In this document: positions 1 to 64,000 of the stretch, piece by piece
How positions within the stretch are numbered: the stretch's first letter is position 1
Layout of the letters: each line of letters begins with the position of its first letter
Origin: a virus
Lineage: Duplodnaviria > Caudoviricetes
Length of the DNA stretch: 64,000 nt
Virus record (IMG/VR): IMGVR_UViG_2894272399_000002
Location: 17,174-81,173 of that record
Reading direction: 5' to 3' (one strand)
Position numbers and translations under genes: made by a program
Notes under the pieces: model-generated
Seen by the model: only the letters and a program-made list of their open reading frames with translations
The model's database searches: none
What the model was told of the DNA's origin: nothing

Positions 1-3000
1 TCTTTCCCGTACAGCTTCCCTCCCCCCCTTTTAATCTCTGCAAGAAGGTTAATGTAGTCCTCAATATCTTGAAACCCGGATGTATCAACGCTTTCAAATT
101 GATACTCTATTTTGGTCTTCGCTTTTCCGCCAGTCATTAGATTTGTCCAGAAGCCGCCAAACCCTTTATTCTCAACTTTCGTATTGAACACTGGATCAAC
201 AAATATCTCTTTTTGGGAGGCAATGGTGTCAACTGTTAGCTGTTGTAGTCGAGTAAGCGCATCTTCCTGCTGTTTGGCATATTGATCATAGAGTGAAAGC
301 ACTCCTTCTGCCCTATCCACTCCTTTTAAATCGTCAAGCAAAACGCGTTGGCGCTCCAATAGATAATTGATACCTTCCAGCTCATTGGCCAAATTCTGGT
401 AATTCTCTACCTGGGCATCCATTGCGGTAGCCAAATCCGAAGCCTTCAACATGGCATCTCTGGCTGAAGTGATAGCGAAAGTGATTATCCCGACAATGCT
501 ACCGACCTGATCAGCAGTTGATGCGCTACTATCCATTAAGGTTGAAATGTCGTTGAGCGCAGCGCTGATCTGCTTGAAGGAAATAGAAAATGATTTGGAG
601 ATATTGATGCTAGTATCACCCAAAATTGAATCAAGGATGCCGGCAGCTTCTTTTAGCCCGTCGGACGTATCTTTGTTCAACTCTCGTTTGGTGTTGGCCA
701 ATAGCAATTCGAGCTTTTTCCGCTCTTCGATCGATAATTTTTCCTTTTTAAGGGCCTCGTCAATATCTGCAATCCTGGCTTTAATCTGCTTCCGACCATA
801 GTCAAGATATTGTTGATATATTTTCTTGTATGAATCCGACTGCTCAAATTCTACATCTTTGATCGCATCTAATTCCTCGTTTTTCTTTAGTTCTATTGCC
901 TTTAATTGTCCCTCCAGTTCGTCTCCACTAGAATTTTTCTGAGCCAACACCTTCAATTCCAAGTATCTTTTCTCGATTTGTAAGACCTTGGCTCCATTGG
1001 CATTTGCCTCGACCAGAAAATCACTCAGCATCAACTGCAATTCCCTTTTTATAGATTGTCTCATTTCGGAGACTTGCTTTAGTTTTTCGAAATCGTCCTC
1101 TGTTTTCGGAGTTCCAAGGCCCGATTGAATTGCGGCCAGATTATCTAAGGCCTCAGATAAAGAGCCTGCGCTTTGCTCAGCCTCGATCAACTGTTTGTTG
1201 AATAACTCAATCCCCGAATCCTTTCCTGTGACACGGTTTTTTTCGGTGTTAAGCAAATCGAGTTTGCTGCTATCTGCCTGGTTTAAAGGTGTAAAATCAT
1301 TCAGAGATTGTAGTTTTCTAATCTCTGAATTTATATAATCCAGATATGACTCATTCCCAGCAACCAAGTTTTTGAATTGCTCATCTGCGGCTTTCTTCCC
1401 GTAAGCATCGACCCAGCGCTGATAAAGTTCATACTGCTGTTTTTTCAGTGCGATTTCTTCCTCAAATGACTTGACAGCGTAAAGTTTCCGGATGTCCTCG
1501 GCCTTCTTCTCGGCTTCGGTTTTGATCTGCATTTGCTGAGAAAGGACACTGGTATTACTACCAGGCGTTTTGTCGATTACTTCCTGGGCTTTTCTGGCAA
1601 TTTCCTCCCAATACGAGATCGATCCGAACGGGCCAATTTTATCAGCGTCCTTTTTATACTTCTGCTGCTCTTTGGTTAACTCGCCAGTTATTGCCCGACG
1701 CTTGGCATCAAGAGCATCGATTTGCTTTTGAAGTTGTTTGTATTCTGAGTTCGAAGAAGCGGTTTCCTGTTGCTCTTGAAGTGACTTAATGGAATCTGTG
1801 TAGAATTTAACCGTTTGGTCGGCATCTGACTTCTCATCAGAGATTGCTTTTTGTCTCTGTTGCCTGCGCGCCTCAATTCCCTCCCGCGACTTTTGAACAA
1901 GTGTCTTTTCGTAGTCTTCTAGTTCTTTAATTGCTTGCTCCCTGTTTCGTCGGGTAATTACATCTGCCTCTTTTTGCAAGTCGACTTTGCCTCCTGAAAA
2001 GCTTTGAGCCAAAGCCAACCCCGTGCCCTCCAAAACAGAAGGGAGAAATTCTTTATCGGCGCTCCCTGACTTTAGTTCTTTGATCCGCTCCCTGGTCTTC
2101 TGTTTCTCGTCGTACAAATTCTGCTGAACCATCCGCTCTTTCATTGCTCGAACGGTTGCTTCAATTGCCTTTGTGCTTTCGTCTGTGGCGATGTTCTCCA
2201 AAGTAAGCGCACTTAAATGTCTGGGTGAAAGTGCGATGAGTTCCTGTAACTTTTGTTTCCGCTCTTCCTGTGATTTGGTTTCGTCCTGTATTGATTTCTT
2301 TAATTGATCAACCTTGATTTTCCGTTGGATATCGACCTTGTCCGACTTCTCGATTTCACCATTGAGACGCTGCTGGGCCTTTTGGGCTTCCGTGGCAGTA
2401 TCGCGGAACAGTGCAACCGCCGTCACCAAAGTAACCAGGGCCGTCGCAGCTATGACATAAGGATTGGCTTTGGTAACCAGATTGAAGAAAATCTGAGCAT
2501 CAGCAGCCGAATGAATTGAAAGAGCGAGATCGCGGTACATTTTCGCTGCGGCGATAGCAGCTGGCAAGGCTTGAACAGCGGCAGTTGCGATAATAGCTGC
2601 GCGGTACGCACCATAGGTAGCGACGATCGTCGTCAGAACATCCAACAGTGGTTCATAATTCTGAACTATCAGAGTGGCAAATTTGATTGAATCTCCCAAT
2701 ACTGCTTCTTGCGATTTCCCTATGTCGTTAAACATTATTTCAATCGCATCCTTTAACTGCGAAGTGAGGCCAGTGAGTGATTTGCTCTGTTTTTCCATTA
2801 AATTGAAAAACATCCCCCCTTCACCAGTCATGTTTTTAAACGCCTTTTCGACTTCCGGAAATCCTACTTTCCCTTGCTCAACAAACTCATTGACCTTATC
2901 GACATTCGTTCCAAGAACCTTAGCCAGCTCTGCATAAATTGGTATTCCTCGTCCAGCAAATTGTCTTATATCAACGGCATACGCTCGACCTTGCGACCTC

Positions 3001-3482
3001 AATGTTCCGTACAGATAGGTGAGATCACCAATGGGAACGGAGATGCCTGCGGACACATCACCAAGCATCCGGAGTTCTTTGACAACATCTTGCGAGGCAG
3101 ATCCATAGGCTAAAAGCTGTTTTGTTGCATTTGCCGCGTCTTTTAGTCCAAAAGGAGTTTGAGCCGCGAGTTGGACGACTTCCCCTAAAAGCTTATCGGC
3201 TTTAGCCTTGTTCCCCAACATAGTGGTAAAGGCAATTTCCAATTGCTGGAATTCGCCTCTGACCTGAATAAGCTTTTGGGGAAGTTGTGAAAGCTCAGTG
3301 AAAGCAAAATAACCGGCGGCGGCCCTACCAAGCTTTGAAAATGTGTCGTCAATCTTTTGAGATTCCTTTACCGCTGTATTACTTAGGCCCTGAACATCCC
3401 GAATCATTTCATTGATCCCGGCACGAAACTTGGCGTTTGCAAGGATGGCTTCGTAAGAGAGCGCCCCGTCGGTAGTATTCAT
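1..3482 (-). CDS. Tail tape measure protein, 3'-truncated by the window edge (>1150 aa)
   Basis: Absent from the ORF track because it has no stop in the window. Manual translation from ATG 3482 (TAATG overlap): MNTTDGALSYEAILANAKF...RGEFQQLEIAFTTMLG...AAQTPF...LGDVSAG...DIRQFAGRGIPI, a typical TMP domain. Same frame is open at position 1; the middle was only spot-checked. Confidence 0.92.
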   Translation of the reverse strand, partial: MNTTDGALSYEAILANAKFRAGINEMIRDVQGLSNTAVKESQKIDDTFSKLGRAAAGYFAFTELSQLPQKLIQVRGEFQQLEIAFTTMLGNKAKADKLLGEVVQLAAQTPFGLKDAANATKQLLAYGSASQDVVKELRMLGDVSAGISVPIGDLTYLYGTLRSQGRAYAVDIRQFAGRGIPIYAELAKVLGTNVDKVNEFVEQGKVGFPEVEKAFKNMTGEGGMFFNLMEKQSKSLTGLTSQLKDAIEIMFNDIGKSQEAVLGDSIKFATLIVQNYEPLLDVLTTIVATYGAYRAAIIATAAVQALPAAIAAAKMYRDLALSIHSAADAQIFFNLVTKANPYVIAATALVTLVTAVALFRDTATEAQKAQQRLNGEIEKSDKVDIQRKIKVDQLKKSIQDETKSQEERKQKLQELIALSPRHLSALTLENIATDESTKAIEATVRAMKERMVQQNLYDEKQKTRERIKELKSGSADKEFLPSVLEGTGLALAQSFSGGKVDLQKEADVITRRNREQAIKELEDYEKTLVQKSREGIEARRQQRQKAISDEKSDADQTVKFYTDSIKSLQEQQETASSNSEYKQLQKQIDALDAKRRAITGELTKEQQKYKKDADKIGPFGSISYWEEIARKAQEVIDKTPGSNTSVLSQQMQIKTEAEKKAEDIRKLYAVKSFEEEIALKKQQYELYQRWVDAYGKKAADEQFKNLVAGNESYLDYINSEIRKLQSLNDFTPLNQADSSKLDLLNTEKNRVTGKDSGIELFNKQLIEAEQSAGSLSEALDNLAAIQSGLGTPKTEDDFEKLKQVSEMRQSIKRELQLMLSDFLVEANANGAKVLQIEKRYLELKVLAQKNSSGDELEGQLKAIELKKNEELDAIKDVEFEQSDSYKKIYQQYLDYGRKQIKARIADIDEALKKEKLSIEERKKLELLLANTKRELNKDTSDGLKEAAGILDSILGDTSINISKSFSISFKQISAALNDISTLMDSSASTADQVGSIVGIITFAITSARDAMLKASDLATAMDAQVENYQNLANELEGINYLLERQRVLLDDLKGVDRAEGVLSLYDQYAKQQEDALTRLQQLTVDTIASQKEIFVDPVFNTKVENKGFGGFWTNLMTGGKAKTKIEYQFESVDTSGFQDIEDYINLLAEIKRGGGKLYGK

Positions 3483-3667
3483 TATCGTTCTAGTGTGCCG
3501 TGGTAGTTCATTAATTGTTTCATCAGGCCCTCATGCGATAGCATCTTGCCCTTTTCCGAATCCGCCTCTTTATTCTTTTTGGATTTGTAGGTAGGAGCAT
3601 CGATGAGCATTCTCTGGATGACTGCCCAAGGAATCTCCCACATCAATTCATGGTAAGTGATTTTCAT
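3482..3667 (-). CDS. Tail assembly chaperone, gpT-like part (probably reached by -1 frameshift)
   Basis: Lies between the gpG-like gene and TMP, in the -1 frame of 3706..4227; that frame is open from about 3843. Confidence 0.7.
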   Translation of the reverse strand: MKITYHELMWEIPWAVIQRMLIDAPTYKSKKNKEADSEKGKMLSHEGLMKQLMNYHGTLER

Positions 3668-3705
3668 GTGGGTAAGGATAGAGCCGCGCGAACCGTAAGG
3701 ACTGT

Positions 3706-4227
3706 TTAGTCCTCGATGTTCAGATCCTCCATCAGCTGCGTCTCCGGCATTTGAGGGGTCGTCGTCCTCCTCGCTGCGCTCAGGTATCTGATAGAGTTTA
3801 TAAAATCCCCATAGTAGCTCATCTGAAGAATGATCAGCGTAAGTTTAAAGAGCATGCGCGAATTGATTCGCCAATAGAAGTAATCAGCCAGGAAAGGGAA
3901 GATAAACCGGAAGAGCGGGCTATTGCCAAGCACTGCGATTGCCACGATCCGCGCGCACCGTTTTGTATGCTTTTTGGTCAGGTTTTTAGCCTCTTTCAGA
4001 TAGGGGTCTTTTTCAAGCAACTCCTCATCCAGATCAAGCTTGATATATTCGTCCGAAAGCCTGTCCATGACTCCCAGGGGCGGGCTTTTAATGTGGAATT
4101 TGCGGAGTTTGGTTTTACTCAGTGAACCCGTCCAGCGCTTGGGAACTTCAAAAAACATCCCGCGACTATTGAGAAGGTCAAGTTCTTTCTGTTCTGCTTC
4201 CCTGGGATCAAATGGCTGTTCTTCCAT
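3706..4227 (-). CDS. Tail assembly chaperone, gpG-like
   Basis: 173 aa, positioned between major tail protein and TMP. Confidence 0.72.
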   Translation of the reverse strand: MEEQPFDPREAEQKELDLLNSRGMFFEVPKRWTGSLSKTKLRKFHIKSPPLGVMDRLSDEYIKLDLDEELLEKDPYLKEAKNLTKKHTKRCARIVAIAVLGNSPLFRFIFPFLADYFYWRINSRMLFKLTLIILQMSYYGDFINSIRYLSAARRTTTPQMPETQLMEDLNIED

Positions 4228-4241
4228 AGTGTGTATTGAAT

Positions 4242-4265
4242 AAAAGCCTCAACTGGGAGGCTTTT
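4242..4265 (-). terminator. Intrinsic terminator/attenuator after the major tail protein gene
   Basis: AAAAGCCTC-AACTGG-GAGGCTTTT inverted repeat with T tracts on both strands. Confidence 0.7.
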
Positions 4266-4292
4266 ATGTCTGTTATGATGTGAATTACAGTA

Positions 4293-4799
4293 TTACGCGA
4301 CTTTCGGCCCGAATTTCCATGGCCCTGTATTCGCTTTATCAGGCTTGAGAACCGAAAGCAAAAGCTGAGCAGTGAACAATCCGTCTTTCTGAAGATTGTA
4401 AGCAGCCTTTGCGGAGATCTGAACGCGAACGAAAGTGAGGTAAAATCCTTTTTTGGGAACAATACGAATTGACTTTTCAATGGTCTGCGCCTGCAAAGGT
4501 GCCTCCCAAACTTTGGCGTCTCCGGAACCGGTTACGGCCCCACCGAAATAATCAACCATTTTATCAGGTGTCATATCCATGACGGACATGTTCAAAGTAA
4601 GCGCTCCCTGAGTCACATCCTTGTCGAGTGGTTGATCTGACTGGATGGACATAAAATCTTTTGTCGTCGGATCAGCCTGGGTCAATGATGCAGTTTCATC
4701 CGCATAAACCGCCCCGACTGTTTCCCAGACGGTTGCAACACCGCCATCTTCGGCTATATCGCCAAATTCGACATCACTGGTACCCCTGGTTACTGCCAT
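4293..4799 (-). CDS. Major tail (tube) protein
   Basis: 168 aa, beta-rich; canonical position upstream of chaperones and TMP. Confidence 0.8.
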   Translation of the reverse strand: MAVTRGTSDVEFGDIAEDGGVATVWETVGAVYADETASLTQADPTTKDFMSIQSDQPLDKDVTQGALTLNMSVMDMTPDKMVDYFGGAVTGSGDAKVWEAPLQAQTIEKSIRIVPKKGFYLTFVRVQISAKAAYNLQKDGLFTAQLLLSVLKPDKANTGPWKFGPKVA

Positions 4800-4846
4800 T
4801 GTCGTGTGTGTTTATTATTAGTGTGTGTGATTACCGGTTACCCGGC

Positions 4847-5251
4847 TTATGCATTATAAATCGTATGATCAATTCTGAAATTGATATAGTGTTGTCCTAT
4901 ATCCGGCTCTTGAAACACTCCCTGACCGGCAACCCAAAAATCATGATCATCAGTACTGAATTCTTTCAAGAGCTCAATAGCCAAATCGGAGAGAACCTTT
5001 ATCCTTCCCGAGTCCTTGATATTGTGGTTCGAAGAGCCTGGAACGGAAACGTCCTTTACATAAATGTTGACATTAGCAACCGCTCTCTGAATTCCTCCTA
5101 CCGTGATGGTCAGCGAATTGATGACAATGTCCTCGAGTTCAGACCCTGCGGCCCTTTCTCCCATCCAAACCCCGCCATTACAAGCCAAATCCAGATCACT
5201 ACCTTTGATATGTTCAAACAGAATGGACTCAACATCGGAAGTGGTTCTCAT
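4847..5251 (-). CDS. Tail terminator/completion protein
   Basis: 134 aa; synteny; VNIYV and HYINFRI strands. Confidence 0.65.
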   Translation of the reverse strand: MRTTSDVESILFEHIKGSDLDLACNGGVWMGERAAGSELEDIVINSLTITVGGIQRAVANVNIYVKDVSVPGSSNHNIKDSGRIKVLSDLAIELLKEFSTDDHDFWVAGQGVFQEPDIGQHYINFRIDHTIYNA

Positions 5252-5754
5252 GTCATTCGGTTAATATTGGCCTTCAACTGCGAAACCATTCGAGGCAAAT
5301 GTTCTTTGGCGTAAAGCTCTGAGCTCGTCAGAACGTCCTTGCCTTTCGATTCGACCGCCGCAGCGTAATTCATTCCTGCAACGACGATCAGCACGTAACC
5401 TCTGGGATATCCTTTTGCCAGACTTTCCGCGAAGCTTTTCCCGGTTTGTACCCCGTCGGCAGATCCTTTGGTCGTCTTTGTTTTTCCAGCCTTGGTTGTG
5501 CTGGTCACTGATGCCGACCGTTTGAAATCCCCTTTTATGATCACCCCGTCTTTCAACAGGACATAACCAATCGAATTTCTAAGGTTTCCCGTTTGGTCTT
5601 TGTAAGTATCCAGTGAGCGGGCAACGTTGACACATTGTTCTCCCAGGTACTGCAGCCGGTTTACAATCGCTTTGTCGATCCTTGCCATCCGGTCCTCCAA
5701 GGACTTTCGGATATCGCCGATCTTGAAAGTTGGTCTTAGGCCCATATCCTGCAA
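5248..5754 (-). CDS. HK97 gp10-like neck/tail completion protein
   Basis: DQTGNLRNSIGY and YAAAVE motifs; synteny. Confidence 0.75.
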   Translation of the reverse strand: MQDMGLRPTFKIGDIRKSLEDRMARIDKAIVNRLQYLGEQCVNVARSLDTYKDQTGNLRNSIGYVLLKDGVIIKGDFKRSASVTSTTKAGKTKTTKGSADGVQTGKSFAESLAKGYPRGYVLIVVAGMNYAAAVESKGKDVLTSSELYAKEHLPRMVSQLKANINRMT

Positions 5755-6056
5755 TTGAAAAGACCTTCTGAAAACAATTTAACCGTACCTTTCAACCTGA
5801 CCTCTGCCCCATTTCTGACCTCGATTGTATCCCCGTTATTGAGCTTTGGACAGTTCTTTGGCGTGTAAATGATCGATGAATAGTCATAGAAACTACCGTC
5901 GTTCAGATCATGCTTTGTACCGTTTTCAGTCTCATCCCGGCAAGCCGAAACGTTGATCCATGAATCAGTGCCTGGTATGATATGCCCATGCGCATTCTGA
6001 TAGCCGCCTTCGGTCGTCTTTACGAAAAGCTGATATGGATACTGGGGCATTACCAT
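5736..6056 (-). CDS. Head closure (stopper) protein
   Basis: 106 aa, beta-rich; synteny. Confidence 0.6.
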   Translation of the reverse strand: MVMPQYPYQLFVKTTEGGYQNAHGHIIPGTDSWINVSACRDETENGTKHDLNDGSFYDYSSIIYTPKNCPKLNNGDTIEVRNGAEVRLKGTVKLFSEGLFNCRIWA

Positions 6057-6379
6057 CGGTTACTGACGTTTTTAAGCGTTGGCTTTGGAAAGTGCTGCTC
6101 GATAAGCTGAGCGCAGCCGCTTTGTTTTACCAAAAGACCGATAGCGCCGGACGAAACCGGATCTGAGTACTCAATACTGTAATTGCCCTCCGAAACCCTT
6201 TTTACGCTTTGTGCGGTTTGGATTTCAGATATCACCAAGCCATAAATCGCGCAGTTGTTTGCTGGATTGTAATCTTGATCAAGATCGATCCCGGCAAGCT
6301 CGGCGGCAATGGCTAAACGTTCATCAGAAACGCTCGCATTGCTGCCGATCAAATGCTTTATGGCTTGGAGGTTGGTCAT
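6050..6379 (-). CDS. Head-tail adaptor/connector
   Basis: 109 aa with VSEGNYSIEY motif; synteny. Confidence 0.65.
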   Translation of the reverse strand: MTNLQAIKHLIGSNASVSDERLAIAAELAGIDLDQDYNPANNCAIYGLVISEIQTAQSVKRVSEGNYSIEYSDPVSSGAIGLLVKQSGCAQLIEQHFPKPTLKNVSNRW

Positions 6380-6708
6380 TACTGTTTCTGATTTTCAGCA
6401 GCAGCTTTCGCTTCCTGTTCAGCTTTCAGTTTTGCAGCGGCATCGGCCTCTTGCGCGGCCTTCTCAGCAGCAGCTTTCGCAGCATCGTCAGTAGGCTCTG
6501 ATTTTGGTTTAACGGTCTTCTTTGGCGCCTCAATCAAGCCACGGCTCACAAGGCTTTCGAGCAATGCTTCGTCAAAATGACTCACATCATCACCTTCTTC
6601 ATAAGCCTTCTCAAAGTTGTCCCTGTCGCGAAACGGAGACAAAACCAGGTACCCGGATGAGACTTCCTGAGCCTCATCCGGGGTTTTGGTGGTGTTTTTC
6701 TTAGCCAT
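6379..6708 (-). CDS. Small capsid-adjacent hypothetical protein with Ala/Glu/Lys-rich tail
   Basis: TAATG-coupled on both sides. Confidence 0.65.
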   Translation of the reverse strand: MAKKNTTKTPDEAQEVSSGYLVLSPFRDRDNFEKAYEEGDDVSHFDEALLESLVSRGLIEAPKKTVKPKSEPTDDAAKAAAEKAAQEADAAAKLKAEQEAKAAAENQKQ

Positions 6709-7796
6709 TATGCTTGAACTGTTTTAGAATCCAAAAGGTAGATCTGGTCTACGTTGGTCAGAACCGGCAGGGCCATCGCTTGTGAAGTGGTAAATTCCGC
6801 GAGTGAAGGCTGGTTGGTGCGATATTTCGATACCAAAACAAACTCATCGGCAACCTGATATTCTACACCAGCTACCGGAGCGTCAATTTCGGCTAGAGTC
6901 GTCCATGTAAGTGTTCCTACAGTTTCACCGGGCAAGAAGGCTACTTGTCCATCAACCCATGGTTTATAGTTGCTTCGAACCCCATTTCTTTCGATCCGGA
7001 TAGTCCTATCAACAACCTCTACCGTGAATTGGTATTTCTTGCGAAGCACTGTATTTAATTGATCAATGTCAGGTGCAAAAAGTGTAGTTCCTGATGGTTG
7101 GTTTATTGAATTCGCGTATGCTTCTTTAACCTGAGTGGTAGCAACAAGGTTGTCAAATGCCGTGTTGTCGAGCATCACTTTTCCAATTGCATTCCCATCC
7201 CCGCTCACTTTCTTCCGTAGCCTTTGAATGTCGTCTAACGGAGTCGCCGAAGCGGCGTTTGACCATACTACAGCTACACCAAATTTATTCGCTGATGGAA
7301 TACCATAATCAACCCGAATTCCAGCACCGACATTCTCCATATCTTCGATAACGGTCATTCCTGAGGAGATTGCCTCAAGTAAGTTGCCTTCAAGCCTCTC
7401 AGATACCCCGGCAATGCATCGTGGTGTGTCAGCAAATAGCTTCTTAAGCAATTGCGGAATTGTGCTGTTTTGCAATCTCAATATTTGCAACTGCTTTAAT
7501 TGACTTTCATTCAAAGCAAGCCTCATACCGATTTTTGGAATATCTCCACTAGCTTTACTTACGACGTCGCGCATTTTTAATGGCAATGGCGAATCCATTG
7601 CAACAATATCAGCGGCCACGATTGAGCTTGCGGCGGAAATGGACTCCCATTTGCCCGTAGCAGAAAAATCACGCGTCAGCATCGTACGATAGCGATACGT
7701 CAAAGGATTTTTCGTGTTATTTAGCGTTTCTACATAAGCCGCAACTAATGGGCCAAAATTGCGCTTGATATACTCGATGAACTGTGACTGTTCCAT
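6708..7796 (-). CDS. Major capsid protein (lambda gpE-like family)
   Basis: 362 aa; AADIVAMDSPLP, GDIPKI and RVDYGIP motifs; downstream of scaffold and decoration genes. Confidence 0.88.
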   Translation of the reverse strand: MEQSQFIEYIKRNFGPLVAAYVETLNNTKNPLTYRYRTMLTRDFSATGKWESISAASSIVAADIVAMDSPLPLKMRDVVSKASGDIPKIGMRLALNESQLKQLQILRLQNSTIPQLLKKLFADTPRCIAGVSERLEGNLLEAISSGMTVIEDMENVGAGIRVDYGIPSANKFGVAVVWSNAASATPLDDIQRLRKKVSGDGNAIGKVMLDNTAFDNLVATTQVKEAYANSINQPSGTTLFAPDIDQLNTVLRKKYQFTVEVVDRTIRIERNGVRSNYKPWVDGQVAFLPGETVGTLTWTTLAEIDAPVAGVEYQVADEFVLVSKYRTNQPSLAEFTTSQAMALPVLTNVDQIYLLDSKTVQA

Positions 7797-7833
7797 TTTC
7801 TAGTGTGTGTTTCAAATGTTATTTAATGGAAGC

Positions 7834-8232
7834 TTAGTCTGCCCTCCAAGTGATCGTCGGAACTGCCGTCTTGAATGCCGACAAAATAGACGTCATCGAA
7901 AATGGAGTTGCTTCGGGGTTGACCGTACCATTAGTAAGGATGCCTGCCATGGGGAGAGACTTCAAGACCGATGCCCTTAATACACCAACATAGACGTGGT
8001 TTGCCGGCAAAGAGCCATAGACAGTGTCATTGGTAGTAAGAGGCATAGGTTTAAAATCTTTCGAAACCGTGTCTTGAATTATGACATGTCCAGCATAGAT
8101 TACTGCCGGGCCAAAGCCAGTTACATCCAGAGATCGGCCTCCCTCGATGCCATCAAGAGCAAGCTTGATAACCACCGATTCTTTACCAGTATTAATTTGA
8201 ACACTGGCGCCATTCAGAGTTGTTGTAGCCAT
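7834..8232 (-). CDS. Head decoration protein (gpD-like)
   Basis: 132 aa between scaffold and MCP; IEGGRSLD..AGHVII..YVGVL. Confidence 0.7.
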   Translation of the reverse strand: MATTTLNGASVQINTGKESVVIKLALDGIEGGRSLDVTGFGPAVIYAGHVIIQDTVSKDFKPMPLTTNDTVYGSLPANHVYVGVLRASVLKSLPMAGILTNGTVNPEATPFSMTSILSAFKTAVPTITWRAD

Positions 8233-8239
8233 TTTTTTA

Positions 8240-8932
8240 TTATGGAAGTATGCTTTTTAACAATGCAGATGCTTCCTCCTTGGAAGCCTCCTTTCCGGCC
8301 GCGCCACCTGTCGGAGTGTATGGCCTTTGAGATTGACCCAAACCCTGATCATTAATGGACTGGGAAATTTCAGCTAAATCAGCCTCGGTTTCAGTGATGT
8401 AAGTGTCAAAGTCTTCATCCTTTTCGAATGAGATCCGTCCAAAGTCTTTCAGGATCTTCGCTTTGATCTTTTCAGGAGCGTCCTTAATTTTTGATTCAAG
8501 AATTTGTTTCCTTGACTCGGAAGTTTTGCCGGATTCGATGGCTGTTAGCTTGTCAGAGAGTTTTTTATTTTCCTCAGCTTGCGCTTTCTGGCTCTCAATC
8601 AAAGCTTTTGCCCACTCTGGCACCTCGTCTGAATCTTTTTTTGTAGTCTTTTTGGCGGTTTCGGATTCGACCCCGTCAGATTTCGCTTTTTCAGCGGCTG
8701 TTTTGTCTTCTTCCTCTTTATCCTTTTTAGCTTTTTCAGCAGCGGCGATGCGAGCATCGATTTCGGATTGGAAAACTTTCAATATCGGACCGACCCCGTC
8801 AACAGCTTCTTCGATTTCGGTTTCTTCTTTTACGCTTTTCTCTAAATAGTCGAGAACCGCATTGATGGCTTTTTGGCTGTACCCAAGCGATTTATACTTG
8901 TTTACGAGAACCACTTTGATTTTTTCTTTCAT
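8240..8932 (-). CDS. Capsid scaffolding protein
   Basis: Charged and helical, with VPEWAKAL motif; start placed at ATG 8932. Confidence 0.72.
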   Translation of the reverse strand: MKEKIKVVLVNKYKSLGYSQKAINAVLDYLEKSVKEETEIEEAVDGVGPILKVFQSEIDARIAAAEKAKKDKEEEDKTAAEKAKSDGVESETAKKTTKKDSDEVPEWAKALIESQKAQAEENKKLSDKLTAIESGKTSESRKQILESKIKDAPEKIKAKILKDFGRISFEKDEDFDTYITETEADLAEISQSINDQGLGQSQRPYTPTGGAAGKEASKEEASALLKSILP

Positions 8933-8970
8933 GAAAACCTCATGTGTGTATAGCGTGTGTGTTGAATGCA

Positions 8971-9113
8971 CAAATATAAAAATAAATATATTCTAAAAAC
9001 AAATGTATTTAAATCATTAAAGAAAATATTTTATTGTCATTTGATGACATTAAAGAATAATATTAAAATGAATATCAATTTATATATGTTTTATTTCAGA
9101 ATGTATATATTTG
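8971..9113. promoter_or_regulatory. Divergent late promoter region
   Basis: TATATTTG (-7 consensus TAnnTTTG) at 8971-8978 on minus and 9106-9113 on plus. Leftward -33 TTTG with 21-nt spacer. Central palindrome TGTCAT-TTG-ATGACA at 9035-9049. Confidence 0.75.
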
Positions 9114-9140
9114 CATAATAACACACACTAAGAGAAGGTA

Positions 9141-9590
9141 ATGCGATTGATCAGCACAGTGCTCACACTACTGTTAATGTTGTCAACCCTGGGATCACTT
9201 CAGGCGCAGACTACATTCACCATTACCATCCCTCAGGACGTAGCCACTAAAGAGTGGGTTCAGGATTACGTCAAAAAGAAGATTGATAGCCTGAACGCTA
9301 TTCAGCATGCCCCATTCCCGCCCTGCACTCAAGGCCCCGAGATACGCGAGATAATAACTGCATCGAAAGACTACCTAACCGTAAAATTCCACGGTGTGAA
9401 TGTCACCTCGCTGGACTACATCATTTTCAATAACGCCCAAATCAGAACGGGGCGATTAAAGCCTGAGTCAAGCACAATCAAATTCAGCTTTAAAGAACTT
9501 CCAACCGGGACGTATTCACTGACCCTGAGCGGCGGAATGTGCACAGGTTCAGACACAAAGACATTTAAGATTAAGAACAACACACTATAA
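9141..9590 (+). CDS. Signal-peptide protein with ATxxWV motif and one Cys-pair Ig-like domain
   Basis: Signal ends LQA|Q; VATKEWVQDY; C-x2-GP...G-x2-C domain. Confidence 0.75.
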   Translation: MRLISTVLTLLLMLSTLGSLQAQTTFTITIPQDVATKEWVQDYVKKKIDSLNAIQHAPFPPCTQGPEIREIITASKDYLTVKFHGVNVTSLDYIIFNNAQIRTGRLKPESSTIKFSFKELPTGTYSLTLSGGMCTGSDTKTFKIKNNTL

Positions 9591-9591
9591 A

Positions 9592-12168
9592 ATGAAGGGC
9601 ATATTTCGTTTACTTCTCTTACTGATATCGCTGCCTGCGCTGAGCCAGTCGACAATCACAGTGCCTTCTTCGGGTACGGTCGCGACCGAGGCATGGGTAA
9701 AAGAATACTTCTTCGAGCAGCTTGAAAAGTATGCAATCTCTGATTGTGACCTCAAAGCTGTCGACGTTACTCATGACGGTACGTCGCTTGAATTTGGACT
9801 GTCGGGCACACCTCCGGATCTGAACAATTATTCCGTCCGAATCACCAAAGGCTCGCAGATCTGGTATTGGAATGATATCCCATATGTTGCAGGTGAACGA
9901 CTAAGGATCGAAAACGTACCAAGCATTGATTCAGCTAGGGTAACGATCCGCCCGGTCATTCGACCTACCTGTTACTATTCTTTTGGTTATAATCTTGGAG
10001 GGGGTGAAAATCCGGATCCCGGGGAAGATACGACTGTCGTCACTCCTGTTTGTCAGGCTGGCCCGACGATCCTGTCTGTATATAATGTAACAGCATCAGG
10101 TCTTACTACCCAGTTTCACGGTAACGGCGTAACCCTTTTACAATATAAGGTAAAAGATGGTACCGGTGCGACCATACGCACAGGTCAGATAGCGCCATCT
10201 TCTTCCATTCTGAATATTGGTTTCTCTTCTGACATTACGGCCGGAAGCTACACGCTCAGGCTTGAAGGTGTTTCCTGTATTGGATTTAGTGAAAAACAGT
10301 TTACCCTTGAAGTTGGCGGTGGTGGGCCGCCCCCTTCCGGTAATGTCGTAGCCAAACAGGTAACCAAAGGTCTGCCCGAACACATGAACCTGGTGATTAC
10401 CGGGACAGGTGCAGACAAGAAGATCACAGACCTTGCCACAATCACTCCTCCCGACGGATACGAATTCCGTTATTTTATCAACGACCAAGTTGTTAAGCAG
10501 TCGACAAGGCTTATCAACTACCCCTGGCCTTCCGAAGTCCCTCTTGCAGTCTACAAGTTCCAGATCCGGCCAGATGTAAACAGCATTTATACATGGGGTT
10601 ACGATGAAGGCTGGAAAGACCCGAACGCGGGACGGACATTCAGCTACAATACAACTTGCGCTTTTGCCACGTTCGTTTTCGACGACGAAGCATCAGGATA
10701 TAATTCTTCCAAGCGGGTTCCGCAATGGATGGATTACCTGCCCGATATGCCCGCAACAGACGGGAAGATCTGGGTTATGCCAAAAGGCCCGATCAACACG
10801 ATCGATCAGCTCACCTCAAAGGGAGTAACCAACTTTTCAAACTACGAGATTGCCAGTCTTTCAAGTGCGGAGATTAACGCGCTTGCGAATGCAGGGAGGA
10901 CGTACGACGAAGTACCTCAAACTCAAAGCCAATTAAGCCTACCTGATCGCGGTGCTGGTCAATGGAAACCTGACGGTGTTGGTTGGCCTGGCAACTGGAA
11001 TACAAGGTTCTTCGATTACACGCCAGGTCAAAGCGAACCTCTTACCAATGAACAAGGGGCAGCCAAAGGCAATCAATACTCCGTCACCCATAGGCTTGTT
11101 GTATTTGAAAACAGCGAGCAGGATCACGCGATTGGTACTCAGTGGAGCTTCTGGAAACCTTACTACCAAAACTATACTGCCCGGCATAACTCAAGATTTC
11201 CGGGAACGGCACGGGTTGCACATAATTACTTCACCGGCCCCATCAATCAATATCCTGACGGTTCATCCTGGGATAGCAAGAAAGCGGCTTACGGCTCAAA
11301 TCCTTCTGTATTAGGATATGCGAACAGGTTACAGACAAAGAACTTACTGATTGCTCCGGTTTCAGATTGGCCTCCTTCCAATATGCTTCCGGGCAACAAT
11401 ATGGAGGATGTCAATTCTGCATGCTACGGGTTGTACTTTAATGATATCGGCGATACGCCCAACAATCCTTACCGGATGATCTATAAGGCGCATTTAACCC
11501 ACAAGGTCAATAAATACCTGTTGGGATTCATGCAGACCTTTTACGAGTGGAACCCTAACAACCTGCAAGAAACCGTCTTTCCGGAAGGCAAATTCTATAA
11601 GTATGTGAAGATGCCGCATAGCCCGGCGCAGGTCATTACATACGCCTTTATCAGCCGCGTATTCCTGGATGGATTTATCCCCTTTACCGCCGCCTCGAAA
11701 ACAGACGGAAATTTCCGCTACGACAAACAATGGTGGGGAAATAGCCTCTGGTATCCCAACGGAGCCACAAGCCCACAGAATAACGATTCATTCCCATACT
11801 GGAAACAGCCGGGACAAAACGAAGCCTTTGCAACGTCAGGCTTTGAGGATGCGGTGGGGATCGGGATGTATGAATACTACAAAACATTCATGCAGACGGC
11901 TGGCGGGACTCGTCAATTCCTCCGGTACCGATTAGATGGCGGGGCATGGGTTGAAGCACAAAACAACAATCTATATGATGTTGTCGATGCTTTCTACGAC
12001 AAAAGGGCAATCGTTTTCAGTGAGGTCAAAGCCGGAAAACTGGCGGTTATGTACCTGAACCCCTATGCTGACGGAGCAGTCCGGAATCTTGAATACCAAT
12101 ACAATGGAGTCACTTATTCAATGCCTGTCGCCTCGGTGATGGTGCATGCTAAACTGCATAATTTATGA
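9592..12168 (+). CDS. Large signal-peptide protein: ATxxWV motif, Ig-like domains, aromatic-rich C-terminal domain (possible glycan binding or hydrolase)
   Basis: 858 aa; signal ends ALS|Q; VATEAWVKEY; shares the Cys-pair domain with its neighbours. Confidence 0.7.
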   Translation: MKGIFRLLLLLISLPALSQSTITVPSSGTVATEAWVKEYFFEQLEKYAISDCDLKAVDVTHDGTSLEFGLSGTPPDLNNYSVRITKGSQIWYWNDIPYVAGERLRIENVPSIDSARVTIRPVIRPTCYYSFGYNLGGGENPDPGEDTTVVTPVCQAGPTILSVYNVTASGLTTQFHGNGVTLLQYKVKDGTGATIRTGQIAPSSSILNIGFSSDITAGSYTLRLEGVSCIGFSEKQFTLEVGGGGPPPSGNVVAKQVTKGLPEHMNLVITGTGADKKITDLATITPPDGYEFRYFINDQVVKQSTRLINYPWPSEVPLAVYKFQIRPDVNSIYTWGYDEGWKDPNAGRTFSYNTTCAFATFVFDDEASGYNSSKRVPQWMDYLPDMPATDGKIWVMPKGPINTIDQLTSKGVTNFSNYEIASLSSAEINALANAGRTYDEVPQTQSQLSLPDRGAGQWKPDGVGWPGNWNTRFFDYTPGQSEPLTNEQGAAKGNQYSVTHRLVVFENSEQDHAIGTQWSFWKPYYQNYTARHNSRFPGTARVAHNYFTGPINQYPDGSSWDSKKAAYGSNPSVLGYANRLQTKNLLIAPVSDWPPSNMLPGNNMEDVNSACYGLYFNDIGDTPNNPYRMIYKAHLTHKVNKYLLGFMQTFYEWNPNNLQETVFPEGKFYKYVKMPHSPAQVITYAFISRVFLDGFIPFTAASKTDGNFRYDKQWWGNSLWYPNGATSPQNNDSFPYWKQPGQNEAFATSGFEDAVGIGMYEYYKTFMQTAGGTRQFLRYRLDGGAWVEAQNNNLYDVVDAFYDKRAIVFSEVKAGKLAVMYLNPYADGAVRNLEYQYNGVTYSMPVASVMVHAKLHNL

Positions 12169-12428
12169 AAATTGGATTCAAAATTGAAGCGGCAGATACA
12201 AATCGTATGAATCCTTGGAATGGACATAAGCACACGGATGGATGTTGGTGTCGATTAACGTACGGTTTTTGGACGGTGGATGCTGGTCGGTACTCACTGA
12301 TTGATTTTGTTCTACTCTCTGAAATGCCAAGACGCAAGTTCCACTTTTCCAATACAGTGTTCTTTTCACATCGCTACATAAGGTTGAAAATTGGAAAAAT
12401 ATTCATCGAGATCTCATTACCAGTATGA
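12165..12428 (+). CDS. Hypothetical protein
   Basis: ATGA-coupled to the previous gene. Confidence 0.5.
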   Translation: MKIGFKIEAADTNRMNPWNGHKHTDGCWCRLTYGFWTVDAGRYSLIDFVLLSEMPRRKFHFSNTVFFSHRYIRLKIGKIFIEISLPV

Positions 12429-12553
12429 CTAAAATCGAAAAAGCAATCCTCCTTGGACTTGTAGCGATCACAGCAGCCGGTATGCTGACACTTTGCTACG
12501 GAGCTTATCAAAACCAAAAAAACAGAGAAACGCATGAAGAACCCTGGGGTTAA
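12425..12553 (+). CDS. 42-aa single-pass membrane peptide
   Basis: Manual translation MTKIEKAILLGLVAITAAGMLTLCYGAYQNQKNRETHEEPWG; ATGA-coupled. Confidence 0.5.
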   Translation: MTKIEKAILLGLVAITAAGMLTLCYGAYQNQKNRETHEEPWG

Positions 12554-12762
12554 GAAAGCAACCAGTAAGCCCTGCCAGAGTTGCAAGATAAAATGTGCAA
12601 GGCCAAGGGATCCGAGGCGACCAAAGAAAGAAGATAACGAATTACCATAGTTCTTATTGTGCGGTTAATGGTGAGCAAAAGGTGTCGGAAGGTTTTCTGA
12701 CATCTTTTTAAAAGACCAAAACCCCGATCAAGAAGTAAGAATACCAAAGTACACACACGATA

Positions 12763-14829
12763 ATGAGATTCAAACACACACTATTATCCTTATTGCTTTC
12801 ATTCTCCTGCTTTGCTCAGGTAGATCTGCATATCCCAAACGCTGGCAACGCAGCTACAAGGGAGTGGGTAAAGGTGTATTTGGATGAGTGGCTTACCCGC
12901 GTGCCCCCACCGGTTATCAATCCTCCCGCCGACACTGCGAGCGGGCTTCCTGCATGCACATCCGGGCCGATTATCAATTCAGTAAGCAATGTCACGAAGA
13001 CGAGCCTCAAAGCTTCTCTTTCCTTCACGGGCGTCACGAGCCTTAACTGGGCAATCTATAAATCTTCGGCGCCTGGTTTGATTTTAAAATCCGGCAACAT
13101 CTCGCCACTGAACGGTACAAACAATATTAATTGGGTGGGTGACCTCGTTCCGGGCGAACATGTATTGAAAGTTTACGGTGTCAATTGCACAGGTGGTTCG
13201 ACTTCCAATTTCATTTTAAGCTCAACTCCTACCCCTCTGCCTTGTACTGCTGGGCCGGTTATTCTGAACCTATTCAATGCAACTAGAACTGGATTAATCT
13301 TTGAATGGTCGGGGCTCAATGTCCCTGAAATTGTTTGGACAATCAAGCAGGGGGCGACCACAATCCGGTCAGGTTCGTTTGTGACTTCCGGAGCGCAGAC
13401 TATCAATATCAGCTACACGCAGCTTGGGTTTGGAACGTACGACCTGCAGTTGAACGGGCTTACCTGCCCTACCCAGACAGCAGCAAGGTCATTTACGCTG
13501 ATTGACAACACTCCTACCCCAACAACGGCAAGAGCATTTTATCTGAACCTGACAGGTTACGGATGGGATCAGGAAGACCCTACTGGCATTCGAGTTGACA
13601 ATCGAAACATGATTGACGCCTTTGTCAACATGAATTACCAGGGAACCAACTTTAAAGGGATTCAGGGCCTTCGCATAAACATCAAATGGTACGAGTACGA
13701 GCCATCAGAAGGAAACTTTCAGGACTCCCGGTTGCTGGCAATATTGAACTGGTGCAAATCCCGTGGAATTAAACTTTCGGTAGCTCTCATTCCATGGAGA
13801 CGCGAGGGAGATAACATGATCCCAAATGGACACAAATCAACGCTGATCAATGACCGTATCTGGTATGCAGAAGGTTCGTTGCAAGATTTGACCACCTACA
13901 AAACCTATCAACCAAGCACCCAGAGCCCTATTGGACGGGAGAAGTTCAGACGCGTCGCACGGCACATGGCCCAAACGCTAAATCAGTTCCCTAATGATGT
14001 CGACTACATCTCCACGGCAACCGCGCTTACGGAAGAGTATCAGTTGATCCGCGATGAAAGCCCTATGCTGATGACTGGATACAGCCAGATCGATAAGGAA
14101 GCTTGGAACACGTTCGCGGGAGGACTGCCTGTCCCATATCCTGCTAGTTACTCGGATGTTTCAAGCATCGAATCAATGATGTCGACTAGTAACGGTCGAA
14201 AATGGTACGAATTCCAGACAAAAGGGCTCAAAGATTTTCATGCTGAATTCGTCGCAGGCGTCAAAGAAGGTGGACTCAGGGCTTGCGGAATGTATGCTGG
14301 TGCAGGGGCCCCTTCCGCTGTTTATGATTTCACTTACAAGCTCAACGAGATATACAGCGCCGGGCAACCCAATCAGCCGAACATCATCTATTCATCCGAA
14401 GGTGATGCCGGTAGCCAAGGAAGCAAGCTCATGGCAACTGACCTGAACATGGGCACATTCCCAGCGTCGAACTATGCAATTGAATTTGACCCAGAAGACA
14501 TCGCTGCGAATCAGGTGCACAATCCGCCCTACGGAATCGATTTGAACGGGAACCTCCTTTATCAATATGCATCATCATTTTTCCGGAGAGGTGGCAACAT
14601 CGTTCATTTCGCAATGTCTTTCGCCCCGAACAAGCTTCATCAGATTTATGAGGCAATGTTCAATCTGCGAAACCAATTCATCGACACTAACTCGGGAATG
14701 ACCGGAATTGATCAAGGAACACCATTCAACTTCCCGATCACAAATTATACAGGAATGCAAGGATATCGCGGACAATGGTCGGCAAACGGAGGCGGGTTGA
14801 ACAAACAAGTCAAATTCACATTGCAATGA
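12763..14829 (+). CDS. Signal-peptide glycoside hydrolase (TIM-barrel, GH42/GH35/GH14-like) with two Cys-pair Ig-like domains
   Basis: Signal ends CFA|Q; AATREWVKVY; LRINIKWYEYEPSEGNF...L...GIK motif. Confidence 0.7.
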   Translation: MRFKHTLLSLLLSFSCFAQVDLHIPNAGNAATREWVKVYLDEWLTRVPPPVINPPADTASGLPACTSGPIINSVSNVTKTSLKASLSFTGVTSLNWAIYKSSAPGLILKSGNISPLNGTNNINWVGDLVPGEHVLKVYGVNCTGGSTSNFILSSTPTPLPCTAGPVILNLFNATRTGLIFEWSGLNVPEIVWTIKQGATTIRSGSFVTSGAQTINISYTQLGFGTYDLQLNGLTCPTQTAARSFTLIDNTPTPTTARAFYLNLTGYGWDQEDPTGIRVDNRNMIDAFVNMNYQGTNFKGIQGLRINIKWYEYEPSEGNFQDSRLLAILNWCKSRGIKLSVALIPWRREGDNMIPNGHKSTLINDRIWYAEGSLQDLTTYKTYQPSTQSPIGREKFRRVARHMAQTLNQFPNDVDYISTATALTEEYQLIRDESPMLMTGYSQIDKEAWNTFAGGLPVPYPASYSDVSSIESMMSTSNGRKWYEFQTKGLKDFHAEFVAGVKEGGLRACGMYAGAGAPSAVYDFTYKLNEIYSAGQPNQPNIIYSSEGDAGSQGSKLMATDLNMGTFPASNYAIEFDPEDIAANQVHNPPYGIDLNGNLLYQYASSFFRRGGNIVHFAMSFAPNKLHQIYEAMFNLRNQFIDTNSGMTGIDQGTPFNFPITNYTGMQGYRGQWSANGGGLNKQVKFTLQ

Positions 14830-14866
14830 CTTCCCTTCCACACATGAACATTTTAAAAGAAGACCA

Positions 14867-15193
14867 ATGGAAGAATTATTAAGGAACCTGGGGGTTAAGG
14901 CCGAAAATATGCTCATGTCATTTTTTGCCGCCACCATATTTGTGATTATCAGGATCTACGAGCCCGAAGTGCCCCTATCCCGAAGAAAGGTGATATACGT
15001 GATCACTTCCGGAGCGGCTACGGCTTTGTTAGTCCCTGGCTTAGTGGTGTATTGGTTTAAAGTCGATAATGCATTCATGGCCGGGTTTGCTACCGCCGTG
15101 GTAGTGCTCTCATTCGAGTTTATCGTGCAGATAATTAGGGAAAAAGTAATCAGAAAGCTAAAAGACAAAGATGATGGAACTACAATTCATTGA
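14867..15193 (+). CDS. Holin-like protein (3 TM)
   Basis: Three hydrophobic segments and a basic C-terminus; upstream of endolysin. Confidence 0.7.
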   Translation: MEELLRNLGVKAENMLMSFFAATIFVIIRIYEPEVPLSRRKVIYVITSGAATALLVPGLVVYWFKVDNAFMAGFATAVVVLSFEFIVQIIREKVIRKLKDKDDGTTIH

Positions 15194-15512
15194 ATGGATC
15201 GTAAAGGGAGTAACTGTGTTGCTTTGCGGCGGAGTCCTTGCTATTACGCTCATATCGCACAACACATTAAAGACGAAGAACCGGGATGCAGTGAAAGAGC
15301 AAATCCGTCGGTCTAACGGAGATACCCTGGGAGGTAAGATATTTTTTTACTGCATCATCCTGTTTTGCCTGAATGGGTTCTATTGGGGGTTGACGGTGTT
15401 TACGCAAGGCTTTTTAACTGCTGCGATTGTAGCCGAAAGACTTATCACTTACAGGATTTGCAGAGCAAACAAGGACGGGTTAGGGCGGTTTTTGGCTCGT
15501 ATTGATTGGTAA
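15171..15512 (+). CDS. Second lysis-cassette membrane protein (holin/antiholin-like)
   Basis: 2-3 TM segments; overlaps holin and endolysin. Confidence 0.55.
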   Translation: MMELQFIEWIVKGVTVLLCGGVLAITLISHNTLKTKNRDAVKEQIRRSNGDTLGGKIFFYCIILFCLNGFYWGLTVFTQGFLTAAIVAERLITYRICRANKDGLGRFLARIDW

Positions 15513-15955
15513 TGAAGACACAAAAGCAGTTAATCGAGAAGTTCGGCAACCCGGCGGTAGATAACATCACATTTGAAAGAAAATGGATGACATTATGGCA
15601 TGTTCCGGAAGCTATCGGTGATCATATTCCGGCTATTCCTGGTAAGATATACCTCAATAATCTGATCAAAGAACGCCTTGAAACGACTTTGTTCGCATTG
15701 ATAGAAGCTGACCTTCATTCGGAGATTAAAACATTTGACGGCTGCTTCAACATACGCAAGAAACGGGGACTAGAAACACTTTCCTTACACGCCTTTGGGA
15801 TAGCAGTAGATCTTAACGCGGCCTGGAACCAATTAGGCAAGCCAAGTACCTGGAGTAATGATTTTATTGAAGTATGGCGGCGCAATGGATGGGAATGTGG
15901 CGCAGACTGGAAGGGACGGATTGATGCAATGCACTTCCAATGGGATAATTTTTAA
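15506..15955 (+). CDS. Endolysin, M15 family zinc peptidase
   Basis: SLHAFGIAVD (SxHxxGxAxD) and DAMHFQ motifs. Confidence 0.88.
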   Translation: MVMKTQKQLIEKFGNPAVDNITFERKWMTLWHVPEAIGDHIPAIPGKIYLNNLIKERLETTLFALIEADLHSEIKTFDGCFNIRKKRGLETLSLHAFGIAVDLNAAWNQLGKPSTWSNDFIEVWRRNGWECGADWKGRIDAMHFQWDNF

Positions 15956-15961
15956 CACACT

Positions 15962-17023
15962 ATGAATAAGGTTAAACACGCTTTTTGCTTCCCTGGTGGT
16001 GGTTTTAAAGGGGCCACGCAAGTAGGCTTTCTGAAAGCTGCCATAGAGCACAATATCCATGCAGACATTATCAGCGGCACTTCCGTCGGAACGCTGGTAG
16101 GAGCTTTTGCGGCTATGCGCAAGTACAATTTACTTTTCGACCTATGGGATCATGTAGGTAAAACGAATGGTTCTATCATCACAAAAACCTATCTGGCTGA
16201 GCTTCGTGACGGAGGTGTTTATCCAAACATCGACCAGATTAAAGACATTCTTACAAATGGGATTGGCTTCAAAGACAAGATCGGGTTAATCACCAAAAAA
16301 GGCCAGCAGAAGTTTATCCAGAAAGTAATCGAGAACGGTAAATCCATCGATAAAATCATGGACAACAGCCCGCTCTTCGACTTACTGACACAACACGTAT
16401 TCAAAAAAGACTTTCAGGCTGACTTCCATTTCACGCTGGTGAGCCTTTATGACGGGAAGTTGTACAAGGTCAATCAAAACAGCTTTGCCGATGATCATAA
16501 CCTTCGTCTTGGCATGCTGGCAAGTACCGCAATGCCCGGAGTATGGGCTCCGATTCCATGGATCAGGTTAGCCGACGGAACATTTATCCGGGACGCGGTG
16601 GACGGTGGACTCAGAATGTCCAGCCCGCTTCCGCTGATTATGTCAAAGCTCACAAAAGGAAATCCATGGAAGGTTTACACTCCGAACGCAAATAGTATCT
16701 ATCAGTCAATCAATGATCAGAAAAAGAATCTGGTCACCCAGGCGGCTTCTGCTATTGATATACTTCTCAATGAGGGGCTTCAACGGGATATCAAAATGAC
16801 CGAGAAGATCAACGAATGGGCTTTGAAGTATCCGGAATGGGCAGAGAAGGAAGGGATTGTATATGCCGAGCTCTTCAACATCGAAGTGCCGCTCAACGAG
16901 AGAGGCGAAAGTTTGCTCGGTCGAACACTTGACCCGCGGGCAGAATGGATTGAAAAGCGGATCCAGATCGGGTACGAAAGCGCGACTAAGATTTTCCAAA
17001 ACCTTTCAACTCAGGCGGCATAA
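15962..17023 (+). CDS. Patatin-like phospholipase
   Basis: GGGFKG, GTSVG (GxSxG) and DGG motifs. Confidence 0.9.
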   Translation: MNKVKHAFCFPGGGFKGATQVGFLKAAIEHNIHADIISGTSVGTLVGAFAAMRKYNLLFDLWDHVGKTNGSIITKTYLAELRDGGVYPNIDQIKDILTNGIGFKDKIGLITKKGQQKFIQKVIENGKSIDKIMDNSPLFDLLTQHVFKKDFQADFHFTLVSLYDGKLYKVNQNSFADDHNLRLGMLASTAMPGVWAPIPWIRLADGTFIRDAVDGGLRMSSPLPLIMSKLTKGNPWKVYTPNANSIYQSINDQKKNLVTQAASAIDILLNEGLQRDIKMTEKINEWALKYPEWAEKEGIVYAELFNIEVPLNERGESLLGRTLDPRAEWIEKRIQIGYESATKIFQNLSTQAA

Positions 17024-17313
17024 TGGGCATTTTAATAGGCATGGGCAACATCAACACAGGGTCATTTAAAGCGATGATCAATTCTATGCTTGGCATCCCA
17101 TCAGGGATTACGAAGGCCCAGCTTCGCTCGACCGATATGGATACATCGAGTATTGTCTCTGTGACTGACATCGGTGATAATTCGGTTGCGATCTTTCTGC
17201 CTGACGACACGGAAAGCGAAGACGACGGAGAAACAATATTGGTCGACTCGGTAGGCAAACGATTTGAAATTAAGCCCTTAAAAGACGTAGTACTTAATTC
17301 CCCGTATCAATAA
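17023..17313 (+). CDS. Small fibre/tailspike-adaptor-like protein without signal peptide
   Basis: N-terminus MGILIGMG; LR...DDTESEDDGETILVD..GKRF resembles the N-domain of the next gene. Confidence 0.55.
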   Translation: MGILIGMGNINTGSFKAMINSMLGIPSGITKAQLRSTDMDTSSIVSVTDIGDNSVAIFLPDDTESEDDGETILVDSVGKRFEIKPLKDVVLNSPYQ

Positions 17314-17321
17314 ACACACTA

Positions 17322-19502
17322 ATGAAAAAGACACTCACACTATTTTGTTTTTTACTGAATAGCCTTTCCGCTTTCTCTCAAACAACACCCGAGGCGAAAG
17401 CAAAAGCTTCGATTGCCAAGATATCAGACAACACAATCAAGGCTATAAAGCCATCTGACTTCAGGAATGCATACACCGACATCCTGAACTTGGCTATTTC
17501 CCGGGCACCCTTTCTTTCAATGAAAGATCTCCGCCTGGGCAAAGCTGATACCGCCCGGGTAGTATTGATCAATGAAGGCGGAAGATCAGGACAGTTCATT
17601 TATGACCCAACGGACACCACAAGCCCTGACGATTCAGCAATGGTGATCAGGTATGGCGCAAGAAGGTATAAACGCCCATTACAGGAGTATGTGACACCTC
17701 TGTCATTCGGCGCTGTTGGGGATAGCGCCACTGATGACGCATCGGCAGTCCGCAAAGCCGCGGCATTTGCCACTGCCAAGAAACGCACATTGCTCATTGA
17801 AGCAGGATATGTGTTTACCCTTAATTCGACTGTGCTTTTTGGTTGCAATGTCGATGGTTACGGCACAATAAAAACTCGTAACAGCGCGTCATTTACAGCG
17901 AATGCAAGTAATATGACAATTAAAAATATTACGATAACGGGTAAACACGCTAACGTAATCGCGGGCCGTGGCTTGTACATCAGTTACGCTTCAAATGTGG
18001 TCGTTGACAATGTCAAGGCAGTCAGCACCATCAGTCAGGGCATATATTTTCTTGGGGGCGTAAATATTAAAGCTGTCAATTGCCGAACAGCAGAGCAGAG
18101 AGGGGAGTATGGTGATGGGATTTATTTTGGCGCTGCCACGAACCCGTCCGCTGCAAACTGTTTCGTTCGTGATTTTCAACGCGTAGGGATTGTTTTTGAA
18201 CAAGGCTGCACCAGTGCTATTGCGATAGGCAACACTGTCAAAGATAGCTATCCCGCATGGTCTTCACAGTTCAATGGGGGGATATGGGGTGAGAAAATCA
18301 AGGGAGCGATATTCGCAAACAACTACATTGAAAATGTAAGGGATAAATCGCTTACCCTCTCACCGAACTCAACCACTACTGCCGGCAAAACTTATAGTTA
18401 TATCGTTTCCGGAAATACAATGGTCAAGAGCGCCGAAGGATTTGGGTTTGCCTTTTCAGAGGACCAGATTTTAAATTACAGTGACAACACAACGATCGAT
18501 GTTCGACGGGGAACAGAAATTGGCCCTTGCCTTGAAGCCACGCTTTCCAACTCCACATTTGCTCTGAGAGATTCATCAGCGAGCTGGTTTTCTGAGCTAG
18601 TCCGGTTTGTCCCGATCACTACAACCGGCAAAAAGACGAAGCTGACCATAGACAACTGTAAGAATTATATTAATGGAGGTGCCGCAGTTTTAATTACAAA
18701 CGTTGCAGCCCACAAAGGCGATTTGACAGTTCAGAATTGCCGAACCGGAAACTGGGCTTTCCTGCAACAGCCGGTAACACTTGAAGGAGACGTCAATTTC
18801 TTCAATTCGAATGCAGACTTTACAGTACTCGGCAGTACTCAGCGATATTTGACGAACAGTATAAATGCCACCTTCCGGGAAAGCAATTTAAAAATAGACA
18901 AAACCAACACTCTCTTGTTGCAGGGGGCAAAAGTTGAGTTCATCAACTGCAATATTACAGCTGATTCGACCAGTCAAATACAATTTGGAGTGTTTGGAGC
19001 GGAAAACGTTCGGTTCGAAAGTTGCAAAATTGATAAAGTGAAGCTTTACAATATACGCAAGAACGTTACAAAGCTGTACTTGATCAATAACGAGTTCACA
19101 GACTACCAGTCCGAAGGGATTTTTAATACAGTCGTCGTATCACTCAACACCCTGGACGTGCGAGGCAACAAGTTCAGCAGCACACTAACGACCAACGCCC
19201 CGATCCAGCTTTTCAACGGCGCAGTAAACACAGCCTTTGGAATCAATTCATTCACGAGCTCCACCTTGGTGACTCAGTTTTCTCCGAAATATGATTTCGC
19301 GGCCAGGTTGACGAATACATCCACTAGTGTCCCGAACAAAACATCGTTGAATACATCTTATGGGGGATATAAAGGCGGAACAAAGGTTGTTTATCGATTC
19401 ATTTCGACCGGCGCAAGAAGCTATGAAAAAAACGACGATTCGGCGACGTCAGATTGGGAGGAAACCATCTATTCAACAGGCATAAAAAGCTTTTTGCCTT
19501 AG
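17322..19502 (+). CDS. Signal-peptide tailspike-like right-handed beta-helix depolymerase (pectate lyase 3-like)
   Basis: Signal ends AFS|Q; FIYDPTDTTSPDD tailspike N-domain; FGAVGDSATDDASA motif; beta-helix repeats. Confidence 0.82.
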   Translation: MKKTLTLFCFLLNSLSAFSQTTPEAKAKASIAKISDNTIKAIKPSDFRNAYTDILNLAISRAPFLSMKDLRLGKADTARVVLINEGGRSGQFIYDPTDTTSPDDSAMVIRYGARRYKRPLQEYVTPLSFGAVGDSATDDASAVRKAAAFATAKKRTLLIEAGYVFTLNSTVLFGCNVDGYGTIKTRNSASFTANASNMTIKNITITGKHANVIAGRGLYISYASNVVVDNVKAVSTISQGIYFLGGVNIKAVNCRTAEQRGEYGDGIYFGAATNPSAANCFVRDFQRVGIVFEQGCTSAIAIGNTVKDSYPAWSSQFNGGIWGEKIKGAIFANNYIENVRDKSLTLSPNSTTTAGKTYSYIVSGNTMVKSAEGFGFAFSEDQILNYSDNTTIDVRRGTEIGPCLEATLSNSTFALRDSSASWFSELVRFVPITTTGKKTKLTIDNCKNYINGGAAVLITNVAAHKGDLTVQNCRTGNWAFLQQPVTLEGDVNFFNSNADFTVLGSTQRYLTNSINATFRESNLKIDKTNTLLLQGAKVEFINCNITADSTSQIQFGVFGAENVRFESCKIDKVKLYNIRKNVTKLYLINNEFTDYQSEGIFNTVVVSLNTLDVRGNKFSSTLTTNAPIQLFNGAVNTAFGINSFTSSTLVTQFSPKYDFAARLTNTSTSVPNKTSLNTSYGGYKGGTKVVYRFISTGARSYEKNDDSATSDWEETIYSTGIKSFLP

Positions 19503-19548
19503 GAATCGCAGTCGCTTAAAAAAGTAACAAACACACACGCTATATAAA

Positions 19549-21585
19549 ATGAAAAAAATGCTTTTGTGGCTTGTCCTGATCCTTTCAGGCCTTGCCGGTG
19601 AAGTTCAAGGTCAAAACCCGGAGGGATACATCCGGAAGATCCTCAAAGACGGACGTATAATTACTGCCGTACGGGTTGATTCTTACGCTGAAATGCAGGG
19701 TCAATGTTTTGTTGGAAGCCCGAAGCAATTTGTTGTGGAGACAGATGAGCATTCTGAGGGAAATAATGTATTGTATTACTGGGACGGATATTTGCTTCAT
19801 ACTGGGGGCCCAGGTACGGGTGGCGGTGGAAGCCAAGGCCCACCGGGGATTCAGGGTATTCAAGGCCCACAAGGGATTCAAGGGTTAAAAGGCGACAAGG
19901 GTGATCCAGGGGAACGCGGCCCGCAAGGGATTCAGGGCCCCACGGGTCTGACAGGAGCGACGGGGCCTGCTGGAATCGCTGGGGCTGCCGGAACAGCTGG
20001 GGTGAAAGGGGATAAGGGGGATACGGGAGCCACGGGGGCTACCGGTCCTACTGGCGCAACCGGACCTGCCAACACGAATGCTTCCGCACTCGAATCCGGA
20101 ACGGTACCGCTGGCAAGATTGCACTCAAGTGTACTCACTGAAACCAACGCCTTAGCTCTATCCAATAAAACGATCGATGGGAACAACAATGCTTTGAATG
20201 TACTTCAAAGCCAAATTCAAGGCTGGGCAGCAGCGATGGCTGCAAAAGTCAGCACGACCGGGGACGAGTCAGTAGCAGGCATAAAAACATGGTCGAAAAC
20301 ACAAAGGTTTACCGATACTTGGGCAAATAAGCCGCTGATCGTCGGTGTAACAGGCCAGTCTGGCGTAATTGCTTTCGCAAGGGGTTCGGATGGTTCTACA
20401 CAGGCGCGGTTTGGATATAAGTCTCAGGGCGAGAATAATATCATTGAAGCGTTTGCACCTGGTGGATCTGGCGCATTTGAAATAAACACGAACGGCGGAA
20501 CAGGCCTAAAAGTATTTTCGGACGGAAGGACAGTCGTAGGCCGGGGTATAACCTTAACCAATGATGCTCATTACGATTTTCAATCAAAGGGGCCAACCTA
20601 CGTGGGCTCTGCATTGAAAGTAGCAGGTAGTTTTGAAACCAACTCAGACAGTATAAAGGTATTCGCCAATAATGACGCAGCTATTGCTGGAGGGGTGAAG
20701 GTTAACCAGTGGTATTATCAGGTACTTCCTGACGGGGAGTGGGCGCCAAGGATCGCACACGCCGTTAACACTGAACCTATCTTTGGAGAGAAGGCAAGTA
20801 GTGGCACAACTCGGATATTTTGGGAGGGCTCTACGATGGAGCAGTCCTACAAGGCTCAATCTCCTAATTTAGACCACAATATAAGAAGGGCTACCAATAA
20901 AACTTCCCCGGTATATAGGTTTGAAATAAGGAGATTTGAAAACTGGGCCACAGACTCTGTAAACAATAATACTCAGAATGGGCAGTACAAGGAGCGTACA
21001 GAAATGTATCAAGAGGGGGTATCTATCCCCTTCAATCAGGATGTCTGGGTGTCTTATTCTGTTTACATAGAGCCAGGTGGAGATATATCCTATGGAGGAA
21101 ACCAGGATTTCTACTGCATGTTGGGGCAGTGGCATCCTGGCGATGGAGTCCCGAGCGGGGGTCCTTCCTGGGGTATTGAATTACTGGGGCAGGGAAGTCT
21201 TAATCTTTTCACAAGAGGTCAGGATACATTGGTCCCCCCATTCTCTGGTGGAAGACCTTGGGCGGTGGACAGAGCCAATATTACCGTATCAAGAGGTGCG
21301 TGGCATAATATCGTAGTCCGGGCGAGACACAATAAAAGTGTGGGTCAGATTGACTGGTGGGTTGATAACAACCCTACCCCAGTTTATTCGGGAACAAACA
21401 TTCCGATAGGAAATAATCACACTACAATTGGATACTGGAAGTTCGGGATTTATCGGACAACCAATGTGAATGCGTTGGCAGTGAGGTACGCCAACGTGGA
21501 AGTAAAAGTCGACGCTACCAACAGTAACGCCGTCAATGGCAACACCCTCAAAGGAAGAGTTGCTTCGCCATTACCAATCAATTAA
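19549..21585 (+). CDS. Signal-peptide collagen-like fibre with C-terminal polysaccharide lyase-like domain
   Basis: Signal ends VQG|Q; 27 Gly-X-Y triplets; RFEIR, ERTE, GQWH and YWKFGIYR motifs. Confidence 0.8.
19828..20070 (+). repeat. Collagen-like Gly-X-Y repeat, 27 triplets
   Basis: Counted in the translation, GSQGPPGIQ...GATGPA. Confidence 0.9.
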
Positions 21586-21597
21586 CCATACACACAC

Positions 21598-21981
21598 ATG
21601 AAAAATCTCATTATAGTATTCTCACTATTGTTAATGGCGACCGTTTCACAGGCCCAGACAATCCGAAAAGGCTTGGTTACTTCCATTATGGCGGCCGGCC
21701 GCATTACAGATGGACAAGAGGTAGTCGCGGCAGACCTTCCATACTTCAAAAGCCAGGGAGCATTCTTTTCGATTATGATTGTTCCCAAGGACGTGGAAAA
21801 TGTTAAAGAAATTGAGATTATCAAAGCGCGGTATTACCAGGGGGAAGCTATTCGTAACATTCCATTGATGGTCAACTCTTGGAATACGGTGATGCTCGTG
21901 GAGATCGACGACGACAACGAGGCCTTGTTCGAAGACTATAATGTTTACGTTGGCTTCGGCGATGATGTGCCAGGCTTGTAA
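21598..21981 (+). CDS. Small signal-peptide protein, possible head-spike base or fibre adaptor
   Basis: Signal ends SQA|Q; beta-rich, ending YNVYVGFG; precedes a fibre gene. Confidence 0.6.
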   Translation: MKNLIIVFSLLLMATVSQAQTIRKGLVTSIMAAGRITDGQEVVAADLPYFKSQGAFFSIMIVPKDVENVKEIEIIKARYYQGEAIRNIPLMVNSWNTVMLVEIDDDNEALFEDYNVYVGFGDDVPGL

Positions 21982-21996
21982 AATACACACTAAAAT

Positions 21997-23808
21997 ATGA
22001 AAAAGATACTTCTATTGCTGCTTCTGGCAGCCAATGTCACACATGGTCAGTTTATTGGGGCACCAAGGAGGGGTTTGTCAACTTCCGGCAGTGGTGGCGG
22101 ATCTGAAACTGATCCTGTTTTTTCCGCGTCTCCCGCTGCTGGGATAACGTCGCCAAACATTACAAATTGGCTTTCCGCTTATAGCTGGGGAAATCATGCA
22201 TCCGCTGGTTATCAAATTACATCAAACCTAAGTACTGACTTAACACCCAATGCGAGCAAGTATCCCAATGTTAATGCTGTAAATACCGGCCTTGGGCTAA
22301 AGGCGAACCTTGCTGGAGGTGCTACATTTTCAGGTACTATTATAATGCCGTCTACTTTCTCCGTTGGGACGGTGTCGGCAACAGAGATATCTTATCTTGA
22401 TGGCGTTACTACATCGATCCAGGCGAATATTGATTCCAGGGCCCCAAACAACCTAAATGGGTATGTGTCTGGCGCTGGAACGGTCACTTCCACCGACACC
22501 CCGCTTCAAGGTATACAGAAGCTTAATGGTAACGACGCGTTAAAAGCGAATTTAGCCGGTGGCAATACATTTACTGGTACACAGTCTTTTCCCTCGACGA
22601 CATCGATCGGAAATGTATCTTCTACCGAAATTGGCTACGTTGATGGAGTAACGTCATCAATTCAAACCCAACTTGATTCAAAGGCATCGGCGAACAATGG
22701 AACCTTGACAGGCACGACGACAACAGCGAACCTTGTGCCTGCATCTAACGGGACCTCCGACTTAGGAACGATATCAACCAGGTATTTAAACGGCTATTTC
22801 AACCGTATCAATGCAGGGGGAACACTCACGCTTATATCTGCTGGCACGAGCGCTATGCAGTTCAGTAATACTTCAACGACGTCGGGATTATTTGCTCAAT
22901 TCGCGCCGATTACTAACGAATTGATGTTGCAATCCCCTGGGACTTCTTTTGGAACCAACTCTGGTCATAGATTTCAAAACTTTGGAACATCCCGGTTTGC
23001 GGGTAATGCACTGTTTGAGTCGAATATTCAAATGTCGGCGTTGCCTGCCATGGGTACAAAACCCGCAGGTGTTCTGGTTGCAGACGGATCGGGTAACATC
23101 AGCAGCCGGACAAATGCCCAGCATTTCGCTGACATCAATGAAATCCAAAACTTCAAAAGGGTAGCGGGATGGGAAGCCCAGGGTAATGGATCGACCGTAA
23201 ACTCTGCTGGTCTGGCCGTAACAGCAGAAGGAACAGCCACGGCTCGAAGTGTGGCAACTACCAACTTTTATACAGGCATGCGTCGCCTGAATTACGTAGG
23301 AGCGACGACCGCAAACGCACCAGCAGGGATACGAGGCAACAACGCACAGTTCCAGGTCGCTCGGGGATTCTCGTTCCGTGCAGTTTTTGGTATTCGAGCG
23401 TACAACGCCGGACATAGGTATTATGTAGGCATGGGCGAGGACGCGGATAATACAGTCGATCCTTCTGCTCTCGTGAACAGGCTCAACATGTACGCAGATC
23501 CAGGCGATGTCACATGGAAAATACGTGGAGCGAATGCGTCACAAGGAACCGCCATCGATCTGGGCGCAAACTTCCCAGTTAACACGTCCGAAACAGATTT
23601 TTATGATGTGACCTTCAATTGTGAGCCAGGCGCGACTACGGCCACCTATTTGGTAAGAAGACTAAACACCGGAGATACCGCATCCGGAACTATCAGCACA
23701 GTTCCATCCGCTGTCTTAATCCGTCCGCAGGTGATCGCTGGTAACGCGGCAACGGGAACAGCCGCAAGTATTGACATTGCGAGGGTGGTGGTTATAACAG
23801 AGAATTGA
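21997..23808 (+). CDS. Signal-peptide tail/head fibre-like protein
   Basis: Signal ends THG|Q; ETDPVF..AYSWGNHA motif; two KANLAGG...TEIxYxDGVTxSIQ fibre repeats. Confidence 0.75.
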   Translation: MKKILLLLLLAANVTHGQFIGAPRRGLSTSGSGGGSETDPVFSASPAAGITSPNITNWLSAYSWGNHASAGYQITSNLSTDLTPNASKYPNVNAVNTGLGLKANLAGGATFSGTIIMPSTFSVGTVSATEISYLDGVTTSIQANIDSRAPNNLNGYVSGAGTVTSTDTPLQGIQKLNGNDALKANLAGGNTFTGTQSFPSTTSIGNVSSTEIGYVDGVTSSIQTQLDSKASANNGTLTGTTTTANLVPASNGTSDLGTISTRYLNGYFNRINAGGTLTLISAGTSAMQFSNTSTTSGLFAQFAPITNELMLQSPGTSFGTNSGHRFQNFGTSRFAGNALFESNIQMSALPAMGTKPAGVLVADGSGNISSRTNAQHFADINEIQNFKRVAGWEAQGNGSTVNSAGLAVTAEGTATARSVATTNFYTGMRRLNYVGATTANAPAGIRGNNAQFQVARGFSFRAVFGIRAYNAGHRYYVGMGEDADNTVDPSALVNRLNMYADPGDVTWKIRGANASQGTAIDLGANFPVNTSETDFYDVTFNCEPGATTATYLVRRLNTGDTASGTISTVPSAVLIRPQVIAGNAATGTAASIDIARVVVITEN

Positions 23809-23812
23809 TTTC

Positions 23813-24346
23813 ATGAAACAGACGATCAAAATACACCTCCTCGAATACAACACGGGACAAATTGAAGGACTTCCGGCGAATCCTCGGTTTATCAAGGACG
23901 ATAAATACGAAAAGCTTAAAATGAGCCTTCAGGAAGATCCCGAGATGCTTGAATTACGGGAATTGCTGGTTGTGCCTCTGGACAAAATCTTCGTGGTGAT
24001 CGCAGGAAACATGAGGCTCCGTGCTGCCAGTGAGCTCGGAATAAAAGAACTACCCTGTAAGGTGATCGCTGCAGGAACTGATCCTGCAACACTTCGTGCG
24101 ATATCGATCAAAGACAACATCAGCTATGGAAACCACGATTGGGATATGCTCGCCAACGAATGGGAGGTTGAAGAACTCGAACATTGGGGGCTGGACATCC
24201 CGGATCTTGGAGCCGACGAAGAAGAAGCACCCAACACTGAAAAGATCCTGTCAAAAAAGCTGATCATCGAGTGTGGCGATCTGAACGAACTTGAAAAACT
24301 ATACGGCGAATTGCAGGATAGAGGTTTTGTCTGCTCGCTTAAATAA
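23813..24346 (+). CDS. ParB/Srx N-terminal domain protein
   Basis: NPR, VIAGNMRLRA and KDN motifs; typical position before terminase. Confidence 0.85.
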   Translation: MKQTIKIHLLEYNTGQIEGLPANPRFIKDDKYEKLKMSLQEDPEMLELRELLVVPLDKIFVVIAGNMRLRAASELGIKELPCKVIAAGTDPATLRAISIKDNISYGNHDWDMLANEWEVEELEHWGLDIPDLGADEEEAPNTEKILSKKLIIECGDLNELEKLYGELQDRGFVCSLK

Positions 24347-24988
24347 TTGACCATGACCGACCCACGAAGAAAAGATAAACAGATCGCAGAAGCCAGACGC
24401 GTGATCGTCGCCGAGTGCTATAAAAGGGGCATGACGATCCGGCAAACCTGCGAGGCTGTCATGAAACAAATGAGTTTGGATGGGCCGCCCAGCACCAAAA
24501 CGATTTTCAACGATCGGGACTTCCTTCTCAAAGAATGGAAGAAGGAAAGGATTCAAGATGTGGATGACATGCTCCAACTTGAACTAACCCGGATTGACGA
24601 TATCATCATTGAGCTTTGGGAGGCCTGGAAAAAGTCAAAAACCGATTACAAATCAAAATTCTCCAAACAAAAAGGCGAACTGCCCGCGGGTGTTTCTCAC
24701 GATAGGGATATCGATAAGGAGGAAAGGAAGCGCATTAAAGCAACGTATGCAGAGCGCGGAGAAAGGGAAGAAATTATGTTCGGAGATCCGAGGTATTTAT
24801 CAGAGATACGCTTCCAGCTCATAGAAAGAAGAAAGCTTTTGGGGCTATACGCTCCGGAGAAAAAAGAAGTAACAGGAGCGGGAGGAAAAGACCTTCTACC
24901 AGAGAGGACACAGGATATCAGCATGCTTACAGCCGAAGAGAAAGCCATCCTTTTAGACATTGCACGGAAAGTTGATAGAACAAAGTAG
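24347..24988 (+). CDS. terS: Terminase small subunit
   Basis: N-terminal HTH; RRKLLGLYAPEKKEVTGAGGK; upstream of terL. Confidence 0.75.
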   Translation: MTMTDPRRKDKQIAEARRVIVAECYKRGMTIRQTCEAVMKQMSLDGPPSTKTIFNDRDFLLKEWKKERIQDVDDMLQLELTRIDDIIIELWEAWKKSKTDYKSKFSKQKGELPAGVSHDRDIDKEERKRIKATYAERGEREEIMFGDPRYLSEIRFQLIERRKLLGLYAPEKKEVTGAGGKDLLPERTQDISMLTAEEKAILLDIARKVDRTK

Positions 24989-26441
24989 CATATCGTATTA
25001 CCAACTCCTCGATGATATTGAACGTGAAGCATGTAGGGATTCTTTTTACGAGTTTTTGCAGTCTTTTTGGGACGTGATCATCAAAGAAACCCCTGTATTC
25101 AATTGGCACATTAAATTTCTATGCGACGAGCTGCAAGAACTATCTAAAAGCATTGTGAGAAGAGAGGCAAAACCATACGATCTGATTGTAAACATCCCGC
25201 CTGGAACGACAAAATCCACGGTGACAACGATCATGTGGCCTGCATGGTTATGGACTCAGGATCCGACGATCCGGATTATCACAAATTCCTACTCCATGGA
25301 CTTGTCGATAGAGCATGCGGTTAAATCGCGCGATATTCTCACTTCCGAAAAGTTTAAACGCCTTTTTCCTGAAGTAAAGATCCGGAAAGACAAAGGGGCC
25401 AAGTCCTCCTATGAGAACACAAACACCGGCGCCCGTTACACTACATCTACCGGCGGTACGATTACAGGTAAGCATGCGCACATCCTGATCAGTGATGACC
25501 CGTTAAATCCAAGCCAGGCCGCATCCGACGCAGACAGGAAGGCCGCTAACGAGCACACTAAAACTTTGTCGTCGCGTAAGGTCGATAAAGCCAATACGCC
25601 AGTGATTACCATCATGCAGCGACTTCATGAGGAAGACGTGACGGGATATCTTCTCAAAAAGAAGGGCGAAAAGATCCGGCATTTGAACCTGCCCGCCGAA
25701 GACAGTGAAAAAGTTCTTCCCGCGGAAGTACGGGCAAAGTATATTTCTGGCTTGCTGGATCCTGTTCGCTTAAACAGGTCGGTTCTGGATGAAGCGCTGA
25801 CCGATCTTGGATCTATGGGCTATGCCGGTCAGTACGATCAATCGCCGACTGCGAAAGGCGGGAACATCGTAAAAGCAACCTGGTTCAAATACATGTCCTC
25901 CGCCAGCTTTCAGTCGATACGGACACCACAGAACCCGGTAGTTTTCTTCATGGACACGGCCTACACGGACAAAGACCAGGACAATGACCCAACTGGCATA
26001 ATTGCCACATGCAAAATCGGAGCAGACTTATACATCACCAAAGCGGCTAAGGTTTACAAAGAATTTCCAGAGCTCATCAAATTCGTCCCGGATTGGGTTC
26101 GGGCCAATGGCTACTCCAACCAAAGTACATTGCGAATTGAACCGAAAGCGTCGGGGTTGTCGGTTGTTCAGCAACTGAAAAGAACGACCGATATCAACAT
26201 CACGACAACGCCGACACCGAAGGACGATAAGAAAACCAGGCTAACCGCGTCGTCTCCAAAGATCGAATGCGGCCGTGTGATCCTGATAACCGACACATGG
26301 AACGAAGACTTCGTTGACGAAATATGCGGTTTCCCAAACAAAACACACGATGAATACGTGGATTTGATCGCCTACGCGGTTGATTACCATTTGAACACAC
26401 CCAAGACTCAGTCACACGCTATACACAACGCTTTTAGATGA
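24960..26441 (+). CDS. terL: Terminase large subunit
   Basis: NIPPGTTKS Walker A, ISDDP Walker B, MQRLH, and nuclease motifs DTAY...HDEYVD. Confidence 0.93.
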   Translation: MHGKLIEQSSISYYQLLDDIEREACRDSFYEFLQSFWDVIIKETPVFNWHIKFLCDELQELSKSIVRREAKPYDLIVNIPPGTTKSTVTTIMWPAWLWTQDPTIRIITNSYSMDLSIEHAVKSRDILTSEKFKRLFPEVKIRKDKGAKSSYENTNTGARYTTSTGGTITGKHAHILISDDPLNPSQAASDADRKAANEHTKTLSSRKVDKANTPVITIMQRLHEEDVTGYLLKKKGEKIRHLNLPAEDSEKVLPAEVRAKYISGLLDPVRLNRSVLDEALTDLGSMGYAGQYDQSPTAKGGNIVKATWFKYMSSASFQSIRTPQNPVVFFMDTAYTDKDQDNDPTGIIATCKIGADLYITKAAKVYKEFPELIKFVPDWVRANGYSNQSTLRIEPKASGLSVVQQLKRTTDINITTTPTPKDDKKTRLTASSPKIECGRVILITDTWNEDFVDEICGFPNKTHDEYVDLIAYAVDYHLNTPKTQSHAIHNAFR

Positions 26442-27856
26442 AAAACATCAATGAAATTCTTGCTCAAGGGTCGACTACGGACATCATTGACGAATTAAAA
26501 AAGAAAAATATTGTCGTTCCTAAATGGGAGGAATTGGTCAAGGAATACGAGCCAAAGTTGCATGCTATTATTGCTGACAAGGCAAAGTATCCGGACAAAC
26601 CGATTTACGACAATAACGACAACATCATTAAGACTGAACCAATCACTCGGGTGGCGATTGGCTTACAGAAACTTGCGGTGAAAAGGATGTCTGAGTTTAT
26701 GTTCACTATCCCGGCAAACCCTATTTGTGAGGACGCGGACACTGACAAGCAGATTGAAGAGCAGTTCACAGCTTTGAAAAAAGTTTTGAAAAAGAACAAG
26801 TGGAAGACGCTCAATAAAAAACGGTGCAAAATAATCTCTTCGCAGTGCGAGCAGGCCACTTATTGGTATGTCGTTCAGGGCAAGGAGAAGCACAACCTTT
26901 ATGGGTTCGAAACTACATTCAAACTCAAATGTGCAGTCTTCTGCCCAGAAAATGGCGACACCTTATTTCCTCTTTTTGATGAAATGGGTGATATGATCGC
27001 ATTCAGCCGGGAGTTTGCAATTCAGGATGGCGACAAGAAAACACAATACTTCGAAACCTGGACAAGTGACAAGTACATTCGATGGAGACAGGAGTCTGGC
27101 AGCGAATGGACAGTTGACACACCACCTACCGTGATACAAATAGGCAAAATCCCCCTTGTGTACGGGTATCGAAAAAACCCAATCTGGGACGATGCCGACA
27201 ATGGCAAAGTCTCAGAGATTGAACTGCTGCTTTCCCGTAATGGTGACATCATTGCCTACCACGCGGCCCCAGTACTTATCATCAAAGGCGAACTTGCCGG
27301 TGCGCCGAGCAAGAGCGAAGCGAACAAAGTGTTCACTACTGATACCGGCGGTGGCGCTGAATACGTATCATGGCAACAGTCGCCCGAATCGGTGAAATTC
27401 CAATTCGAAACGCTTCTTCGCATGTACTTTACTGAATTGCAGCTACCCGACCTTTCGTTCGAAAACATTAAGGGCCTGGGCGCAGCTTCCGGAGAAGCCC
27501 GCAAATGGCTCCTTGCTGATGCTCACTTAAAGGTTGGTGACGAGTCTGAAATTTACGAGGATATTATTGACCGCGAATACAGCATCATTAAGGCCTACCT
27601 CGGTGCAATGAATACGAGGTGGAAGGACTCGATCAACGATTTGGAAATCGAGACCGAGATCACACCTTTTATTATTTCCGATGAGAAAACGAAGGTCGAA
27701 GTGCTTGTGGCGGCCAACGGAGGCAAGCCTCTGGTTTCTCAGGAGCGTAGCGTAGAACTGGCTGGCTTCTCTGAAAAACCAGGTGATGATTTCATCAAGA
27801 TCAAAGCCGAATACGCCGAAGAGAACGTGAAAGACATCCTCGAACCAACTTTTTAA
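26438..27856 (+). CDS. Portal protein (SPP1 gp6-like)
   Basis: 472 aa after terL; GKIPLVY and SGEA motifs. Confidence 0.9.
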   Translation: MKNINEILAQGSTTDIIDELKKKNIVVPKWEELVKEYEPKLHAIIADKAKYPDKPIYDNNDNIIKTEPITRVAIGLQKLAVKRMSEFMFTIPANPICEDADTDKQIEEQFTALKKVLKKNKWKTLNKKRCKIISSQCEQATYWYVVQGKEKHNLYGFETTFKLKCAVFCPENGDTLFPLFDEMGDMIAFSREFAIQDGDKKTQYFETWTSDKYIRWRQESGSEWTVDTPPTVIQIGKIPLVYGYRKNPIWDDADNGKVSEIELLLSRNGDIIAYHAAPVLIIKGELAGAPSKSEANKVFTTDTGGGAEYVSWQQSPESVKFQFETLLRMYFTELQLPDLSFENIKGLGAASGEARKWLLADAHLKVGDESEIYEDIIDREYSIIKAYLGAMNTRWKDSINDLEIETEITPFIISDEKTKVEVLVAANGGKPLVSQERSVELAGFSEKPGDDFIKIKAEYAEENVKDILEPTF

Positions 27857-27859
27857 GCC

Positions 27860-28048
27860 ATGGACGATCTCGTATTACAGATAATCAACGCCTGCATCCA
27901 GCAAAGAAAAGATTCCGGTCTTACACCGCATCATGTGACTTTGATCAACCTTGACAGAAGCATAAAAGACTCGCTGAACCGGCTTTATTCTGCCGGTAAA
28001 ATCAAGGTTGGGGATACAATTAACGATAAATACATTGATGTTTTATGA
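27860..28048 (+). CDS. Small hypothetical protein (winged-helix-like)
   Basis: LNRLYSAGKIKVGDTIND; coupled in the operon. Confidence 0.55.
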   Translation: MDDLVLQIINACIQQRKDSGLTPHHVTLINLDRSIKDSLNRLYSAGKIKVGDTINDKYIDVL

Positions 28049-28569
28049 GTGATAAAAAAATAGTGGCAGCTCCTGAATTAAAGAAATTAGAGAATAATCT
28101 AAATAGCATCACCGAGTTATGTACAATTTCTGGACTTGCGTCGGTCTCCGCTGATCTCATCACGTGCCTTGTTGCCGAAAAGATCGGAAGCGGTTGCTAT
28201 CGATCCGTTTACGAGTACAACCTAGATCCAAAATATGTTATTAAGATCGAGCCATTAAACACTAACTGTAATATCACAGAGTACTTATTGTGGAATGAAA
28301 TACGCGGATTAACAGGGGATCTTGCATGGGTTAAGGACTGGTTCGCCCCAGTGAAATGGATGTCCCCAAACGGACGCGTTCTTGTCATGGAACGTACAAA
28401 GCAAAACTACAAAAAGAAGAAGCCAACTGAGATTCCTAAGTTCATGTGGGATGTAAAGGAGGATAACTTCGGATGGATTGGCAAAAAATATGTTTGCCAC
28501 GACTATGGTCAGTTTTACAACTTCATTCATTACTCGAAGGCAATGCAAAAGGTCGGCAATCGGTGGTAG
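28045..28569 (+). CDS. Minimal protein-kinase-fold enzyme
   Basis: IGSGCYRSVY Gly-loop, VIK lysine, LVME hinge, DVKEDN catalytic loop, HDYG in place of DFG. Confidence 0.72.
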   Translation: MSDKKIVAAPELKKLENNLNSITELCTISGLASVSADLITCLVAEKIGSGCYRSVYEYNLDPKYVIKIEPLNTNCNITEYLLWNEIRGLTGDLAWVKDWFAPVKWMSPNGRVLVMERTKQNYKKKKPTEIPKFMWDVKEDNFGWIGKKYVCHDYGQFYNFIHYSKAMQKVGNRW

Positions 28570-28642
28570 CCGTCCGTCTAAGAATAAATGACGTTTATCT
28601 AAGCAATGACTTAGATCTCTGTCTAAACACACAACACACACT

Positions 28643-30328
28643 ATGCCAAAGTTTTCAGTCGAAGGCTGGGACGGCGAACATTTCAAAAGGACGGAGGTTT
28701 TCGCCAAACAGGTTCGGAATATTTACCTTGCTGCAATCCGGGAAGCAATCCGTATGGGGTTGTCTGTTAATTACGACCCGAGCAAACCGTTCTCGTTCTC
28801 CAAATTCCCAGTCTTAAATCAGCGGGTCAAAAAGCTCTTTGGTGACCTATCCGATAAGATCGAAGCTGTCATAACCGATGGCATCAACTCCGAATGGGAG
28901 TTTGCCAACGACAAAAACGACTCGTTTCTTAATAGTGTCCTGAAAACCGACAAGATGCCTGAGCGGGCGCTGGCCAGGTTAACGGGACGAAACAATGAAG
29001 CACTCGTTCAGTTCCAGCAGCGACGGACAAACGGACTCGGCTTATCCGACCGGGTATGGAACACGAACCAGCAATTCCGGTCCGAGTTAGAAATGGCCTT
29101 GGAGCTTGGCATTGCCGACGGACGATCAGCTGATCAACTCAGCCGTGATATCCGTTCTTACCTGGAAGACCCAGACAAGCTTTTTCGAAGAATAAGGGAG
29201 CGAGAGAACGGGCCGCTGCGATTGTCCCAACATGCCAAGAATTACAAGCCCGGACGCGGTGTTTACCGAAGCTCGTATAAAAACGCTCTTCGCCTGACTC
29301 GTACGGAGATCAATATGGCTTACAGGGAGTCCGATTTTGCCCGCTGGAAGAACTTTGACTTCGTTGTTGGGATAGAGGTTAGGCGTAGTAATAACCCCTA
29401 CCCTTGCATTGTTTGCGAGAGTTTAAAAGGCCGCTACCCAAAAACATTCAAGTTCAGATCCTGGCATCCGCAATGCCGCTGTCATGCCATTTCAATTCTG
29501 GCCACGGAGAAGGAGATCAATGAGATGGAGTTGAAAATGCTCAATGGGGAAGATACTTCGGAATTTGTCAGTAAAAATGAGGTTAGGGAAATGCCCGCCG
29601 GACTTACCAGCTGGATTAACGACAATAAGCAACGACTTCTTTCCTCAGCAAGTCAGCCGTATTTTATACAGGACAACTTTAAAGGCGGGCATCTTTCCGG
29701 AGGATTAAAATTAACGTTGCCCGGCGATCCAATTGATCCATACATCAAAGCAACCAGATCGAAAGAAAACGTTTTTGCGAGACGATCCACCGATATTGCG
29801 AAAGCACTGAGAGTGAAAGTTACTGACGTGAACAAGAAATCGATCAGTCGAATTGTGGAGAAAGCGAATGCGGACTACGGCGGCGATATAACCCAAGTTC
29901 ACGACATCATTAGAAATACCTTTATCTCATCAACTCTGGTTTCTCCTGAGGATATCCTCGACAAAGTCAATGAAGAATTCCAGGTAATCAAAGTGAAAGA
30001 ACAATCAGCAAGTAAAGATCCTATGGGATATAGCGGGATTCTTGTTCAAGTCCTTTTAGAAAAGAACATTTTTGCAGAAATCCAGATCAATACACCGCAG
30101 ATGATTTACGCAAAAGAAGCAAATGCAAAAGAAATTCTCGGGGATGACTTATTCGAGGAAATTCAAGCCGCTTCAGGACTGGAACACGGCCTTGGACATG
30201 CTTATTATGAAGAATACCGAACCATTGACCAGTCCACAAGTAAAGGGAAAGAATTGGCTCTTAAAGTGATGGACAAATCGAAAAAATACTATGAGAAGCT
30301 TCGATCCGCGGCATTAAAATCAAAATGA
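28643..30328 (+). CDS. MuF/SPP1 gp7-like head morphogenesis protein with C-terminal RelA/SpoT-type synthetase toxin domain (Apk2-like)
   Basis: MuF motifs RLTRTE...C..C..L.G.Y...WHPQCRC; C-domain KS..RIVEK, DIIR, GYSG, EIQINT, GH..YE. Confidence 0.85.
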   Translation: MPKFSVEGWDGEHFKRTEVFAKQVRNIYLAAIREAIRMGLSVNYDPSKPFSFSKFPVLNQRVKKLFGDLSDKIEAVITDGINSEWEFANDKNDSFLNSVLKTDKMPERALARLTGRNNEALVQFQQRRTNGLGLSDRVWNTNQQFRSELEMALELGIADGRSADQLSRDIRSYLEDPDKLFRRIRERENGPLRLSQHAKNYKPGRGVYRSSYKNALRLTRTEINMAYRESDFARWKNFDFVVGIEVRRSNNPYPCIVCESLKGRYPKTFKFRSWHPQCRCHAISILATEKEINEMELKMLNGEDTSEFVSKNEVREMPAGLTSWINDNKQRLLSSASQPYFIQDNFKGGHLSGGLKLTLPGDPIDPYIKATRSKENVFARRSTDIAKALRVKVTDVNKKSISRIVEKANADYGGDITQVHDIIRNTFISSTLVSPEDILDKVNEEFQVIKVKEQSASKDPMGYSGILVQVLLEKNIFAEIQINTPQMIYAKEANAKEILGDDLFEEIQAASGLEHGLGHAYYEEYRTIDQSTSKGKELALKVMDKSKKYYEKLRSAALKSK

Positions 30329-30556
30329 ATCGTACGCAGACTTTTCAATTTCGTCCATTCCGAGAATAGCATCAAACACAATCCTGTTGCTGCGCTCTGT
30401 GGGGAATTCTTTCTTGCCTTTAAATTTTCGAAAGTATTGTCGCGTACCATTCTCGGTAATCCACCGGATCGCCGCGTCTTCGTAATCGTTTAAGAGGTAA
30501 GCTTCTGGCTTGTCTTCTAACTCCAAAACCGCCTCACTCGGGTCTTTTATCTTCAT
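30320..30556 (-). CDS. Putative immunity protein for the MuF toxin
   Basis: 78 aa abutting the toxin 3' end with a 9-bp convergent overlap. YLLNDYEDAAIR...ILG..EI.KS.YD resembles, from memory, small proteins downstream of Bacteroidota MuF-Apk2 genes. Confidence 0.55.
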   Translation of the reverse strand: MKIKDPSEAVLELEDKPEAYLLNDYEDAAIRWITENGTRQYFRKFKGKKEFPTERSNRIVFDAILGMDEIEKSAYDSF

Positions 30557-30576
30557 GACTTAAAGTTAATGAATTT

Positions 30577-30783
30577 TCATTTTTTTTTCGAAAATAGATG
30601 CGCCCACTGTTTCCGGTATTCATCCATTTTCTCAAAGGTAATACCATAATCGTTGAGCCTGTCATCGGTTATCGGCAGCCCGTCTCGCTCCATTTCCAAC
30701 AGGGATAGTGCGCGCAGGCTTCTGTCAGTTTCTTCTGAAACTTTGAATTCAGCATGCATGGCGGTGGTTAGTTCTTCTTTCAT
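30577..30783 (-). CDS. Hypothetical protein
   Basis: ORF in a leftward run of small genes. Confidence 0.55.
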   Translation of the reverse strand: MKEELTTAMHAEFKVSEETDRSLRALSLLEMERDGLPITDDRLNDYGITFEKMDEYRKQWAHLFSKKK

Positions 30784-30812
30784 TTATTAAGATTGTGGAC
30801 ATAAGTCCTTTT

Positions 30813-31133
30813 TTATTCGTTGATTATTTCCAGAATCCTCTCCAGTTGCGAATCGTTAAGCTTTTCAAAATTACAAATCCGGATATCCCGCAAGTTTATC
30901 GTCCGAAGGTGTTTCTGTTTCAACTCGTCAGTAGGCAGAAAAAAAGATCCATCAAAAGGTGATCCACCGATCTGAGACAAATATTTCCCGTTGTGCTCTC
31001 TTTTGAATTTAAAATGATTCGCAAATGCCGATTTATCCGTGACCCTATCAATAGTAATCACTCTGACAACCTCTCTGGAACCGACTTGGTAAATATCGTC
31101 CCCTACGTTGAGTAAAAGCTTTTCTGCTACCAT
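30813..31133 (-). CDS. Hypothetical phage protein
   Basis: SH3-like N-terminus (LNVGDDIY); ends L.DSQLERI. Confidence 0.6.
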   Translation of the reverse strand: MVAEKLLLNVGDDIYQVGSREVVRVITIDRVTDKSAFANHFKFKREHNGKYLSQIGGSPFDGSFFLPTDELKQKHLRTINLRDIRICNFEKLNDSQLERILEIINE

Positions 31134-31171
31134 GATGAAAATGTGTAAATGATATTATCCGAATCTCATTT

Positions 31172-31450
31172 TTAAATAAACTGCTCCTCCCGGATAACCG
31201 GCCGAAACTCTCCAAAGAAATCCCCGAACGTGGCATATTTCGAACCTCCTGCTTCCTTTTCCTCCTTTGCCGCTTCAAAGCAAAACAGCGCGTCGTCGTC
31301 CCCGTAATAGTACTGCTTCACTCCGGGAGTTTCGACTATCTCGGGCACCCAGACTTCCGAAACTGCTTCTTCCAGCGTCGAACCCGGGTACAATTGGGCG
31401 TAATTGAAAATCCTTTCAAGTGTTTCGAGTGGGAATAGTGTGGTGTTCAT
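31172..31450 (-). CDS. Hypothetical protein
   Basis: ORF in leftward run. Confidence 0.55.
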   Translation of the reverse strand: MNTTLFPLETLERIFNYAQLYPGSTLEEAVSEVWVPEIVETPGVKQYYYGDDDALFCFEAAKEEKEAGGSKYATFGDFFGEFRPVIREEQFI

Positions 31451-31474
31451 ATGATTATTTAGGTTGAAAGTGTT

Positions 31475-31777
31475 TTAGAATACGATGTCAAAATCTCCTT
31501 CAATAATCTTATAATCGTTATGAAGAATTTTTTCCGTTATTAATCTCCTGATACGATCTACAGCGGCCTCATAAGAAAGATTTTGATTTTTTGGTGGTAA
31601 CGGAAGCGACACCAAATAGACGGATTGTTCGATACTCGCCGCAAGAAGTCCGCGGTTGACGACTTTAAATACGACGTCCACATGTGAATCTTTAAATAAC
31701 ACCTGTAAAACCAACAATTTAACCTCTTCTCGCGTGATTCGATTAAAAAACTTCAATGGTATTGTTATAGAGTTCAT
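31475..31777 (-). CDS. Hypothetical protein
   Basis: ORF in leftward run. Confidence 0.5.
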   Translation of the reverse strand: MNSITIPLKFFNRITREEVKLLVLQVLFKDSHVDVVFKVVNRGLLAASIEQSVYLVSLPLPPKNQNLSYEAAVDRIRRLITEKILHNDYKIIEGDFDIVF

Positions 31778-31806
31778 AATTTAGTCGATCGTTTTTAAAC
31801 TGTAAT

Positions 31807-32214
31807 ATGCCTGGAACCGAAACCATCATCAAGATTGAACGAACTGTCTTCAAGACTATGAAATTCAGCGCGACTGAATATATTGGATACTTGATTCAGA
31901 CTTCCGACCAACTGATCAAAATTGGAATCCTGAATGACCCGGAAGACCTGTATCGTTCCGGATGTCAAGCCTCATCTGATGATCTCGCCGAGTTTATCGG
32001 TTCTCCCCTGCTCTCAATTTCCGTTTCAGAACAAGAAGTAATGCCAATCGCACTACCAGAGATAGAAGATTTCGAATTGGCAAATTTTAAACACGTTAAC
32101 ATTGAAACGTCCCTCGGATTACTTCAAATCACCTTTTACAACGTATCTAATAAATATTTAGACCGGGAGTTTGTCATACTGAGTAAACAAGTCAATATCC
32201 AGGATACGATTTAA
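31807..32214 (+). CDS. Hypothetical protein
   Basis: 135-aa ORF filling the gap on the plus strand. Confidence 0.55.
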   Translation: MPGTETIIKIERTVFKTMKFSATEYIGYLIQTSDQLIKIGILNDPEDLYRSGCQASSDDLAEFIGSPLLSISVSEQEVMPIALPEIEDFELANFKHVNIETSLGLLQITFYNVSNKYLDREFVILSKQVNIQDTI

Positions 32215-32224
32215 TGAAGTTAAT

Positions 32225-32584
32225 TTATGTCTTCACCGGCACCCCAATCAATACCTCTCTTGTGCAATCTCCATTCAAATAATCCACCGCAAGAACCGCA
32301 ATCGCCCGGCCTTGAACAGTTCGCAAAGTCGGTGAAATGTCTGTGTAATTCCTTTTATCATCAACCAGGATGTCGATTGCCTCCTCGTAACCTTCCTTGA
32401 TCGCCGCGTTTTTCAACAACTTCATTTCTGGTTTGTTAAGCTTGTCATAGATCAAAGTGATGGTTTCCTCGATCTGGTCCTCCGTCGGCACCGTGTTCGC
32501 CCATTTTTCGAGATTTTCGGCTGTCCATTGCTCTAACTTGTCGTGGTACTGATTTTCTGGTGCCTTCATATTATGTGTGTTCAT
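32225..32584 (-). CDS. Hypothetical protein (start may be 32569)
   Basis: Helical acidic ORF. Confidence 0.6.
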   Translation of the reverse strand: MNTHNMKAPENQYHDKLEQWTAENLEKWANTVPTEDQIEETITLIYDKLNKPEMKLLKNAAIKEGYEEAIDILVDDKRNYTDISPTLRTVQGRAIAVLAVDYLNGDCTREVLIGVPVKT

Positions 32585-32588
32585 GCCC

Positions 32589-33017
32589 TCACTTTATGGA
32601 AAGATATAGTTGATACAATTGATCGTCATCCAGCTCTTCCAATTTCCATTTTTTCCACTGGAAGTTGGGTATGCTGTGTCCACCACCTCCATTCTCCATG
32701 TAACCCAACTCCGAAAGCCTATTGCTGTGGTTCATTGATGGCACTGTGCCCGCGACCATGTTTACCAGGTCAGATTTATTAACCCCTAACGTTAGAATTT
32801 CTGCAAAATCATCAAAAACTCTCGTCTTAGCGACTTCGATCAAAACCCATTTTTCGATCTCTGACAATTCAATTCGCCCGTTGCAATCATCTGAGAAATA
32901 AACTTGTCCGCTTTCCCACTGGAAATACCCGGTGCACACTGTGCCATCTTTAAACAAGGCAAAGATCTCTTTATCGATTGGCAATCCGGTTTGTAAAACT
33001 TCACCTTGTGTGCTCAT
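32589..33017 (-). CDS. Hypothetical protein
   Basis: 142-aa ORF. Confidence 0.55.
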   Translation of the reverse strand: MSTQGEVLQTGLPIDKEIFALFKDGTVCTGYFQWESGQVYFSDDCNGRIELSEIEKWVLIEVAKTRVFDDFAEILTLGVNKSDLVNMVAGTVPSMNHSNRLSELGYMENGGGGHSIPNFQWKKWKLEELDDDQLYQLYLSIK

Positions 33018-33042
33018 AGTGGTATATCAAATATTTGAATTG

Positions 33043-33486
33043 TCACGATATCGGCAAATCATTAAAATCATCCGGAATTTCCAGCTGACCCTTCAAACTA
33101 CCAAGCGATACCCCGCCCTCGTTTTTCACTTTCTCAATCTCCTCCTTCAAATACGCAATGTAATTGTTCCGAGACGCCAACACTTCCCTGCCTTGCTCCT
33201 CTGTCAATTCAAAACGGCCGCGCTTGTCCGGATCATCAAGCAAAAAGAACTCAACTTTGTAACTTGAATCCGAATGTTCGAACCGGTGAGGGTGGATTCC
33301 TAGATCGTGGAACAACGGCATCAGAAAAGGTGATGTTACTGGGCCAGATGCATCCCCACCGAATCTCTTGTAAAATTCAGCAAGAGCGAGCTTGTATTCC
33401 GTCTCGAAAACATTCTCCACCTGAAAGACATCGGACTTGAAAAACTCAAGAAGTTCCTTAGGAGGTATCGCATCTGTAAATCTCAT
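33043..33486 (-). CDS. Hypothetical protein with DUF2281-antitoxin-like C-terminal motif
   Basis: Ends LGSLKGQLEIPDDFNDLP. Confidence 0.5.
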   Translation of the reverse strand: MRFTDAIPPKELLEFFKSDVFQVENVFETEYKLALAEFYKRFGGDASGPVTSPFLMPLFHDLGIHPHRFEHSDSSYKVEFFLLDDPDKRGRFELTEEQGREVLASRNNYIAYLKEEIEKVKNEGGVSLGSLKGQLEIPDDFNDLPIS

Positions 33487-33521
33487 TTTTAGCTAAGGCG
33501 GTTTAATTCAAAGATAAGGAA

Positions 33522-35108
33522 TTAACAAACTGGTTCTTTGCTCGACTTTCTTTTTGCGAAACCTTTCCAGGTCTCAGCAGGTAATGGATTACCCTTTGCT
33601 TTGCTGTATGCCTGGTTTAGCCTTGCCCAATCCTCAATATTCAAGAATTCAAAGTGACCTGTCCCTTTCTTGAAAACTTTAAACCGAAAGAAGCCCCACT
33701 CGTACCAAGTGTTGGGCTTAAAATACCCGTAACCTGATGGTTTTGGGTATGGAAGGGTTTGTCGATTATACTTCCCCGTCCGTCGCTCTTCAGCAGCCCG
33801 CATTTCCAGAATTTCCGTCTGGGTATCTTGGGGCAATGAAGAATCCCCGATTGGGGGCATTCTGTTGTAATCCTTACCAGTTAGGAAGCACAGTGCTTTA
33901 ACAAGATCAATTATCTGAGAAAATTTGCCCTGGTGAGTATTTATTTTCACTCCATTATTCCCTTCCCAAGCATATTGGTATTCACAAATATAGGGCGTGA
34001 TAAATTTCTGGTTCAATAGGTTACCTGCGTTCGTTTTCCACCCTGGCAAGTTGAATCTGTTCTCATCAGTATACATTGTAAAGTTGTCTACGGCCTCGAC
34101 AATAGCTTTTTCCATATTCTCCCCGGAAGTTCCCACGATCGTCTCTACCATCCGAAAAATATTTTTCATGGTGAATGGGTAATTCAATCGACTTTCAACG
34201 TATTCGTTCACCTTTGACATCACTCCTCTTGTCAGGTATTTTTCAAGATCAAACTTTGCGAAAACAATCTTCCAGCACTTCTTCTGCAGGGTTCTGGCAA
34301 ATGTGGCTTTGTCGACTATCTCGCCCTTATCATGCCCCCTGTCATCGATATCAGTGCTTGACACCTTGTAATTAAAACCTCCGTGGGTACCAAACCCCAC
34401 CGCCTTACATATTCCATTTAGTTCGTTTCCCACGTCGGCGAATTTATCAAAACACCGCACTGCGCCTGTATAATTATTGACTAGCGCTTGAATTTCGTTG
34501 TAACGGATCACACCGGAGACATCGTTCAGTTCCGGCATATCGTAGTAGAATCCTTCAAAGGCTTCATTGCTCGCAGATACCGGCTTGAATAACCTGATAA
34601 TCGCAATCGACACATCCGTTACTCGCTCAGCTCGTTTGTAAGCCCCGTCGTAATGCTCCACACCCCCATAGCTTGCAATCAACGATTTAAGCTCTTTGCG
34701 CTTTTGACTGTACGGGTTGTTGATGGTTTCTGCGTTGCATTGGGAAACGATTTCGCACCCTTCCGGCGCAATATTCCACGCATGTAAGATGTGTTGATCT
34801 GCATTTGAATAGGGTGGGTTCATAAGTATCATCTGCACATGGCTAATGCTTTCTGATGTTGCCTGGAACCAATCAGAACCGATTACAGGATATTTTGTGG
34901 ATAACAGGGCACGGAGCTCGTCGTTTTTTTCAATGCCTTCAACAGAATAAGCCCCTGAAGCGAAAGCATATCTTAAAATATTCCCTTTCCCTGCCGACGG
35001 ATCAAGAACCCTTTTTCCGTAACAATCAACATTCATCGCCTCCCAGGCTTCTTTACTACAAGGATAAAATTCAGGATCAAACATAACACTCTTCATTTGC
35101 GACATCAT
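33522..35108 (-). CDS. N6-adenine DNA methyltransferase with DUF4942-like C-terminal domain
   Basis: EFYP, VLDPSAGKG (motif I), NPPY (motif IV); GWKTN and FKKGTGHFEF. Confidence 0.85.
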   Translation of the reverse strand: MMSQMKSVMFDPEFYPCSKEAWEAMNVDCYGKRVLDPSAGKGNILRYAFASGAYSVEGIEKNDELRALLSTKYPVIGSDWFQATSESISHVQMILMNPPYSNADQHILHAWNIAPEGCEIVSQCNAETINNPYSQKRKELKSLIASYGGVEHYDGAYKRAERVTDVSIAIIRLFKPVSASNEAFEGFYYDMPELNDVSGVIRYNEIQALVNNYTGAVRCFDKFADVGNELNGICKAVGFGTHGGFNYKVSSTDIDDRGHDKGEIVDKATFARTLQKKCWKIVFAKFDLEKYLTRGVMSKVNEYVESRLNYPFTMKNIFRMVETIVGTSGENMEKAIVEAVDNFTMYTDENRFNLPGWKTNAGNLLNQKFITPYICEYQYAWEGNNGVKINTHQGKFSQIIDLVKALCFLTGKDYNRMPPIGDSSLPQDTQTEILEMRAAEERRTGKYNRQTLPYPKPSGYGYFKPNTWYEWGFFRFKVFKKGTGHFEFLNIEDWARLNQAYSKAKGNPLPAETWKGFAKRKSSKEPVC

Positions 35109-35113
35109 AAAAG

Positions 35114-35163
35114 TACAACAATAGTTTTACTTATACAACTTTTGTTTTACTTTCTTATCTTTG
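35114..35163 (+). promoter_or_regulatory. Tandem operators plus -7 element for the HTH gene
   Basis: TACAACAATAGTTTTACTT (35114) and TACAACTTTTGTTTTACTT (35134); TATCTTTG at 35156-35163. Confidence 0.6.
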
Positions 35164-35167
35164 GAGC

Positions 35168-35383
35168 ATGAAAATGGAGGAATATCTGAAAAGTGGGTTA
35201 TCTATCAACCTCAATGAAGTTGCAAAACGCATGTGGCCTAACAACCCGAGCGCAAAAACTTATATGAGTGCTAAATTGAATGGTAAAGAGAAAAAGTGGA
35301 CACCAAAGGATACCGAAAAGGCTAAACAAGTTTTACGGGAGCTTTATCAAAGTGGACTTAATCAAATCGACAACTTAAAGTAA
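35168..35383 (+). CDS. Small HTH transcriptional regulator
   Basis: NLNEVAKRMW...TYMSAKLNG XRE-like HTH. Confidence 0.7.
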   Translation: MKMEEYLKSGLSINLNEVAKRMWPNNPSAKTYMSAKLNGKEKKWTPKDTEKAKQVLRELYQSGLNQIDNLK

Positions 35384-35384
35384 C

Positions 35385-35603
35385 CTACCTCTCCCCTTCC
35401 AAGATCCGCTTCACCTCCATCAAATGCGGATAGTAATTCGTCCCCTTCCCGCCATCCGGATTAATTTTCATCAACCGTATCCGATCGTTGACCCATTGCT
35501 TGGATATTTCGGTGGTGTAACCCATCATTTGTACCCACTGGGTTGTAATCTCCAATTTCTCAAAATACCGCTCCAACTCCAAAATATCTTTCAACGTAGC
35601 CAT
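35385..35603 (-). CDS. Hypothetical protein
   Basis: 72-aa ORF divergent from umuD. Confidence 0.55.
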   Translation of the reverse strand: MATLKDILELERYFEKLEITTQWVQMMGYTTEISKQWVNDRIRLMKINPDGGKGTNYYPHLMEVKRILEGER

Positions 35604-35649
35604 CTCACATTTCCTTTTTCATTTCAACACGCAAAATTTAACATCATTT

Positions 35650-35679
35650 GGATCATTTCCAAATTTTAGGAATTATTCC
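35650..35679. promoter_or_regulatory. Two GGA-N5-TCC SOS boxes (Bacteroidota non-canonical LexA-type)
   Basis: GGATCATTTCC at 35650-35660 (within TTTG...CAAA) and GGAATTATTCC at 35669-35679, upstream of umuD. Confidence 0.72.
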
Positions 35680-35738
35680 ATTTTTTTCTTGACAAGTTGG
35701 CTCAAGCTTGTTCACCTTTGCATAAAATCAGCGAGGAC

Positions 35739-36203
35739 ATGGGAGCGTTAGCCATTATTGAAACCGAGAACTTAGATGTGTTTGCCTGCCCACAGCAGCG
35801 ACCTATTATTTTACCACTAATTCCGGGCATCAGTGCCGGATTCCCCTCCCCCGCGGCTGATTTCATTGATTTAAACATCGATCTCTCAAAAGAAATCGTC
35901 AAAAACCCTTCATCAACATTCTTTGGTCGTGTTAAAGGCGACAGCATGCACGGGGCTGGCATCGACGACGGTGATATCATGGTCGTCGATAAAAGCCTTT
36001 CGTGTAAAGAAGGCGACATTGCTGTTTGCTTTGTGGACGGCGAATTCACGGTTAAACGGATCCGTTTCGAAAAAGACGCATGCTGGCTGATTGCCGAAAA
36101 CGACAAATACCCTCCTATCCGAGTAACCGATGATAACGAAATGGTAATCTGGGGAATAGTAATCAGCGTAATTAAATTCTTCGGACATGTTCGCCCTCGT
36201 TGA
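35739..36203 (+). CDS. umuD: UmuD-like S24 autoprotease (Pol V accessory)
   Basis: SAGFPSPA cleavage site, GDSM serine, FTVKR lysine. Confidence 0.93.
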   Translation: MGALAIIETENLDVFACPQQRPIILPLIPGISAGFPSPAADFIDLNIDLSKEIVKNPSSTFFGRVKGDSMHGAGIDDGDIMVVDKSLSCKEGDIAVCFVDGEFTVKRIRFEKDACWLIAENDKYPPIRVTDDNEMVIWGIVISVIKFFGHVRPR

Positions 36204-37449
36204 CTGCAATAATTTTTACGCTAGTTGTGAGCGGTTGTTTCGGCCTGAACTGAACGGTAAGCCGGTGGTGGTGCTTTCCAACAATGACGGGTGCGTGATT
36301 GCGCGGAGCAACGAAGCGAAAGCCCTGGGCATTGAAATGGGTGCGCCCGCGTTTCTGTTTGAAAAAAAGTTCAAAGAGCAGCACATCAACGTGTTCAGCA
36401 GCAACTATGCACTTTACGGTGATATGAGCAGCCGGGTAATGACTATTCTTTCCAAATACTCACCAGATGTCGAAGTCTATTCGATTGACGAAGCGTTTTT
36501 GAAGTTCGACGGCTTTAAGCTCTTCGATCTTAAAAAGATCGGCGAGCAAATGAGAAAGGAAGTCACAAAAAGCACAGGGATACCTATCAGTGTCGGCATT
36601 GCCCCGACAAAAGCGCTGGCCAAGCTTGCAAACAAGATCGCCAAGAAGTTCCCTAAGCAGACCGGTGGGGTTCACGCGATCGATACGCAGGATAAACTGA
36701 TCAGAGCAATCGCCTTTTTCAAAATCGGGGACGTTTGGGGCATTGGCCGACAGCACGAGAAGCGGTTAAAAGCAGTGGGGGTTGAATCGATTTTAGATTT
36801 CACGCTCTTGCCGGAAGATTGGGTTAAAAAACAGATGTCGGTTGTAGGGCTCAGGCTTCAAAAGGAACTTGCCGGGATCCGCACACTTGACCTAGAAGAC
36901 ACAAAGGACAAAAAGAACATCGCTGTTACCAGGTCTTTCGATGAGAACTATACAGAATACGGGAAAGTAAAGGAGCGGGTAATCACATTTGCCACGATTT
37001 GCGGGGAAAGGCTCAGAAAACAGGATAGTTGTTGTAATGTGATACAGGTCTTTGTGCACACAAATACGTTCAGGCCGGAACAGCCTCAATATAGTCGCTC
37101 CGTCACAATTGACCTTCCATACCCCACAAATAGCAGCATGGAGCTTGCCCATTTTGCCGTGGATGCTTTGCAACGAATCTACAAAGATGGTTACGGCTAC
37201 AAAAAGGCTGGAGTGATCGTGATGGAATTTACCCCGGCAGATAGCAAACAGCAAATGCTGTTTGAAAACTCCGACCCGAAACAGGGCAATTTGATGGCCG
37301 TGCTCGATAAATTAAACAAAGCACTCGGGCAGCAGAAGGTGAAGCTTGCCTCCCAGGATCTTGACAAAGTATGGAAGATGAAACGGGCGAAACTTTCTCC
37401 CAGGTATACCACTCGACTTGATGAAATCATAACGGTGCACTGCCGGTAG
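36187..37449 (+). CDS. umuC: Y-family DNA polymerase V catalytic subunit
   Basis: DCNNFYASCE, SNNDGC, YSIDE; C-terminal W.MKR..LSPRYTT. Confidence 0.95.
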   Translation: MFALVDCNNFYASCERLFRPELNGKPVVVLSNNDGCVIARSNEAKALGIEMGAPAFLFEKKFKEQHINVFSSNYALYGDMSSRVMTILSKYSPDVEVYSIDEAFLKFDGFKLFDLKKIGEQMRKEVTKSTGIPISVGIAPTKALAKLANKIAKKFPKQTGGVHAIDTQDKLIRAIAFFKIGDVWGIGRQHEKRLKAVGVESILDFTLLPEDWVKKQMSVVGLRLQKELAGIRTLDLEDTKDKKNIAVTRSFDENYTEYGKVKERVITFATICGERLRKQDSCCNVIQVFVHTNTFRPEQPQYSRSVTIDLPYPTNSSMELAHFAVDALQRIYKDGYGYKKAGVIVMEFTPADSKQQMLFENSDPKQGNLMAVLDKLNKALGQQKVKLASQDLDKVWKMKRAKLSPRYTTRLDEIITVHCR

Positions 37450-37538
37450 TTTCTCTCTGGCATAATTCTGTTCAATAATTTCTATCAAATAGATTTTTTT
37501 GATAAGTTTATCCAGGGACATTACTCAGACAGATCACT

Positions 37539-38261
37539 ATGTGCTATCACGTTTCAAATGAGAGCAGTGCGGAAGAAATCCAACGGGAATTCAAACTGCC
37601 AATGGACAAAGTTGAGAAGTTTAAGGAGAGGTATGATTTTGTCGGTTTTGAAAAGCCTTACCTGCCGGTTATATCGAAAGAAAACCCGAAAATGATCGAT
37701 ATGTACCGCTGGCGGCTGGTTCCTGAATGGGTAAAGGATGAGAAAGACTGGAAGGCGAACACACTGAATGCCAGAAATGACGAGCTTTTTGAAAAGCCGT
37801 CGTACAGAAACTATTGGCAAAACAGGTGCCTGATTATCTGTACAGGATTTTTCGAACCACACTATCCGGATTTGAGCGGGAAAGAACATGAGTCTTGGTA
37901 CATCAAACCAAAAAACAAAAAGTTCTTTGTGCTGGGCGGGATATATTCAAATTGGAAAAACGAAAAGACATTCAGCATTGTGACAACGGATGCCAGCCCG
38001 AAAATGGAGGAAGTCCATAATGATGGGAAGCGGCAACCACTGGTATTGACCGGTGATGCTGCGCTGGCTTGGCTGGTGCCGGATCTAACAAAAGACGAAA
38101 TGAAAAACTTAATGTTGTTCCAGTACCCTGATGATGATTTGATTGCTTACAGAACGGTCGATGGTATCTACAATTCAAGGCTGGATACAAATGTTCCGGC
38201 AGCTATTAAACCTTATGAAAGGCCACCATTCAACGTGTTGGATATGTTTGGAGTTAACTAA
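37539..38261 (+). CDS. SOS response-associated peptidase (SRAP/YedK family), intact
   Basis: Cys2, NAR, GFFE and VHN catalytic residues. Confidence 0.92.
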   Translation: MCYHVSNESSAEEIQREFKLPMDKVEKFKERYDFVGFEKPYLPVISKENPKMIDMYRWRLVPEWVKDEKDWKANTLNARNDELFEKPSYRNYWQNRCLIICTGFFEPHYPDLSGKEHESWYIKPKNKKFFVLGGIYSNWKNEKTFSIVTTDASPKMEEVHNDGKRQPLVLTGDAALAWLVPDLTKDEMKNLMLFQYPDDDLIAYRTVDGIYNSRLDTNVPAAIKPYERPPFNVLDMFGVN

Positions 38262-38265
38262 TCGG

Positions 38266-38625
38266 TTACTCGTTTGCAGCATTTGTCCCTTTTTCGATTA
38301 ACACGAAATCTTGACCTGGGTAAAACCAATAGTCGTTATGAGCCGCACAGATCCCGGAAATATAACTCTCATTCAAGCGGACTTTGATTAGCTTTTCCAC
38401 CATTTCGCTAGCCTTGTCAACACCGGTAACTTGTAAGCAACGAAGCAGGAATTGTCCGAAGAAATTGACTTCGCCGGTGGCCGGAGAAGCGAAGAGGTCC
38501 CGACCACCGAATAAAAACACGTCGCCGTTAATTTCGATTTTTAACGCAGCTGATAAGTATTCGTTCTCGATAAGGTAAATATCAACGCCAATGATTTCAC
38601 CGGTAGTAACAATTGAGTCTTCCAT
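38266..38625 (-). CDS. Hypothetical protein
   Basis: 119-aa ORF filling the gap. Confidence 0.55.
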   Translation of the reverse strand: MEDSIVTTGEIIGVDIYLIENEYLSAALKIEINGDVFLFGGRDLFASPATGEVNFFGQFLLRCLQVTGVDKASEMVEKLIKVRLNESYISGICAAHNDYWFYPGQDFVLIEKGTNAANE

Positions 38626-38670
38626 GTAGTTGAGTTATAATGCAAAACAATTATATAAATAAAGTATGCC

Positions 38671-39453
38671 ATGCCCGAAATTCCAGAACTAAATGTTTTA
38701 AAAAACAATCTGTTGAAGAGATTCAAGGGGAAGAAGGTTGAAGAATTCCGGATCCTTTGGAAGAAAAACATCAAAACACCGGAAGAAGAATTTGCAAAAA
38801 CATTTCAGGGCGCCAAATTGATGGATATAACCAGGGAAGGAAAGATACTGTTACTCCGCTTTGACAATGATCAGATCTTGGGGATACATCTACGATTGAC
38901 TGGCAGGGCTTTTTTGATACCAGAAGAAGAAGACACGAAGTTCCCGATCATGATGATGCTATTCAAAAAGGATGGCTTCGGCATAAATGATTTTATGGGC
39001 CAGGCTCAACCCGAGATCAATCCTACGATTCCAGATGTCCCTGACGTGTTATCGAAAGATTTTACCCTTGACTATTTGAAGGCGATTATTGCAAAACGGA
39101 GCAACAAAGCCATAAAGACAGTATTGACGGAGCAAAAACTTCTTCGGGGAATGGGGAATGCCTATACTGATGAATCACTTTGGGCGGCAAAAATAGATCC
39201 TCGATCTATTGCTTCGAAAATTCCGGATGCAAAGTTGAAGGAGTTTTTAGACTGCCTCCATGAAGTGTACTCGGATGCCGAGAATGAAATCGATATAGCC
39301 ACAGGCAAAGATTCACTGATGATAGAAAAGCGCGAGTTCATGAAAGTGCACAATAGCAAGCGCAAGCAGGATCCGGAAGGGAATGACATTGAGAAGGGAG
39401 AGGTCGCGAAAGCTAAAACGTATTGGAGCAAAGCACAGCAGCTTTATGAGTAG
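38671..39453 (+). CDS. Fpg/Nei family DNA glycosylase (zincless finger)
   Basis: MPEIPE, REGK, HLRLTG and GMGNAYTDE; no C-terminal Cys4. Confidence 0.9.
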   Translation: MPEIPELNVLKNNLLKRFKGKKVEEFRILWKKNIKTPEEEFAKTFQGAKLMDITREGKILLLRFDNDQILGIHLRLTGRAFLIPEEEDTKFPIMMMLFKKDGFGINDFMGQAQPEINPTIPDVPDVLSKDFTLDYLKAIIAKRSNKAIKTVLTEQKLLRGMGNAYTDESLWAAKIDPRSIASKIPDAKLKEFLDCLHEVYSDAENEIDIATGKDSLMIEKREFMKVHNSKRKQDPEGNDIEKGEVAKAKTYWSKAQQLYE

Positions 39454-39506
39454 AAGACACGGCGTATATATTTTTTATTAAAGACTTAATGCAAACCTGA
39501 TATGTT

Positions 39507-40151
39507 GTGAGACTGACAAAAGCTCTATCTGAAATCGAGGCAGAATATGGGGCTAAATTTCAGGATCCAAAGTCCTACGTCGCTTTCGAGTGGTTTACTG
39601 GAACGGATTACCCACCCCTACCGATTATCGCAAATGATCAAATGAAAATCATTATGATAGCGTATTGGGGATTAAGCAGTGAAACAAAATCAGAATGGGC
39701 AAATGAATGGATCTGGAGAATCCAGCTTAATCAAGTTCATTCAAATGTAGCAGTTCGCTCAAATATTGCAAATAGGTGCCTAATTTTAGTCGATGGTTTC
39801 TTTCAGAACCGGTTAGTTGATAAAAAGATTCGGAGATGCCTAGTTACAAAGGCTAACAAGACGGTTTTCGCTTGCGCAGGAATCTACGAAGACCAGACTG
39901 ACCACCAAACCGGTGAAAAGATCCGGAAATTTACTATTTTGACGACCGGAGCCAACGGCTTGATGGCCATCGTCGACAATCGACAAAAACGAATGCCTAT
40001 TGTATTAGATAAGGACGAAGAATCGAAATGGCTGGATCCTAAAAGCGACATAATGGACTTTTCAGACAGAAGGAAAATAGAGCTTGTTGCTGACTATGCC
40101 CCATCAGAGAAGATAGTAAAGCCTGGCTACTCGTACAATTTATTCGATTAA
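39507..40151 (+). pseudogene. Degenerate or catalytically dead SRAP paralogue
   Basis: SRAP motifs present (WGL, RCLILVDGFF, AGIY, FTILT, RMP). TGA at 39498 sits where Cys is expected; GFFQ replaces GFFE; catalytic His missing. Confidence 0.6.
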
Positions 40152-40205
40152 ACACCTTTCAACAGAGATCAACTCAACACCCGAGCATTCGATAAAAAAA
40201 TACCT

Positions 40206-40667
40206 ATGATTGATTATCCACAATTTTCGATCGTCAATGCTGACAATTTAAGTTTTGACATCGATCATTCAGTATTAGATAGAGTTAAAAGAAAAGAGTT
40301 TGGCCGTTACGTTGGAATTTCAGTATTATCCAGGTTTGAAGGATTCGATAAAGGACTGTTACCCATTGTTACCAATATCAAATTGGTTGGCCTTATCGGC
40401 GAAAACCAGTTCGAGGCGGTTGATTCCTTTTACGTATCAATTTTTCAGTTTTCCGACCAGCGGAGTATCCTTTTAGGAGTTAACGAAGATTCCGTGCGTA
40501 TTCTACAGAAATGCCACCAGTTAGCCCAAGCACACGCTTATTCAATATTTTCATTGCTTTGTAAAGAAAATGGCGTACCACAATCCGGTATGGAACTAAC
40601 ACCGGAAGAAAACTCAGTTGAAGGCATTGAGGAATTTTTAGAACAAATAGCCCTTCCGGCAGAATAA
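40206..40667 (+). CDS. Hypothetical protein, SecB-like pattern; paralogue 1
   Basis: Similar to the next gene (F.KG.L.I; VS.F.F; IL..C..LAQA..Y..FS). Confidence 0.6.
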   Translation: MIDYPQFSIVNADNLSFDIDHSVLDRVKRKEFGRYVGISVLSRFEGFDKGLLPIVTNIKLVGLIGENQFEAVDSFYVSIFQFSDQRSILLGVNEDSVRILQKCHQLAQAHAYSIFSLLCKENGVPQSGMELTPEENSVEGIEEFLEQIALPAE

Positions 40668-40676
40668 AGATATTTT

Positions 40677-41129
40677 ATGGATTATTTCATTTCAGGCACT
40701 GTGCCGGCTCCCATCGAATTCAATCAGAACTCTTATGGTCTGTATTTACTCGGAGAGTACGGGGAATCGAGTGCGATAGGATTTAAGTCAGGCATCAATG
40801 ATTTCAAAAAAGGGACATTGTCAATTAGCGTTCAAATCGAATTCTACGCGGATCGTGACGGTGACGGAATTTGGGTAGCTCGCGGCAGACAAGTGTCATT
40901 CTTCGAATTCGAGAATCCTGGTCTATTGAAGAGAGGCCCAACAAAGAAAGCTATTTCGATTTTGAAAGAGTGTACCGACTTAGCGCAGGCGTACTGTTAT
41001 GCAAACTTTTCTTTTGAAGGGTCAAGGAACAAACTACCGATGATGCCCTCAATAGTACAGCCGTTTATCGAGACCGAAAAGGCAATAATGGACTTTCTAG
41101 CAAAGCACAACGAATTGAAGAAAAAGTAG
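40677..41129 (+). CDS. Hypothetical protein, SecB-like pattern; paralogue 2
   Basis: Shares the motifs listed for the previous gene. Confidence 0.6.
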   Translation: MDYFISGTVPAPIEFNQNSYGLYLLGEYGESSAIGFKSGINDFKKGTLSISVQIEFYADRDGDGIWVARGRQVSFFEFENPGLLKRGPTKKAISILKECTDLAQAYCYANFSFEGSRNKLPMMPSIVQPFIETEKAIMDFLAKHNELKKK

Positions 41130-41197
41130 GCAATAGGAACATCAGGTAGTTAAATTCTAATAGTTTTTCTCGGGTGATGTTAATGGGGTTAGTTGGT

Positions 41198-41416
41198 TCA
41201 GCCAAGTGCAAACTTTTCCTCTTTCGTTAATTTACTAAGAGCCTTTTTTCGGAGCTCATCACCATTGTAGGGCATGCATTCTTCGAAAGTGTCGAAGATA
41301 ATAAATTCTAATCTTTCAGCCGGAATAGAACCACCATACCCGCCGGTTATATCAGCCAGCTTTGAATGGCTAAAAATTACTCTCTCGCGGCTCACCTTAT
41401 ACACTCTGGACTTCAA
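41198..41416 (-). CDS. Hypothetical phage protein
   Basis: Ends ALSKLTKEEK.ALG, a common phage tail motif. Confidence 0.5.
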   Translation of the reverse strand: MKSRVYKVSRERVIFSHSKLADITGGYGGSIPAERLEFIIFDTFEECMPYNGDELRKKALSKLTKEEKFALG

Positions 41417-41809
41417 ATGATCTGGAAGAGATTAAACATCCAAAGAAACAGATCTGCTGAGCGGGTGTATAGTGACAATCAGGTGATCTTTAAAAAGGTA
41501 GCGGCTTCTCTTATCCGGCAGTACGGTATCGAAGTCACCTTTGAAGATTACACAGCAGCAGCTGAAATGCTTATTTTTTCCCTGGCAGAAGATCCTGTTG
41601 TTTACTACCAAGTGATGCTGAGTACAGGACACACCCCAAGACCAGTTTCTTCCCCTGATGGTGGCGTAACAATCGTAGATGCTGATCCCTCTGAGAGAAT
41701 GACCCACACCCAGGCCGAAGAGCTCATGCATAACATCTGGAAGCATAGAGGTATGGCTTTAATGCATATCAGGGAGAGGTTTGCAAGGGATTTACCTCAG
41801 GCGGAGTAG
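41417..41809 (+). CDS. Hypothetical protein
   Basis: Start placed at ATG 41417. Confidence 0.5.
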   Translation: MIWKRLNIQRNRSAERVYSDNQVIFKKVAASLIRQYGIEVTFEDYTAAAEMLIFSLAEDPVVYYQVMLSTGHTPRPVSSPDGGVTIVDADPSERMTHTQAEELMHNIWKHRGMALMHIRERFARDLPQAE

Positions 41810-42111
41810 CCGAGTGAACGGATGAAATCGACCAATTTGAATGGGTTCTCAATACTTAACATTTTGTGATCGTAGCTTACCAAAATATTTCCATTGTACT
41901 CAATTGTCATGACCATTGGGATTCCAGAACTTCCTATTTTAATCTCATATTGAAGCTTTATAAATCCAAGATTTGACGTTATCCGAGGTGAATTCCGGCC
42001 TTGAAACTGGTAATTAAATATCTTCTCGCAGCTTTCCAGATCCCCTGCTAGTTCGCTAAGGGGTTTGTAGGTGGGTTTCTCGAATACAACTTCAATTGTT
42101 GGTGATTTCAT
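41797..42111 (-). CDS. Hypothetical protein
   Basis: Part of the tightly packed leftward small-gene array. Confidence 0.55.
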   Translation of the reverse strand: MKSPTIEVVFEKPTYKPLSELAGDLESCEKIFNYQFQGRNSPRITSNLGFIKLQYEIKIGSSGIPMVMTIEYNGNILVSYDHKMLSIENPFKLVDFIRSLGYSA

Positions 42112-42116
42112 TCTTT

Positions 42117-42401
42117 TTATAAAATAAGTGACTTGATCTCAATGAAATCATTGAACTCGATTGTAATTGGTTGCTCGGAGACATCTTTCAATATGCTTGT
42201 AAGAGTTCGAAGACTGCTGCCGTAATAGGTGTTTTGGAAATAAGGCTCCTTGCTTTCAACTGATAGCCTTTCACCGAAACCTCCAATGGTTAAATATCCA
42301 TTCTCAATCTTCGCAGAGTAAGCCCCTGTAACAGGTCGGAGGGCTTTAAGGAAATTGTACAGCATATCGCTGCTACAAATGATCTGGGTTTTATTATTCA
42401 T
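42117..42401 (-). CDS. Hypothetical protein
   Basis: Coupled ORF. Confidence 0.55.
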   Translation of the reverse strand: MNNKTQIICSSDMLYNFLKALRPVTGAYSAKIENGYLTIGGFGERLSVESKEPYFQNTYYGSSLRTLTSILKDVSEQPITIEFNDFIEIKSLIL

Positions 42402-42643
42402 TTTCTTCCAATTTTCTGTTTATACCATGTGATAGCAGACTCCCAAGATTCCTGAGTATTATTTCCTCCGTTTTCTTTGTACCAATCACTCCATGCATGG
42501 CTGATTTCTTCTTCGCTGGGATCGATACAGGAGAGGGCGTAGGCTTTCGCAACAGACTCAACGAGTTCTAATTGTTCGTTCGTGAGTGGTGCAACATGAG
42601 CTTTCCGCTTCTCGTCGGCAAAGATCTCTATGAATTTTTTCAT
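42398..42643 (-). CDS. Hypothetical protein
   Basis: ATGA-coupled ORF. Confidence 0.55.
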   Translation of the reverse strand: MKKFIEIFADEKRKAHVAPLTNEQLELVESVAKAYALSCIDPSEEEISHAWSDWYKENGGNNTQESWESAITWYKQKIGRK

Positions 42644-42843
42644 GGTAGTTCGATTGGTAGGTTTTCAAATATTTTTTCAAAAAATGCACTACCCTCTGCT
42701 ATTCTCTCCCTATCCGCTTTCACAGCTTCCCGGGCGTAGTGGTCGGCGAAAAGTTCGGCGGCTTCTTTATAAAACCGATATATTGCATTTGGGTATCTTT
42801 GTTCCAAGTACCAGAAAGAATCAAATCCGTGCGACTTTGCCAC
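42640..42843 (-). CDS. Hypothetical protein
   Basis: ATGA-coupled ORF. Confidence 0.5.
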   Translation of the reverse strand: MAKSHGFDSFWYLEQRYPNAIYRFYKEAAELFADHYAREAVKADRERIAEGSAFFEKIFENLPIELP

Positions 42844-42897
42844 GTCCTATTTGAAGTCGTCAAATGTTTTCTTTTTCATGTTCCGTTTGGTGAAGGG

Positions 42898-43194
42898 TTA
42901 AAGCCTAACTTTCTTAAAAAATTTCACCATTTCAATACAACGATCGCAAGTTATCTTCCCAATTTTATCCTCAAACTCAGCCGCTCCTTCCCCGAATCCA
43001 AATACCTCACCGCCGCATAATGTTCTGTGTGCATCTCCGAATGAATTTACTAAATGCCATTCACTCCCCCATATAGGATCTCCTTGTTCATTTGTTTCAA
43101 CGGCCTCGCCATCGTCTGTTGTTAAAAATCTTACTACGTGACTCATAGGGGACGGGTTAAAATTTTGGATCTTCATGATATGTGACAACAGCAC
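42898..43194 (-). CDS. Hypothetical zinc-binding protein (start probably 43147)
   Basis: WH...TLCG...ITCxxC motif. Confidence 0.6.
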   Translation of the reverse strand: MLLSHIMKIQNFNPSPMSHVVRFLTTDDGEAVETNEQGDPIWGSEWHLVNSFGDAHRTLCGGEVFGFGEGAAEFEDKIGKITCDRCIEMVKFFKKVRL

Positions 43195-43462
43195 GTTTTT
43201 CTTTTTTTATTGGCTGATATTTCTCTGGCAGAAACTCTCCAAATTCCTCAATAAATCTGTATTTCAATATTGAATGATACGATTTGTTGACATTAAACTC
43301 TCCACACTTAAACATATTCCAAAACTTTCCACGACTAAAAATCGGATTGGCTTTTGCTGGCTTCTCCCAATCTTTAACCTCTGTTTTTGCTTTTAAAAGC
43401 ATATCTGAAATAGCCTCGTTGCTGATCGTTTCAGATAGTTCTCTTGCTCTTGTTTTGTTCAT
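43157..43462 (-). CDS. Hypothetical protein
   Basis: ORF in the array. Confidence 0.6.
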   Translation of the reverse strand: MNKTRARELSETISNEAISDMLLKAKTEVKDWEKPAKANPIFSRGKFWNMFKCGEFNVNKSYHSILKYRFIEEFGEFLPEKYQPIKKEKRAVVTYHEDPKF

Positions 43463-43493
43463 CTGTATTATCTATTTAGTGTTTAACCCTGCA

Positions 43494-43877
43494 TCATTGA
43501 GGCGGGGAGGATTGAACTGTTACTTCGCGTACGAAGTTTGGATTGTTGTGTGAATTGACGAACTGCAAAACCACTTTCCACACTGCTTCGATTTTAGTAT
43601 CGCCTACTGACCTGAATATCAAAACTCCACCGGGATGACCAGATAGTTTTTTAATCTGAGCAACATTTGCGTAACTATGAACTACAAACGAATCCTCGCC
43701 TATTGCTTCGATCTTTTCAACTACTGACATGAGCCAGTTCCAGTCCGAATGATATTTCAATCCATTGTTTTGATACGCATGTTCCATAGCGTATAAATAC
43801 GGGTCTTTCGATTCCCTGGCTTTTTCTAGGTACCGATTAAAATCGGCAAGTAGCTTATTTCCTTCAATTGTGTCCAT
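43494..43877 (-). CDS. Hypothetical phage protein
   Basis: YHSDWNWLMSVVEKIE motif, common in Bacteroidota phages. Confidence 0.65.
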   Translation of the reverse strand: MDTIEGNKLLADFNRYLEKARESKDPYLYAMEHAYQNNGLKYHSDWNWLMSVVEKIEAIGEDSFVVHSYANVAQIKKLSGHPGGVLIFRSVGDTKIEAVWKVVLQFVNSHNNPNFVREVTVQSSPPQ

Positions 43878-43890
43878 ACCTTTCTTTTGT

Positions 43891-44016
43891 TTAACCCTGT
43901 GATACAGGGAGGGGGTTAGTAATAAATTTGGTAGCTATATCGGTAGCAAAAACTACAATGTCAGTTAGTTCATATTCATACTTGATCCCTTCGATTATTA
44001 AAGAATATCTTTCCAT
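43891..44016 (-). CDS. 41-aa hypothetical protein
   Basis: Manual translation MERYSLIIEGIKYEYELTDIVVFATDIATKFITNPLPVSQG fills the gap. Confidence 0.35.
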   Translation of the reverse strand: MERYSLIIEGIKYEYELTDIVVFATDIATKFITNPLPVSQG

Positions 44017-44053
44017 AATAGTTTTTGTGGTTTGGTTTAATATCCGGAGGTGA

Positions 44054-44260
44054 TTAAAGGTCTTGCCAGTGAGTGGGAGTGTAGTATACGTACATATTGC
44101 ATGTCAGATCAGTAAACCACAAACGGCCTTGCCGTACTAATCTTTGCTCATTTCTATCGCCACGTTCATCGCTGATTTTGGTTTTAATCAAGCGACCTTC
44201 GGGTGCTGTTTGGATTGGTTGCCACTCGCATCTCTTTGCTTCTTGTGCTATTGTCTCCAT
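44054..44260 (-). CDS. DUF551-like phage protein
   Basis: WQPIQTAP...PTHW. Confidence 0.7.
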   Translation of the reverse strand: METIAQEAKRCEWQPIQTAPEGRLIKTKISDERGDRNEQRLVRQGRLWFTDLTCNMYVYYTPTHWQDL

Positions 44261-44286
44261 AACTCAGGATTGGGGTTGATTGGTTG

Positions 44287-44937
44287 TCATATTTCAGTAA
44301 CACGGGTATAACCATCGCTAATCAGGCATCCCATGGCTAATATTTCAATTTCATTATAGGTGAAAACAAGAGCCTTTTCGCTCTTTTTGGAAACAATCCA
44401 TTCTTGATCTAGGAGGCCCAATAACTCTACCACATCTGAAACCTGGCTTACCATATCCATAAGAAATGAAACGCCATGTATTAAGTAGTACACATCGCTA
44501 TTGTAAACCTTGATTGGCTTTGGCAGTTTCTTGCCGGGCACTTCTCCCATTCCATTACAGACATCACATGGGTGCTCATGCTTACACTCCCCACATTCAA
44601 CATAACCTTCTCCTGAACAGGAAGAACAATCAACGGATTCGCGTTCAATTACTTCTTGGACATATTCATCCGTCATGAATTCACGCAAGAATTGAAAGTT
44701 GACTGAAACCGGACTGCATGGAATCAATTTCTCTAAAACTGGAATGAACTTGTCAGATTCTAGTCCGGTGTAATAATCAGCACAGTCCACTCGATCATGT
44801 GGCGCGCTTACGATCATGTGATAGTCTGTAACTAGATATCTTCCATGAAGAACACAAGGCTTACTTGCCCATTCGTGGGGGTTCTGGTCTACTTTAAGGA
44901 GATTCCTTAATGCTAAATCATCAATCAATGTCTCCAT
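44287..44937 (-). CDS. Phage protein with DnaJ-type zinc finger
   Basis: CSSCSGEG..C..C...CDVCNGMG. Confidence 0.7.
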   Translation of the reverse strand: METLIDDLALRNLLKVDQNPHEWASKPCVLHGRYLVTDYHMIVSAPHDRVDCADYYTGLESDKFIPVLEKLIPCSPVSVNFQFLREFMTDEYVQEVIERESVDCSSCSGEGYVECGECKHEHPCDVCNGMGEVPGKKLPKPIKVYNSDVYYLIHGVSFLMDMVSQVSDVVELLGLLDQEWIVSKKSEKALVFTYNEIEILAMGCLISDGYTRVTEI

Positions 44938-44981
44938 AACTCTTATGTTTAAACGTTTACTCTTTTTGTCTCCTCTAAAAT

Positions 44982-45182
44982 TTAATCACGGTTCTGAGTG
45001 ATTCTCGTGAGTGCAACTTTCAGATCAAGGGCGGCTCTCTTAACTGCGCCCGATTTATAAGTGCCTTCGACGTACTGATATTTCTGATCTTTTTGATTGA
45101 TCACTTCGGCCTTCAAATCGAGTAAGCGGGACATAAACCTTTGCACTTCACTTTCGATTGATTCTATTTTTTCTATTTTCAT
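44982..45182 (-). CDS. Hypothetical protein
   Basis: GAVKRAALDL motif. Confidence 0.55.
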   Translation of the reverse strand: MKIEKIESIESEVQRFMSRLLDLKAEVINQKDQKYQYVEGTYKSGAVKRAALDLKVALTRITQNRD

Positions 45183-45251
45183 TGTCTGATATGTTTAATG
45201 GTTATAGTCTTTTTGTCTCCTGGATCACTGTTCCACAATTGCGGATGAAGT

Positions 45252-45482
45252 CTAGTGGTACAGCTCCAACTTCGACCGATTGTACGCCTTCTTCCTTCTC
45301 ACCTCGTCATTGTAAGCCGCCACGATGTCCTCAACGATCTTACACTTCACACCCGGATCATACGAACGGCGTAGTTTAGTTTCCCACCCATTTGTTTCTT
45401 TGCGCTGATACTGAGCCTGGTTCTGCCCTTCCTGACGGGTGATTATTACCCGCTCGTTATTGGAAATTGATACGTTTGTCAT
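45252..45482 (-). CDS. Hypothetical protein
   Basis: ORF in the array. Confidence 0.5.
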   Translation of the reverse strand: MTNVSISNNERVIITRQEGQNQAQYQRKETNGWETKLRRSYDPGVKCKIVEDIVAAYNDEVRRKKAYNRSKLELYH

Positions 45483-45543
45483 GATGTAACTTTTGGTTAA
45501 TTAGGTAAATCGATCTGTGGATAAGCGCTTGTTCACCATCCAT

Positions 45544-45834
45544 TTAAAACTGCTTTCGATTGATCCTTTCTTTTAATCTCGAAAGTTTTTGGTCAATAAA
45601 AACCTGAACATCTTCCTCGCCGACGATGAAGTTTGCTTGCTGGATCATGATATTCACATCAGCGACTTCCGATCTTAGATTGTTCAAGTTTTCCGGATTG
45701 TAAGGGTCGTTTCTCTCTAAATATTTGCCGATAGCCATGGCCAACTCTAAACATTCCTCTCGAACCATTTGAAGCTGTTTTTTCTCACCCCAGGTAATAA
45801 TTGCCAAGTCTGTTATCTCTTTGTCGATAGTCAT
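45544..45834 (-). CDS. MazG-like NTP pyrophosphohydrolase
   Basis: EECLEL...EVADV (EExxE/ExxD). Confidence 0.75.
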   Translation of the reverse strand: MTIDKEITDLAIITWGEKKQLQMVREECLELAMAIGKYLERNDPYNPENLNNLRSEVADVNIMIQQANFIVGEEDVQVFIDQKLSRLKERINRKQF

Positions 45835-45856
45835 TGTTCTTCTTTTGATTGTGTAA

Positions 45857-46291
45857 CTAATTCAAATCCGCATACTTCAAACTCAGCACCCTCGACCAGA
45901 TCAATCCGAGCTGCTTCGCCCTCTTCGGCTGCATCTTGCACATATCATGGTGCTCTCGGCAAAGCGGGATCATGAATTTCTTCTGGTTTATCAAAATCCC
46001 CCGACCACCTGAATGATGACAATCAACTGCTTCGCTTTCACATCCTGGATACACACAAATTGAATTTTCTGCTTTCCATCCCGGAAGCTCTTTGCTGTAC
46101 TTCCGATTCGCCGCGGCTACCTTTTTACTTTCTTTCCTGATCGGCTGACGTGGCTGCTTTGCTTTCTCCTTCCGTTTTGCCTGGGCCTTCAAATACTTCT
46201 CATCCGTTCTCAGCGCCTGATGCCAAGCAAGTTTACAATACCCACCACCGAACACGGGAAGAGTACAGTCAGGATGTTTGCAGGTTTTCAT
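45857..46291 (-). CDS. HNH-like nuclease
   Basis: C..PGC...DCHH..GRG...PLCREHH. Confidence 0.65.
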   Translation of the reverse strand: MKTCKHPDCTLPVFGGGYCKLAWHQALRTDEKYLKAQAKRKEKAKQPRQPIRKESKKVAAANRKYSKELPGWKAENSICVYPGCESEAVDCHHSGGRGILINQKKFMIPLCREHHDMCKMQPKRAKQLGLIWSRVLSLKYADLN

Positions 46292-46743
46292 TGTGCAGGA
46301 ACAGTCCTTTCCACAAACTGCAAATCCCCATCATGCGAGATCCTGAGCGGTATGTCGAACCGTTTGAAGTTCTTTGCGATTTCCAGCCAGAACAACTCCC
46401 TTTGACCGGCCGGAATCTCACCGCAAGCCATAGCCAGAACCAGTAGGTTGTGAAACAAATCTGTGATGCCCTCCATTTGTTCAGCTGCGGCACCGATATC
46501 TGAACCTTCTACCGATACATCCCAAACCGTCTGTTTTGCATGCTTTTCAAGCTCAGCCAGGAAACTATTGCCGGTTTGTTTAAGCTTCCTGCGGAACATG
46601 TTGGTGTGCTGCAATTGGTCGAGCATTCTGATCAGATAATGGACGGCGGCCGAAGTCGTTAGCGCTATACCCTTTTCGGTTTCAGTGAAGGGGCGGAGTT
46701 GTTGGGTTTGTTGCATGATGGATGTGTTAGTCTTCGGTTTCAC
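46288..46743 (-). CDS. Hypothetical protein
   Basis: Coupled ORF in the replication operon. Confidence 0.6.
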   Translation of the reverse strand: MKPKTNTSIMQQTQQLRPFTETEKGIALTTSAAVHYLIRMLDQLQHTNMFRRKLKQTGNSFLAELEKHAKQTVWDVSVEGSDIGAAAEQMEGITDLFHNLLVLAMACGEIPAGQRELFWLEIAKNFKRFDIPLRISHDGDLQFVERTVPAQ

Positions 46744-47623
46744 TTTTCAAAACCTCCAAGAAGTCAGAGACTTTCGCGGTAATATTATCCATGAAATCAT
46801 TGGCGTCTTCAAGTGTCTGACAGATATCTTTTAGCTTATCATGGACGATTAACCGCTGGGCCGTGGAGATTACAGATTCATCTTTCACCCCCGATTTCGT
46901 TGATTTCAGCAGCTCTGACATCGACCGGATCTTCCCTGAATCTTTTGCATCGATCGCGTCCTGCAGCATGATCTGGTTCGCCTTGAACATGTACCCCCAC
47001 TTCTGCTCCTTGGTCAAATTCAGGTAGTCGAAGTCATTGAGAAGACTGTAAACAATTCCTCCGTAATCCTGGAATCCCGGCCCATCCGGCCCAGATCTTT
47101 CAAGCGCTAATTTGAGGGCCGAGAGTTTACTTGCAAACTCCTCCTCTACCGTCAACTCCCTGACTTCTTCCACTTGGTGGGACAATTGGGCCAGCTTTTT
47201 CATAACCGGCTTCTTCGTTTCTTCGATGTAGGCTTTGATCCACTGGACAAAGTTCGAAGGTGTGAAGATTACAGGCTGTCCCTGAGCGGTGTACTGTCCG
47301 TCCAATCCGTTTTCAAGCGCCCGGAAGATCTCCGATGATGTCAGGTTCGGGAACTTCATCAAATCTCCGTTCAGCTCACGGTTGATGACCTTTTGCTCGT
47401 CTTCGTCCTTGGGTTTGCTTCCCAATCGCGTACTAGCTTTAAGCACAATCGAAGGTATCATCCGGGCCATTTGCTCACTGGTCATCTGGCAGATCTTTGG
47501 GTTCTTATCCGCAGTCAGAGAAGCGGAAACGATTGAAATCTCCGACTGGCTCAGCTTACGAGCGACCTGCTCCGGGACAGTATTCTCAAATGCATCCCTG
47601 ATCGTTAAATTGCTCATCTTCAA
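46727..47623 (-). CDS. Replication-associated protein (helicase-loader position)
   Basis: ATGA-coupled directly after the initiator; helical. Confidence 0.55.
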   Translation of the reverse strand: MKMSNLTIRDAFENTVPEQVARKLSQSEISIVSASLTADKNPKICQMTSEQMARMIPSIVLKASTRLGSKPKDEDEQKVINRELNGDLMKFPNLTSSEIFRALENGLDGQYTAQGQPVIFTPSNFVQWIKAYIEETKKPVMKKLAQLSHQVEEVRELTVEEEFASKLSALKLALERSGPDGPGFQDYGGIVYSLLNDFDYLNLTKEQKWGYMFKANQIMLQDAIDAKDSGKIRSMSELLKSTKSGVKDESVISTAQRLIVHDKLKDICQTLEDANDFMDNITAKVSDFLEVLKSETED

Positions 47624-48591
47624 GTACTATTTAAAATATCCTGATAGGTCAAATACCCTCCTTCGTCCTGGATTTTCTGGTTGGCAGCCATCACTGAATC
47701 GTAGGTTTGTCCGATCTTTCCTCTGGGCTTTTCACTCTGGCTGTTCTGTTTCTCCCGAGTGATTTTTTGCTTCCAGCTTGGTAGCCAGTACAGAAAGTGC
47801 TTCTTGACGTCGGATTCGGAATGGACGACATAATTCACGGCTTTTTTATCCCTGACGAACGTGTCAATCGCGTCAAAATAATCCGATTGGCTGATTTTGT
47901 TCCCAATACATGCAGCCTCCATCAGCGTACTTGATGCCTTCAAAATTTCCTCCAACTCATCCAGAGTCGGGAGGGTCTCGCGCAACTGGGGGGGATTTTG
48001 TTTTATTTCTTCCCGGAAATCATCCCTGTTTTTTTTTATGAAATCAGGCAATGGATCATTTTCAGGTGTCGTCGTCGAATCAACTTCGTTTCGCGCTTCA
48101 GTAACTAGTTTGTTATCTACGTCTTCAGTTAATTCTTTACTTTCCTTTACTTTACTTTCTTCTTTTTTACTTTGTGGTATTTCTGTCACAGAAACTCCGG
48201 TTGATTCCTGTTTTTGTTGCTTTTTAGCTTGATTCTGCGCCATTAACTTCGCTTTATTCCGCTTCTCATAAACCGAACGAAGGTTGTTATCAAGGGTTTT
48301 GCTAAAAACTTGATCATTTTCAGAAAACAAAAGTCCCAATTTGACGCAGTAATCGATCACATCTTTTATTTCTGTCACAGAAACTCCGAAGTCCCCAGAA
48401 AGCAGCTCTAATTCCAACTCGTTGTCATTCCACCTGTTTTCCTCCGACGCAGTCAGCACTTCCAGAAACATGACCCATATTGCATAACCTGCTATTCCGA
48501 ACTTTGATCTTATAGCTCTGACCTTTCGATGATTTCTCATATCGTTGTCATGGCTGAAATAATCAGCGTTATTTTTTGACGGTCTAGCCAT
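47620..48591 (-). CDS. Replication initiator (DUF4373/Lin1244-like N-terminus)
   Basis: MARP.K..ADYFSHD, FGIAGYAIW, KVKESK linker; carries internal iteron-like repeats. Confidence 0.8.
   Translation of the reverse strand: MARPSKNNADYFSHDNDMRNHRKVRAIRSKFGIAGYAIWVMFLEVLTASEENRWNDNELELELLSGDFGVSVTEIKDVIDYCVKLGLLFSENDQVFSKTLDNNLRSVYEKRNKAKLMAQNQAKKQQKQESTGVSVTEIPQSKKEESKVKESKELTEDVDNKLVTEARNEVDSTTTPENDPLPDFIKKNRDDFREEIKQNPPQLRETLPTLDELEEILKASSTLMEAACIGNKISQSDYFDAIDTFVRDKKAVNYVVHSESDVKKHFLYWLPSWKQKITREKQNSQSEKPRGKIGQTYDSVMAANQKIQDEGGYLTYQDILNST
48178..48388. repeat. 22-bp exact direct repeat (candidate ori iterons)
   Basis: TATTTCTGTCACAGAAACTCCG at 48178-48199 and 48367-48388. Confidence 0.75.
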
Positions 48592-48645
48592 AAAAGGTGA
48601 CTTATACTAAGGGAAAGCAGACAAACGATTATAACTATACGTAAC

Positions 48646-48936
48646 TCAAAACTGCCAGTTCAACAAGGGCTCAATGACCTGAACCGACTCGACTATCGAC
48701 AATGGAATGGTCTGCGTTTTCAAACCGGCAGTCGTTCCAACAACCTTTCCGTGGTAATCCTGAATGCTCTTCTCTCCTTCGTATTCAATCTCAATCATTC
48801 CTCCGAAACTTCCGGAGCCTATGACTTCGCTTTTCAGGTTACCTTGGAAGACCAGCGGAGGGGCTGCATTGGGCGGGTTGCCTCCTTTGGTACTGACCTG
48901 AACCTTCTGCCCTACTTCAATTCGAGATGTAAACAT
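48646..48936 (-). CDS. Hypothetical protein
   Basis: 96-aa beta-rich ORF. Confidence 0.55.
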   Translation of the reverse strand: MFTSRIEVGQKVQVSTKGGNPPNAAPPLVFQGNLKSEVIGSGSFGGMIEIEYEGEKSIQDYHGKVVGTTAGLKTQTIPLSIVESVQVIEPLLNWQF

Positions 48937-49055
48937 ATTTATATTTTGTTTTAGAATATCTTTAAACTATTAAAAAAATTCAATGTAATAACCGAACACG
49001 AATTAATGCACCTTATTACCTGTTAATGACTATTAATCATTCAAAAAATAGGAGT

Positions 49056-49093
49056 CAAATATAAATTAAATATATTCTGTTTTCAAATGTATT
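49056..49093 (-). promoter_or_regulatory. Leftward promoter for replication genes; near-copy of 8971-9009
   Basis: TTTG-N20-TATATTTG on the minus strand. Confidence 0.7.
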
Positions 49094-49130
49094 AATTTCT
49101 ATTTTTTTCGATATCTAGCAGGATCGTTTT

Positions 49131-49625
49131 TTAAGACCCGGCTGCGGCTAGTACTTCTGACAGAGGCCGCAAATTCGCGGGTACCTCCTCGGCTTCCTCT
49201 TGTGAAACATGTGGGAACACTTCGAGAATTGTCGTAAGAGCGACCGATTCGACATCGTACGGGATCAGGAAGTTTCTCATGTTCTCTGTGATCCGGTCAA
49301 GGGCCTGTTGGACGCTGTCTGCGTTGACCAGCATGTTATTCACAATTCGTTTTTCTTTTCCATTGCGCTCATCGACTGAATGGTAGATAACCTTCGCTTT
49401 GAACCACTTTTCGCCTTCTTCATAGGTGAATATGTCTGCGAGTGGCATTCTCGTGATTCCGGTGACGGAAAAGTCACTTGCTCCGGTAGTGATCAGCTTG
49501 TAGGCTTTCGCCTCCGCTTCGGTGAAGGACACAGAATCTATCAGAAAGCACTCTGTGATTGTCTTTAACGCTCCGGCTTCATCCTCCTTTTGATAGCGGA
49601 TGTTGGTTTTGTACCAGGTAGGCAT
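49131..49625 (-). CDS. DUF4494-like protein
   Basis: W..T.IRY.K...FTEAEA...KWFKAKV, typical of Bacteroidota. Confidence 0.78.
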   Translation of the reverse strand: MPTWYKTNIRYQKEDEAGALKTITECFLIDSVSFTEAEAKAYKLITTGASDFSVTGITRMPLADIFTYEEGEKWFKAKVIYHSVDERNGKEKRIVNNMLVNADSVQQALDRITENMRNFLIPYDVESVALTTILEVFPHVSQEEAEEVPANLRPLSEVLAAAGS

Positions 49626-49693
49626 GGTTGTGATTGGTTATGGTTAAGAAACAAATGTGTTGGTATAGGATTCGACGCTGTTAAAGTGTTGTA

Positions 49694-50794
49694 TTAGTTA
49701 TGTTCCTCAAATAGTGAGGTTTGGCAGTATCGACGAAATGGCTTATATGTAATTTCCATCCATTCCAACATCTCACCAATTCCGCATTTATTAACCATTA
49801 CATTATAGAAAATCGGGTGACTTACTGCAAGCCGTTGAATACGATTGGGCTTGCCTTTCGGTTCGAGGTGTAGCCCGAAAAGACAGATAGTGCAACCCGT
49901 TTGCCTCTCGGCTGGAAGGTTCCGCATTGCGAGTGATCCGTCCAGCTGTTTCACTTCGACAGTTCTGTCATAATACACAGAGCAGAACCGGATTAAATGC
50001 AAGTCAGCGTAATCCCAAATGTCCTTTTCAGTCCAAATTGACAGCGGCCTGCAAGACTCTTTCCCTCTATCCCAAGTAATACAACCCGTTTTCATGTAGC
50101 TGACAGTTCTCTGATCAGATTCTTCAGCTAGCGTACCGACGATGGGAACGCGTCCGGTTTCCTTTTCATACCGTCTGAAAGGCTCCTTTTTAAAAATATC
50201 GCAGCATTTATCACTGACCAGAAAAGGCGCGTCCAATACTTTCAGCCAGCGATCCGGAATTTTGGACGCCTTGCTCACCGTCCCGTCTCGTTTGATTCCG
50301 GTAGTGTAAAGCCTCAATGTCGCTTCGTTTTTCGGATTGGGATTCGACAAATAACCTTTTGCCCTTCGGATCATCATAGCAATTTTCTTACTACCAATTG
50401 CCGCGCCCACTTCCTTTATCACCCTGGTAAATCCCATTTTCGGTTTCAGGATGATCACGCCATCGAACGTTTTTACATGTTCATCTATTTCAGGGAATTC
50501 TATGCCGGTTTTGCAATGCACATCAGGCGGTGACGGTTTTCCCTCAATCAGCGTCCGGTAAAGCAAACGGTATTCCATTCGAAGAAACTCACCCATCCGA
50601 CCATCATGCAGGTCATCGATGATATGTTTCATAACCTGGCTATCCTTGCCGCCTGAAAACGCTTTGTAAACCCCGCGCTGCCCGAATATCTCAACGTAAT
50701 CAATATATCGTTCAATAGCCCATTGAACCTTGTCCCAAAGCGGGAGCGCTTTTCGTTCATTAAGTTCTTTCCGGGATACCTTGTAATTGATCAT
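49694..50794 (-). CDS. PAPS reductase family (PP-loop) protein
   Basis: FSGGKDS, CCDIFKKEP, PLSIW and TGCTICLFG. Confidence 0.85.
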   Translation of the reverse strand: MINYKVSRKELNERKALPLWDKVQWAIERYIDYVEIFGQRGVYKAFSGGKDSQVMKHIIDDLHDGRMGEFLRMEYRLLYRTLIEGKPSPPDVHCKTGIEFPEIDEHVKTFDGVIILKPKMGFTRVIKEVGAAIGSKKIAMMIRRAKGYLSNPNPKNEATLRLYTTGIKRDGTVSKASKIPDRWLKVLDAPFLVSDKCCDIFKKEPFRRYEKETGRVPIVGTLAEESDQRTVSYMKTGCITWDRGKESCRPLSIWTEKDIWDYADLHLIRFCSVYYDRTVEVKQLDGSLAMRNLPAERQTGCTICLFGLHLEPKGKPNRIQRLAVSHPIFYNVMVNKCGIGEMLEWMEITYKPFRRYCQTSLFEEHN

Positions 50795-50928
50795 AATGGT
50801 TCGACTCTGTTAAGGTTTATGATCTATTATTTTAAAAAGCCATTCAACCAAAAGCACCGGAGACAAGAAGATACATACAACTCCACCGGCAGCAAGCCAG
50901 ATGAGCCCCAAAACGAATCTTACAAACT

Positions 50929-51372
50929 TTACCATGGGTTTTGAATAGTTAAAGGTTGAATACGCTCCCAGTTCCAAAAGCTCAGCGCACCTTTTGCTGG
51001 TATGGGTGCAGGAAACACAAACGGGTTCTCACATTTCCAGTAATACCGGTTTTCGCTGAAGTCTCCGAGCATTCGTTCCAGGGATTCGATTTGCATCGGT
51101 TCGTTAGTCGAGAACGTATCGGTGATATTCACACTTCCGATTACCATCCCCTGTTGGCTGCAAATTGTATGATACTCGCTGCCTGGGAAGAACTTGTCAG
51201 GGAATTCCTTTGTCAGCCAATTAAGCCAGAAAAGTCCGTCTGGTGTTATCCGGGCCGATGCGTGGATTGCGATCTCTCCTCGGTATTTGGTATTCCACGA
51301 CCGGGTTTCGAATTTCTTAATGCCCAAGATGAGTAGGCCGGCATAGGGTTGTTGGATGGAGATGGCTTTCAT
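50929..51372 (-). CDS. ASCH domain protein
   Basis: AISIQQPYA..I..GIK.FETRSW...IHAS. Confidence 0.88.
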   Translation of the reverse strand: MKAISIQQPYAGLLILGIKKFETRSWNTKYRGEIAIHASARITPDGLFWLNWLTKEFPDKFFPGSEYHTICSQQGMVIGSVNITDTFSTNEPMQIESLERMLGDFSENRYYWKCENPFVFPAPIPAKGALSFWNWERIQPLTIQNPW

Positions 51373-51590
51373 GATTCGACGGATTCGGTTAAATTGAAAT
51401 ACTCCTTAACCCGCTCAATTCCGATTACATCGAGAAATTTATCATCGTCGATCCACTTTAGAATATTCTGGATTGTGAATTGATCGAGGATTTCTCCATC
51501 GCTGTGCCCTTGAATTTCCAGTCTGATTTGGCTACGACCAGCTGTCTCTATGTTCGCTTTCTCGCAATCAATTGATATTGTTCTCGGCAT
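51369..51590 (-). CDS. Hypothetical protein
   Basis: ATGA-coupled ORF. Confidence 0.55.
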   Translation of the reverse strand: MPRTISIDCEKANIETAGRSQIRLEIQGHSDGEILDQFTIQNILKWIDDDKFLDVIGIERVKEYFNLTESVES

Positions 51591-51616
51591 GATTTCTCTG
51601 TTTAACTGTTTACTTC

Positions 51617-51638
51617 AAAAACTCCCGAAGCCTCGGGG
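51617..51638 (-). terminator. Possible intrinsic terminator
   Basis: Minus strand CCCGAGGCTTCGGGAGTTTT hairpin plus U tract. Confidence 0.45.
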
Positions 51639-51770
51639 CCAGATGCCTTGTGAGCATGTCTGACAACATCAGATTACTTCCTAAACCCTTAACCTTTTCT
51701 TTTGAGGTCGTTAGCCAATCGGCTGCCCGAAGTATGTCGGGACATGTACTACTACTCAACGTTCGTTATT

Positions 51771-52520
51771 TCAGAAGGGAACACTCCCAAAATTTTCGAT
51801 CACAAGCCCGGGTATTGCCACGTAAGTTTTCTTCCCGGTCATTTCCTGTACTTCCTTCTCAAATCTTCCTGCATGGCTGTTACTATCAGATAAGTGAATC
51901 AGGACAATATTGTTGACCTTCGATAAATCGTTCGCTTGAAGCAACTCTTTGCACGTTCTCAGACTCATGTGCGATTGAATGACCCGATCCCGCAAGAACT
52001 TCGGTGATACTCCGGCAGCAACTTTGTCCCGTAAGATCTGTTCGCAATAATTCGCCTCTATCATGATGTTGGTTAATCCCGGGAAAGTGTACTGACAGTA
52101 GTATGTGTCAGTCAAAAACAGCATGGTTCCTAATTCCTTGTGACGGATCAAAAATCCCAGTGGCTCGGCGGCATCGTGATTGACATCAAAAGCTTTTATA
52201 GAAAATTCACCGAAGCAGACCATGTTTCTATTTGAATTAAATGATACCGCATTATGGTGAACCCGAACACCCTCTGCATTTAATGTCCCGTCGGAGGCTG
52301 CGACTTTTATTCCTGAACTCAAAACTTCATGAACCGCTTTCGAGTGATCTTTGTGGTTGTGGGTTAGTGCGCAGCCAACAATCTTGTTCACTTTAAACCC
52401 GACTGCCTGTAATACTTGCTGAAACCTCACGCCACATTCCACCATTAATATTTCACCTGTTGACGATTCAAGAAGGTAACAGTTACCGGATGATCCGCTG
52501 TTGATTACTGTCAGCCTCAT
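51771..52520 (-). CDS. Metallo-beta-lactamase-fold nuclease
   Basis: SGSSGNCY, THNHKDH, HDA and HLS. Confidence 0.88.
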   Translation of the reverse strand: MRLTVINSGSSGNCYLLESSTGEILMVECGVRFQQVLQAVGFKVNKIVGCALTHNHKDHSKAVHEVLSSGIKVAASDGTLNAEGVRVHHNAVSFNSNRNMVCFGEFSIKAFDVNHDAAEPLGFLIRHKELGTMLFLTDTYYCQYTFPGLTNIMIEANYCEQILRDKVAAGVSPKFLRDRVIQSHMSLRTCKELLQANDLSKVNNIVLIHLSDSNSHAGRFEKEVQEMTGKKTYVAIPGLVIENFGSVPF

Positions 52521-53482
52521 TAGAAACCAGGTCCGTCAATCGTCGCTTGCGCAGGCTCAGGCCTCCTTGAATTGTTGTTGACTGGTATCCCCTCTTGTTG
52601 CGTAACCTGGATCGTAACTGGCTCGGATCCTTGCGGCAATTGTTGTTGAGCTGATGGAATCTCTGAATATTCATCAAACTTGATTTCTTTCCTGTTGGCG
52701 CTTTGTTTGATTTCGGCCTTTACTCCTTCGCCTACCTGATCAATGTCTGAATCTTCTTTGTCGAAAAGGATGCTGTCATCCGAACTCCTGATCAAGAGCT
52801 TGCAGGCCCGGTTGATAACCGATTTTTGGGCCATCTGATCTGAGAATTTTGTATGTGCTGGCGAGTTCCCCTTTGCGGCGCCCTGCCCCCAGGCATTCAG
52901 TACCTGCTCCTTGCTCATTATTTCAACGTCACGCGTTCCATCTTCCAACTCGAATATGGCGTATACACCTTTAAAGGATGATGTTCCAAATTTTTCGAGA
53001 GATTGTGCATGCCGCAAAACCTTTCTTCTACCAGTTTCCGGGTTAACTTCCCATTCAAATTCGTCTCCTTCAAAAATAGTGTTGGCTTTGATCCATTTCA
53101 GGCTACCATACCTTTTTGCAAGGGCTATATTTCCTGTATACTCCGGATCACATGAAAGAGTATTCCCGTAGACGATAAAGTCGCATTGCTTTTTGAGTGG
53201 AGACAAGCCCCATACGACCATTTTTAATAGAGCGTTTGCAATGCTTGCCTGTGAGCAGACTTCAAGGGCCAATTTCCCATTTCTATCCTTAACCTCCTGA
53301 ATGATGATCCAGGCGGCCTTCAAAGCGTTTCCCACACTGTAGTCTTTCGGAAGTTGAAGTTCACCCGATTCGGTAAAGGCTTCAATTTTGGTCATTACTG
53401 CACCGGTAATATCTTTTTCGGTCGGTTTTGCTACCGGCGCAGGTGTTTGGGGCGCCGGCGTATTTTGTGGTTGACTTGACAT
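52520..53482 (-). CDS. recT: RecT-family single-strand annealing protein
   Basis: GLSP.K.QC, FEGDEF and F.DQMA.KSVINRA. Confidence 0.85.
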   Translation of the reverse strand: MSSQPQNTPAPQTPAPVAKPTEKDITGAVMTKIEAFTESGELQLPKDYSVGNALKAAWIIIQEVKDRNGKLALEVCSQASIANALLKMVVWGLSPLKKQCDFIVYGNTLSCDPEYTGNIALAKRYGSLKWIKANTIFEGDEFEWEVNPETGRRKVLRHAQSLEKFGTSSFKGVYAIFELEDGTRDVEIMSKEQVLNAWGQGAAKGNSPAHTKFSDQMAQKSVINRACKLLIRSSDDSILFDKEDSDIDQVGEGVKAEIKQSANRKEIKFDEYSEIPSAQQQLPQGSEPVTIQVTQQEGIPVNNNSRRPEPAQATIDGPGF

Positions 53483-53513
53483 GATTGGTTAAAAGTTAAA
53501 TGTGATTATTTAT

Positions 53514-55532
53514 TTAAGCAGTTTGAAATTTTGATGCACCCGAGTGAACTGTCAGGGTGGCCCCTCCTTTCACAATCAGGTTGATGATCTGCGAATCCGT
53601 TTCAGGGATTTGAACTGTGGATTCCCGGTTGTCAATCCAGATTGGAGCGTTGACCGAATAGAACTCTGAGAGCGCGTTGATGATGTCAATACCCACCTGG
53701 ATTTTCCCGGCTGTGTTTAAATCAGACCATGGCACGCCGTTGAAAGTGGTATCGCAGGTTTCTTCCTCACCCCCATTCACCTGCGGTTTGAACATCCGGA
53801 ACCTTGCAAGTTTGAATCTGCTGTTGATACGCTCTTCAAGCATGTTCATCTTCGACTTGGTGAATGCATCAATGACAAACTCAGATCCTTCATATTCGGC
53901 GATAATCTGGGCCAGCGAACGTTCAGACTCTTTAAGCTCATCAATTCTGGCATCCGTTCTTTTTATTTGCTCCTCTCCTGCCAACTTTTGGTTTAGCTCA
54001 GCGATTTGCGAAGAAAGAGTTGCTTTCTGCGATTTAAGCCCGCTGTCCTCGGGGATAGATTCATCCGGTTTATTTGATTCCTCCAAATCTGATTGAAGGT
54101 CATTGATGCGAATGAGAAGTTGGGCATAATCCGAGTTGGACTCCAACAGCGATTTCAATTCATCCTTTTCATCCTGACGATCATTCCGAGAGGTGGCCAG
54201 TTTCTGAAACTCTTTTTTTGCTGCTTCTAGCTTGGATGTGATCTCTGATTTTTCTTCGTCTCTTTGTTGAATAAGCGTGTTATTCGATTCGATTTCCACT
54301 TTTGCCTGAATTCCTTTATTGCGGATTACTTCCAGTCTTTTGACTTTATCAGCATTGAAATTTTCTGTTAAAATCTTCCTCGACTCTTCTATGTCGTCGG
54401 ATTCGTAAGCCCGTTTACATGTGGGGCAACTCATTTCCAAATCGTCGAATACCGGTTGCTTTTCATTTTCGCTCGCCCATTGATCCCGGGTAGGCTGCAA
54501 CGAAGCCTCTAATTCCGCATTTTTCCTGGTGAGAATGTCTATTTTAGTTTGAACCGTGGACAATTCAAGTTCAAGCGATGATATCTCTCGGCGAATTTTG
54601 AGAGGCTGTTCATCCTGCGTCCGGTTTCTTTCACGGATTTCCTCTTTAAACCTGAACTCGATAGCGGTTAAATCAGACTTTAAACTGTAAAATTGGTTTT
54701 GCTTGCTTTGTATGAGTTGCAAGCGGCTTTCATTTGCCCTCGCTTTATCACTGATTTGCTCATCGAGTTTTGCCACCTCTCCGGTAAGCCTCTTGATTGA
54801 AGCGCGGATAGCGTCGTAATTCTCAGGTTGTGGCTTTGATCTTTCTGCCTCATCAATACGAGAGGGAATCATTTTCAGATCATCGTTAGCCTTCTTGCGT
54901 TTTGCCGCAATTTCCTTTTTGTATTCTGCGAGCGTTTTCCCCTGGTTGAGAATACTCGTAAGGTTCATAATCTCCTGCTTATTCGAAAGTGTCGAAATGG
55001 AGTCCAGCACGTCCGAATCGTTGATATGCCCAGCAATCGAAAGTAGCGCAGCCCTGCGATCTTGCCACTTCAGAGAATTGAAATAGAGCGGGTTTGTGAT
55101 CAGCTTGAATACTTGCTCATCCAGAAGTGTCTCAATTTTGGACATGTATTCTTTTTGCTGCATAGGAACATCGTTCCAGTAATATAGCGTTTCATTGCCG
55201 ACGAACTCGGGCTGCTCCGCTCCTTTTACTTTCTGCCACTTTTCTTGAAACACCCTTTTCAAGATCATTTCAACGCCACTTGCTATCAACACGGCCGAAA
55301 CTTCGCAGGATACTTTTTCTTTTGACTTGCCGACAAAATCCAATGGCTTGATATTGAAGTCCTTCCTGTCAGCGCTGTCCTTACCGAAAAGCAGCCATGT
55401 GAATGAATCGAAGAGCGTTGTTTTTCCGGTAGCATTATCACCGTAGATGAATGTTTCATCCGAGAAATCAAATGATTTACTCTTGATCCCTTTGAAGTTT
55501 GTGAGGCTTAGGTGCCTTAATTTAATATCCAT
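53514..55532 (-). CDS. Rad50/SbcC-like AAA ATPase
   Basis: GDNATGKTT Walker A, CPTC hook, coiled coils, IWIDN Walker B. Confidence 0.9.
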   Translation of the reverse strand: MDIKLRHLSLTNFKGIKSKSFDFSDETFIYGDNATGKTTLFDSFTWLLFGKDSADRKDFNIKPLDFVGKSKEKVSCEVSAVLIASGVEMILKRVFQEKWQKVKGAEQPEFVGNETLYYWNDVPMQQKEYMSKIETLLDEQVFKLITNPLYFNSLKWQDRRAALLSIAGHINDSDVLDSISTLSNKQEIMNLTSILNQGKTLAEYKKEIAAKRKKANDDLKMIPSRIDEAERSKPQPENYDAIRASIKRLTGEVAKLDEQISDKARANESRLQLIQSKQNQFYSLKSDLTAIEFRFKEEIRERNRTQDEQPLKIRREISSLELELSTVQTKIDILTRKNAELEASLQPTRDQWASENEKQPVFDDLEMSCPTCKRAYESDDIEESRKILTENFNADKVKRLEVIRNKGIQAKVEIESNNTLIQQRDEEKSEITSKLEAAKKEFQKLATSRNDRQDEKDELKSLLESNSDYAQLLIRINDLQSDLEESNKPDESIPEDSGLKSQKATLSSQIAELNQKLAGEEQIKRTDARIDELKESERSLAQIIAEYEGSEFVIDAFTKSKMNMLEERINSRFKLARFRMFKPQVNGGEEETCDTTFNGVPWSDLNTAGKIQVGIDIINALSEFYSVNAPIWIDNRESTVQIPETDSQIINLIVKGGATLTVHSGASKFQTA

Positions 55533-55744
55533 TTTTATAATGATTTGCGGTATAGATAATAATTACGTTAAATGCTATACGTCTCAAACTTTCGTGTTCT
55601 TCGCTGCGAGAAATCCGGCTGCAATCGCGCATGCAAGGCAAAAAATGAAGATTGCGACGAAGTTTGAGTAGGTGAAATGTTTGTAATAGAATGCAGTTGC
55701 CGGGCTGACCATTTCGGTCAGAAACAAATGGTTGAATTTCATGA

Positions 55745-55927
55745 CTACAGGTGTTTTCTGATTTTAGGGATTAGAAAAGCAAAGGCGACAATCAAGACTA
55801 TTGGGAGATATCCAAGCTCCTTAGTCCAAAGGGTGGGATTCTGGGCAACCCAGCTGATAATCCCGGCAGCGTATTCGTTCAGTGTGACCGCCAGCGCGAG
55901 ACAGGCGAGTAAAGCTAGTTTCTCCAT
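55745..55927 (-). CDS. Small 2-TM membrane protein
   Basis: Two hydrophobic segments. Confidence 0.5.
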   Translation of the reverse strand: MEKLALLACLALAVTLNEYAAGIISWVAQNPTLWTKELGYLPIVLIVAFAFLIPKIRKHL

Positions 55928-56079
55928 TTTGGGCCCCTGAATCTTTGAAAGTGAATGTATGCGTAGATTAAAAAGTTTGGCGTCACTGCGATTACCCCGA
56001 GGATGCTGACGAGTGACCAGATGAGCTTTGAAGGCGATAACCTTTCAATAATTTTCGTTTTCATTTCATATAGGAGGAG

Positions 56080-56382
56080 TTAAGTTGGTTTACGTTTGTG
56101 GATCCGGTTGTCGGAAAGAAACTGATCAAGGTCTTTTTTACGGTACGTGATCTTTTTCCCGTACTGGGAGAATGGGATCACGTGGTTATTTTTCAAAACA
56201 TGCAGCCGGCCGGTTGAATAGCCCAGGTACAATGCAGCTTCCTTGTGAGTGAAAACATTAGGGTCTCGTTCCTGTTCGTCCACTTTCTGCTTCATTCCTT
56301 TGACATCCTTTTGAATGTTGATAAGCATTTCAGTCCACTGGCTCCAAACGGCCCTGTCGAGAATGATTACGGAATCTGACAT
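56080..56382 (-). CDS. Excisionase-like HTH protein
   Basis: THKEAALYLG...IPFSQ.GKKI.YRKKDL. Confidence 0.8.
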   Translation of the reverse strand: MSDSVIILDRAVWSQWTEMLINIQKDVKGMKQKVDEQERDPNVFTHKEAALYLGYSTGRLHVLKNNHVIPFSQYGKKITYRKKDLDQFLSDNRIHKRKPT

Positions 56383-56618
56383 TGTTTTTCGATTTTAACC
56401 TGTTTACGGTACTTATCCATTGCCTCAATCAAATCATCGATAGATTTGTAAAATGCTGCCCTTTCGCGGGGATCTTCTTCTGGTTCCAAAAGACTGTCAG
56501 CGAACATGCTGAACAACCTGGCTTTGTTTACTTTCTTACCACCGTCGTTGTAATACAGAAACTCGGCAACTGCTTTTTCGAGGATCTTTACCGATTTGGG
56601 ATGAGTCTGCATTTTCAT
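56367..56618 (-). CDS. Hypothetical protein; paralogue of the next gene
   Basis: L..MF.DSL motif. Confidence 0.6.
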   Translation of the reverse strand: MKMQTHPKSVKILEKAVAEFLYYNDGGKKVNKARLFSMFADSLLEPEEDPRERAAFYKSIDDLIEAMDKYRKQVKIEKQCQIP

Positions 56619-56641
56619 TTATTGGTGGGTTGATGAATTCT

Positions 56642-56854
56642 TTAAGCCAATCCGCTGGATGTATCGATCATTTCAAGTATTCCGTTGACTAGGTCGAGTC
56701 TTCCTGCAGGTGGGTGTTCTGGGCTTGCTTTCAAACTGTCCTGGAACATGAGCCACAGCTGCATTTTCAATTCATTTTTCTGGCCCAGGCGGAAGAGCTC
56801 AGCGATTGAAGTTAAAAGCGGGTCTTCTGGGAAGTGGTTTAGGGAAGTTGTCAT
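56642..56854 (-). CDS. Hypothetical protein; paralogue of the previous gene
   Basis: L..MF.DSL motif; start placed at ATG 56854. Confidence 0.6.
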   Translation of the reverse strand: MTTSLNHFPEDPLLTSIAELFRLGQKNELKMQLWLMFQDSLKASPEHPPAGRLDLVNGILEMIDTSSGLA

Positions 56855-56855
56855 G

Positions 56856-57626
56856 TTACTGAGCGGATAGAAACTTATGAATGAAGTACTGTTGTCCTTT
56901 ACCATTGACCTTTACCGTGGGTTTCAAAAAGGCACTGGCTGATCCTTCGTGTATTACTGTCTCCTTTACCCGGAACACTTTAAGATCAATTGCCCGCTGC
57001 GTTGGCCAGTACTGGATCTCGTACTTATTTTTCTTGGTGCTCCAACGTTTGCGTCTTTCCAGATAACCGCCTACCACCATCCATTCGTACAGCCGGTGTT
57101 CACCGATCACAAATCCGTTTTGAGCAATCAGCTTTGCCAAGTCCCTCATTAAGATGTCGGTTTCGCTTGTGGAAACGGCATCGGCGAAGGCAACTTTTGG
57201 TTTGTCGGCTTCAATTTGCTTGGTGGCTTCGTTTAATTGGAGAATTGCTTTTTCCTTTTCAGTTTCGGCTTCCAGTGCCATTTGCAAAATTTCCCTCCGA
57301 GACAGCTCTTTCGATGTGACAATTTCTTTCAATCGCTTTTCGCAAGCGATAAAGTACTGGCGGGCCTGTTTTCCTTTTTCTGAACGTTGGATCATCGCGA
57401 TTTCCTTGGCACAATCCAGTGTCAGTATAAAGTCATGCTTCATAACCCCTTGACTTACAGTCGTCTCTTTTTTGAGATAGTCAACATCCTTTTGGAATCC
57501 GTAATCAAACATTCGGTGAATCCAGTCAATGAAATTCGATTTGGGACCAAGAAAACTGTAAAGTTCCCGACCGTCTACAACTTGATTCCCTTTGGGAGTG
57601 CAACTCACTTTGATCAGCTCGTCCAT
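56856..57626 (-). CDS. Phage antirepressor (AntA/AntB plus KilAC domain)
   Basis: VDGRELY.FL, AKEIAM, ARQYFI.CE, PKVAFADAV and GKGQQYF. Confidence 0.92.
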   Translation of the reverse strand: MDELIKVSCTPKGNQVVDGRELYSFLGPKSNFIDWIHRMFDYGFQKDVDYLKKETTVSQGVMKHDFILTLDCAKEIAMIQRSEKGKQARQYFIACEKRLKEIVTSKELSRREILQMALEAETEKEKAILQLNEATKQIEADKPKVAFADAVSTSETDILMRDLAKLIAQNGFVIGEHRLYEWMVVGGYLERRKRWSTKKNKYEIQYWPTQRAIDLKVFRVKETVIHEGSASAFLKPTVKVNGKGQQYFIHKFLSAQ

Positions 57627-57631
57627 TGTTC

Positions 57632-57850
57632 TTAAACAAGTTGAAGTTTGGTTTTTGTCAATTCAAGTACTTTGGCCTGAGCCTTCAAAATATCCATCAT
57701 CGTCGTTGCTCGGACGTACTTTTTGCCGTTAACCGCTCGTGCATAGGTCATACGCGACACACCGCTCATTGTAACCGCTTCTGTAACTTTTCCAAGACTC
57801 TTCAACTCCTGGTGCCGCTGACGTATATTTTCCTTAAAATCGATGTCCAT
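57632..57850 (-). CDS. Cro-like HTH protein
   Basis: EAVTMSGVSRMTYARAVNG HTH; divergent from the repressor. Confidence 0.65.
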   Translation of the reverse strand: MDIDFKENIRQRHQELKSLGKVTEAVTMSGVSRMTYARAVNGKKYVRATTMMDILKAQAKVLELTKTKLQLV

Positions 57851-57898
57851 TTGGCTACCTTTGTTAGTATAATTTGTGTATAATTGAATTAACATGTA

Positions 57899-58092
57899 CA
57901 AAGATATGCGAGATTTCTCGCATTTGCAAATAAATATGCAAGAAAAATCGCAAATAAAACGAAATATCTTGCAATTCCTTGAATATAAAGGGATTGGAAA
58001 ATCAGAGTTTTATCGACAAACAGGGATAACACGCAGTGTGCTAGACCAAAACAACGGAATGAGCGAAGATAATCTTGCGAGATTTCTTGTAA
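57899..58092. promoter_or_regulatory. Early leftward promoter and repressor operators
   Basis: Minus strand TTTG (57927-30)-N20-TATCTTTG (57899-906). Palindrome ATGCGAGA-TT-TCTCGCAT at 57906-57923, with variants at 57936, 57957 and 58075. Confidence 0.8.
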
Positions 58093-58409
58093 AGTTCCCC
58101 GAGGTGAGAGCTGAGTGGCTTATACTTGGAGAAGGGGAAATGTTGAAAGCAGAAAATAATTCAGAAAATGCTGCAACCACAATAGAAAAAAAATCGAACC
58201 AAGTCGAGGTATTAAAAACCGAGTTGCTCGCCGCGAATGACTCAATCAAATTGATGCAGCGCCAGATAGTTACATACTTAGATATTATAGATGATCTTAA
58301 AAAAGAGAATAAGGAGCAGCAGGACAAATTCTCTCAATTACAGGAAACCGCATCCAAGTTGGCCGAGGAAATACAAAAGTCACAAAAGCTCAAAATGCTT
58401 AAATTATAG
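57936..58409 (+). CDS. CI-like repressor (XRE HTH plus coiled coil, no S24 protease domain)
   Basis: IK..ILQFLE.KGI.KSEFYRQTGI...EWLILGEGEM; start placed at ATG 57936. Confidence 0.8.
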   Translation: MQEKSQIKRNILQFLEYKGIGKSEFYRQTGITRSVLDQNNGMSEDNLARFLVKFPEVRAEWLILGEGEMLKAENNSENAATTIEKKSNQVEVLKTELLAANDSIKLMQRQIVTYLDIIDDLKKENKEQQDKFSQLQETASKLAEEIQKSQKLKMLKL

Positions 58410-58612
58410 TGGATGATTTATCAGTTAGATATCATGAGTCCAACGAAAGGATAAAACTCATGGAACGGCAAATTTCTGGGTATCTTGATGAGATTGAAAG
58501 ACTCAGAGCAAAGGTTGAGATTGAAGAAAAAGCCTATGCCGCATTAAATGGATTATTCACGAAACTCATAGATCAAAAGATGGCAAAAGGGCAGTTTGGC
58601 TCACTTTCATAA
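58409..58612 (+). CDS. Stand-alone copy of the repressor coiled-coil domain
   Basis: NERIKLMERQISGYLDEIERL versus repressor NDSIKLMQRQIVTYLDIIDDL. Confidence 0.7.
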   Translation: MDDLSVRYHESNERIKLMERQISGYLDEIERLRAKVEIEEKAYAALNGLFTKLIDQKMAKGQFGSLS

Positions 58613-58655
58613 TTTAGAATTCAATAAATAGCTCACAATAAACCCTAATCTATCA

Positions 58656-58802
58656 ATGGAAACAAATGAAACTATTAAACAGATGCAACGCCAGATCTCA
58701 TGTCACATGGATATTATTGAGCGACTGAAGCGCGAGAACCAGGAGCTCCGAAAGAGTAACACCAATCTAAAAAATACTCCGATGGTTTTTTCTGAAATGT
58801 AG
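58656..58802 (+). CDS. 48-aa second stand-alone copy of the repressor coiled coil
   Basis: Manual translation METNETIKQMQRQISCHMDIIERLKRENQELRKSNTNLKNTPMVFSEM. Confidence 0.65.
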   Translation: METNETIKQMQRQISCHMDIIERLKRENQELRKSNTNLKNTPMVFSEM

Positions 58803-59010
58803 TTTGCCCTTCTGGAATTTAGTTTGGTTGCTGTGAAACGGAAATAGAACTATATCGACTTAGATCGTAATAAAACATCAAAAACAAAATAACAATTGAA
58901 TAACCCACTAGTTTAAAATCAGTTACATTATACACCGATAAGAATAATTATACTTGAAATTGTACCATTTGACATTTTCATATTTACCCCCTCTCAATAC
59001 TTATACGCGC

Positions 59011-59550
59011 ATGAAGAATTTAATCTACTTAGCAATCACTCTAACCATATTAGGTGCCGGAGGTTACTATTACTGGTCGACACAAAAGGTAAAAAAATAC
59101 GAGCAAGGTGCTCAGGAGTCTGTACAAACCATGTTACTGACAGCTCAGTTAGGGGAATCGGTTATCGATCTGTACTCGACTGTTTGGAGAAACGCTATTT
59201 ATAAAGAGGGTGGATATTTTAATAGGGAAAGCGAGTACTATTTAAAAGATTTCAATGAAGCATTGTCGGCTGCCCAGGCAAATTCTGTCAAGAGTACTGA
59301 CATGATACTGAAAAGCACAATGCACATTGACTCGTTGGTAAAATCTCTAAATGACCCTCCGGCAAAATACCAAGCTCTCCACGTCAAACTGATTGATTTA
59401 TATGGGATCTATAATGAGTATGTTTCATTAGCTATCGCCCCAAAAGGTTCGTTAACCAGCTTTAATGATAAGACCAACGAACTTTCAAGTGCCTTACTGA
59501 AGGTTAGAAAGGAAATACTGGTCCAGATGCCAGATCAAAAAATTGAGTAA
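59011..59550 (+). CDS. N-terminally membrane-anchored helical protein (superinfection-exclusion position)
   Basis: Single TM then a helical domain; downstream of the repressor. Confidence 0.65.
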   Translation: MKNLIYLAITLTILGAGGYYYWSTQKVKKYEQGAQESVQTMLLTAQLGESVIDLYSTVWRNAIYKEGGYFNRESEYYLKDFNEALSAAQANSVKSTDMILKSTMHIDSLVKSLNDPPAKYQALHVKLIDLYGIYNEYVSLAIAPKGSLTSFNDKTNELSSALLKVRKEILVQMPDQKIE

Positions 59551-59554
59551 TCAC

Positions 59555-60603
59555 TCCTTAAACCGATCCGTAACAGTATTGAAATCCCTGAGAACAAATA
59601 GATTTCTAAATAAAAATATTTCCTAAAATGCCAGAACCCTCTCCCAGTCTATCAGCAATAAAAGATGCCCTAAGCAAAATAAATATCGACGACTTGCAGA
59701 TTCAATATGATAAAGTGACCAAAGGACAGCTTACGAAGACCAGGTTCAGCAATTTGAATCATTTTAAACAGGCCATTGATAGCATTGAGTCCTTGGGGTT
59801 AAGATTTCATTTTATCAATCTATTAAAAGAGTCAGAAGTATATCTAACTAATTATGATAGTTTCTCGGTGGAGGGATTATCTGGACAAGGAATAATAGAT
59901 TCATCGTACATGCTACATAGCCAGATAGCTTCAATATTAGATTTCTTGAACCAAACGATAAAAGCCGACCCACCCGAAGCCATTCGAATCAAGATCCCAG
60001 AATCGGACGATTTCCAAGAGATGGCTGTGCATTTAAATGATTTCAAAAAAGCTATTTCGATACCGATTCTTCACCCGGATGTTAACGGGCAAGTGAAAAT
60101 TTTAAGAGGAGAACCGGGCTCGGTTTTGCTAGTCGTTTGGCTTGGAACATTAAAAGCCTGTAAAATGGTCGCCGAGCTATGTTGGTCAACAATGGTGATC
60201 ATTCAAAAAAAGGAGGAGATAGAACGATACAAGGAGCACACCCGCACACTAGAACTTGAAAATGATTACAAAGAGGCAATTTTAAGAGCCCAACAAAAGC
60301 AATTAGATAAGTTCACTGAAATAGAAATTACAGGGATTTTGGATAGAGAAGATATCACTCCTAATCCTGAATATATTCAAACCTTGAAGATGTCTATTAA
60401 TACACTCGACCATCTATTCAGAAAAGGAGCAGAAATTCAACCAGCATTAGGTGCACCGCAAGATGTGATCAAGCAATTCCCCAAGATGGAAAAGATGTAT
60501 CAAATCGAATCGAAGGTCAAGCAAATAGCTGAAATAGCAACCCCGGAGGCGGAAGTTAAAAAAACGAGAAAAAAGAAAGGAGTTAATCCTTAAACCGATC
60601 CGT
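59555..60603. repeat. 17-bp direct repeat flanking one gene
   Basis: TCCTTAAACCGATCCGT at 59555-59571 and 60587-60603. Confidence 0.8.
59628..60593 (+). CDS. Uncharacterised moron protein; paralogue 1
   Basis: IRIK.PE..DF, RGEPGSV and AELCW shared with the next gene. Confidence 0.75.
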   Translation: MPEPSPSLSAIKDALSKINIDDLQIQYDKVTKGQLTKTRFSNLNHFKQAIDSIESLGLRFHFINLLKESEVYLTNYDSFSVEGLSGQGIIDSSYMLHSQIASILDFLNQTIKADPPEAIRIKIPESDDFQEMAVHLNDFKKAISIPILHPDVNGQVKILRGEPGSVLLVVWLGTLKACKMVAELCWSTMVIIQKKEEIERYKEHTRTLELENDYKEAILRAQQKQLDKFTEIEITGILDREDITPNPEYIQTLKMSINTLDHLFRKGAEIQPALGAPQDVIKQFPKMEKMYQIESKVKQIAEIATPEAEVKKTRKKKGVNP

Positions 60604-60772
60604 CCAGGGAGGCTGAACTATCCAAAGTCCGACAAGAGCCGCGCAGCAAATGATAAGTATACATTGAGCAGGAGCGCTCAGCTTAAAAAATAAGGATGTA
60701 AGATCTTCCATAGTGTGAGAAAATTGATCTCAAAGTTAATAGGATTTTAGAATATATGTATTTCCTGGTATT

Positions 60773-61690
60773 ATGAACATAATTGAGTTCAAGAATGAAC
60801 TAAGCCGAATTAACTTCGGCCCACATAACTTCGCAATTGATAGGTACTTCGACCCGAAAAAATCAACCAATATGGTGAAGGTGTCGGGATTTAAAAATTT
60901 CCGGTGGTCATTGGACGAGTTAGAAAGAACTGGAGCATTCAACTCTATAATCAACGCGCTCAAAGGGACCACGTTGCTAACAATTGAAGACGACACCTTC
61001 TCCCTCCCAGAGGAGGTCTATTCAGTGAGTGTCCCGTACTTAAATGACCTAAATAATTCCTACAAAGCATTTGTCGAGTTTCTGGAGCACAATTTCCCTG
61101 AACCAGAGGGTGAATCAATTAGAATTAAGCTTCCAGAAACAGAAGATTTCGACGAATTAGAGAAAACCGCCAATCTTTTAAAACACGCACTTTCAACTCC
61201 GTTAAAACTGCCTGAGATTAACGGATCATTAAGGATAATCAGAGGTGAACCCGGATCGGTCTGGCTGTTGGTAGGGATAGGCGGTTTGATAGCTATGAAA
61301 TTGATTGCTGAATTGTGCTGGGCTGCCGCAGTTGTTAGAAAAAAGAAACTAGAAGGGGACTTTCTTGCACAGCAAGTCAGGGAACTTGAAATGAATGTCG
61401 ATCAAAAGGAAGTCGTCTTCGAGGCGCAGAAGGTTTATATTAACAAACTTATCGAGTCTGAGGGGGAGGCGCTTCTAACGAAAATGGACCTCCCAGAAGG
61501 ACACATAAAGTCCATAACTCATGCAATAATTTGTTTAGAAGAAATTTTCAAAAAAGGTGGCGAGGTACATCCAAGTTTAACGACCTCTGAAAGTGTCGCA
61601 AATTTATTTCCATCTAATTCAAATTTCCACATTCTCGAGTCTCATATAAAGCAACTTGGAGACCGTACCAACTCCGAATCTAACATATAA
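60773..61690 (+). CDS. Uncharacterised moron protein; paralogue 2
   Basis: Shares the motifs listed for the previous gene. Confidence 0.75.
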   Translation: MNIIEFKNELSRINFGPHNFAIDRYFDPKKSTNMVKVSGFKNFRWSLDELERTGAFNSIINALKGTTLLTIEDDTFSLPEEVYSVSVPYLNDLNNSYKAFVEFLEHNFPEPEGESIRIKLPETEDFDELEKTANLLKHALSTPLKLPEINGSLRIIRGEPGSVWLLVGIGGLIAMKLIAELCWAAAVVRKKKLEGDFLAQQVRELEMNVDQKEVVFEAQKVYINKLIESEGEALLTKMDLPEGHIKSITHAIICLEEIFKKGGEVHPSLTTSESVANLFPSNSNFHILESHIKQLGDRTNSESNI

Positions 61691-61697
61691 TCCACAC

Positions 61698-62558
61698 ATG
61701 GCAGAAGAAGTACCAAAGGATCAACCTACTGAACCAAAGAAAAAAAGATTCCGCAGATCAACCACACCGAAGAAGAAGCCGGTAAAGACTGCGGATCTGC
61801 CCGATTCGATTGAAATTTTTGAAAGGTTTAACCAGGTAGTCGATTACTTATTGAAGGAGAAAATAATGAAGAGTAAATATTACTTCACAAATAAGTATGG
61901 CCTGGGTGCTACGATCTTCAGTTTAAAATCAAACAGTAAAACCGCGTCCTTAGTGCCGGCCGCGTTCCTGGCGCTTTTAGTGAAAGAATTCGGGGTTTCT
62001 GCTCATTGGCTTTTGACAGGTGAGGGCCCGATGACCTACAAAACAATAAAACCTGAAGATCAGGAGGAATATACTTTCCTGAATGAGGTCAAAGAATTTG
62101 ACTTAGATGCACTCATACCGCACCATGCGACGCTATGGATCAATAAACCTTTAAAGATCTATAAAAGGGAAGGCTCCAAAAATTATTTCCTTTACGATAG
62201 CGAGACCAAAAAGCTTTTTGAATTTGAGTCTGGGGAGTTCAACCCGTTGACAAGAGCAAATGAATACAAAAAAGTCTTGAAAGCGTTTCGGGAGAAATTT
62301 AAACCAATATTGGATTACAACTTTACCAGAGAAGTAACAGATTTCAATATCGATGAGTACAGGCAAGTAGCAAGTTGGATCAGGATAAAGTTTTTCACAA
62401 TATATAGCAAACCAGGTCTATCTACTTTCTTTCTGTTGGATCAGAAACAAAACAGACTGTTTGAGTTTATCGCTCTCAATCATTTCAAACTTGACGACGA
62501 GAAAGAGCAGCGCAAAGTTGTTAAAGAATTCCGCTTGATGAACTTCGATAATAATTGA
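61698..62558 (+). CDS. HTH regulator-like protein with a tandemly duplicated C-terminal domain
   Basis: FGVSAHWLLTGEGPM ends an XRE-type domain; two ~78-aa repeats follow. Confidence 0.65.
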   Translation: MAEEVPKDQPTEPKKKRFRRSTTPKKKPVKTADLPDSIEIFERFNQVVDYLLKEKIMKSKYYFTNKYGLGATIFSLKSNSKTASLVPAAFLALLVKEFGVSAHWLLTGEGPMTYKTIKPEDQEEYTFLNEVKEFDLDALIPHHATLWINKPLKIYKREGSKNYFLYDSETKKLFEFESGEFNPLTRANEYKKVLKAFREKFKPILDYNFTREVTDFNIDEYRQVASWIRIKFFTIYSKPGLSTFFLLDQKQNRLFEFIALNHFKLDDEKEQRKVVKEFRLMNFDNN

Positions 62559-62704
62559 ATTAGGACTGGATAACGGGCTCCCGAGTGGACTTTCAGTGTC
62601 TATTATTTTGAATTTTACTTTCGGAAAACAGTTTGTTAGCTAACTGATTGAACAAAATGACCCTAAGCATTTAAAAGTATTGGAAACCAAAAATCAATCA
62701 AGAA

Positions 62705-64000
62705 ATGGTTGCTTTACTAATATTCCTTCTGGTAATCTCGATTCTCAACCTTATTTTGTCTGTCGCTGTTTTACGGGCTGTATCCATATTTTTTCGTTCA
62801 AGGCCTGCCGACACGCATTATATTCTGGCATCTGCCAAAAGGTCTAAGTACATTGAAGTTTTAGTTGATGGTTTAGAATATGGCGAAACTAAACGGATAG
62901 TTTACAATGCGCGGCCAAGAACAAGCGAGGATGACATATTCACATGGTATAATGATCTTAATAAAGATAAGCCCACAATCAAAGAATTATTGTTTGTGAC
63001 AGACAGAAAATTTGTTGCTGATCCAGAAAGCAAGTCGACTATTTCTGAGCGGCCAAATCTTTACATTCATGCAAAAAAATATTACGGCACAGAGGGGGTG
63101 GATTATCCTATGGGATATGAGTTAGGCCGATGTTGGGTATCCATTCCCAAGAGCCATAAATACGGAGGCTTGGAAAAACCTTTCAGCGTCTTTGGCTTGC
63201 AGCTGGAAGCGGAATCGGACCAGGATCATATCGTCTTTAAAGGGTTGGAAAAATTTACTTATGAATATTTTTGCGACTATCTAAAAAGCCACGGAGGAAT
63301 ATCGAAAAGCGCCTTGGTCTATATTCATGGATACAACACGAGTTTTGACGACGCCGCAAAACGAACAGCGCAAATGGTTTATGATTTAAATTTCGGCGGT
63401 ATTGGGATGTTCTATTCGTGGCCATCGCAAGAAAAGACAGTCGCCTATCCAGTCGACTCTGCAAATATCCCCTGGACGGAGATTCACTTAACAAATTTTC
63501 TACAACATTTCAGCAATATCGAAGCTATCGAGAATTTATACATTATTGCGCATAGTATGGGCACCCGACTAGTAGAAAACGCTTTGACGGCACGCAAACA
63601 GCGGGGTAACCCAAAACAAGTTATTAGGGAATTAATACTCGCCGCACCTGATATAGACGAAAGGATTTTTAAAGAGAAGATTGCTCCAATACTCCCAGGA
63701 GTTGCAGAGAGAACGACTGTCTACCGATCCGGCGACGACGTCGCGCTACTTGCCTCCCACAAGTTCAATGGTTTTGCCAGACTGGGCGATGTTCGTAATG
63801 GCATCAACACATATAAGCAGATTGATATGATCGATGCGACCGGGTTCAAAACCGACTTTCTTGGTCATAGCGACTATGCGTCTTCTCCTGAGTTATTATA
63901 CGACATTAACGGGGTTCTGGCAGGCAAGCCGATTTCAGAAAGACCGCGGCTATTAAAAGAGGAACATGATCCTGTCCCTTATTGGAGAATTTACAAATAG
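62705..64000 (+). CDS. Alpha/beta hydrolase (DUF900-like) with N-terminal TM
   Basis: FVTDR, YIHGYN, SWPS, AHSMG, LAAPDID and GH..Y. Confidence 0.88.
   Translation: MVALLIFLLVISILNLILSVAVLRAVSIFFRSRPADTHYILASAKRSKYIEVLVDGLEYGETKRIVYNARPRTSEDDIFTWYNDLNKDKPTIKELLFVTDRKFVADPESKSTISERPNLYIHAKKYYGTEGVDYPMGYELGRCWVSIPKSHKYGGLEKPFSVFGLQLEAESDQDHIVFKGLEKFTYEYFCDYLKSHGGISKSALVYIHGYNTSFDDAAKRTAQMVYDLNFGGIGMFYSWPSQEKTVAYPVDSANIPWTEIHLTNFLQHFSNIEAIENLYIIAHSMGTRLVENALTARKQRGNPKQVIRELILAAPDIDERIFKEKIAPILPGVAERTTVYRSGDDVALLASHKFNGFARLGDVRNGINTYKQIDMIDATGFKTDFLGHSDYASSPELLYDINGVLAGKPISERPRLLKEEHDPVPYWRIYK

What the first reader, a model, noticed from the sequence alone, without database searches (positions are those of the whole stretch)
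4225..28645. ACACAC motif at the translation starts of most non-coupled late genes
Seen: an (A)CACAC(AC) run lies within about 30 nt upstream of 14 starts in both late operons: 4227, 4799 (x2), 7796, 8932 (x2), 9141, 9592, 12763, 15962, 17322, 19549, 21598, 21997, 26438 and 28643 (x2). The longer form CACACGCTATA occurs at 8949-8959(-), 19534-19544 and 26413-26423. It is always on the mRNA strand. Late genes without it are mostly stop-start coupled, and early genes rarely have it (weak cases near 32569 and 61698). Known: Bacteroidota largely ignore SD sequences. Inference: a phage-specific translation enhancer, an RNA-binding-protein site or a processing signal for late mRNAs.
Basis: partly seen in the sequence, partly recalled or inferred. 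Interest (0 to 1): 0.78.

Follow-up and report, generated by a model that had tools for sequence, protein, structure and literature searches.

The report
Phage start-codon tag matches host sRNA
A prophage of a soil bacterium puts the same short C/A-rich word just before the start codon of most of its separately started particle-building (late) genes, and that word mirrors the unchanging core of an undescribed small RNA of the host, so the host RNA may gate virus-particle production.

Summary
CACAC lies within 30 nt upstream, on the sense strand, of 14 of 26 late genes, against 122 of 6237 genes genome-wide and 1 of 38 in the rest of the window. It marks independently started genes: 14 of 19, against 2 of 13 overlapping ones. 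The scan noted this motif before in other Dyadobacter prophages (e1-5906652, e1-5906658) and read it as a translation enhancer.

New here:
1. The host uses the word too, before mobilome/defence genes but not before core translation genes.
2. The host chromosome encodes a candidate small RNA with no Rfam match. It is single-copy in 61 of 62 genomes of the genus and detected in 18 of 51 genera of the family. It has an invariant G/U-rich stretch followed by a covarying terminator hairpin.
3. That stretch is complementary over 10-15 nt to 13 late-gene sites. The three best predicted duplexes among 6301 genes are all late genes.
4. Five related prophages in hosts without an sRNA hit lack the motif.

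Best reading (confidence about 0.5): the motif is the docking site of this host sRNA at the translation-initiation region, probably repressive, and may also be a C/A-rich enhancer. Expression and regulation are untested.

The parts
8943..8957 (-). Long-form motif before the first gene of the minus late operon (scaffold-like, start 8932). It has 15 contiguous nt complementary to the sRNA seed with one G-U, ending 10 nt before the ATG.
   Evidence: Best duplex of 6301 genes, -28.0 kcal/mol.
7801..7810 (-). Motif before the major capsid gene (start 7796). 10-nt complementarity, ending 4 nt before the ATG.
   Evidence: MCP assignment: PHROG. The motif is kept before the L047 orthologue.
4804..4828 (-). 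Two motif copies before the major-tail-like gene (start 4799). The distal copy, 4819-4828, has 10-nt complementarity.
4226..4236 (-). Motif abutting the ATG of the tail-chaperone-like gene (start 4227). 11-nt complementarity, preceded by a terminator-like hairpin.
3491..3498 (-). Weak motif (8 nt) before the tape-measure gene (start 3482), which overlaps the upstream ORF by 1 nt.
   Evidence: TMP assignment: PHROG.
9121..9130 (+). Motif before the first gene of the plus late operon (start 9141). 10-nt complementarity.
9580..9589 (+). Motif before the 858-aa gene (start 9592). It lies inside the 3' end of the upstream ORF. 10 nt.
12749..12758 (+). Motif before the 688-aa gene (start 12763), at the ATG end of a 334-nt spacer. 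10 nt.
15955..15964 (+). Motif abutting the start of the patatin-like gene (15962). 10 nt, in a 6-nt spacer.
17314..17321 (+). Motif (8 nt) abutting the start of the beta-helix tail-spike-like gene (17322).
19533..19545 (+). Long-form motif before the collagen/lyase tail-fibre gene (start 19549). 13-nt complementarity.
21588..21597 (+). Motif abutting the start of the 127-aa gene (21598). 10 nt.
21983..21992 (+). Motif before the 603-aa tail-fibre-like gene (start 21997). 10 nt.
26415..26427 (+). Long-form motif before the portal gene (start 26438), inside the 3' end of the terminase gene. 13-nt complementarity. A further ACACAC lies at 26395-26400.
   Evidence: Second-best duplex of 6301 genes, -24.0 kcal/mol.
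28627..28645 (+). Two motif copies before the MuF-like head gene (start 28643). The proximal copy has 12-nt complementarity and overlaps the ATG.
   Evidence: Third-best duplex, -23.3 kcal/mol.
8971..8978 (-). TAnnTTTG box 8 nt upstream of the motif run of the minus late operon. Likely late promoter -7 element (the consensus is recalled, not from a call).
9106..9113 (+). TAnnTTTG box 7 nt upstream of the motif of the plus late operon. Likely late promoter -7 element (consensus recalled).

Best explanation
The word A-ACACAC(AC)-U-A(-U-A), with its long form CACGCUAUACACACA, is an mRNA element placed 0-22 nt upstream of the start codons of the independently initiated late genes of a siphovirus-type prophage. 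The host is an SD-less Bacteroidota bacterium, probably Dyadobacter.

The motif is most likely the docking site of a chromosomally encoded host small RNA at G000:C35, about 444871-444975, plus strand, outside the window. The invariant single-stranded stretch of that RNA, AUAGUGUGUGUAUAGUG, is the Watson-Crick mirror of the word.

Pairing would cover the region that a 30S subunit must occupy. The default inference is therefore that the sRNA blocks or tunes translation initiation of late genes. One possibility is a threshold lock that keeps leaky late transcripts silent in the lysogen and is titrated out when late transcription bursts.

By analogy with the ACA enhancers targeted by GcvB, the C/A-rich word may also be an intrinsic enhancer of SD-independent initiation, which the sRNA silences.

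Shown here: placement, strand, conservation in related prophages, use by the host, existence and conservation of the sRNA-like gene, and the complementarity. Inferred: that the RNA is made, that it pairs in vivo, and the sign of its effect.
For: 1. Start linkage.
- CACAC in -30..-1: 14 of 26 late genes, 122 of 6237 genome genes, 1 of 38 genes in the rest of the window.
- 14 of 19 uncoupled late genes have it, against 2 of 13 coupled ones.
- It sits at the ATG end even of spacers of 47-334 nt.
- No conserved boxes lie upstream of it in 21 anchored sites.

2. Selection.
- Related prophages keep the word at orthologous and at different genes while the flanks diverge (L047, L001, G132, G149).
- PWM >=10 start-proximal hits: 12 of 34, 12 of 42, 11 of 33 and 7 of 51 genes.

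3. A reader exists in the host without the phage.
- 22 host genes at PWM >=12, against 0 and 0 in two controls of 6301 regions.
- 5 of 5 HEPN-NTase paralogues and 3 of 5 IS200-like paralogues keep ACACAC next to the ATG.

4. The sRNA candidate.
- Single copy in 61 of 62 genomes of the genus.
- Covariance-model hits in 36 of 151 family genomes, 18 of 51 genera.
- In 17 copies from about ten genera the 15-nt core is invariant and the 5' part cannot be aligned.
- The hairpin has 15 pairs, 96.1% of cells paired and 6 pairs with compensatory changes; 0 of 500 shuffles reach these values and slid controls give 37-57%.
- A U-run follows the hairpin and a terminator is called there.
- The G/U-rich strand pairs better than the opposite strand, 96.1% against 85.3%.
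- No plus-strand gene lies upstream, so it is its own transcription unit.
- No Rfam match at E <= 1 apart from one sub-threshold chance hit.

5. Complementarity.
- 13 late genes have 10-15 contiguous complementary nt.
- The top 3 duplexes of 6301 genes are late genes.
- Late genes at >=10, 11, 12 and 13 nt: 12, 5, 4 and 3 with the true seed. The reversed seed and eight 2-nt-block shuffles give 0-1 at >=10 and 0 at >=11.
- Starting from the sRNA: of 28 genome-wide sites of >=13 nt outside the sRNA gene, 3 lie in the late region (0.4% of the genome), and all 3 are start-proximal and sense.

6. Co-occurrence.
- Five related prophages in hosts without an sRNA hit: 1 of 189 genes at PWM >=10 and 0 of 189 at >=10 nt complementarity.
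- The 10-mer count in ten sRNA-positive genomes of eight other genera is 102, about 80 outside the sRNA genes, against 39 for the backwards control. In ten sRNA-negative genomes it is 26 against 26.
- In G270, another sRNA-positive genus, four consecutive genes of a polysaccharide operon each carry the word before the start.
Against: - No expression data. No RNA run was listed, so whether the sRNA is made is unknown.
- I picked the sRNA candidate by eye from 208 anti-motif 7-mer hits in non-coding DNA. The core match is therefore circular. Only the flanks, the terminator, the covariation and the conservation are independent.
- G/U-rich seeds pair promiscuously. The bulk duplex energies upstream of genes do not differ from inside-gene windows or from 10 shuffled seeds.
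- Genome-wide sites of >=12 nt are no more numerous than for the reversed seed, 98 against 93.
- A host regulon is not demonstrated: 10 host genes at >=12 nt, against 2-9 for the control seeds.
- Many motif sites (the HEPN-NTase genes, 17322, 3482) offer only 7-8 nt of pairing.
- All motif-using prophages found are in one genus, so host genus, phage relatedness and sRNA presence are confounded.
- Two prophages in sRNA-positive hosts use the motif little or not at all: G081 3 of 51 genes and G131 0 of 51.
- If the sRNA simply harmed the phage, the sites should have been lost. Their retention needs either a benefit to the phage or an enhancer constraint, and neither is shown.
- The seed contains a direct repeat (ATAGTGTG twice, 11 nt apart), which could also be read as a DNA operator.
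- The promoter of the sRNA is only a near match to the recalled consensus.
Confidence: 0.5

Rival explanations
1. The motif is a purely cis-acting C/A-rich translation-initiation enhancer. It is an unstructured, G-free leader word read directly by the SD-blind ribosome or by protein bS1, and the match to the host sRNA is irrelevant.
For: - Start linkage and use at uncoupled genes.
- The host lacks SD.
- ACA motifs enhance translation in Salmonella (Yang et al. 2014, PMC3879156; abstract read).
- Many sites offer only 7-8 nt of pairing.
- By eye, a prophage in G131 uses a different C/A-rich word before several starts.
- Two earlier scan notes reached this reading.
Against: - None of the 36 ORFs listed (EF-Tu plus the cluster holding EF-G and the ribosomal-protein operons) has CACAC upstream, so it is not the host's signal for high expression.
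- Host users are mostly low-expression mobilome/defence genes.
- Lack of structure alone does not explain the fixed flanks (U-A-n-A) or the long form. These match the sRNA in the true orientation but not reversed.
- It does not explain why related prophages in hosts without the sRNA, in the same family, lack the word.
Confidence: 0.3
2. The motif is the binding site of an RNA-binding protein, or a cleavage signal of an endoribonuclease. The protein could be the host's single RRM-domain protein. The nuclease could be an ACA-type cutter that trims late polycistronic mRNAs just before each start.
For: - Sense-strand, start-proximal placement.
- Hairpins precede several sites.
- The host has no Hfq hit but has one RRM_1 protein.
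- The word holds several ACA triplets.
Against: - No phage protein co-varies with motif use (partial coverage).
- Nothing in the data points to a particular protein or to cleavage.
- A protein site does not predict a 13-15 nt mirror match to a conserved RNA.
- An RRM protein could equally be the chaperone of the sRNA, so this is not an exclusive alternative.
Confidence: 0.1
3. The motif is a DNA-level signal. It could be an orientation-specific operator that blocks late transcription in the lysogen, like the stoperators of mycobacteriophage L5, or a late promoter or initiator element.
For: - The sites are asymmetric, in one orientation relative to transcription, and lie in non-coding spacers of both operons.
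- The two sites at the divergent region lie 7-8 nt downstream of TAnnTTTG boxes.
- The conserved chromosomal element holds a direct repeat with 11-nt spacing.
Against: - Only 2 of about 15 sites have a promoter box, and no conserved upstream positions appear in 21 anchored sites.
- Several sites lie 0-6 nt from the ATG inside 6-15 nt spacers, which leaves no room for a transcript start.
- The motif sits at the ATG end of long spacers rather than anywhere within them.
- Prophages whose fetched early regions share little with this one carry the same word, and so do host genes.
- The chromosomal element has a covarying hairpin, a U-run and strand-asymmetric G-U pairs, as expected of an RNA.
Confidence: 0.05

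Closest known systems
GcvB sRNA and its C/A-rich (ACA) target elements in enterobacteria (Yang, Figueroa-Bossi and Bossi 2014, PMC3879156, abstract read; the earlier Genes Dev 2007 work is recalled only)
   Same: A conserved G/U-rich single-stranded sRNA region pairs with C/A-rich words just upstream of start codons of many mRNAs. The C/A-rich word is itself a translation enhancer that the sRNA silences.
   Different: GcvB acts in SD-using, Hfq-containing Proteobacteria on amino-acid transport genes. Here the host has no SD usage and no Hfq hit. The RNA shares no family with GcvB (no Rfam match). The densest set of sites is a prophage late module. Regulation is untested.
Start-Associated Sequences (SAS) of Cluster K mycobacteriophages (Pope et al. 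2011, PMC3203893; passages of the SAS section read)
   Same: A short asymmetric repeat in one orientation, a few nt upstream of many start codons of a phage, conserved across related phages at genes of different families.
   Different: SAS are 13 bp, contain an SD-like AGGAG core, lie in the non-structural half and are virtually absent from the host genome. Here the word has no G and marks structural genes. It also occurs before host genes, and a candidate reader has been identified.
AgvB, a prophage-encoded anti-sRNA that mimics GcvB targets in EHEC (Tree et al. 2014, PMC4104026, abstract read)
   Same: A prophage carries sequence that mimics the mRNA target of a core-genome G/U-rich sRNA, which couples the phage to a host sRNA network.
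   Different: AgvB is a dedicated small decoy RNA. Here the mimic or target sites sit in front of 13 or more protein-coding late genes. Whether they are regulated by the sRNA, titrate it, or both is unknown.
SD-independent initiation in Bacteroidia (Baez et al. 2019, PMC6847099; Jha et al. 2021, PMC7797042; PMC13000457; only the starts of the abstracts were seen in the listing)
   Same: The host context is the same: no SD, with initiation tuned by mRNA structure and upstream nucleotides, especially adenines.
   Different: From what I saw of those papers, they describe general nucleotide preferences, not a discrete repeated word or an sRNA partner. Core genes of this host show A/U-rich leaders and not the ACACAC word.
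Stoperators of mycobacteriophage L5 and Cluster A phages (recalled; mentioned in a passage of PMC3203893)
   Same: Many asymmetric sites in one orientation relative to transcription, in short intergenic spaces.
   Different: Stoperators are DNA sites of the phage repressor and are not tied to start codons. Here the sites track the ATG and also occur before host genes.

Membership tests
Target site of a trans-acting base-pairing sRNA | Extended complementarity to a conserved, accessible region of the sRNA, beyond chance | tested here: met
   10-15 nt at 13 late genes. With the reversed seed and 8 shuffled seeds, late genes give 0-1 at >=10 nt and 0 at >=11 nt. The top 3 duplexes of 6301 genes are late genes. 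Accessibility of the seed is only partly supported: a weak A-U/G-U hairpin is predicted over its first half.
Target site of a trans-acting base-pairing sRNA | The site lies where pairing can affect initiation (within roughly -20..+19 of the start; range recalled) | tested here: met
   The complementary runs end from 3 nt inside the start codon to 19 nt upstream of the ATG.
Target site of a trans-acting base-pairing sRNA | sRNA-dependent change in expression, rescued by compensatory mutation | not testable with these tools
   Needs genetics and reporters.
Trans-acting small RNA gene (the C35 element) | Rho-independent terminator: a hairpin with covariation followed by a U-run | tested here: met
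   15 pairs, 96.1% paired, 6 compensatory, 0 of 500 shuffles. Terminator called. U-run present in 17 of 17 copies.
Trans-acting small RNA gene (the C35 element) | A conserved seed with a variable remainder, and no conserved ORF | tested here: met
   The 15-nt core is invariant in 17 of 17 copies from about ten genera, and the 5' part cannot be aligned, so no conserved reading frame exists.
Trans-acting small RNA gene (the C35 element) | Own promoter and a detectable transcript | tested here: inconclusive
   A promoter-like block is conserved within the genus, but it is only a near match to the recalled TAnnTTTG consensus. No plus-strand gene lies upstream. No RNA run was listed.
Shine-Dalgarno sequence | Purine-rich complement of the 16S 3' end upstream of starts | tested here: not met
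   The word has no G in its core. GGAGG is depleted upstream of host starts (14 and 13 per 10-nt bin, against about 50 further upstream). The host 16S could not be read: nothing was found and 1570 bases are withheld.
Bacteroidota housekeeping promoter (-33 TTTG / -7 TAnnTTTG; consensus recalled) | A -7 box at a fixed distance upstream of each site | tested here: not met
   Only the two sites flanking 8972-9140 have the box. Information content is near zero upstream of the motif.
Start-Associated Sequences of Cluster K mycobacteriophages | A 13-bp word with an SD-like core, in non-structural genes, virtually absent from the host | tested here: not met
   The sequence is different, it marks structural genes, and 22 host genes carry it at PWM >=12. 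The resemblance is in placement only.
ACA-type translation enhancer | ACA triplets upstream of the start whose mutation lowers translation | not testable with these tools
   The sequence feature is present: 2-4 overlapping ACA per site. Enhancer activity is untested. Core high-expression genes lack the word.

The most novel reading that the evidence does not exclude
A core, family-conserved small RNA of SD-less Bacteroidota works as a translational gate on temperate-phage morphogenesis. The phage lineage keeps a docking site for this host RNA in front of nearly every independently initiated late gene. Particle proteins are then made only when late mRNA outnumbers the sRNA. In turn, the burst of 13 or more sites per genome copy sponges the sRNA and releases its host targets (surface-polysaccharide and mobilome/defence genes) at induction.
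Probability: 0.25. Interest if true: 0.9.

Novelty: new variant of a known kind. Interest (0 to 1): 0.78.

Why it matters
How ribosomes and regulators pick start codons in Bacteroidota, which ignore the Shine-Dalgarno signal, is an open question, and very few base-pairing sRNAs are known in the phylum.

This finding gives a concrete, testable pair. One partner is an undescribed sRNA candidate with an invariant 15-nt core in 17 aligned copies from about ten genera. The other is a repeated start-codon word that mirrors it.

If the pairing is real, it would be a case of a host core sRNA wired into almost the whole late module of a temperate phage, which I have not seen described. My searches of the held library found no paper with the seed sequence and nothing relevant among five papers for 'Dyadobacter' plus 'sRNA'.

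It would also offer an explanation for the kind of start-associated repeat that has stayed unexplained in mycobacteriophages since 2011.

If the pairing is not real, the motif is still a clean natural example of a discrete non-SD start signal, suitable for reporter work.

Tried and rejected
- **Pairing with 16S rRNA.** The RF00177 search of the genome found nothing and 1570 bases are withheld. I did not try to read them another way. From recall, the Bacteroidia 16S 3' tail holds no GUGUGU.
- **Expression data.** No RNA holder was listed for window:4000-10000.
- **A phage-encoded anti-motif RNA.** Every ACACAC/GTGTGT hexamer in the late region is on the sense strand of the local genes, and no GTGTGT lies in non-coding DNA of the window.
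- **Known RNA families.** None in the window at gathering score. In the sRNA locus there is only a sub-threshold chance hit to an L31 leader (20.3 bits against a cut-off of 33.3).
- **Raw pattern counts without gene context.** ACACAC-N(0-4)-ATG gives 151 hits against 159 for a GTGTGT control, so this was dropped as a way to map the motif across genomes.
- **A host regulon from complementarity or duplex energy.** Not separable from controls.
- **The second anti-motif locus (C22:307756-307781).** It is two sense-strand motifs before a 24-codon ORF, not an sRNA.
- **A phage-encoded reader.** No protein fits the user/non-user pattern. Coverage of the relatives' early regions is partial.
- **Hfq.** No hit.
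- **Distant relatives.** 53 of 55 MCP-related loci from other hosts have 0-1 PWM hits each, and all 55 loci together have 14 of 1071 genes.
- **Count corrections.** My running notes and comments gave 14, 12 and 8 motif genes for G132, G161 and G149. A recount gives 12, 11 and 7, as. G131 is 1 of 52 (40-nt window) and 0 of 51 (35-nt window).
- **Caveat on gene calls.** The gene lists come from a mechanical ORF caller, so some starts are wrong.
- **Caveat on labels.** I labelled the ribosomal-protein cluster from the EF-G Pfam hit and from reading N-termini, not from family searches.
- **Supplementary files** of the papers were not opened.

Full report
**What is there.** The window is G000:C37:135113-199112. 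Its first 30 kb hold the structural module of a siphovirus-type prophage.
- A minus-strand operon runs from 8932 to the left edge. It encodes a scaffold-like protein, the major capsid protein at 6708-7796, connectors, a major-tail-like protein at 4293-4799, a chaperone pair and the tape measure.
- A plus-strand operon runs from 9141 to 30328. It encodes two large unknown proteins, an endolysin-like protein, a patatin-like protein, a beta-helix protein, a collagen/lyase fibre, ParB-like and small-terminase-like proteins, the large terminase, the portal and a MuF-like protein.
- The two operons diverge from an AT-rich 168-nt region.
- The closest relative by capsid protein (71%) is a prophage in a record titled Dyadobacter sp., so the host is probably of that genus.

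**The observation.**
- CACAC is not over-represented in the window: 81 copies against 77.7 expected. ACACAC is: 36 against 19.2, reached by 0 of 100 shuffles. Of those 36, 31 lie in the late region on the sense strand.
- Placement is the signal. CACAC lies within -30..-1 of 14 of 26 late genes, 122 of 6237 genes elsewhere in the genome and 1 of 38 in the rest of the window (p = 2e-17).
- On a curated list of 32 late genes the word precedes 14 of 19 genes that start independently and 2 of 13 that overlap their upstream neighbour (p = 0.003).
- I anchored 21 sites (15 from the window, 6 from L047). The signal is compact, A-W-A-c-ACACAC-[U/G]-[A/C]-n-A-W, and ends 0-22 nt before the ATG. No information lies further upstream.
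- Only the two sites at the divergent region follow a TAnnTTTG box, a consensus I recall for Bacteroidota promoters. The motif is therefore not a promoter.
- In spacers of 47-334 nt it still sits next to the ATG, so it tracks the start codon and not merely non-coding space.

**Conservation in phages.**
- Of 55 loci related by capsid protein, only L047 (7 of 19 genes) and the viral contig L001 (4 of 19; capsid 52% identical) use the word. The other 53 have 0-1 hits each, and all 55 together have 14 of 1071.
- L047 and L001 keep the word at partly orthologous and partly different genes, with diverged flanks and spacing.
- Prophages of five other species of the genus, with portals only 36-40% identical, give start-proximal PWM >=10 hits in 12 of 42 (G132), 11 of 33 (G161, the same DNA as L047), 7 of 51 (G149), 3 of 51 (G081) and 0 of 51 (G131) genes. 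Nearly all hits in the heavy users lie in the structural part.

**The host uses it too.**
- The host shows no SD signal.
- A 12-nt PWM built from the window sites finds 32 start-proximal hits of >=12 bits among 6301 genes. Ten are late genes and 22 are host genes. Both controls, inside genes and on the antisense of the same upstream regions, give 0.
- Of the 20 best host genes, Pfam names these as mobilome or defence types: three IS200-like transposases, two HEPN-nucleotidyltransferase fusions, RhuM, a PD-(D/E)XK nuclease and Bro-N, plus an MrcB_N hit just under its cut-off and an XRE-type regulator.
- The other named ones are a sigma-70-family protein, DUF2851, DprA, a LytTR regulator, a cNMP-binding protein and an oxidoreductase. 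Four have no hit.
- All 5 HEPN-NTase paralogues (66-100% identical) and 3 of 5 IS200-like paralogues (38-51% identical) keep ACACAC next to the ATG while the flanks differ.
- None of the 36 ORFs listed for EF-Tu and the cluster holding EF-G and the ribosomal-protein operons has CACAC upstream. The word is therefore not the host's general high-expression signal, which weakens a plain 'strong enhancer' reading.

**A candidate reader.**
- An earlier scan note about another phage (e1-6118604) prompted me to scan the non-coding DNA of the genome for the anti-motif. There were 208 seven-mer hits, 69 of them simply antisense to gene starts.
- One hit, at C35:444921(+), has a G/U-rich stretch directly 5' of a hairpin and a U-run. 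A second, at C22, turned out to be two sense motifs before a 24-codon ORF.
- The C35 element is single-copy in 61 of 62 genomes of the genus. In 20 aligned copies a promoter-like block is followed by a variable 5' part and then an invariant block of about 78 nt. Conservation stops right after the U-run.
- BLAST finds relatives in 15 of 51 sampled genera of the family, and a covariance model finds them in 18 of 51.
- In 17 copies from about ten genera, the 15-nt core is invariant and the 5' part cannot be aligned.
- The hairpin keeps pairing through sequence change. It has 15 pairs with 96.1% of cells paired, and six pairs show compensatory changes. No shuffle of 500 reaches these values, and slid controls give 37-57%.
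- On the opposite strand only 85.3% of cells pair. With the U-run and the terminator call, this favours the G/U-rich strand as the RNA.
- The element lies between two minus-strand genes, a TerC-family gene and a 321-aa gene, so nothing upstream could read through into it.
- Rfam has no match. The held library has no paper with the seed sequence.

**The match.**
- The complement of the seed reads CACACUAUACACACACUAUA. Thirteen late genes carry 10-15 contiguous complementary nt (at most one G-U), ending from 3 nt inside the start codon to 19 nt upstream of the ATG. The remaining late genes have runs of 8 nt or fewer.
- By duplex energy, the three best of 6301 genes are late genes: -28.0, -24.0 and -23.3 kcal/mol.
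- With the true seed, 12, 5, 4 and 3 late genes reach >=10, 11, 12 and 13 nt. The reversed seed, which keeps the CA repeats, and eight 2-nt-block shuffles give 0-1 at >=10 and 0 at >=11.
- The congeneric users behave alike: 8 of 42, 10 of 33, 5 of 51 and 5 of 19 genes at >=10 nt, against 0, 0, 2 and 0 with the reversed seed.
- Starting from the sRNA, 3 of the 28 genome-wide sites of >=13 nt outside the sRNA gene fall in the late region, which is 0.4% of the genome. All 3 are start-proximal and sense.

**Results against this reading.**
- Bulk energies and total site counts do not differ from controls.
- A host-wide regulon is not demonstrated: 10 host genes at >=12 nt, against 2-9 for controls.
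- The core 7 nt of the match is circular, because that is how I found the element.

**Co-occurrence.**
- Five prophages related by major tail protein sit in hosts of the same family without an sRNA hit. They have 1 of 189 genes at PWM >=10 and 0 of 189 with >=10-nt complementarity. This fits the link, but host genus is a confounder.
- Outside the genus, ten sRNA-positive genomes of eight genera hold 102 copies of the 10-mer, about 80 outside the sRNA genes, against 39 for the backwards control. Ten sRNA-negative genomes hold 26 against 26.
- In G270, another sRNA-positive genus, four consecutive genes of a polysaccharide operon (Bac_transf, WecG, epimerase, GT9) each carry the word before the start.
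- G239 has four copies within about 110 nt of non-coding DNA.

**Mechanism.**
- Shown: a start-linked sense-strand word under selection in a phage lineage and in host genes, a conserved sRNA-like gene, and their specific complementarity.
- Inferred: the sRNA is made and pairs at the initiation region.
- Because the duplex would lie where the 30S subunit binds (range recalled), the likely effect is repression or a threshold on late-protein synthesis.
- By analogy with the ACA enhancers silenced by GcvB (PMC3879156, abstract read), the word may also enhance SD-independent initiation. That would explain why the phage keeps it.
- The host has no Hfq hit and one RRM protein, so any chaperone would be different.
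- No phage protein co-varies with motif use.

**Comparison and novelty.**
- In logic it works like GcvB and its C/A-rich targets. In placement it resembles the unexplained start-associated sequences of Cluster K mycobacteriophages (PMC3203893, passages read). It also recalls the prophage decoy AgvB (PMC4104026, abstract read).
- It is a member of none of these. It has a different sequence, an SD-less and Hfq-less host, structural genes as targets, and a host core RNA as the candidate reader.
- The motif itself was found before by this scan in other Dyadobacter prophages (e1-5906652, e1-5906658).
- I rate it a new variant of a known kind, with interest 0.78 and confidence 0.5 in the sRNA link.

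Noticed in passing
L096+L097 joined (G131:C1:521000-561000), gene starts at about 5250, 6493, 12420 and 15175 of the joined stretch: This congeneric prophage hardly uses the ACACAC word. Seen by eye only, a different C/A-rich word (TCATCAACAAC followed by A-rich sequence) precedes several start codons.
   Followed up: no
L166 (G239:C18) about 3890-3985, minus strand: Four motif copies lie within about 110 nt of non-coding DNA, and one is nearly the full complement of the sRNA seed. This could be a multi-site leader or a sponge for the sRNA, in a genus other than the window's.
   Followed up: partly
L165 (G270:C1:2664000-2683999) 8228-11858, minus strand: The first four genes of a surface-polysaccharide operon (Bac_transf, WecG/TagA/CpsF, epimerase, GT9) each have the motif before the start. 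In G000 the sRNA gene lies next to a row of minus-strand genes that by eye look like polysaccharide biosynthesis genes (not confirmed by a family search).
   Followed up: partly
window 12429-12762: A 334-nt stretch inside the plus late operon has no ORF of 60 aa or more on the operon's strand (two minus-strand ORFs overlap it). It has no Rfam match and its content is unknown.
   Followed up: no
window 28643-30328: The MuF-like head protein has a C-terminal region with a sub-threshold RelA_SpoT match (E = 1.8e-4) and strong PHROG matches to a family labelled Bxa ADP-ribosyl transferase. It may be a fused effector domain.
   Followed up: no
window 3482-4227, minus strand: The 173-aa chaperone-like ORF is followed by a 61-aa ORF that has no motif and no A-rich leader. 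This would fit a frameshift extension of the tail assembly chaperone rather than a separately started gene (inference only).
   Followed up: no
G000:C22:307700-307870, plus strand: Two motif copies precede a 24-codon ORF in an otherwise non-coding stretch.
   Followed up: partly
G192, G203 and G268 (family genomes): Some genomes outside the genus hold up to four covariance-model hits for the sRNA, two of them in tandem on one contig (G192:C356). The RNA therefore forms a small multi-copy family in some genera.
   Followed up: no
window 15962-17023: A patatin-like phospholipase gene sits inside the late operon just after the lysis-like genes.
   Followed up: no

Follow-up and report, generated by a model that had tools for sequence, protein, structure and literature searches.

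A late-operon block of fibre- and depolymerase-like proteins with host-type export signals in a Bacteroidota prophage

Results

The window, by which we mean the whole 64,000-nucleotide stretch of DNA analysed here, belongs to a temperate siphovirus-type prophage of a soil-type Bacteroidota bacterium, probably a Dyadobacter, judging from the genus annotation of the closest named homologues. Two operons diverge from a promoter-like intergenic region (Table 1). The leftward operon encodes head and tail proteins and includes a tape measure gene that runs off the window, with its end in L001; farther left lie Dit-like and Tal-like ORFs of 407 and 1181 aa, both without signal, followed by an integrase. 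The rightward operon combines lysis and packaging genes with seven ORFs that begin with export-signal-like N-termini and are named here by their first position (9141, 9592, 12763, 17322, 19549, 21598 and 21997). The preliminary description had these genes surrounding the lysis genes and running co-directionally into terminase and portal, and both statements hold: two holin-like ORFs, the M15 endolysin and a patatin-like ORF lie inside the block, and ParB, TerS, TerL, portal and MuF come next on the same strand. The endolysin itself has no signal, and the patatin-like gene is kept at the same place in G201, L102 and L103.

Table 1 Features of the divergent late operons
Position	Strand	Feature	Evidence or remark
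3..8932	-	Head-tail operon: scaffold-like, MCP, connectors, major tail, chaperone-like, tape measure	PHROGs
8972..9140	.	Divergent promoter-like intergenic region	Between leftward head-tail and rightward signal-protein/lysis/packaging operons
9141..9590	+	149-aa signal protein: cassette helix, FN3-like beta-sandwich, Cys pair	
9592..12168	+	858-aa signal protein: cassette, FN3-like repeats, large C-terminal domain	
12165..12553	+	Two small coupled ORFs: 87 aa; 42 aa with one hydrophobic segment	
12763..14829	+	688-aa signal protein: cassette, two FN3-like repeats, GH42/35-like TIM barrel	
14867..15955	+	Lysis genes: two holin-like membrane ORFs and M15 peptidase endolysin	
14867-15193, 15171-15512	+	Holin-like ORFs	Size, hydrophobic segments and position only
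15506-15955	+	M15 peptidase endolysin	Peptidase_M15_4 PF13539, E 7.1e-13; endolysin PHROGs
15962..17023	+	Patatin-like phospholipase without signal, within lysis cassette	PF01734, E 2.5e-18
17023..17313	+	96-aa stub without signal, MGI..G.G N-terminus	
17322..19502	+	726-aa beta-helix tailspike-like signal protein	Beta_helix PF13229, E 3.9e-11
19549..21585	+	678-aa signal protein: N-module, collagen stalk, polysaccharide-lyase tip	Collagen PF01391, Polysacc_lyase PF14099
21598..21981	+	127-aa signal protein	
21997..23808	+	603-aa signal fibre with repeats, shared C-terminal domain	phrog_9729 at residues 36-102
23813..30328	+	ParB-like, TerS, TerL, portal, two small ORFs, MuF-like head protein	PHROGs

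The junctions of the signal genes with the lysis and packaging genes measure 1–46 nt or overlap, save for the 335-nt stretch 12429–12762, the first 125 nt of which (12429–12553) are filled by the 42-aa ORF (12425–12553). Most junctions in the packaging segment that follows overlap or have gaps of ≤4 nt. Such close packing of the signal genes with the lysis and packaging genes in a single operon, behind the divergent promoter-like region, speaks against their being independent moron cassettes. An 11.5-kb block is syntenic in at least four related elements; in this prophage the signal block lies between the scaffold gene and ParB/TerS, not after the tape measure, Dit and Tal genes.

Bacteroidota −7-type boxes (TAnnTTTG) stand at the divergent region, at 9106–9113 on the plus strand and at 8971–8978 and 9000–9007 on the minus strand, the promoter-like region at 9106 being mirrored towards the head operon. 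Across the window this box is not above chance (39 found versus 49 expected), and only its placement counts. Consensus scans of 9141–24400 found no such box in the intergenic gaps and 16 terminator-like sites versus 16.5 expected, again not above chance; an own promoter and terminator apart from the late operon, the mark of a moron cassette, did not emerge from these scans. The window contains 15 copies of the heptamer ACACACA where 5.06 are expected, and none of 100 shuffles reaches that count; copies at the divergent region lie at 9121 (+) and 8943/8956 (−). ACACA stands within 30 nt upstream of the ATG of all seven signal genes, and likewise precedes the major tail, MCP, scaffold and MuF genes. 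The late ACACAC motif that had been proposed as common to signal and capsid genes is borne out by these counts.

All seven signal ORFs were recovered on the plus strand where they had first been placed, and their N-termini read as originally written. Each begins with a basic segment, a hydrophobic segment and a small-x-small motif followed by Gln, with predicted cleavage sites LQA↓Q (9141), ALS↓Q (9592), CFA↓Q (12763), AFS↓Q (17322), VQG↓Q (19549), SQA↓Q (21598) and THG↓Q (21997). Gln at +1 in seven of seven agrees with the Bacteroidota Q-rule invoked for them, and the sequences support their prediction as canonical Sec/signal peptidase I (SPI) signals of the +1 Gln type. Signals were called with a crude heuristic of our own and by eye: the n-region had to contain K or R and no D or E, the h-region comprised nine uncharged residues with a mean Kyte–Doolittle hydropathy ≥1.9, and small residues were needed at −3 and −1. 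The heuristic flags all seven ORFs. Among ORFs of at least 90 aa, it marks 7 of 12 in the block (9141–23808) versus 3 of 72 elsewhere in the prophage (Fisher p 1.8e-5). One of the three outside the block is a doubtful internal start. The interval from the tape measure to the Dit gene is clearly a moron island and holds two further signal ORFs. By the same heuristic, 1132 of 4215 host ORFs (≥250 aa) are signal-like (27%), and 471 host ORFs (11%), all among these 1132, have Q at the candidate +1 position. The clustering of signals is real; their type is ordinary for the host, because the host background of signal-like ORFs is high.

The seven signal proteins contain no lipobox with Cys at +1 (no Cys follows the c-region), although 12763 has a Cys at −3 (..SFSCFA↓Q) that is kept in its orthologues and leaves it slightly ambiguous as to a lipoprotein. 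No Por_Secre_tail or other T9SS model for a C-terminal sorting domain in Pfam and NCBIfam matched any of the seven, and the twin-arginine motif (RR) is absent from every n-region. A type-I glutaminyl cyclase (PF05096), the one cyclase type searched, was not found in the genome. In the seven genes an in-frame stop lies 1 to 21 codons upstream of the signal ATG, and few or no alternative starts stand between the signal and the conserved mature sequence.

The N-terminal cassette of 9141, 9592 and 12763 is conserved on at least four unrelated C-terminal families and forms a dark family of 128 representatives with no Pfam model; Pfam searches of ten large members gave nothing above cut-off. The mature N-terminus of 9141 is conserved as a TTFTITIP..ATKEWV helix, and C62 and C134 are invariant in 20 sequences. 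Its AlphaFold model (mean pLDDT 85.9) has a helix at residues 37–51 and seven strands at 64–144, and the best Foldseek matches are FN3 domains (E about 1e-3). Signal-bearing orthologues of 9141 occur in G201 and L102, and eight signal-free family members start exactly at the predicted cut of the signal-bearing ones (+1 to +3). The signal-free cassette proteins P0168 and P0227 had no tblastn match in 50,697 phage records, and the genomic context of such proteins was not found in the viral or metagenome contigs searched.

The two larger cassette proteins, 9592 and 12763, likewise had no tblastn match in those 50,697 records. In 9592, signal and Q are kept in 11 of 11 close homologues, with the signal sequence itself drifting; the protein has no Pfam, PHROG or PDB sequence match, its C-terminal domain yields only weak TIM-barrel leads, and a host paralogue sits in a housekeeping context. 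Residues 255–688 of 12763 form a GH42/35-like TIM barrel according to Atlas model comparison alone (TM 0.72), and its matches to Glyco_hydro_42 clusters range over TM 0.63–0.73. The glycoside hydrolase body claimed for this protein thus stands on structure and finds no Pfam sequence match, and PDB sequence searches of 12763 and 21997 returned nothing meaningful. Orthologues of 12763 with signals are present in G201, L102 and L103. A host paralogue of its C-terminal domain (contig C35) has an end that, by eye only, resembles a T9SS sorting domain.

The N-terminal motif of the stub 17023 also starts full-length signal-free fibres in sister prophages. Proteins of 839 aa in G201 and 687 aa in L103 begin like it, and L103_687 matches phrog_4201 (tail fibre, E 3.2e-84). 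The stub is 39% identical to a 102-aa stub of L102, and its residues 34–90 resemble residues 70–124 of 17322. The bodies behind the signals were originally described as a beta-helix tailspike, a collagen fibre with a lyase tip and fibre repeats, and the Pfam and PHROG matches of 17322, 19549 and 21997 (Table 1) agree with this. Further matches of 17322 are to PHROGs for colanic acid degradation, tail and tail spike and, weakly, to phi92 gp150 (E 2.1e-4). In 19549 the tail-fibre PHROG matches fall mostly on the collagen part, and residues 23–83 resemble stand-alone signal-free ORFs of 128–136 aa in sister prophages. Lyase paralogues of 19549, without signals, are found in a host glycosyltransferase/EPS cluster. 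Three lyase-tipped host proteins of ~760 aa were considered as fibres of other prophages and rejected, their context being a glycosyltransferase/EPS cluster.

The small protein 21598 (here, in G201 and in L102) is always encoded directly upstream of a fibre with the mature N-terminus Q(L/F)(I/L)G..RRG, and its family keeps signal and Q in four of four, again with drift in the signal itself; its fold model is of low confidence (pLDDT 44.5 from 4 sequences). Tail-fibre PHROGs also match 21997, and its 115 distant homologues are all fibre-like and signal-free. A signal-free relative, P0014, is 71% identical to it, has an ordinary 76-aa N-terminus and was not found in 300 family genomes. Residues 388–603 have tblastn matches in RcKemmy, Curvibacter phage P26059A and Flavobacterium phage 11b, and no enzyme domain is recognised in 21997. 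The public gene call for this protein (P0013) starts at Met117, yet homology to phage fibres starts upstream of it, at residue 28–36. Known fibre- or spike-family homology is present in 17322, 19549 and 21997, and not in 9141, 9592, 12763 and 21598.

Comparison with relatives reveals modular exchange around the signals. A stub with a signal-bearing body is found in this prophage and in L102, and a fused signal-free fibre in G201 and L103, so that four of four loci are consistent. The signals of 21997 and 17322 occupy precisely the position of an N-terminal fibre domain in relatives. Across different bodies, the residues that directly follow the cleavage site fall into two conserved classes of mature N-terminus, and bodies are swapped mosaic-fashion between sister prophages. 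The Dit/Tal tail tip is 64% identical to its G201 counterpart. In L003, which is related through its terminase and shares the inverted layout, the interval from scaffold to TerS contains lysis-type ORFs only.

Similar ORFs occur in other viral genomes. In G301, a myovirus-type viral record that is 88% complete (12% incomplete), an 884-aa signal-plus-Q protein is the only large fibre-like ORF and lies between baseplate wedge genes; a separate 154-aa ORF holds only a tail-fibre N-terminal domain. In the complete DTR genomes G302 and G303, the tail module ends with fibre-like ORFs that carry signal plus Q, and in L098, G301 and G302 a signal-bearing gene occupies the tail module behind tape measure, Dit and Tal. 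The isolated Bacteroidota siphoviruses PJN03, 11b and phi17:1 have signal-like N-termini only on small lipoprotein-like ORFs, which adjoin the endolysins in all three, and 72 of 77 environmental fibre-repeat ORFs have no signal.

Discussion

Tailed-phage particles assemble in the cytoplasm, and their structural and receptor-binding proteins are generally regarded as cytoplasmic. A lack of signal peptides has even been counted in favour of phage origin (PMC6199706). The locus described here encodes, in a late operon, a conserved set of fibre- and depolymerase-like proteins that all bear host-type export signals and have look-alikes in complete viral genomes. Our tentative preference, which we hold at less than even likelihood, is that these seven late Sec/SPI-exported proteins mature in the periplasm and dock on virions as add-on fibres. 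We infer export, cleavage, timing and docking; the signals, their conservation, the operon layout, the domains and the modular exchanges are observed.

The seven proteins would be made late, from the rightward operon with its lysis and packaging genes, exported to the periplasm via Sec, cut by SPI before Gln and folded there. The exposed Gln would presumably be cyclised, as in other Bacteroidota SPI substrates. Together the proteins may constitute an accessory host-glycan module of the phage, in which 9592 and 12763 are candidate glycanases of TIM-barrel type, 17322 the beta-helix, 19549 the lyase on a collagen stalk and 21997 the plain fibre, with 9141 and 21598 as small partners. Stubs that are short and signal-free, 17023 among them, would enter the particle in the cytoplasm; the exported bodies would attach by the conserved N-termini that cleavage exposes, either after the holin lesion joins the compartments or in the lysate. 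More generally, and again as a tentative proposal short of even likelihood, some Bacteroidota tailed phages might build side fibres in two compartments, from a cytoplasmic stub and an exported, pyroglutamate-capped distal fibre or depolymerase. Such assembly could be recurrent in siphovirus- and myovirus-type genomes, namely this prophage, L102, G301, G302 and G303.

Several comparisons speak for docking: the stub with a signal-bearing body here and in L102 as against the fused fibre in G201 and L103, the sole large fibre-like ORF of G301 with its signal and separate N-terminal-domain ORF, the signal-bearing ORFs that end the tail modules of G302 and G303, and the mature N-termini conserved at the cleavage site across bodies. 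It is also possible, if somewhat doubtful, that the seven proteins are free enzymes or receptor binders, late and Sec-exported and never on the particle. They would be stored in the periplasm in a stable extracellular form, released at lysis and then cut or mask host capsule, EPS or LPS glycans, with the benefit that progeny can leave the matrix without being lost to debris. Free release leaves no compartment problem to solve, and the replacement of a tethering N-terminal domain by a signal in 21997 and 17322 can equally mean untethered proteins, which argues against docking. The signal-free Dit-like and Tal-like genes, encoding a tail tip conserved in G201, indicate that the phage may not need the seven proteins to adsorb, and L003 indicates that the block is dispensable for particle formation. 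The enzyme-type bodies have host paralogues (of 9592, 12763 and the lyase, the last within an EPS gene cluster) outside prophages; these count against docked fibres, as do the restriction of signals to small ORFs in PJN03, 11b and phi17:1 and the prevalence of signal-free fibre-repeat ORFs. Bacterial tailspike-like exported EPS enzymes exist, such as WceF (PMC7949094), and the Q-rule is reported to stabilise extracytoplasmic proteins (mBio 2023, PMC10653852). Cytoplasmic enzymes, however, would be freed by lysis anyway, so that export needs a further reason, and the proteins have no T9SS C-terminal domain or lipobox with which to leave the periplasm ahead of lysis. Soluble enzymes would not be expected to have collagen stalks and fibre repeats; such stalks and repeats, together with the lack of a recognisable enzyme domain in 21997, suit a tethered fibre better than a free enzyme. 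Conserved stubs and mature N-termini, and viral genomes in which a signal-bearing ORF is the only fibre candidate, also weigh against free release. The present evidence does not separate virion joining from free release of the seven proteins, and we place periplasm-matured add-on fibres ahead by a small margin.

Lysogenic-conversion cargo is an unlikely identity for the block. The genes would then be morons expressed from the resident prophage, and their exported products would remodel the surface glycans of the lysogen for superinfection exclusion or nutrition. In favour, morons typically encode exported proteins, the host has a large secretome, host paralogues exist, two further signal ORFs occupy the moron island, and the Q-rule proteins of Porphyromonas gingivalis phages were read in this way by their authors (PMC10367356, in part). 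The operon itself argues otherwise: the signal genes have no separate promoter-like boxes or terminators around them, their junctions with lysis and packaging genes are tight except at 12429–12762, their leader motif is common to capsid and tail genes, and the block is kept in synteny. Even less probable is that the hydrophobic N-termini are unused for export, through downstream starts or an uncleaved cytoplasmic role such as a trimer plug, and that the seven proteins are ordinary fibres assembled in the cytoplasm. The public Met117 start of 21997 would suit this reading and tells against docked, exported fibres, and the existence of signal-free 9141 cassettes and 21997 bodies makes folding without export possible. 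Yet the fibre homology starts upstream of Met117, the leader motif marks the upstream ATG in all seven genes, alternative starts before the conserved mature sequence are few or absent, and a small-x-small motif plus Gln kept in all orthologues is sensible only with SPI cleavage.

If the proteins join virions, they would represent an undescribed assembly route in which secreted host enzymes are recruited as receptor-binding heads; with two-compartment assembly, phages could adopt host secreted glycanase domains for that purpose. If they stay free, they would be a dedicated secreted toolkit, built from fibre parts, to escape the host polysaccharide matrix. Either outcome affects the prediction of receptor-binding proteins and depolymerases in Bacteroidota phages, because a pipeline that drops ORFs with signals, or moves their start codons, would overlook such proteins, as with 21997 at Met117.

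Multi-depolymerase sets of phages use conserved N-terminal adaptors. The block resembles phage tail fibres, tailspikes and depolymerases in its beta-helix, collagen stalk, fibre repeats and lyase tip, its conserved N-terminal cassettes and its mosaic bodies, but every member carries a Sec/SPI signal and the genes lie with lysis genes upstream of the terminase. Exported phage lysis proteins comprise Sec-dependent or signal-anchor-release endolysins and spanin lipoproteins. Like these, the present proteins belong to a late operon, have host export signals and are encoded in or beside the lysis cassette; unlike these small effectors, they are large and fibre- or glycanase-like, and the endolysin is signal-free. 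Inoviruses extrude through the envelope. The filamentous phage coat proteins pIII and pVIII have signal peptides and are assembled outside the cytoplasm (PMC4823517), whereas the element described here encodes the capsid, portal, terminase and tape measure of a tailed phage.

In the open-access literature searched, no account emerged of tailed-phage virion fibres that bear signals, nor of exported parts being added to such particles. The initial remark that no characterised equivalent is known calls for one correction. Q-rule signal proteins have been published for P. gingivalis phages, with SPI cleavage predicted to expose Gln, and their authors suggest use of the host general secretion system (Matrishin et al. 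2023, PMC10367356); in the excerpted text of that source, none is described as fibre- or depolymerase-like. Those proteins are the products of five genes of unknown function, discussed there as possible outer-membrane modifiers, whereas the present cluster comprises seven fibre- or glycanase-like proteins encoded in the same direction as the lysis and packaging genes. A comparable protein is WceF of Pantoea stewartii, a tailspike-like beta-helix trimer that has a signal peptide and whose target is the exopolysaccharide of its own producer; it is chromosomal, lies in an EPS cluster and, according to the excerpted source, has a Tat signal (PMC7949094), whereas the proteins described here are encoded in a prophage late operon and carry Sec-type signals without twin arginines.

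Prophage layout and host

The window, at G000:C37:135113–199112 in a 39-contig genome of 8.4 Mb, is enclosed by a large prophage. The named homologues closest to two proteins of the block (9141–23808, the seven flagged ORFs, named by their starts, plus the lysis genes) are annotated Dyadobacter, and orthologues, the sister-element counterparts, occur in same-genus genomes, so the host is probably Dyadobacter (Cytophagales, Bacteroidota). From 9141 to 30328, the + strand carries the seven flagged ORFs together with two small and two holin-like ORFs, genes for an M15 endolysin and a patatin-like protein, and a 96-aa ORF, followed downstream by ParB-like, TerS, TerL (phrog_38, E 1e-88), portal and MuF-like genes. 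The flagged genes had been described as surrounding the lysis genes and running co-directionally into terminase and portal, and this shared strand agrees. Neither tail-tip protein carries a signal.

Features of the prophage, with the starts that have an ACACA leader 6–30 nt on their 5′ side (L001, the 20 kb left of the window)
Feature	Position	Strand	Leader at start	Description
Tape measure	from 3482, end in L001	−		phrog_9959, E 4e-154
Major-tail-like gene	4293–4799	−	4799
Connector genes	between MCP and major-tail-like gene in listing order	−
MCP	6708–7796	−	7796	phrog_29, E 5e-36
Scaffold-like gene	start probably ATG 8932	−	8932
9141		+	9141	cassette
9592		+	9592	N-terminal cassette; weak TIM-barrel leads, poor model
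87-aa ORF	12165–12428
42-aa ORF	12425–12553			one hydrophobic segment
12763		+	12763	N-terminal cassette; GH42/35-like TIM barrel, comparison with Atlas model only, TM up to 0.73
Patatin-like phospholipase	15962–17023	+	15962	signal-free
Stub	17023–17313	+		96 aa, signal-free
17322		+	17322	beta-helix (PF13229, E 3.9e-11); tail-spike and colanic-acid-degradation PHROGs; weak match to phi92 gp150
19549		+	19549	N-module, collagen repeats, polysaccharide lyase PF14099
21598		+	21598
21997		+	21997	fibre repeats; C-terminal domain common to Rhodobacter phage RcKemmy, Curvibacter phage P26059A and Flavobacterium phage 11b proteins
MuF-like head protein	28643–30328	+	28643	C-terminal RelA/SpoT-like stretch (PF04607 below cut-off); strong match to PHROG named Bxa ADP-ribosyl transferase
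Island	L001 ~8,900–19,300			XRE/ImmA-like, RuvC-like, P-loop-like and membrane ORFs
Signal-bearing island ORF	L001 10703–11161	−
Signal-bearing island ORF	L001 18971–19354	+
Dit-like ORF	L001, beyond island			407 aa
Tal-like ORF	L001, after Dit-like ORF			1181 aa; Prophage_tail PF06605, E 9e-8
Tyrosine-recombinase-like integrase, then host gene infB	L001, past Tal-like ORF
EPS-cluster lyase paralogue	G000:C37:60847–63102			~760 aa, signal-free
EPS-cluster lyase paralogue	G000:C37:67941–70253			~760 aa, signal-free

The ~10-kb island, at an unusual site for cargo, separates the tape measure from the Dit/Tal genes. The 42-aa ORF, coupled to the 87-aa ORF by an ATGA start-stop overlap, is absent from ORF lists with a 60-aa threshold. 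No spanin-like lipoprotein was seen in the lysis cassette; the patatin-like phospholipase, directly 3′ of the endolysin here and in G201, L102 and L103, may be an outer-membrane or lipid-disrupting lysis factor.

Type, placement and probable use of the signals

The seven N-termini read exactly as the preliminary description gave them. A crude n/h/c-region heuristic written for this analysis flags all seven as signal-like; among ORFs of at least 90 aa it flags 7 of 12 in the block versus 3 of 72 in the remainder of the prophage (Fisher p 1.8e-5). Across the host genome, 1132 of 4215 ORFs of at least 250 aa are signal-like, 471 of these 1132 with Gln at the candidate +1 position, the residue exposed by Bacteroidota signal peptidase I under the Q-rule. 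Because the host is rich in such proteins, the signals are of ordinary host style, and it is their placement, not their type, that is unusual. All seven lack a T9SS C-terminal domain, a twin-arginine n-region and a lipobox Cys at +1, so the periplasm is their predicted destination, barring some unknown route.

Four lines of evidence say that the signals are translated and used, cleavage itself being predicted. The signal ATGs lie 1–46 nt after the preceding stop codon or behind a short leader, with only 1–21 codons back to an upstream in-frame stop. An ACACA(C/T)A leader stands 6–20 nt 5′ of all seven and recurs before the MCP, major-tail, scaffold-like, MuF and patatin genes, which bears out the late motif earlier proposed as common to signal and capsid genes; it is absent before translationally coupled genes. 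The window holds 15 copies of ACACACA (5.06 expected), and the motif lies at most 25 nt upstream of 58 genes genome-wide (8.4 Mb), 10 of them in the prophage. The leader marks the uncoupled late genes; in a host without strong Shine–Dalgarno use it may be a signal, specific to the phage, for translation initiation or processing.

Homologues point the same way. All 11 homologues of 9592, at 58–100% identity, keep the signal and Gln at +1, with a conserved mature start QS(T/V)ITVPSSG..ATE.WV; all four members of the 21598 family keep theirs, and orthologues retain a signal though its sequence drifts. In the 9141 family (128 representatives at E 1e-3 or better), 67 of the 127 examined are signal-like, 49 with Gln, and eight signal-free members have their initial Met exactly at the predicted cut of the signal-bearing ones.

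Module exchange among sister elements

The same-genus genome G201 and the IMG/VR contigs L102 and L103 have the same architecture and block as this prophage, with signals on their orthologues of 9141, 9592, 12763, 21598, the 19549-like fibre and 21997. In the Spirosoma MAG L003, whose terminase is more distantly related and whose layout is likewise inverted, the stretch from scaffold to TerS contains nothing but lysis-type ORFs; the block, missing there, is therefore accessory to particle formation.

In G201 and L103 the patatin gene is followed by one ORF for a signal-free protein (839 aa and 687 aa, respectively) that starts MGI(F/V)..G.GD, the 687-aa protein giving a near full-length phrog_4201 tail-fibre match (E 3e-84). 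This prophage and L102 have there a stand-alone 96–102-aa protein with that start, then a signal-bearing tailspike. At all four loci, the stub accompanies a signal-bearing body and the fused form has no signal. Residues 23–83 of 19549 resemble stand-alone signal-free ORFs (128–136 aa) of the three sister elements. P0014, a signal-free relative of 21997 (71% identical overall, ~95% over the last 220 residues), begins with an ordinary N-terminus of 76 aa where 21997 has its signal and QFIGAPRRGL. The mature N-terminus Q(L/F)(I/L)G..RRG(V/L) recurs on lyase fibres of G201 (740 aa) and L102 (732 aa), and in all three elements, ours included, a 127-aa signal protein lies directly upstream of this fibre.

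Protein bodies

Sequence matches uphold the beta-helix, the collagen fibre with lyase and the fibre repeats first described; the glycoside hydrolase (12763) was recovered by structural comparison only. Four host lyase paralogues of 19549 were found; two lie inside a glycosyltransferase/EPS cluster, which suggests the host's own polysaccharide as its target. These two share the lyase tip of 19549, and their cluster is 65–75 kb left of the prophage; a third protein of their kind is on contig C22 and a 360-aa signal-bearing one on contig C11. The 115 distant homologues of 21997 are phage-fibre-like, many with PF18454, and none is signal-like. Neither 9592 nor 12763 has a match among 50,697 phage records, and a 9592 paralogue has housekeeping genes as neighbours.

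Weighing the role of the putatively exported proteins

On sequence evidence, the seven are well supported as exported late proteins that probably act on or bind host glycans outside the cytoplasm. We tentatively rank first their docking to virions as add-on fibres. In its favour we counted the pairing of stub and body in two lineages, conservation of the mature N-termini, stalks of fibre type and viral genomes whose only fibre candidate is a signal-bearing ORF. Against it we counted topology and precedent, the open-access literature searched having yielded no tailed phage described with virion fibres that bear signals, as well as the separate tail tip without signals, the dispensability of the block in L003, host-like enzyme domains and a signal that sits exactly where the usual anchor domain would be. 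A close second, likewise doubtful, is that the proteins are free exported enzymes or binders.

That the genes are morons, ranked third, is improbable. In consensus scans, TAnnTTTG boxes occur in both orientations in the 169-nt gap between the two operons and in none of the block's intergenic gaps, while the number of terminator-like sites there is at chance level; with the tight spacing, this would favour a single late transcript over independent cassettes. Unused signals, ranked fourth, are very unlikely. One fact counts against their use, the public gene call of 21997 (P0013; 487 aa from Met117), which omits the signal along with 98 conserved fibre residues. As for downstream starts, this call is too short because fibre homology begins upstream of Met117: residues 36–102 match a tail-fibre PHROG, residues 37–90 match cyanophage fibres and the P0014 alignment begins at residue 28.

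Comparison with other phages and known systems

The abstracts of PMC5837995 and PMC10653852 describe the Q-rule and its stabilizing effect on extracytoplasmic proteins. PMC10367356 reports that phages of P. gingivalis encode five Q-rule signal proteins whose function is unknown, PMC6199706 that phage DGR target proteins lack signals, and PMC7949094 describes a Tat-exported bacterial tailspike-like EPS enzyme.

IMG/VR fibre-repeat ORFs that are complete at the 5′ end number 77; five have a signal-like N-terminus, which in three is Bacteroidota-style with Gln. The records holding them are G301, G302 and G303. In G301, a myovirus-type record (88% complete), the sole large fibre-like ORF is an 884-aa signal-plus-Gln protein (hydrolase and tail-fibre PHROGs) flanked by baseplate wedge genes, and a 154-aa ORF after a gpI-like gene matches only the first 50–100 positions of tail-fibre PHROGs. 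Two complete records with direct terminal repeats carry signal-plus-Gln fibre-like ORFs, one just 5′ of the lysis genes (G302) and three in a row (G303). In the isolated Bacteroidota siphoviruses PJN03, 11b and phi17:1, signal-like N-termini are confined to small lipoprotein-like ORFs. All eight Bacteroidales terminase relatives (L004, L006–L010, L015, L016) have a ~200-aa signal-plus-Gln ORF, mature start (V/I)YDGITQPT, just 5′ of ParB, PAPS-reductase and TerS, the same relative position as the block.

Receptor-binding proteins typically combine a conserved N-terminus with variable C-termini. The cassette that forms 9141 (model mean pLDDT 85.9) and begins 9592 and 12763 consists of a short strand, an amphipathic helix (ATKEWV..Y), a linker and an FN3-like sandwich with an invariant Cys pair. 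Among 37 proteins compared, it is joined to at least four unrelated C-terminal families, and in this conserved N-terminus with varying C-terminal families it is like receptor-binding proteins.

Follow-up and report, generated by a model that had tools for sequence, protein, structure and literature searches.

A predicted Tis1/IapK-type immunity gene converging on a MuF-fused Apk2-type toxin gene recurs in a lineage of Bacteroidota phages

In the Apk2 systems described in two reports, a (p)ppApp synthetase fused to a MuF domain is paired with a Tis1-like immunity protein and, in some cases, also with the hydrolase Aph1 (PMC10083569, PMC12226406). The immunity gene of published Apk2 loci is placed with the words 'followed by' or 'downstream' of the toxin (PMC10083569, PMC12226406), and IapK immunity is characterized as mainly partner-specific (PMC12226406). 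The purpose of fusing toxins to MuF domains is an openly stated gap. One report asks whether MuF toxins are virion-carried and injected and whether they offer lysogens a competitive edge (PMC10083569), and another proposes that prophage-encoded immunity protects siblings (PMC5576092). Where the immunity gene is co-directional and lies inside the late-gene block, the fact that it is expressed does not reveal which cells need the protection.

We analysed a 64,000-nt stretch of DNA (hereafter the window), positions 17,174 to 81,173 of the virus record IMGVR_UViG_2894272399_000002 (Caudoviricetes), in which the following features are relevant:

24960..27856, + strand: TerL and portal genes of the packaging module (phrog_38, E 1.3e-88; phrog_64, E 1.7e-49)
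28643..30328, + strand: MuF-like::Apk2 fusion gene, a 561-aa ORF with ATG start that closes the rightward packaging block
28643..29734, + strand: N-terminal MuF/SPP1-gp7-like minor head domain (PHROG minor-head/head-morphogenesis families; TIGR01641 below cut-off)
29765..30325, + strand: C-terminal Tas1/Apk2-type toxSYNTH domain, predicted (p)ppApp synthetase (6OX6_A match, RelA_SpoT, invariant motif columns)
30320..30556, − strand: predicted Tis1/IapK-type immunity gene, a 78-aa ORF with ATG start, convergent with the toxin gene
30320..30328, no strand: 9-bp coding overlap of the two convergent genes, from the ORF coordinates, which leaves no intergenic room for a terminator
30577..31777, − strand: four small genes (100, 92, 106 and 68 aa), spaced 20–38 bp, directly upstream of the immunity gene

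The rightward block before the toxin gene contains a ParB-like gene (23813), a TerS-like gene (24347), TerL (24960) and the portal gene (26438), and two small ORFs separate the portal from the toxin gene. Downstream of the toxin gene and up to 35108, genes run leftward, bar one + strand ORF at 31807..32214 (ORF call only). The toxin gene ends in ...TCA AAA TGA, of which the TCA, reverse-complemented, is the TGA stop of the immunity gene. A previous sequence-only reading of this DNA had described a late operon that stops at the toxin gene, a 78-aa gene converging on it with a 9-bp overlap, and had inferred that immunity is supplied by a separate leftward transcript. The gene order and the ORF coordinates agree with the first two statements, and the third follows directly from the strand: the immunity gene lies opposite to the toxin gene and is therefore read on a leftward transcript, apart from the late operon that makes the toxin. 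Judged from spacing only, the immunity gene and the four leftward genes probably form one transcription unit (31777->30320), in which the 106-aa ORF is the sole matched gene of the four (phrog_15121, E 2.7e-10; weak Phage_ProQ_C_like).

By itself, the toxin–immunity pair is an ordinary member of a characterized family, and its differing feature is the layout. We found no mention of a convergent Apk2–immunity layout in the papers searched on the Apk2-type family. To place this layout, gene orientation was surveyed in 95 loci including the window (66 unique toxins), which are not independent, with some records present in two collections; the IMG/VR part of the survey represents the best 80 of 138 matches. 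The immunity ORF is co-directional with the toxin gene in 76/95 loci, in line with what the sequence-only reading had given as the usual arrangement, and convergent in 14/95, usually with a 9–14 bp overlap with the toxin stop. That reading had also proposed comparing orientation in homologous loci, and the comparison demonstrates that the convergent layout recurs in a related Bacteroidota phage lineage, so that a one-off inversion unique to the window is ruled out. The closest relatives of the window by TerL (L017, L029, L032 and L001; phmmer E 1e-209 to 1e-226) are likewise convergent, as is the closest full-length pair, found in a same-genus genome (G086), with 50% identity for the toxin, 48% for the immunity protein and a 4-bp overlap. 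Toxins of a large co-directional, Aph1-bearing clade are about 31–40% identical to that of the window. A diverged family of convergent ORFs (A2) is Tis1-like by hhalign (94.9%, E 4.1e-8) and by fold (Foldseek top match 6OX6_B, prob 0.99). Its homology to Tis1 rests on these two comparisons; a search of the PDB sequences with the family profile returned nothing meaningful (best E 0.66).

The hydrolase Aph1 is found in 67 of the 76 co-directional loci versus none of the 14 convergent ones. The models used in our hydrolase searches are of the HD_4 type only. PF13328 occurs at two places in the 8.4-Mb genome, both on contigs other than that of the window, and a search of the 64-kb window with an Aph1-type HMM made from the sequences of related loci gave no match (best E 0.54). 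The previously noted absence of a nearby HD-domain hydrolase is thus borne out for the HD_4 type, over the genome with PF13328 and over the window with the Aph1-type HMM, and a nearby HD hydrolase acting as a concealed second immunity is ruled out, there being no HD_4-type match on the contig.

Scans for transcription signals added no landmark at the junction of the two genes and gave no promoter that could be assigned to the leftward unit. Between 29600 and 35800, sigma-70-like promoters (13 sites versus 12.3 ± 3.9 expected) and intrinsic terminators (5 sites versus 5.4 ± 2.2 expected) were found at chance frequency, with none of either at the junction. The motif TAnnTTTG, which we take to be the Bacteroidota −7 promoter motif, has 39 matches in the window versus 49.3 ± 7.1 expected; one of them, at 30633–30640 (−), lies 77 nt before the start codon of the immunity gene but has no TTTG at the expected −33 distance and was rejected as evidence. 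RNA folding of four 140-nt stretches around the junction, covering both strands, supported no terminator (z 0.82, −0.71, −0.18 and 1.00), and out to about 270 nt from the overlap in each direction there is neither a terminator-like site nor an unusually stable fold.

The best explanation of this prophage locus, in which we have considerable confidence, is an Apk2-class MuF toxin with a cognate, convergent Tis1/IapK immunity gene under separate control and without Aph1. The analysis itself shows what the domains are, that both partners are homologous to Tas1–Tis1, and how the genes are laid out here and in relatives; what the enzyme makes, that the two proteins bind, that the toxin enters virions and when the genes are expressed we infer. 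The minor-head domain would place a few copies of the fusion protein in the capsid by the portal. The Tas1-like domain would move pyrophosphate from ATP onto the 3′-OH of ADP or ATP, yielding (p)ppApp and draining the adenylate pool, and the 78-aa protein would block the pyrophosphate-acceptor site of the toxin, a stoichiometric neutralization with presumably no Aph1 hydrolase as back-up. As the last gene of a small, separately controlled leftward unit (31777->30320), the immunity gene would most likely be expressed before and independently of the toxin, either early or in lysogeny, and such timing would shield the producing cell during assembly. If the leftward unit is on in the lysogen, lysogens would also be shielded from toxin brought by sibling virions. 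We consider it about equally likely that immunity is expressed in the lysogen and that its expression is confined to the early lytic stage.

What the convergent orientation signifies can be read in two ways. It may carry no regulatory meaning, the MuF gene simply happening to close its block, and the immunity gene having been inverted or acquired together with a leftward cassette, with lytic-only expression and protection of the producer; this reading has a substantial chance of being right, somewhat short of even. It agrees with the position of co-directional toxin–immunity(–Aph1) modules inside the late operon, where a crude greedy ORF map indicates mostly + downstream coding for 43 of the 48 unique loci that have sufficient flank, and with the convergent loci, which are mostly followed by leftward genes (on the same crude map, 5 of 10 mostly −, 3 mixed and 2 mostly +). 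It also fits the toxin tree, in which supported branches force at least 3 orientation changes (5–6 by parsimony), and the leftward neighbours, which are not conserved when the window is compared with G086 and with other convergent loci. On the other hand, the tight spacing of toxin and immunity genes (−9, −4, −11, −14 and +3 bp) is kept across pairs of 35–50% identity, and any leftward promoter is necessarily distinct from the late rightward one, both of which argue against an arrangement without regulatory meaning.

A more far-reaching reading, which we regard as unlikely though worth stating, holds that the convergent, 3′-overlapping layout is a conserved regulatory device in one lineage of temperate Bacteroidota phages. 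With the leftward unit active in the lysogen, lysogens would be pre-armed with Tis1-type immunity against (p)ppApp synthetase from sibling virions, and the leftward transcript, meeting no terminator between the genes, would run antisense into the toxin domain and hold down leaky production of the toxin before the late promoter becomes active. If true, the layout would be the first genomic signature of MuF toxins acting on recipient cells, i.e. of kin-discriminating, virion-delivered toxins, rather than toxins that only need neutralization in the producer. In the window lineage, the immunity gene is transcribed apart from the toxin gene and is the sole safeguard, with no Aph1 beside it (by the HD_4-type search), and knowing whether it is expressed in the lysogen would help to separate producer-protection from recipient- or kin-protection models.

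The preferred explanation, a MuF toxin of the Apk2 class with its cognate immunity protein, depends on the identities of the two proteins. Over aa 10–537, the 561-aa protein matches phrog_7625 ('head morphogenesis', E 4.6e-83), with further matches to phrog_115 (E 4.4e-27) and phrog_1657 (E 8e-26). TIGR01641 (phageSPP1_gp7) aligns with aa 202–284 (E 0.0015; 18.9 bits, cut-off 39.65). The Pfam MuF model PF04233 has no match to this protein at E<=1 and matched 1 of 13 aligned relatives (E 0.0024). In an alignment with 12 relatives, the N-terminal part is conserved to approximately aa 350, with nearly invariant columns at a Cys cluster (C258...C278/C280), followed by a variable linker (approximately aa 353–372) and a C-domain conserved from approximately aa 373. 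Membership of a head family and a position by the portal and terminase genes, both expected of an Apk2 gene, are found for the window gene. The sequence-only reading of a MuF domain followed by a RelA/SpoT SYNTH-like domain is upheld, as a MuF-like head domain by the PHROG matches and as a RelA/SpoT-type domain by the match to 6OX6_A, and the latter domain can be narrowed to Tas1/Apk2-like; the boundary it had placed at about 29735 corresponds to aa 365, within the variable linker.

The C-terminal ~190 aa match 6OX6_A (Tas1) among PDB sequences (E 4.3e-24 over 164 residues), and this is the only PDB sequence matched at E<=10, with FaRel2, CapRel, RelQ and RelP all absent. Eleven columns are invariant in 13 sequences (K399, K407, D421, R424, T426, Y463, G465, Q481, N483, H519 and Y522), and E479 is nearly so, a relative (P0011) carrying K there; we take the conserved columns to lie in synthetase motifs syn1–5. 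The window C-domain reads ...GYSGIL... and EIQIN, the Tas1 counterpart of the latter being EIQVN. The signature residues reported for Streptococcus pneumoniae Apk2 (syn3 GxN, syn4 YH; PMC12226406) are not obviously the same in the window C-domain, and the product is therefore assigned by family and not by specificity motif, as predicted (p)ppApp of a Tas1/Apk2-type synthetase. That the domain instead makes (p)ppGpp, or acts as a tRNA 3′-CCA pyrophosphokinase of the FaRel2/CapRel/PhRel type, could be argued from this motif difference and from a Pfam match that is generic and sub-threshold (RelA_SpoT, aa 399–492, 22.2 bits, cut-off 27). We consider this improbable: Tas1 is the sole solved RSH-type protein matched, the Apk2tox domains of other phages characterized so far yield (p)ppApp exclusively (PMC12226406), and the partner is Tis1-like, a type that accompanies (pp)pApp synthetases, while pZFD partners accompany tRNA-modifying toxSAS (PMC11782079).

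The evidence on that partner comes from sequence profiles and a structure model. The 78-aa protein matches Pfam PF24154 (Tis1_ImmP) with E 6.8e-5 and 23.3 bits, under the cut-off of 27; curated models, including RelA_SpoT and TIGR01641, are all sub-cut-off for the window sequences alone. As a single sequence it matches 6OX6_B with E 0.005, and as a profile with 17 relatives with E 1.4e-14. Its AlphaFold (AF2) model (pLDDT 88.9) has 6OX6_B as the Foldseek top match (prob 1.00, TM 0.63/0.65, rmsd 2.0 Å over 64 columns) and as its only convincing one, the next having E 0.54. Using phmmer, the protein matches ORFs that come next after the genes of Apk2 homologues (e.g. E 1.8e-13), and its homologues directly follow Apk2 homologues in most related loci. 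These results point to a Tis1/IapK-type immunity protein with a predicted neutralizing role. A decaying or orphan module, with an inactive toxin domain or with a non-cognate neighbour brought in by rearrangement as the immunity gene, is very improbable: polymorphic toxin loci do gather orphan and chimeric pieces, the convergent immunity ORF of L024 retains its C-terminal half only and P0011 has lost the nearly invariant E479, but both window ORFs are intact and full length with all family-invariant columns kept, the G086 toxin and immunity protein are similarly diverged in the same layout as for a co-evolving pair, and there is a single Tis1-like ORF in the window and a single toxin copy in the whole genome.

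Among known systems, Bxa from a prophage of Bacteroides stercoris, in which MuF is fused to an ADP-ribosyltransferase (PMC11699363), shares the MuF-toxin genomic organization, and the window protein has an N-terminal match to the Bxa-named phrog_16625 (E 2.3e-90, best stretch aa 197–347), whereas the ADP-ribosyltransferase toxin domain and the immunity proteins of Bxa differ from those of the window. Both chains of Tas1–Tis1 (Apk1), the type VI pair of Pseudomonas aeruginosa PA14 (6OX6), are homologous to the window pair, for which the same neutralization mechanism is expected. The delivery domain is PAAR (T6SS) in Tas1 and a phage minor-head domain in the window protein, and tas1–tis1 are described as co-expressed (PMC10083569). 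The Apk2/IapK systems likewise combine a MuF toxin with a binding immunity protein and an optional hydrolase (PMC12226406), and the window differs in lacking aph1 and in its convergent orientation. A further close parallel is Apk2 (BcTas1, BACCAC_01148)/BcTis1/Aph1 of a Bacteroides caccae prophage, which shares the MuF-type N-terminus with a Tas1-like domain, the packaging module of a Bacteroidota prophage and a small Tis1-like immunity gene at the toxin 3′ end (PMC10083569). The immunity gene of that prophage is described as lying downstream of the toxin gene, the two forming a cluster of three genes with aph1 (PMC10083569), whereas that of the window, which has no Aph1, lies on the opposite strand and overlaps the toxin stop by 9 bp.

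The window maps to C37:135113-199112 of an 8.41-Mb, 39-contig genome and is therefore a prophage.

Main features of the window (window coordinates)
3..3482, - strand: tape measure, in the leftward head/tail genes
6708..7796, - strand: major head protein, in the leftward head/tail genes
8971 to beyond the window's left edge, - strand: head and tail genes, leftward
9141->30328, + strand: rightward block, tail-fibre-like genes and packaging module
23813, + strand: ParB-like gene, upstream of the toxin
24347, + strand: TerS-like gene, upstream of the toxin
24960, + strand: TerL (phrog_38, E 1.3e-88)
26438, + strand: portal (phrog_64, E 1.7e-49)
28643..30328, + strand: toxin gene, 561 aa
30320..30556, - strand: immunity gene, 78 aa
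31807..32214, + strand: 135-aa ORF, no family match, unannotatable; the exception in an otherwise leftward array
35108->30320, - strand: leftward array
33522..35108, - strand: DNA methyltransferase-like gene, far end of the leftward array downstream of the toxin
35697-37449, + strand: UmuD/UmuC-like (Y-family polymerase) pair (phrog_811, E 5.9e-45; phrog_1268, E 2.8e-148)
57626->~42000, - strand: leftward early region with Ant, an SbcC-like gene, RecT and a replication initiator

The 3' ends of the toxin and immunity genes have 9 bp in common; the toxin gene ends ...TCA AAA TGA, where TCA reads as TGA on the opposite strand. Two small + strand ORFs also lie upstream of the toxin, with the portal and TerL genes. 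The late operon had been read as ending at the toxin, and this holds for the rightward block, as the genes downstream are leftward to 35108 with one ORF excepted. Two large + strand ORFs that start this block (9592-12168, 858 aa; 12763-14829, 688 aa) matched nothing in PHROG or Pfam at the cut-offs applied. Between the portal and MuF genes, a 174-aa ORF (28045-28569, +) matches phrog_4301 (unknown function, E 8.3e-31) and no Pfam family; inspection by eye shows a stretch, G-x-G-x-x-x-x-V ... V-I-K, that resembles the nucleotide-binding loop of protein kinases. The early region includes a PAPS-reductase-like gene (49694-50794, -; phrog_424, E 9.7e-29). The intergenic region that separates the rightward block from the leftward head/tail genes (8972-9140) has TAnnTTTG motifs on both strands, at 8971-8978 and 9000-9007 (-) and at 9106-9113 (+), the last lying 28 bp ahead of the start codon at 9141 (ATG); the sites are plausible divergent late promoters, with the motif not enriched across the window.

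The toxin gene is single-copy in the genome. In an alignment of the toxin with 12 database relatives, a conserved N-terminal part and a conserved C-terminal domain flank a variable linker (about aa 353-372). Searched against PDB sequences (E<=10), the C-domain has one distinct match, Tas1 of the Tas1-Tis1 complex (6OX6_A, E 4.3e-24), and Pfam RelA_SpoT is sub-threshold (22.2 bits, cut-off 27). K399, K407, D421, R424, T426, Y463, G465, Q481, N483, H519 and Y522 are invariant in the 13-sequence alignment and E479 is nearly so; these columns we take to be the synthetase motifs. The N-terminal part is not matched by Pfam PF04233 and is matched weakly, below cut-off, by TIGR01641 SPP1-gp7 (E 0.0015). 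It has strong matches to PHROG head-morphogenesis and minor-head families, including phrog_115 and phrog_1657; phrog_7625 (E 4.6e-83) spans nearly the whole protein, the PHROG family bearing the Bxa MuF toxin name matches at E 2.3e-90, and the gene is placed where MuF genes sit. We treat this part as a divergent MuF-type domain. Some relatives are longer MuF toxins (L004 ORF 2265-4880, 871 aa; L016 ORF 5980-8877, 965 aa; the database protein P0012, 819 aa), and P0012 has an ADP-ribosyltransferase domain (PF03496) inserted ahead of its Apk2 domain and behind its MuF part, so that a single capsid protein bears two toxin domains.

The 78-aa ORF, the window's sole Tis1-like ORF, matches Pfam PF24154 'Tis1 immunity protein' at E 6.8e-5 (23.3 bits, cut-off 27) and, as a single sequence, Tis1 (6OX6_B) over its full length at E 0.005; a profile of the protein with 17 relatives reaches E 1.4e-14 against Tis1. 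Its AlphaFold model (pLDDT 88.9) has 6OX6_B as the top Foldseek match (prob 1.00, TM 0.63/0.65, rmsd 2.0 A; next E 0.54), and phmmer by itself picks up the small ORFs that directly follow Apk2 homologues at related loci (E 1.8e-13, for example). Because of the Tas1 and Tis1 matches, the two proteins are homologous to both chains of one solved toxin-immunity complex. The sequence-only reading, which had described a MuF-fused alarmone synthetase with a candidate immunity gene, was right in observation and identification: the pair belongs to the characterised Apk2/Tis1 family. Action of the C-domain by tRNA pyrophosphorylation is argued against by the partner type, since Tis1-like neutralisers go with (pp)pApp producers and pZFD antitoxins with tRNA-modifying toxSAS (PMC11782079).

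Gene orientation in homologous loci, a comparison proposed with the original reading, was surveyed with HMMs built in this analysis; species genomes supplied 14 loci and IMG/VR 80, the best of 138. The resulting 95 loci, window counted, are not independent, as they hold 66 unique full-length toxins and the two collections have a few records in common. A Tis1-like ORF is co-directional in 76/95 loci, mostly 24 bp past the toxin stop, and convergent in 14/95 including the window; among the unique full-length toxins, 52 are co-directional, 12 convergent and 2 without one. No Tis1-like ORF was found in 5/95, namely L044 (contig end), L006, L009 and L012 (Pseudomonadota), and L024. In L024 a recombination breakpoint falls within the immunity gene; its toxin is identical to that of L023 on another IMG/VR contig, and its convergent immunity ORF (7799-8098, -; 7820-8119, - in L023) keeps just the C-terminal half, with the 5' half swapped for unrelated sequence with stops.

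The convergent spacing is -9 bp (an overlap) in the window and +71 bp in L005, where a strong Tis1-like ORF accompanies a toxin without the MuF part; in the twelve further loci the usual overlap of the ORF with the toxin stop is 11 bp (14 bp in L021, a 3-bp gap in L001). The ORFs of these twelve form one diverged family, whose Tis1-like character shows in hhalign (94.9%, E 4.1e-8) and in the fold (top Foldseek match 6OX6_B, prob 0.99, TM 0.50/0.58); a member of this family lies co-directionally in L020. TerL matches at E 1e-209 to 1e-226 place the window's packaging enzyme very close to those of convergent L017/L018, L029, L032 and L001, so that these loci and the window share a closely related packaging enzyme. 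A quick ML tree of the 66 toxins shows clustering by orientation with several changes (at least 3 forced by supported branches, 5-6 by parsimony), and no direction of change is inferred, since the deep branches are in many cases long and open.

Among 401 sampled genomes of the host's order, the toxin domain (E<=1e-10) occurs in one other, of the same genus (G086), with a toxin 50% identical to the window's and an adjoining 77-aa ORF 48% identical, also convergent, with a 4-bp overlap. This locus (L100, G086:C7:126000-142000) comprises the toxin (8179-9834, +), the immunity gene (9831-10064, -) and an unrelated 207-aa ORF (10096-10719, -), the latter two making up a leftward cassette of two genes that comes after the portal-MuF block and is bounded by a gap of 390 bp. 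It is a second prophage, in another species, with portal, MuF-Apk2 and convergent immunity as in the window.

An Aph1-type HMM built from the collected loci detected a hydrolase ORF in 67/76 co-directional, 0/14 convergent and 0/5 'none' loci, and found none in the 64-kb window, bearing out the earlier remark that no HD-domain hydrolase lies near the pair. Pfam HD_4 is absent in 4/4 convergent phage records; in the one co-directional record tested, a match immediately follows the immunity gene. Because deep co-directional relatives (9 loci) also go without Aph1, its absence tracks lineage, not orientation as such. The hydrolases found in the host genome are a long RSH and, on another contig than the window, a small alarmone hydrolase of 191 aa that stands alone (L096:1279-1854, -, a host-chromosome stretch of G000 contig C11 at ~666.7 kb; HD_4 22 bits; best PDB match human MESH1/HDDC3, E 4e-7). 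The latter's context is non-phage, with dioxygenase-like and transporter-like ORFs adjoining by eye. This predicted hydrolase could blunt (p)ppApp toxicity in the host.

The immunity gene is tightly packed behind four small leftward genes (gaps 20-38 bp). The 31807-32214 ORF exactly fills the leftward array's only large gap, leaving 29 bp between itself and the divergent start (31777); if it is real, the leftward genes are split into two units, and the promoter of the immunity-containing unit falls inside that ORF's own 5' coding region. Promoter and terminator consensus scans were at chance level. No stable hairpin was found flanking the toxin-immunity junction; this is weak negative evidence, and the two transcripts may overlap. 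G+C content drops from a fraction of 0.47 at 29-30 kb to 0.41 at 30-32 kb; this would suit an accessory cassette but is no proof of one. We envisage that the toxin would be built into capsids via its MuF part and would make (p)ppApp, that the 78-aa protein would block its acceptor site, and that immunity would be made from the leftward unit 31777->30320, controlled separately from the late operon.

In PMC10083569, 89 MuF-fused Tas1 homologues are described and named Apk2, and the B. caccae Apk2 is shown to make (p)ppApp, with BcTis1 and the hydrolase Aph1 each providing part of its neutralisation; the work was widened to three more prophages, with the binding immunity named IapK (PMC12226406). 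In the main text, figures and supplements apart, of PMC10083569, PMC11699363, PMC12691689 and PMC5576092, the words 'opposite', 'convergent' and 'orientation' are never used of gene layout, nor is 'same strand' in PMC5576092, and 'orientation' has 0 occurrences in PMC12226406; a convergent case might yet appear in Fig. 1C or Dataset S1 of PMC10083569. The convergent, overlapping, Aph1-less layout, for which no description was found in the literature searched, recurs as a variant within a single phage lineage. The toxin-immunity system itself is already known as the characterised Apk2/Tis1 family, and the window differs from the published loci in gene layout, its immunity gene being convergent on the toxin.
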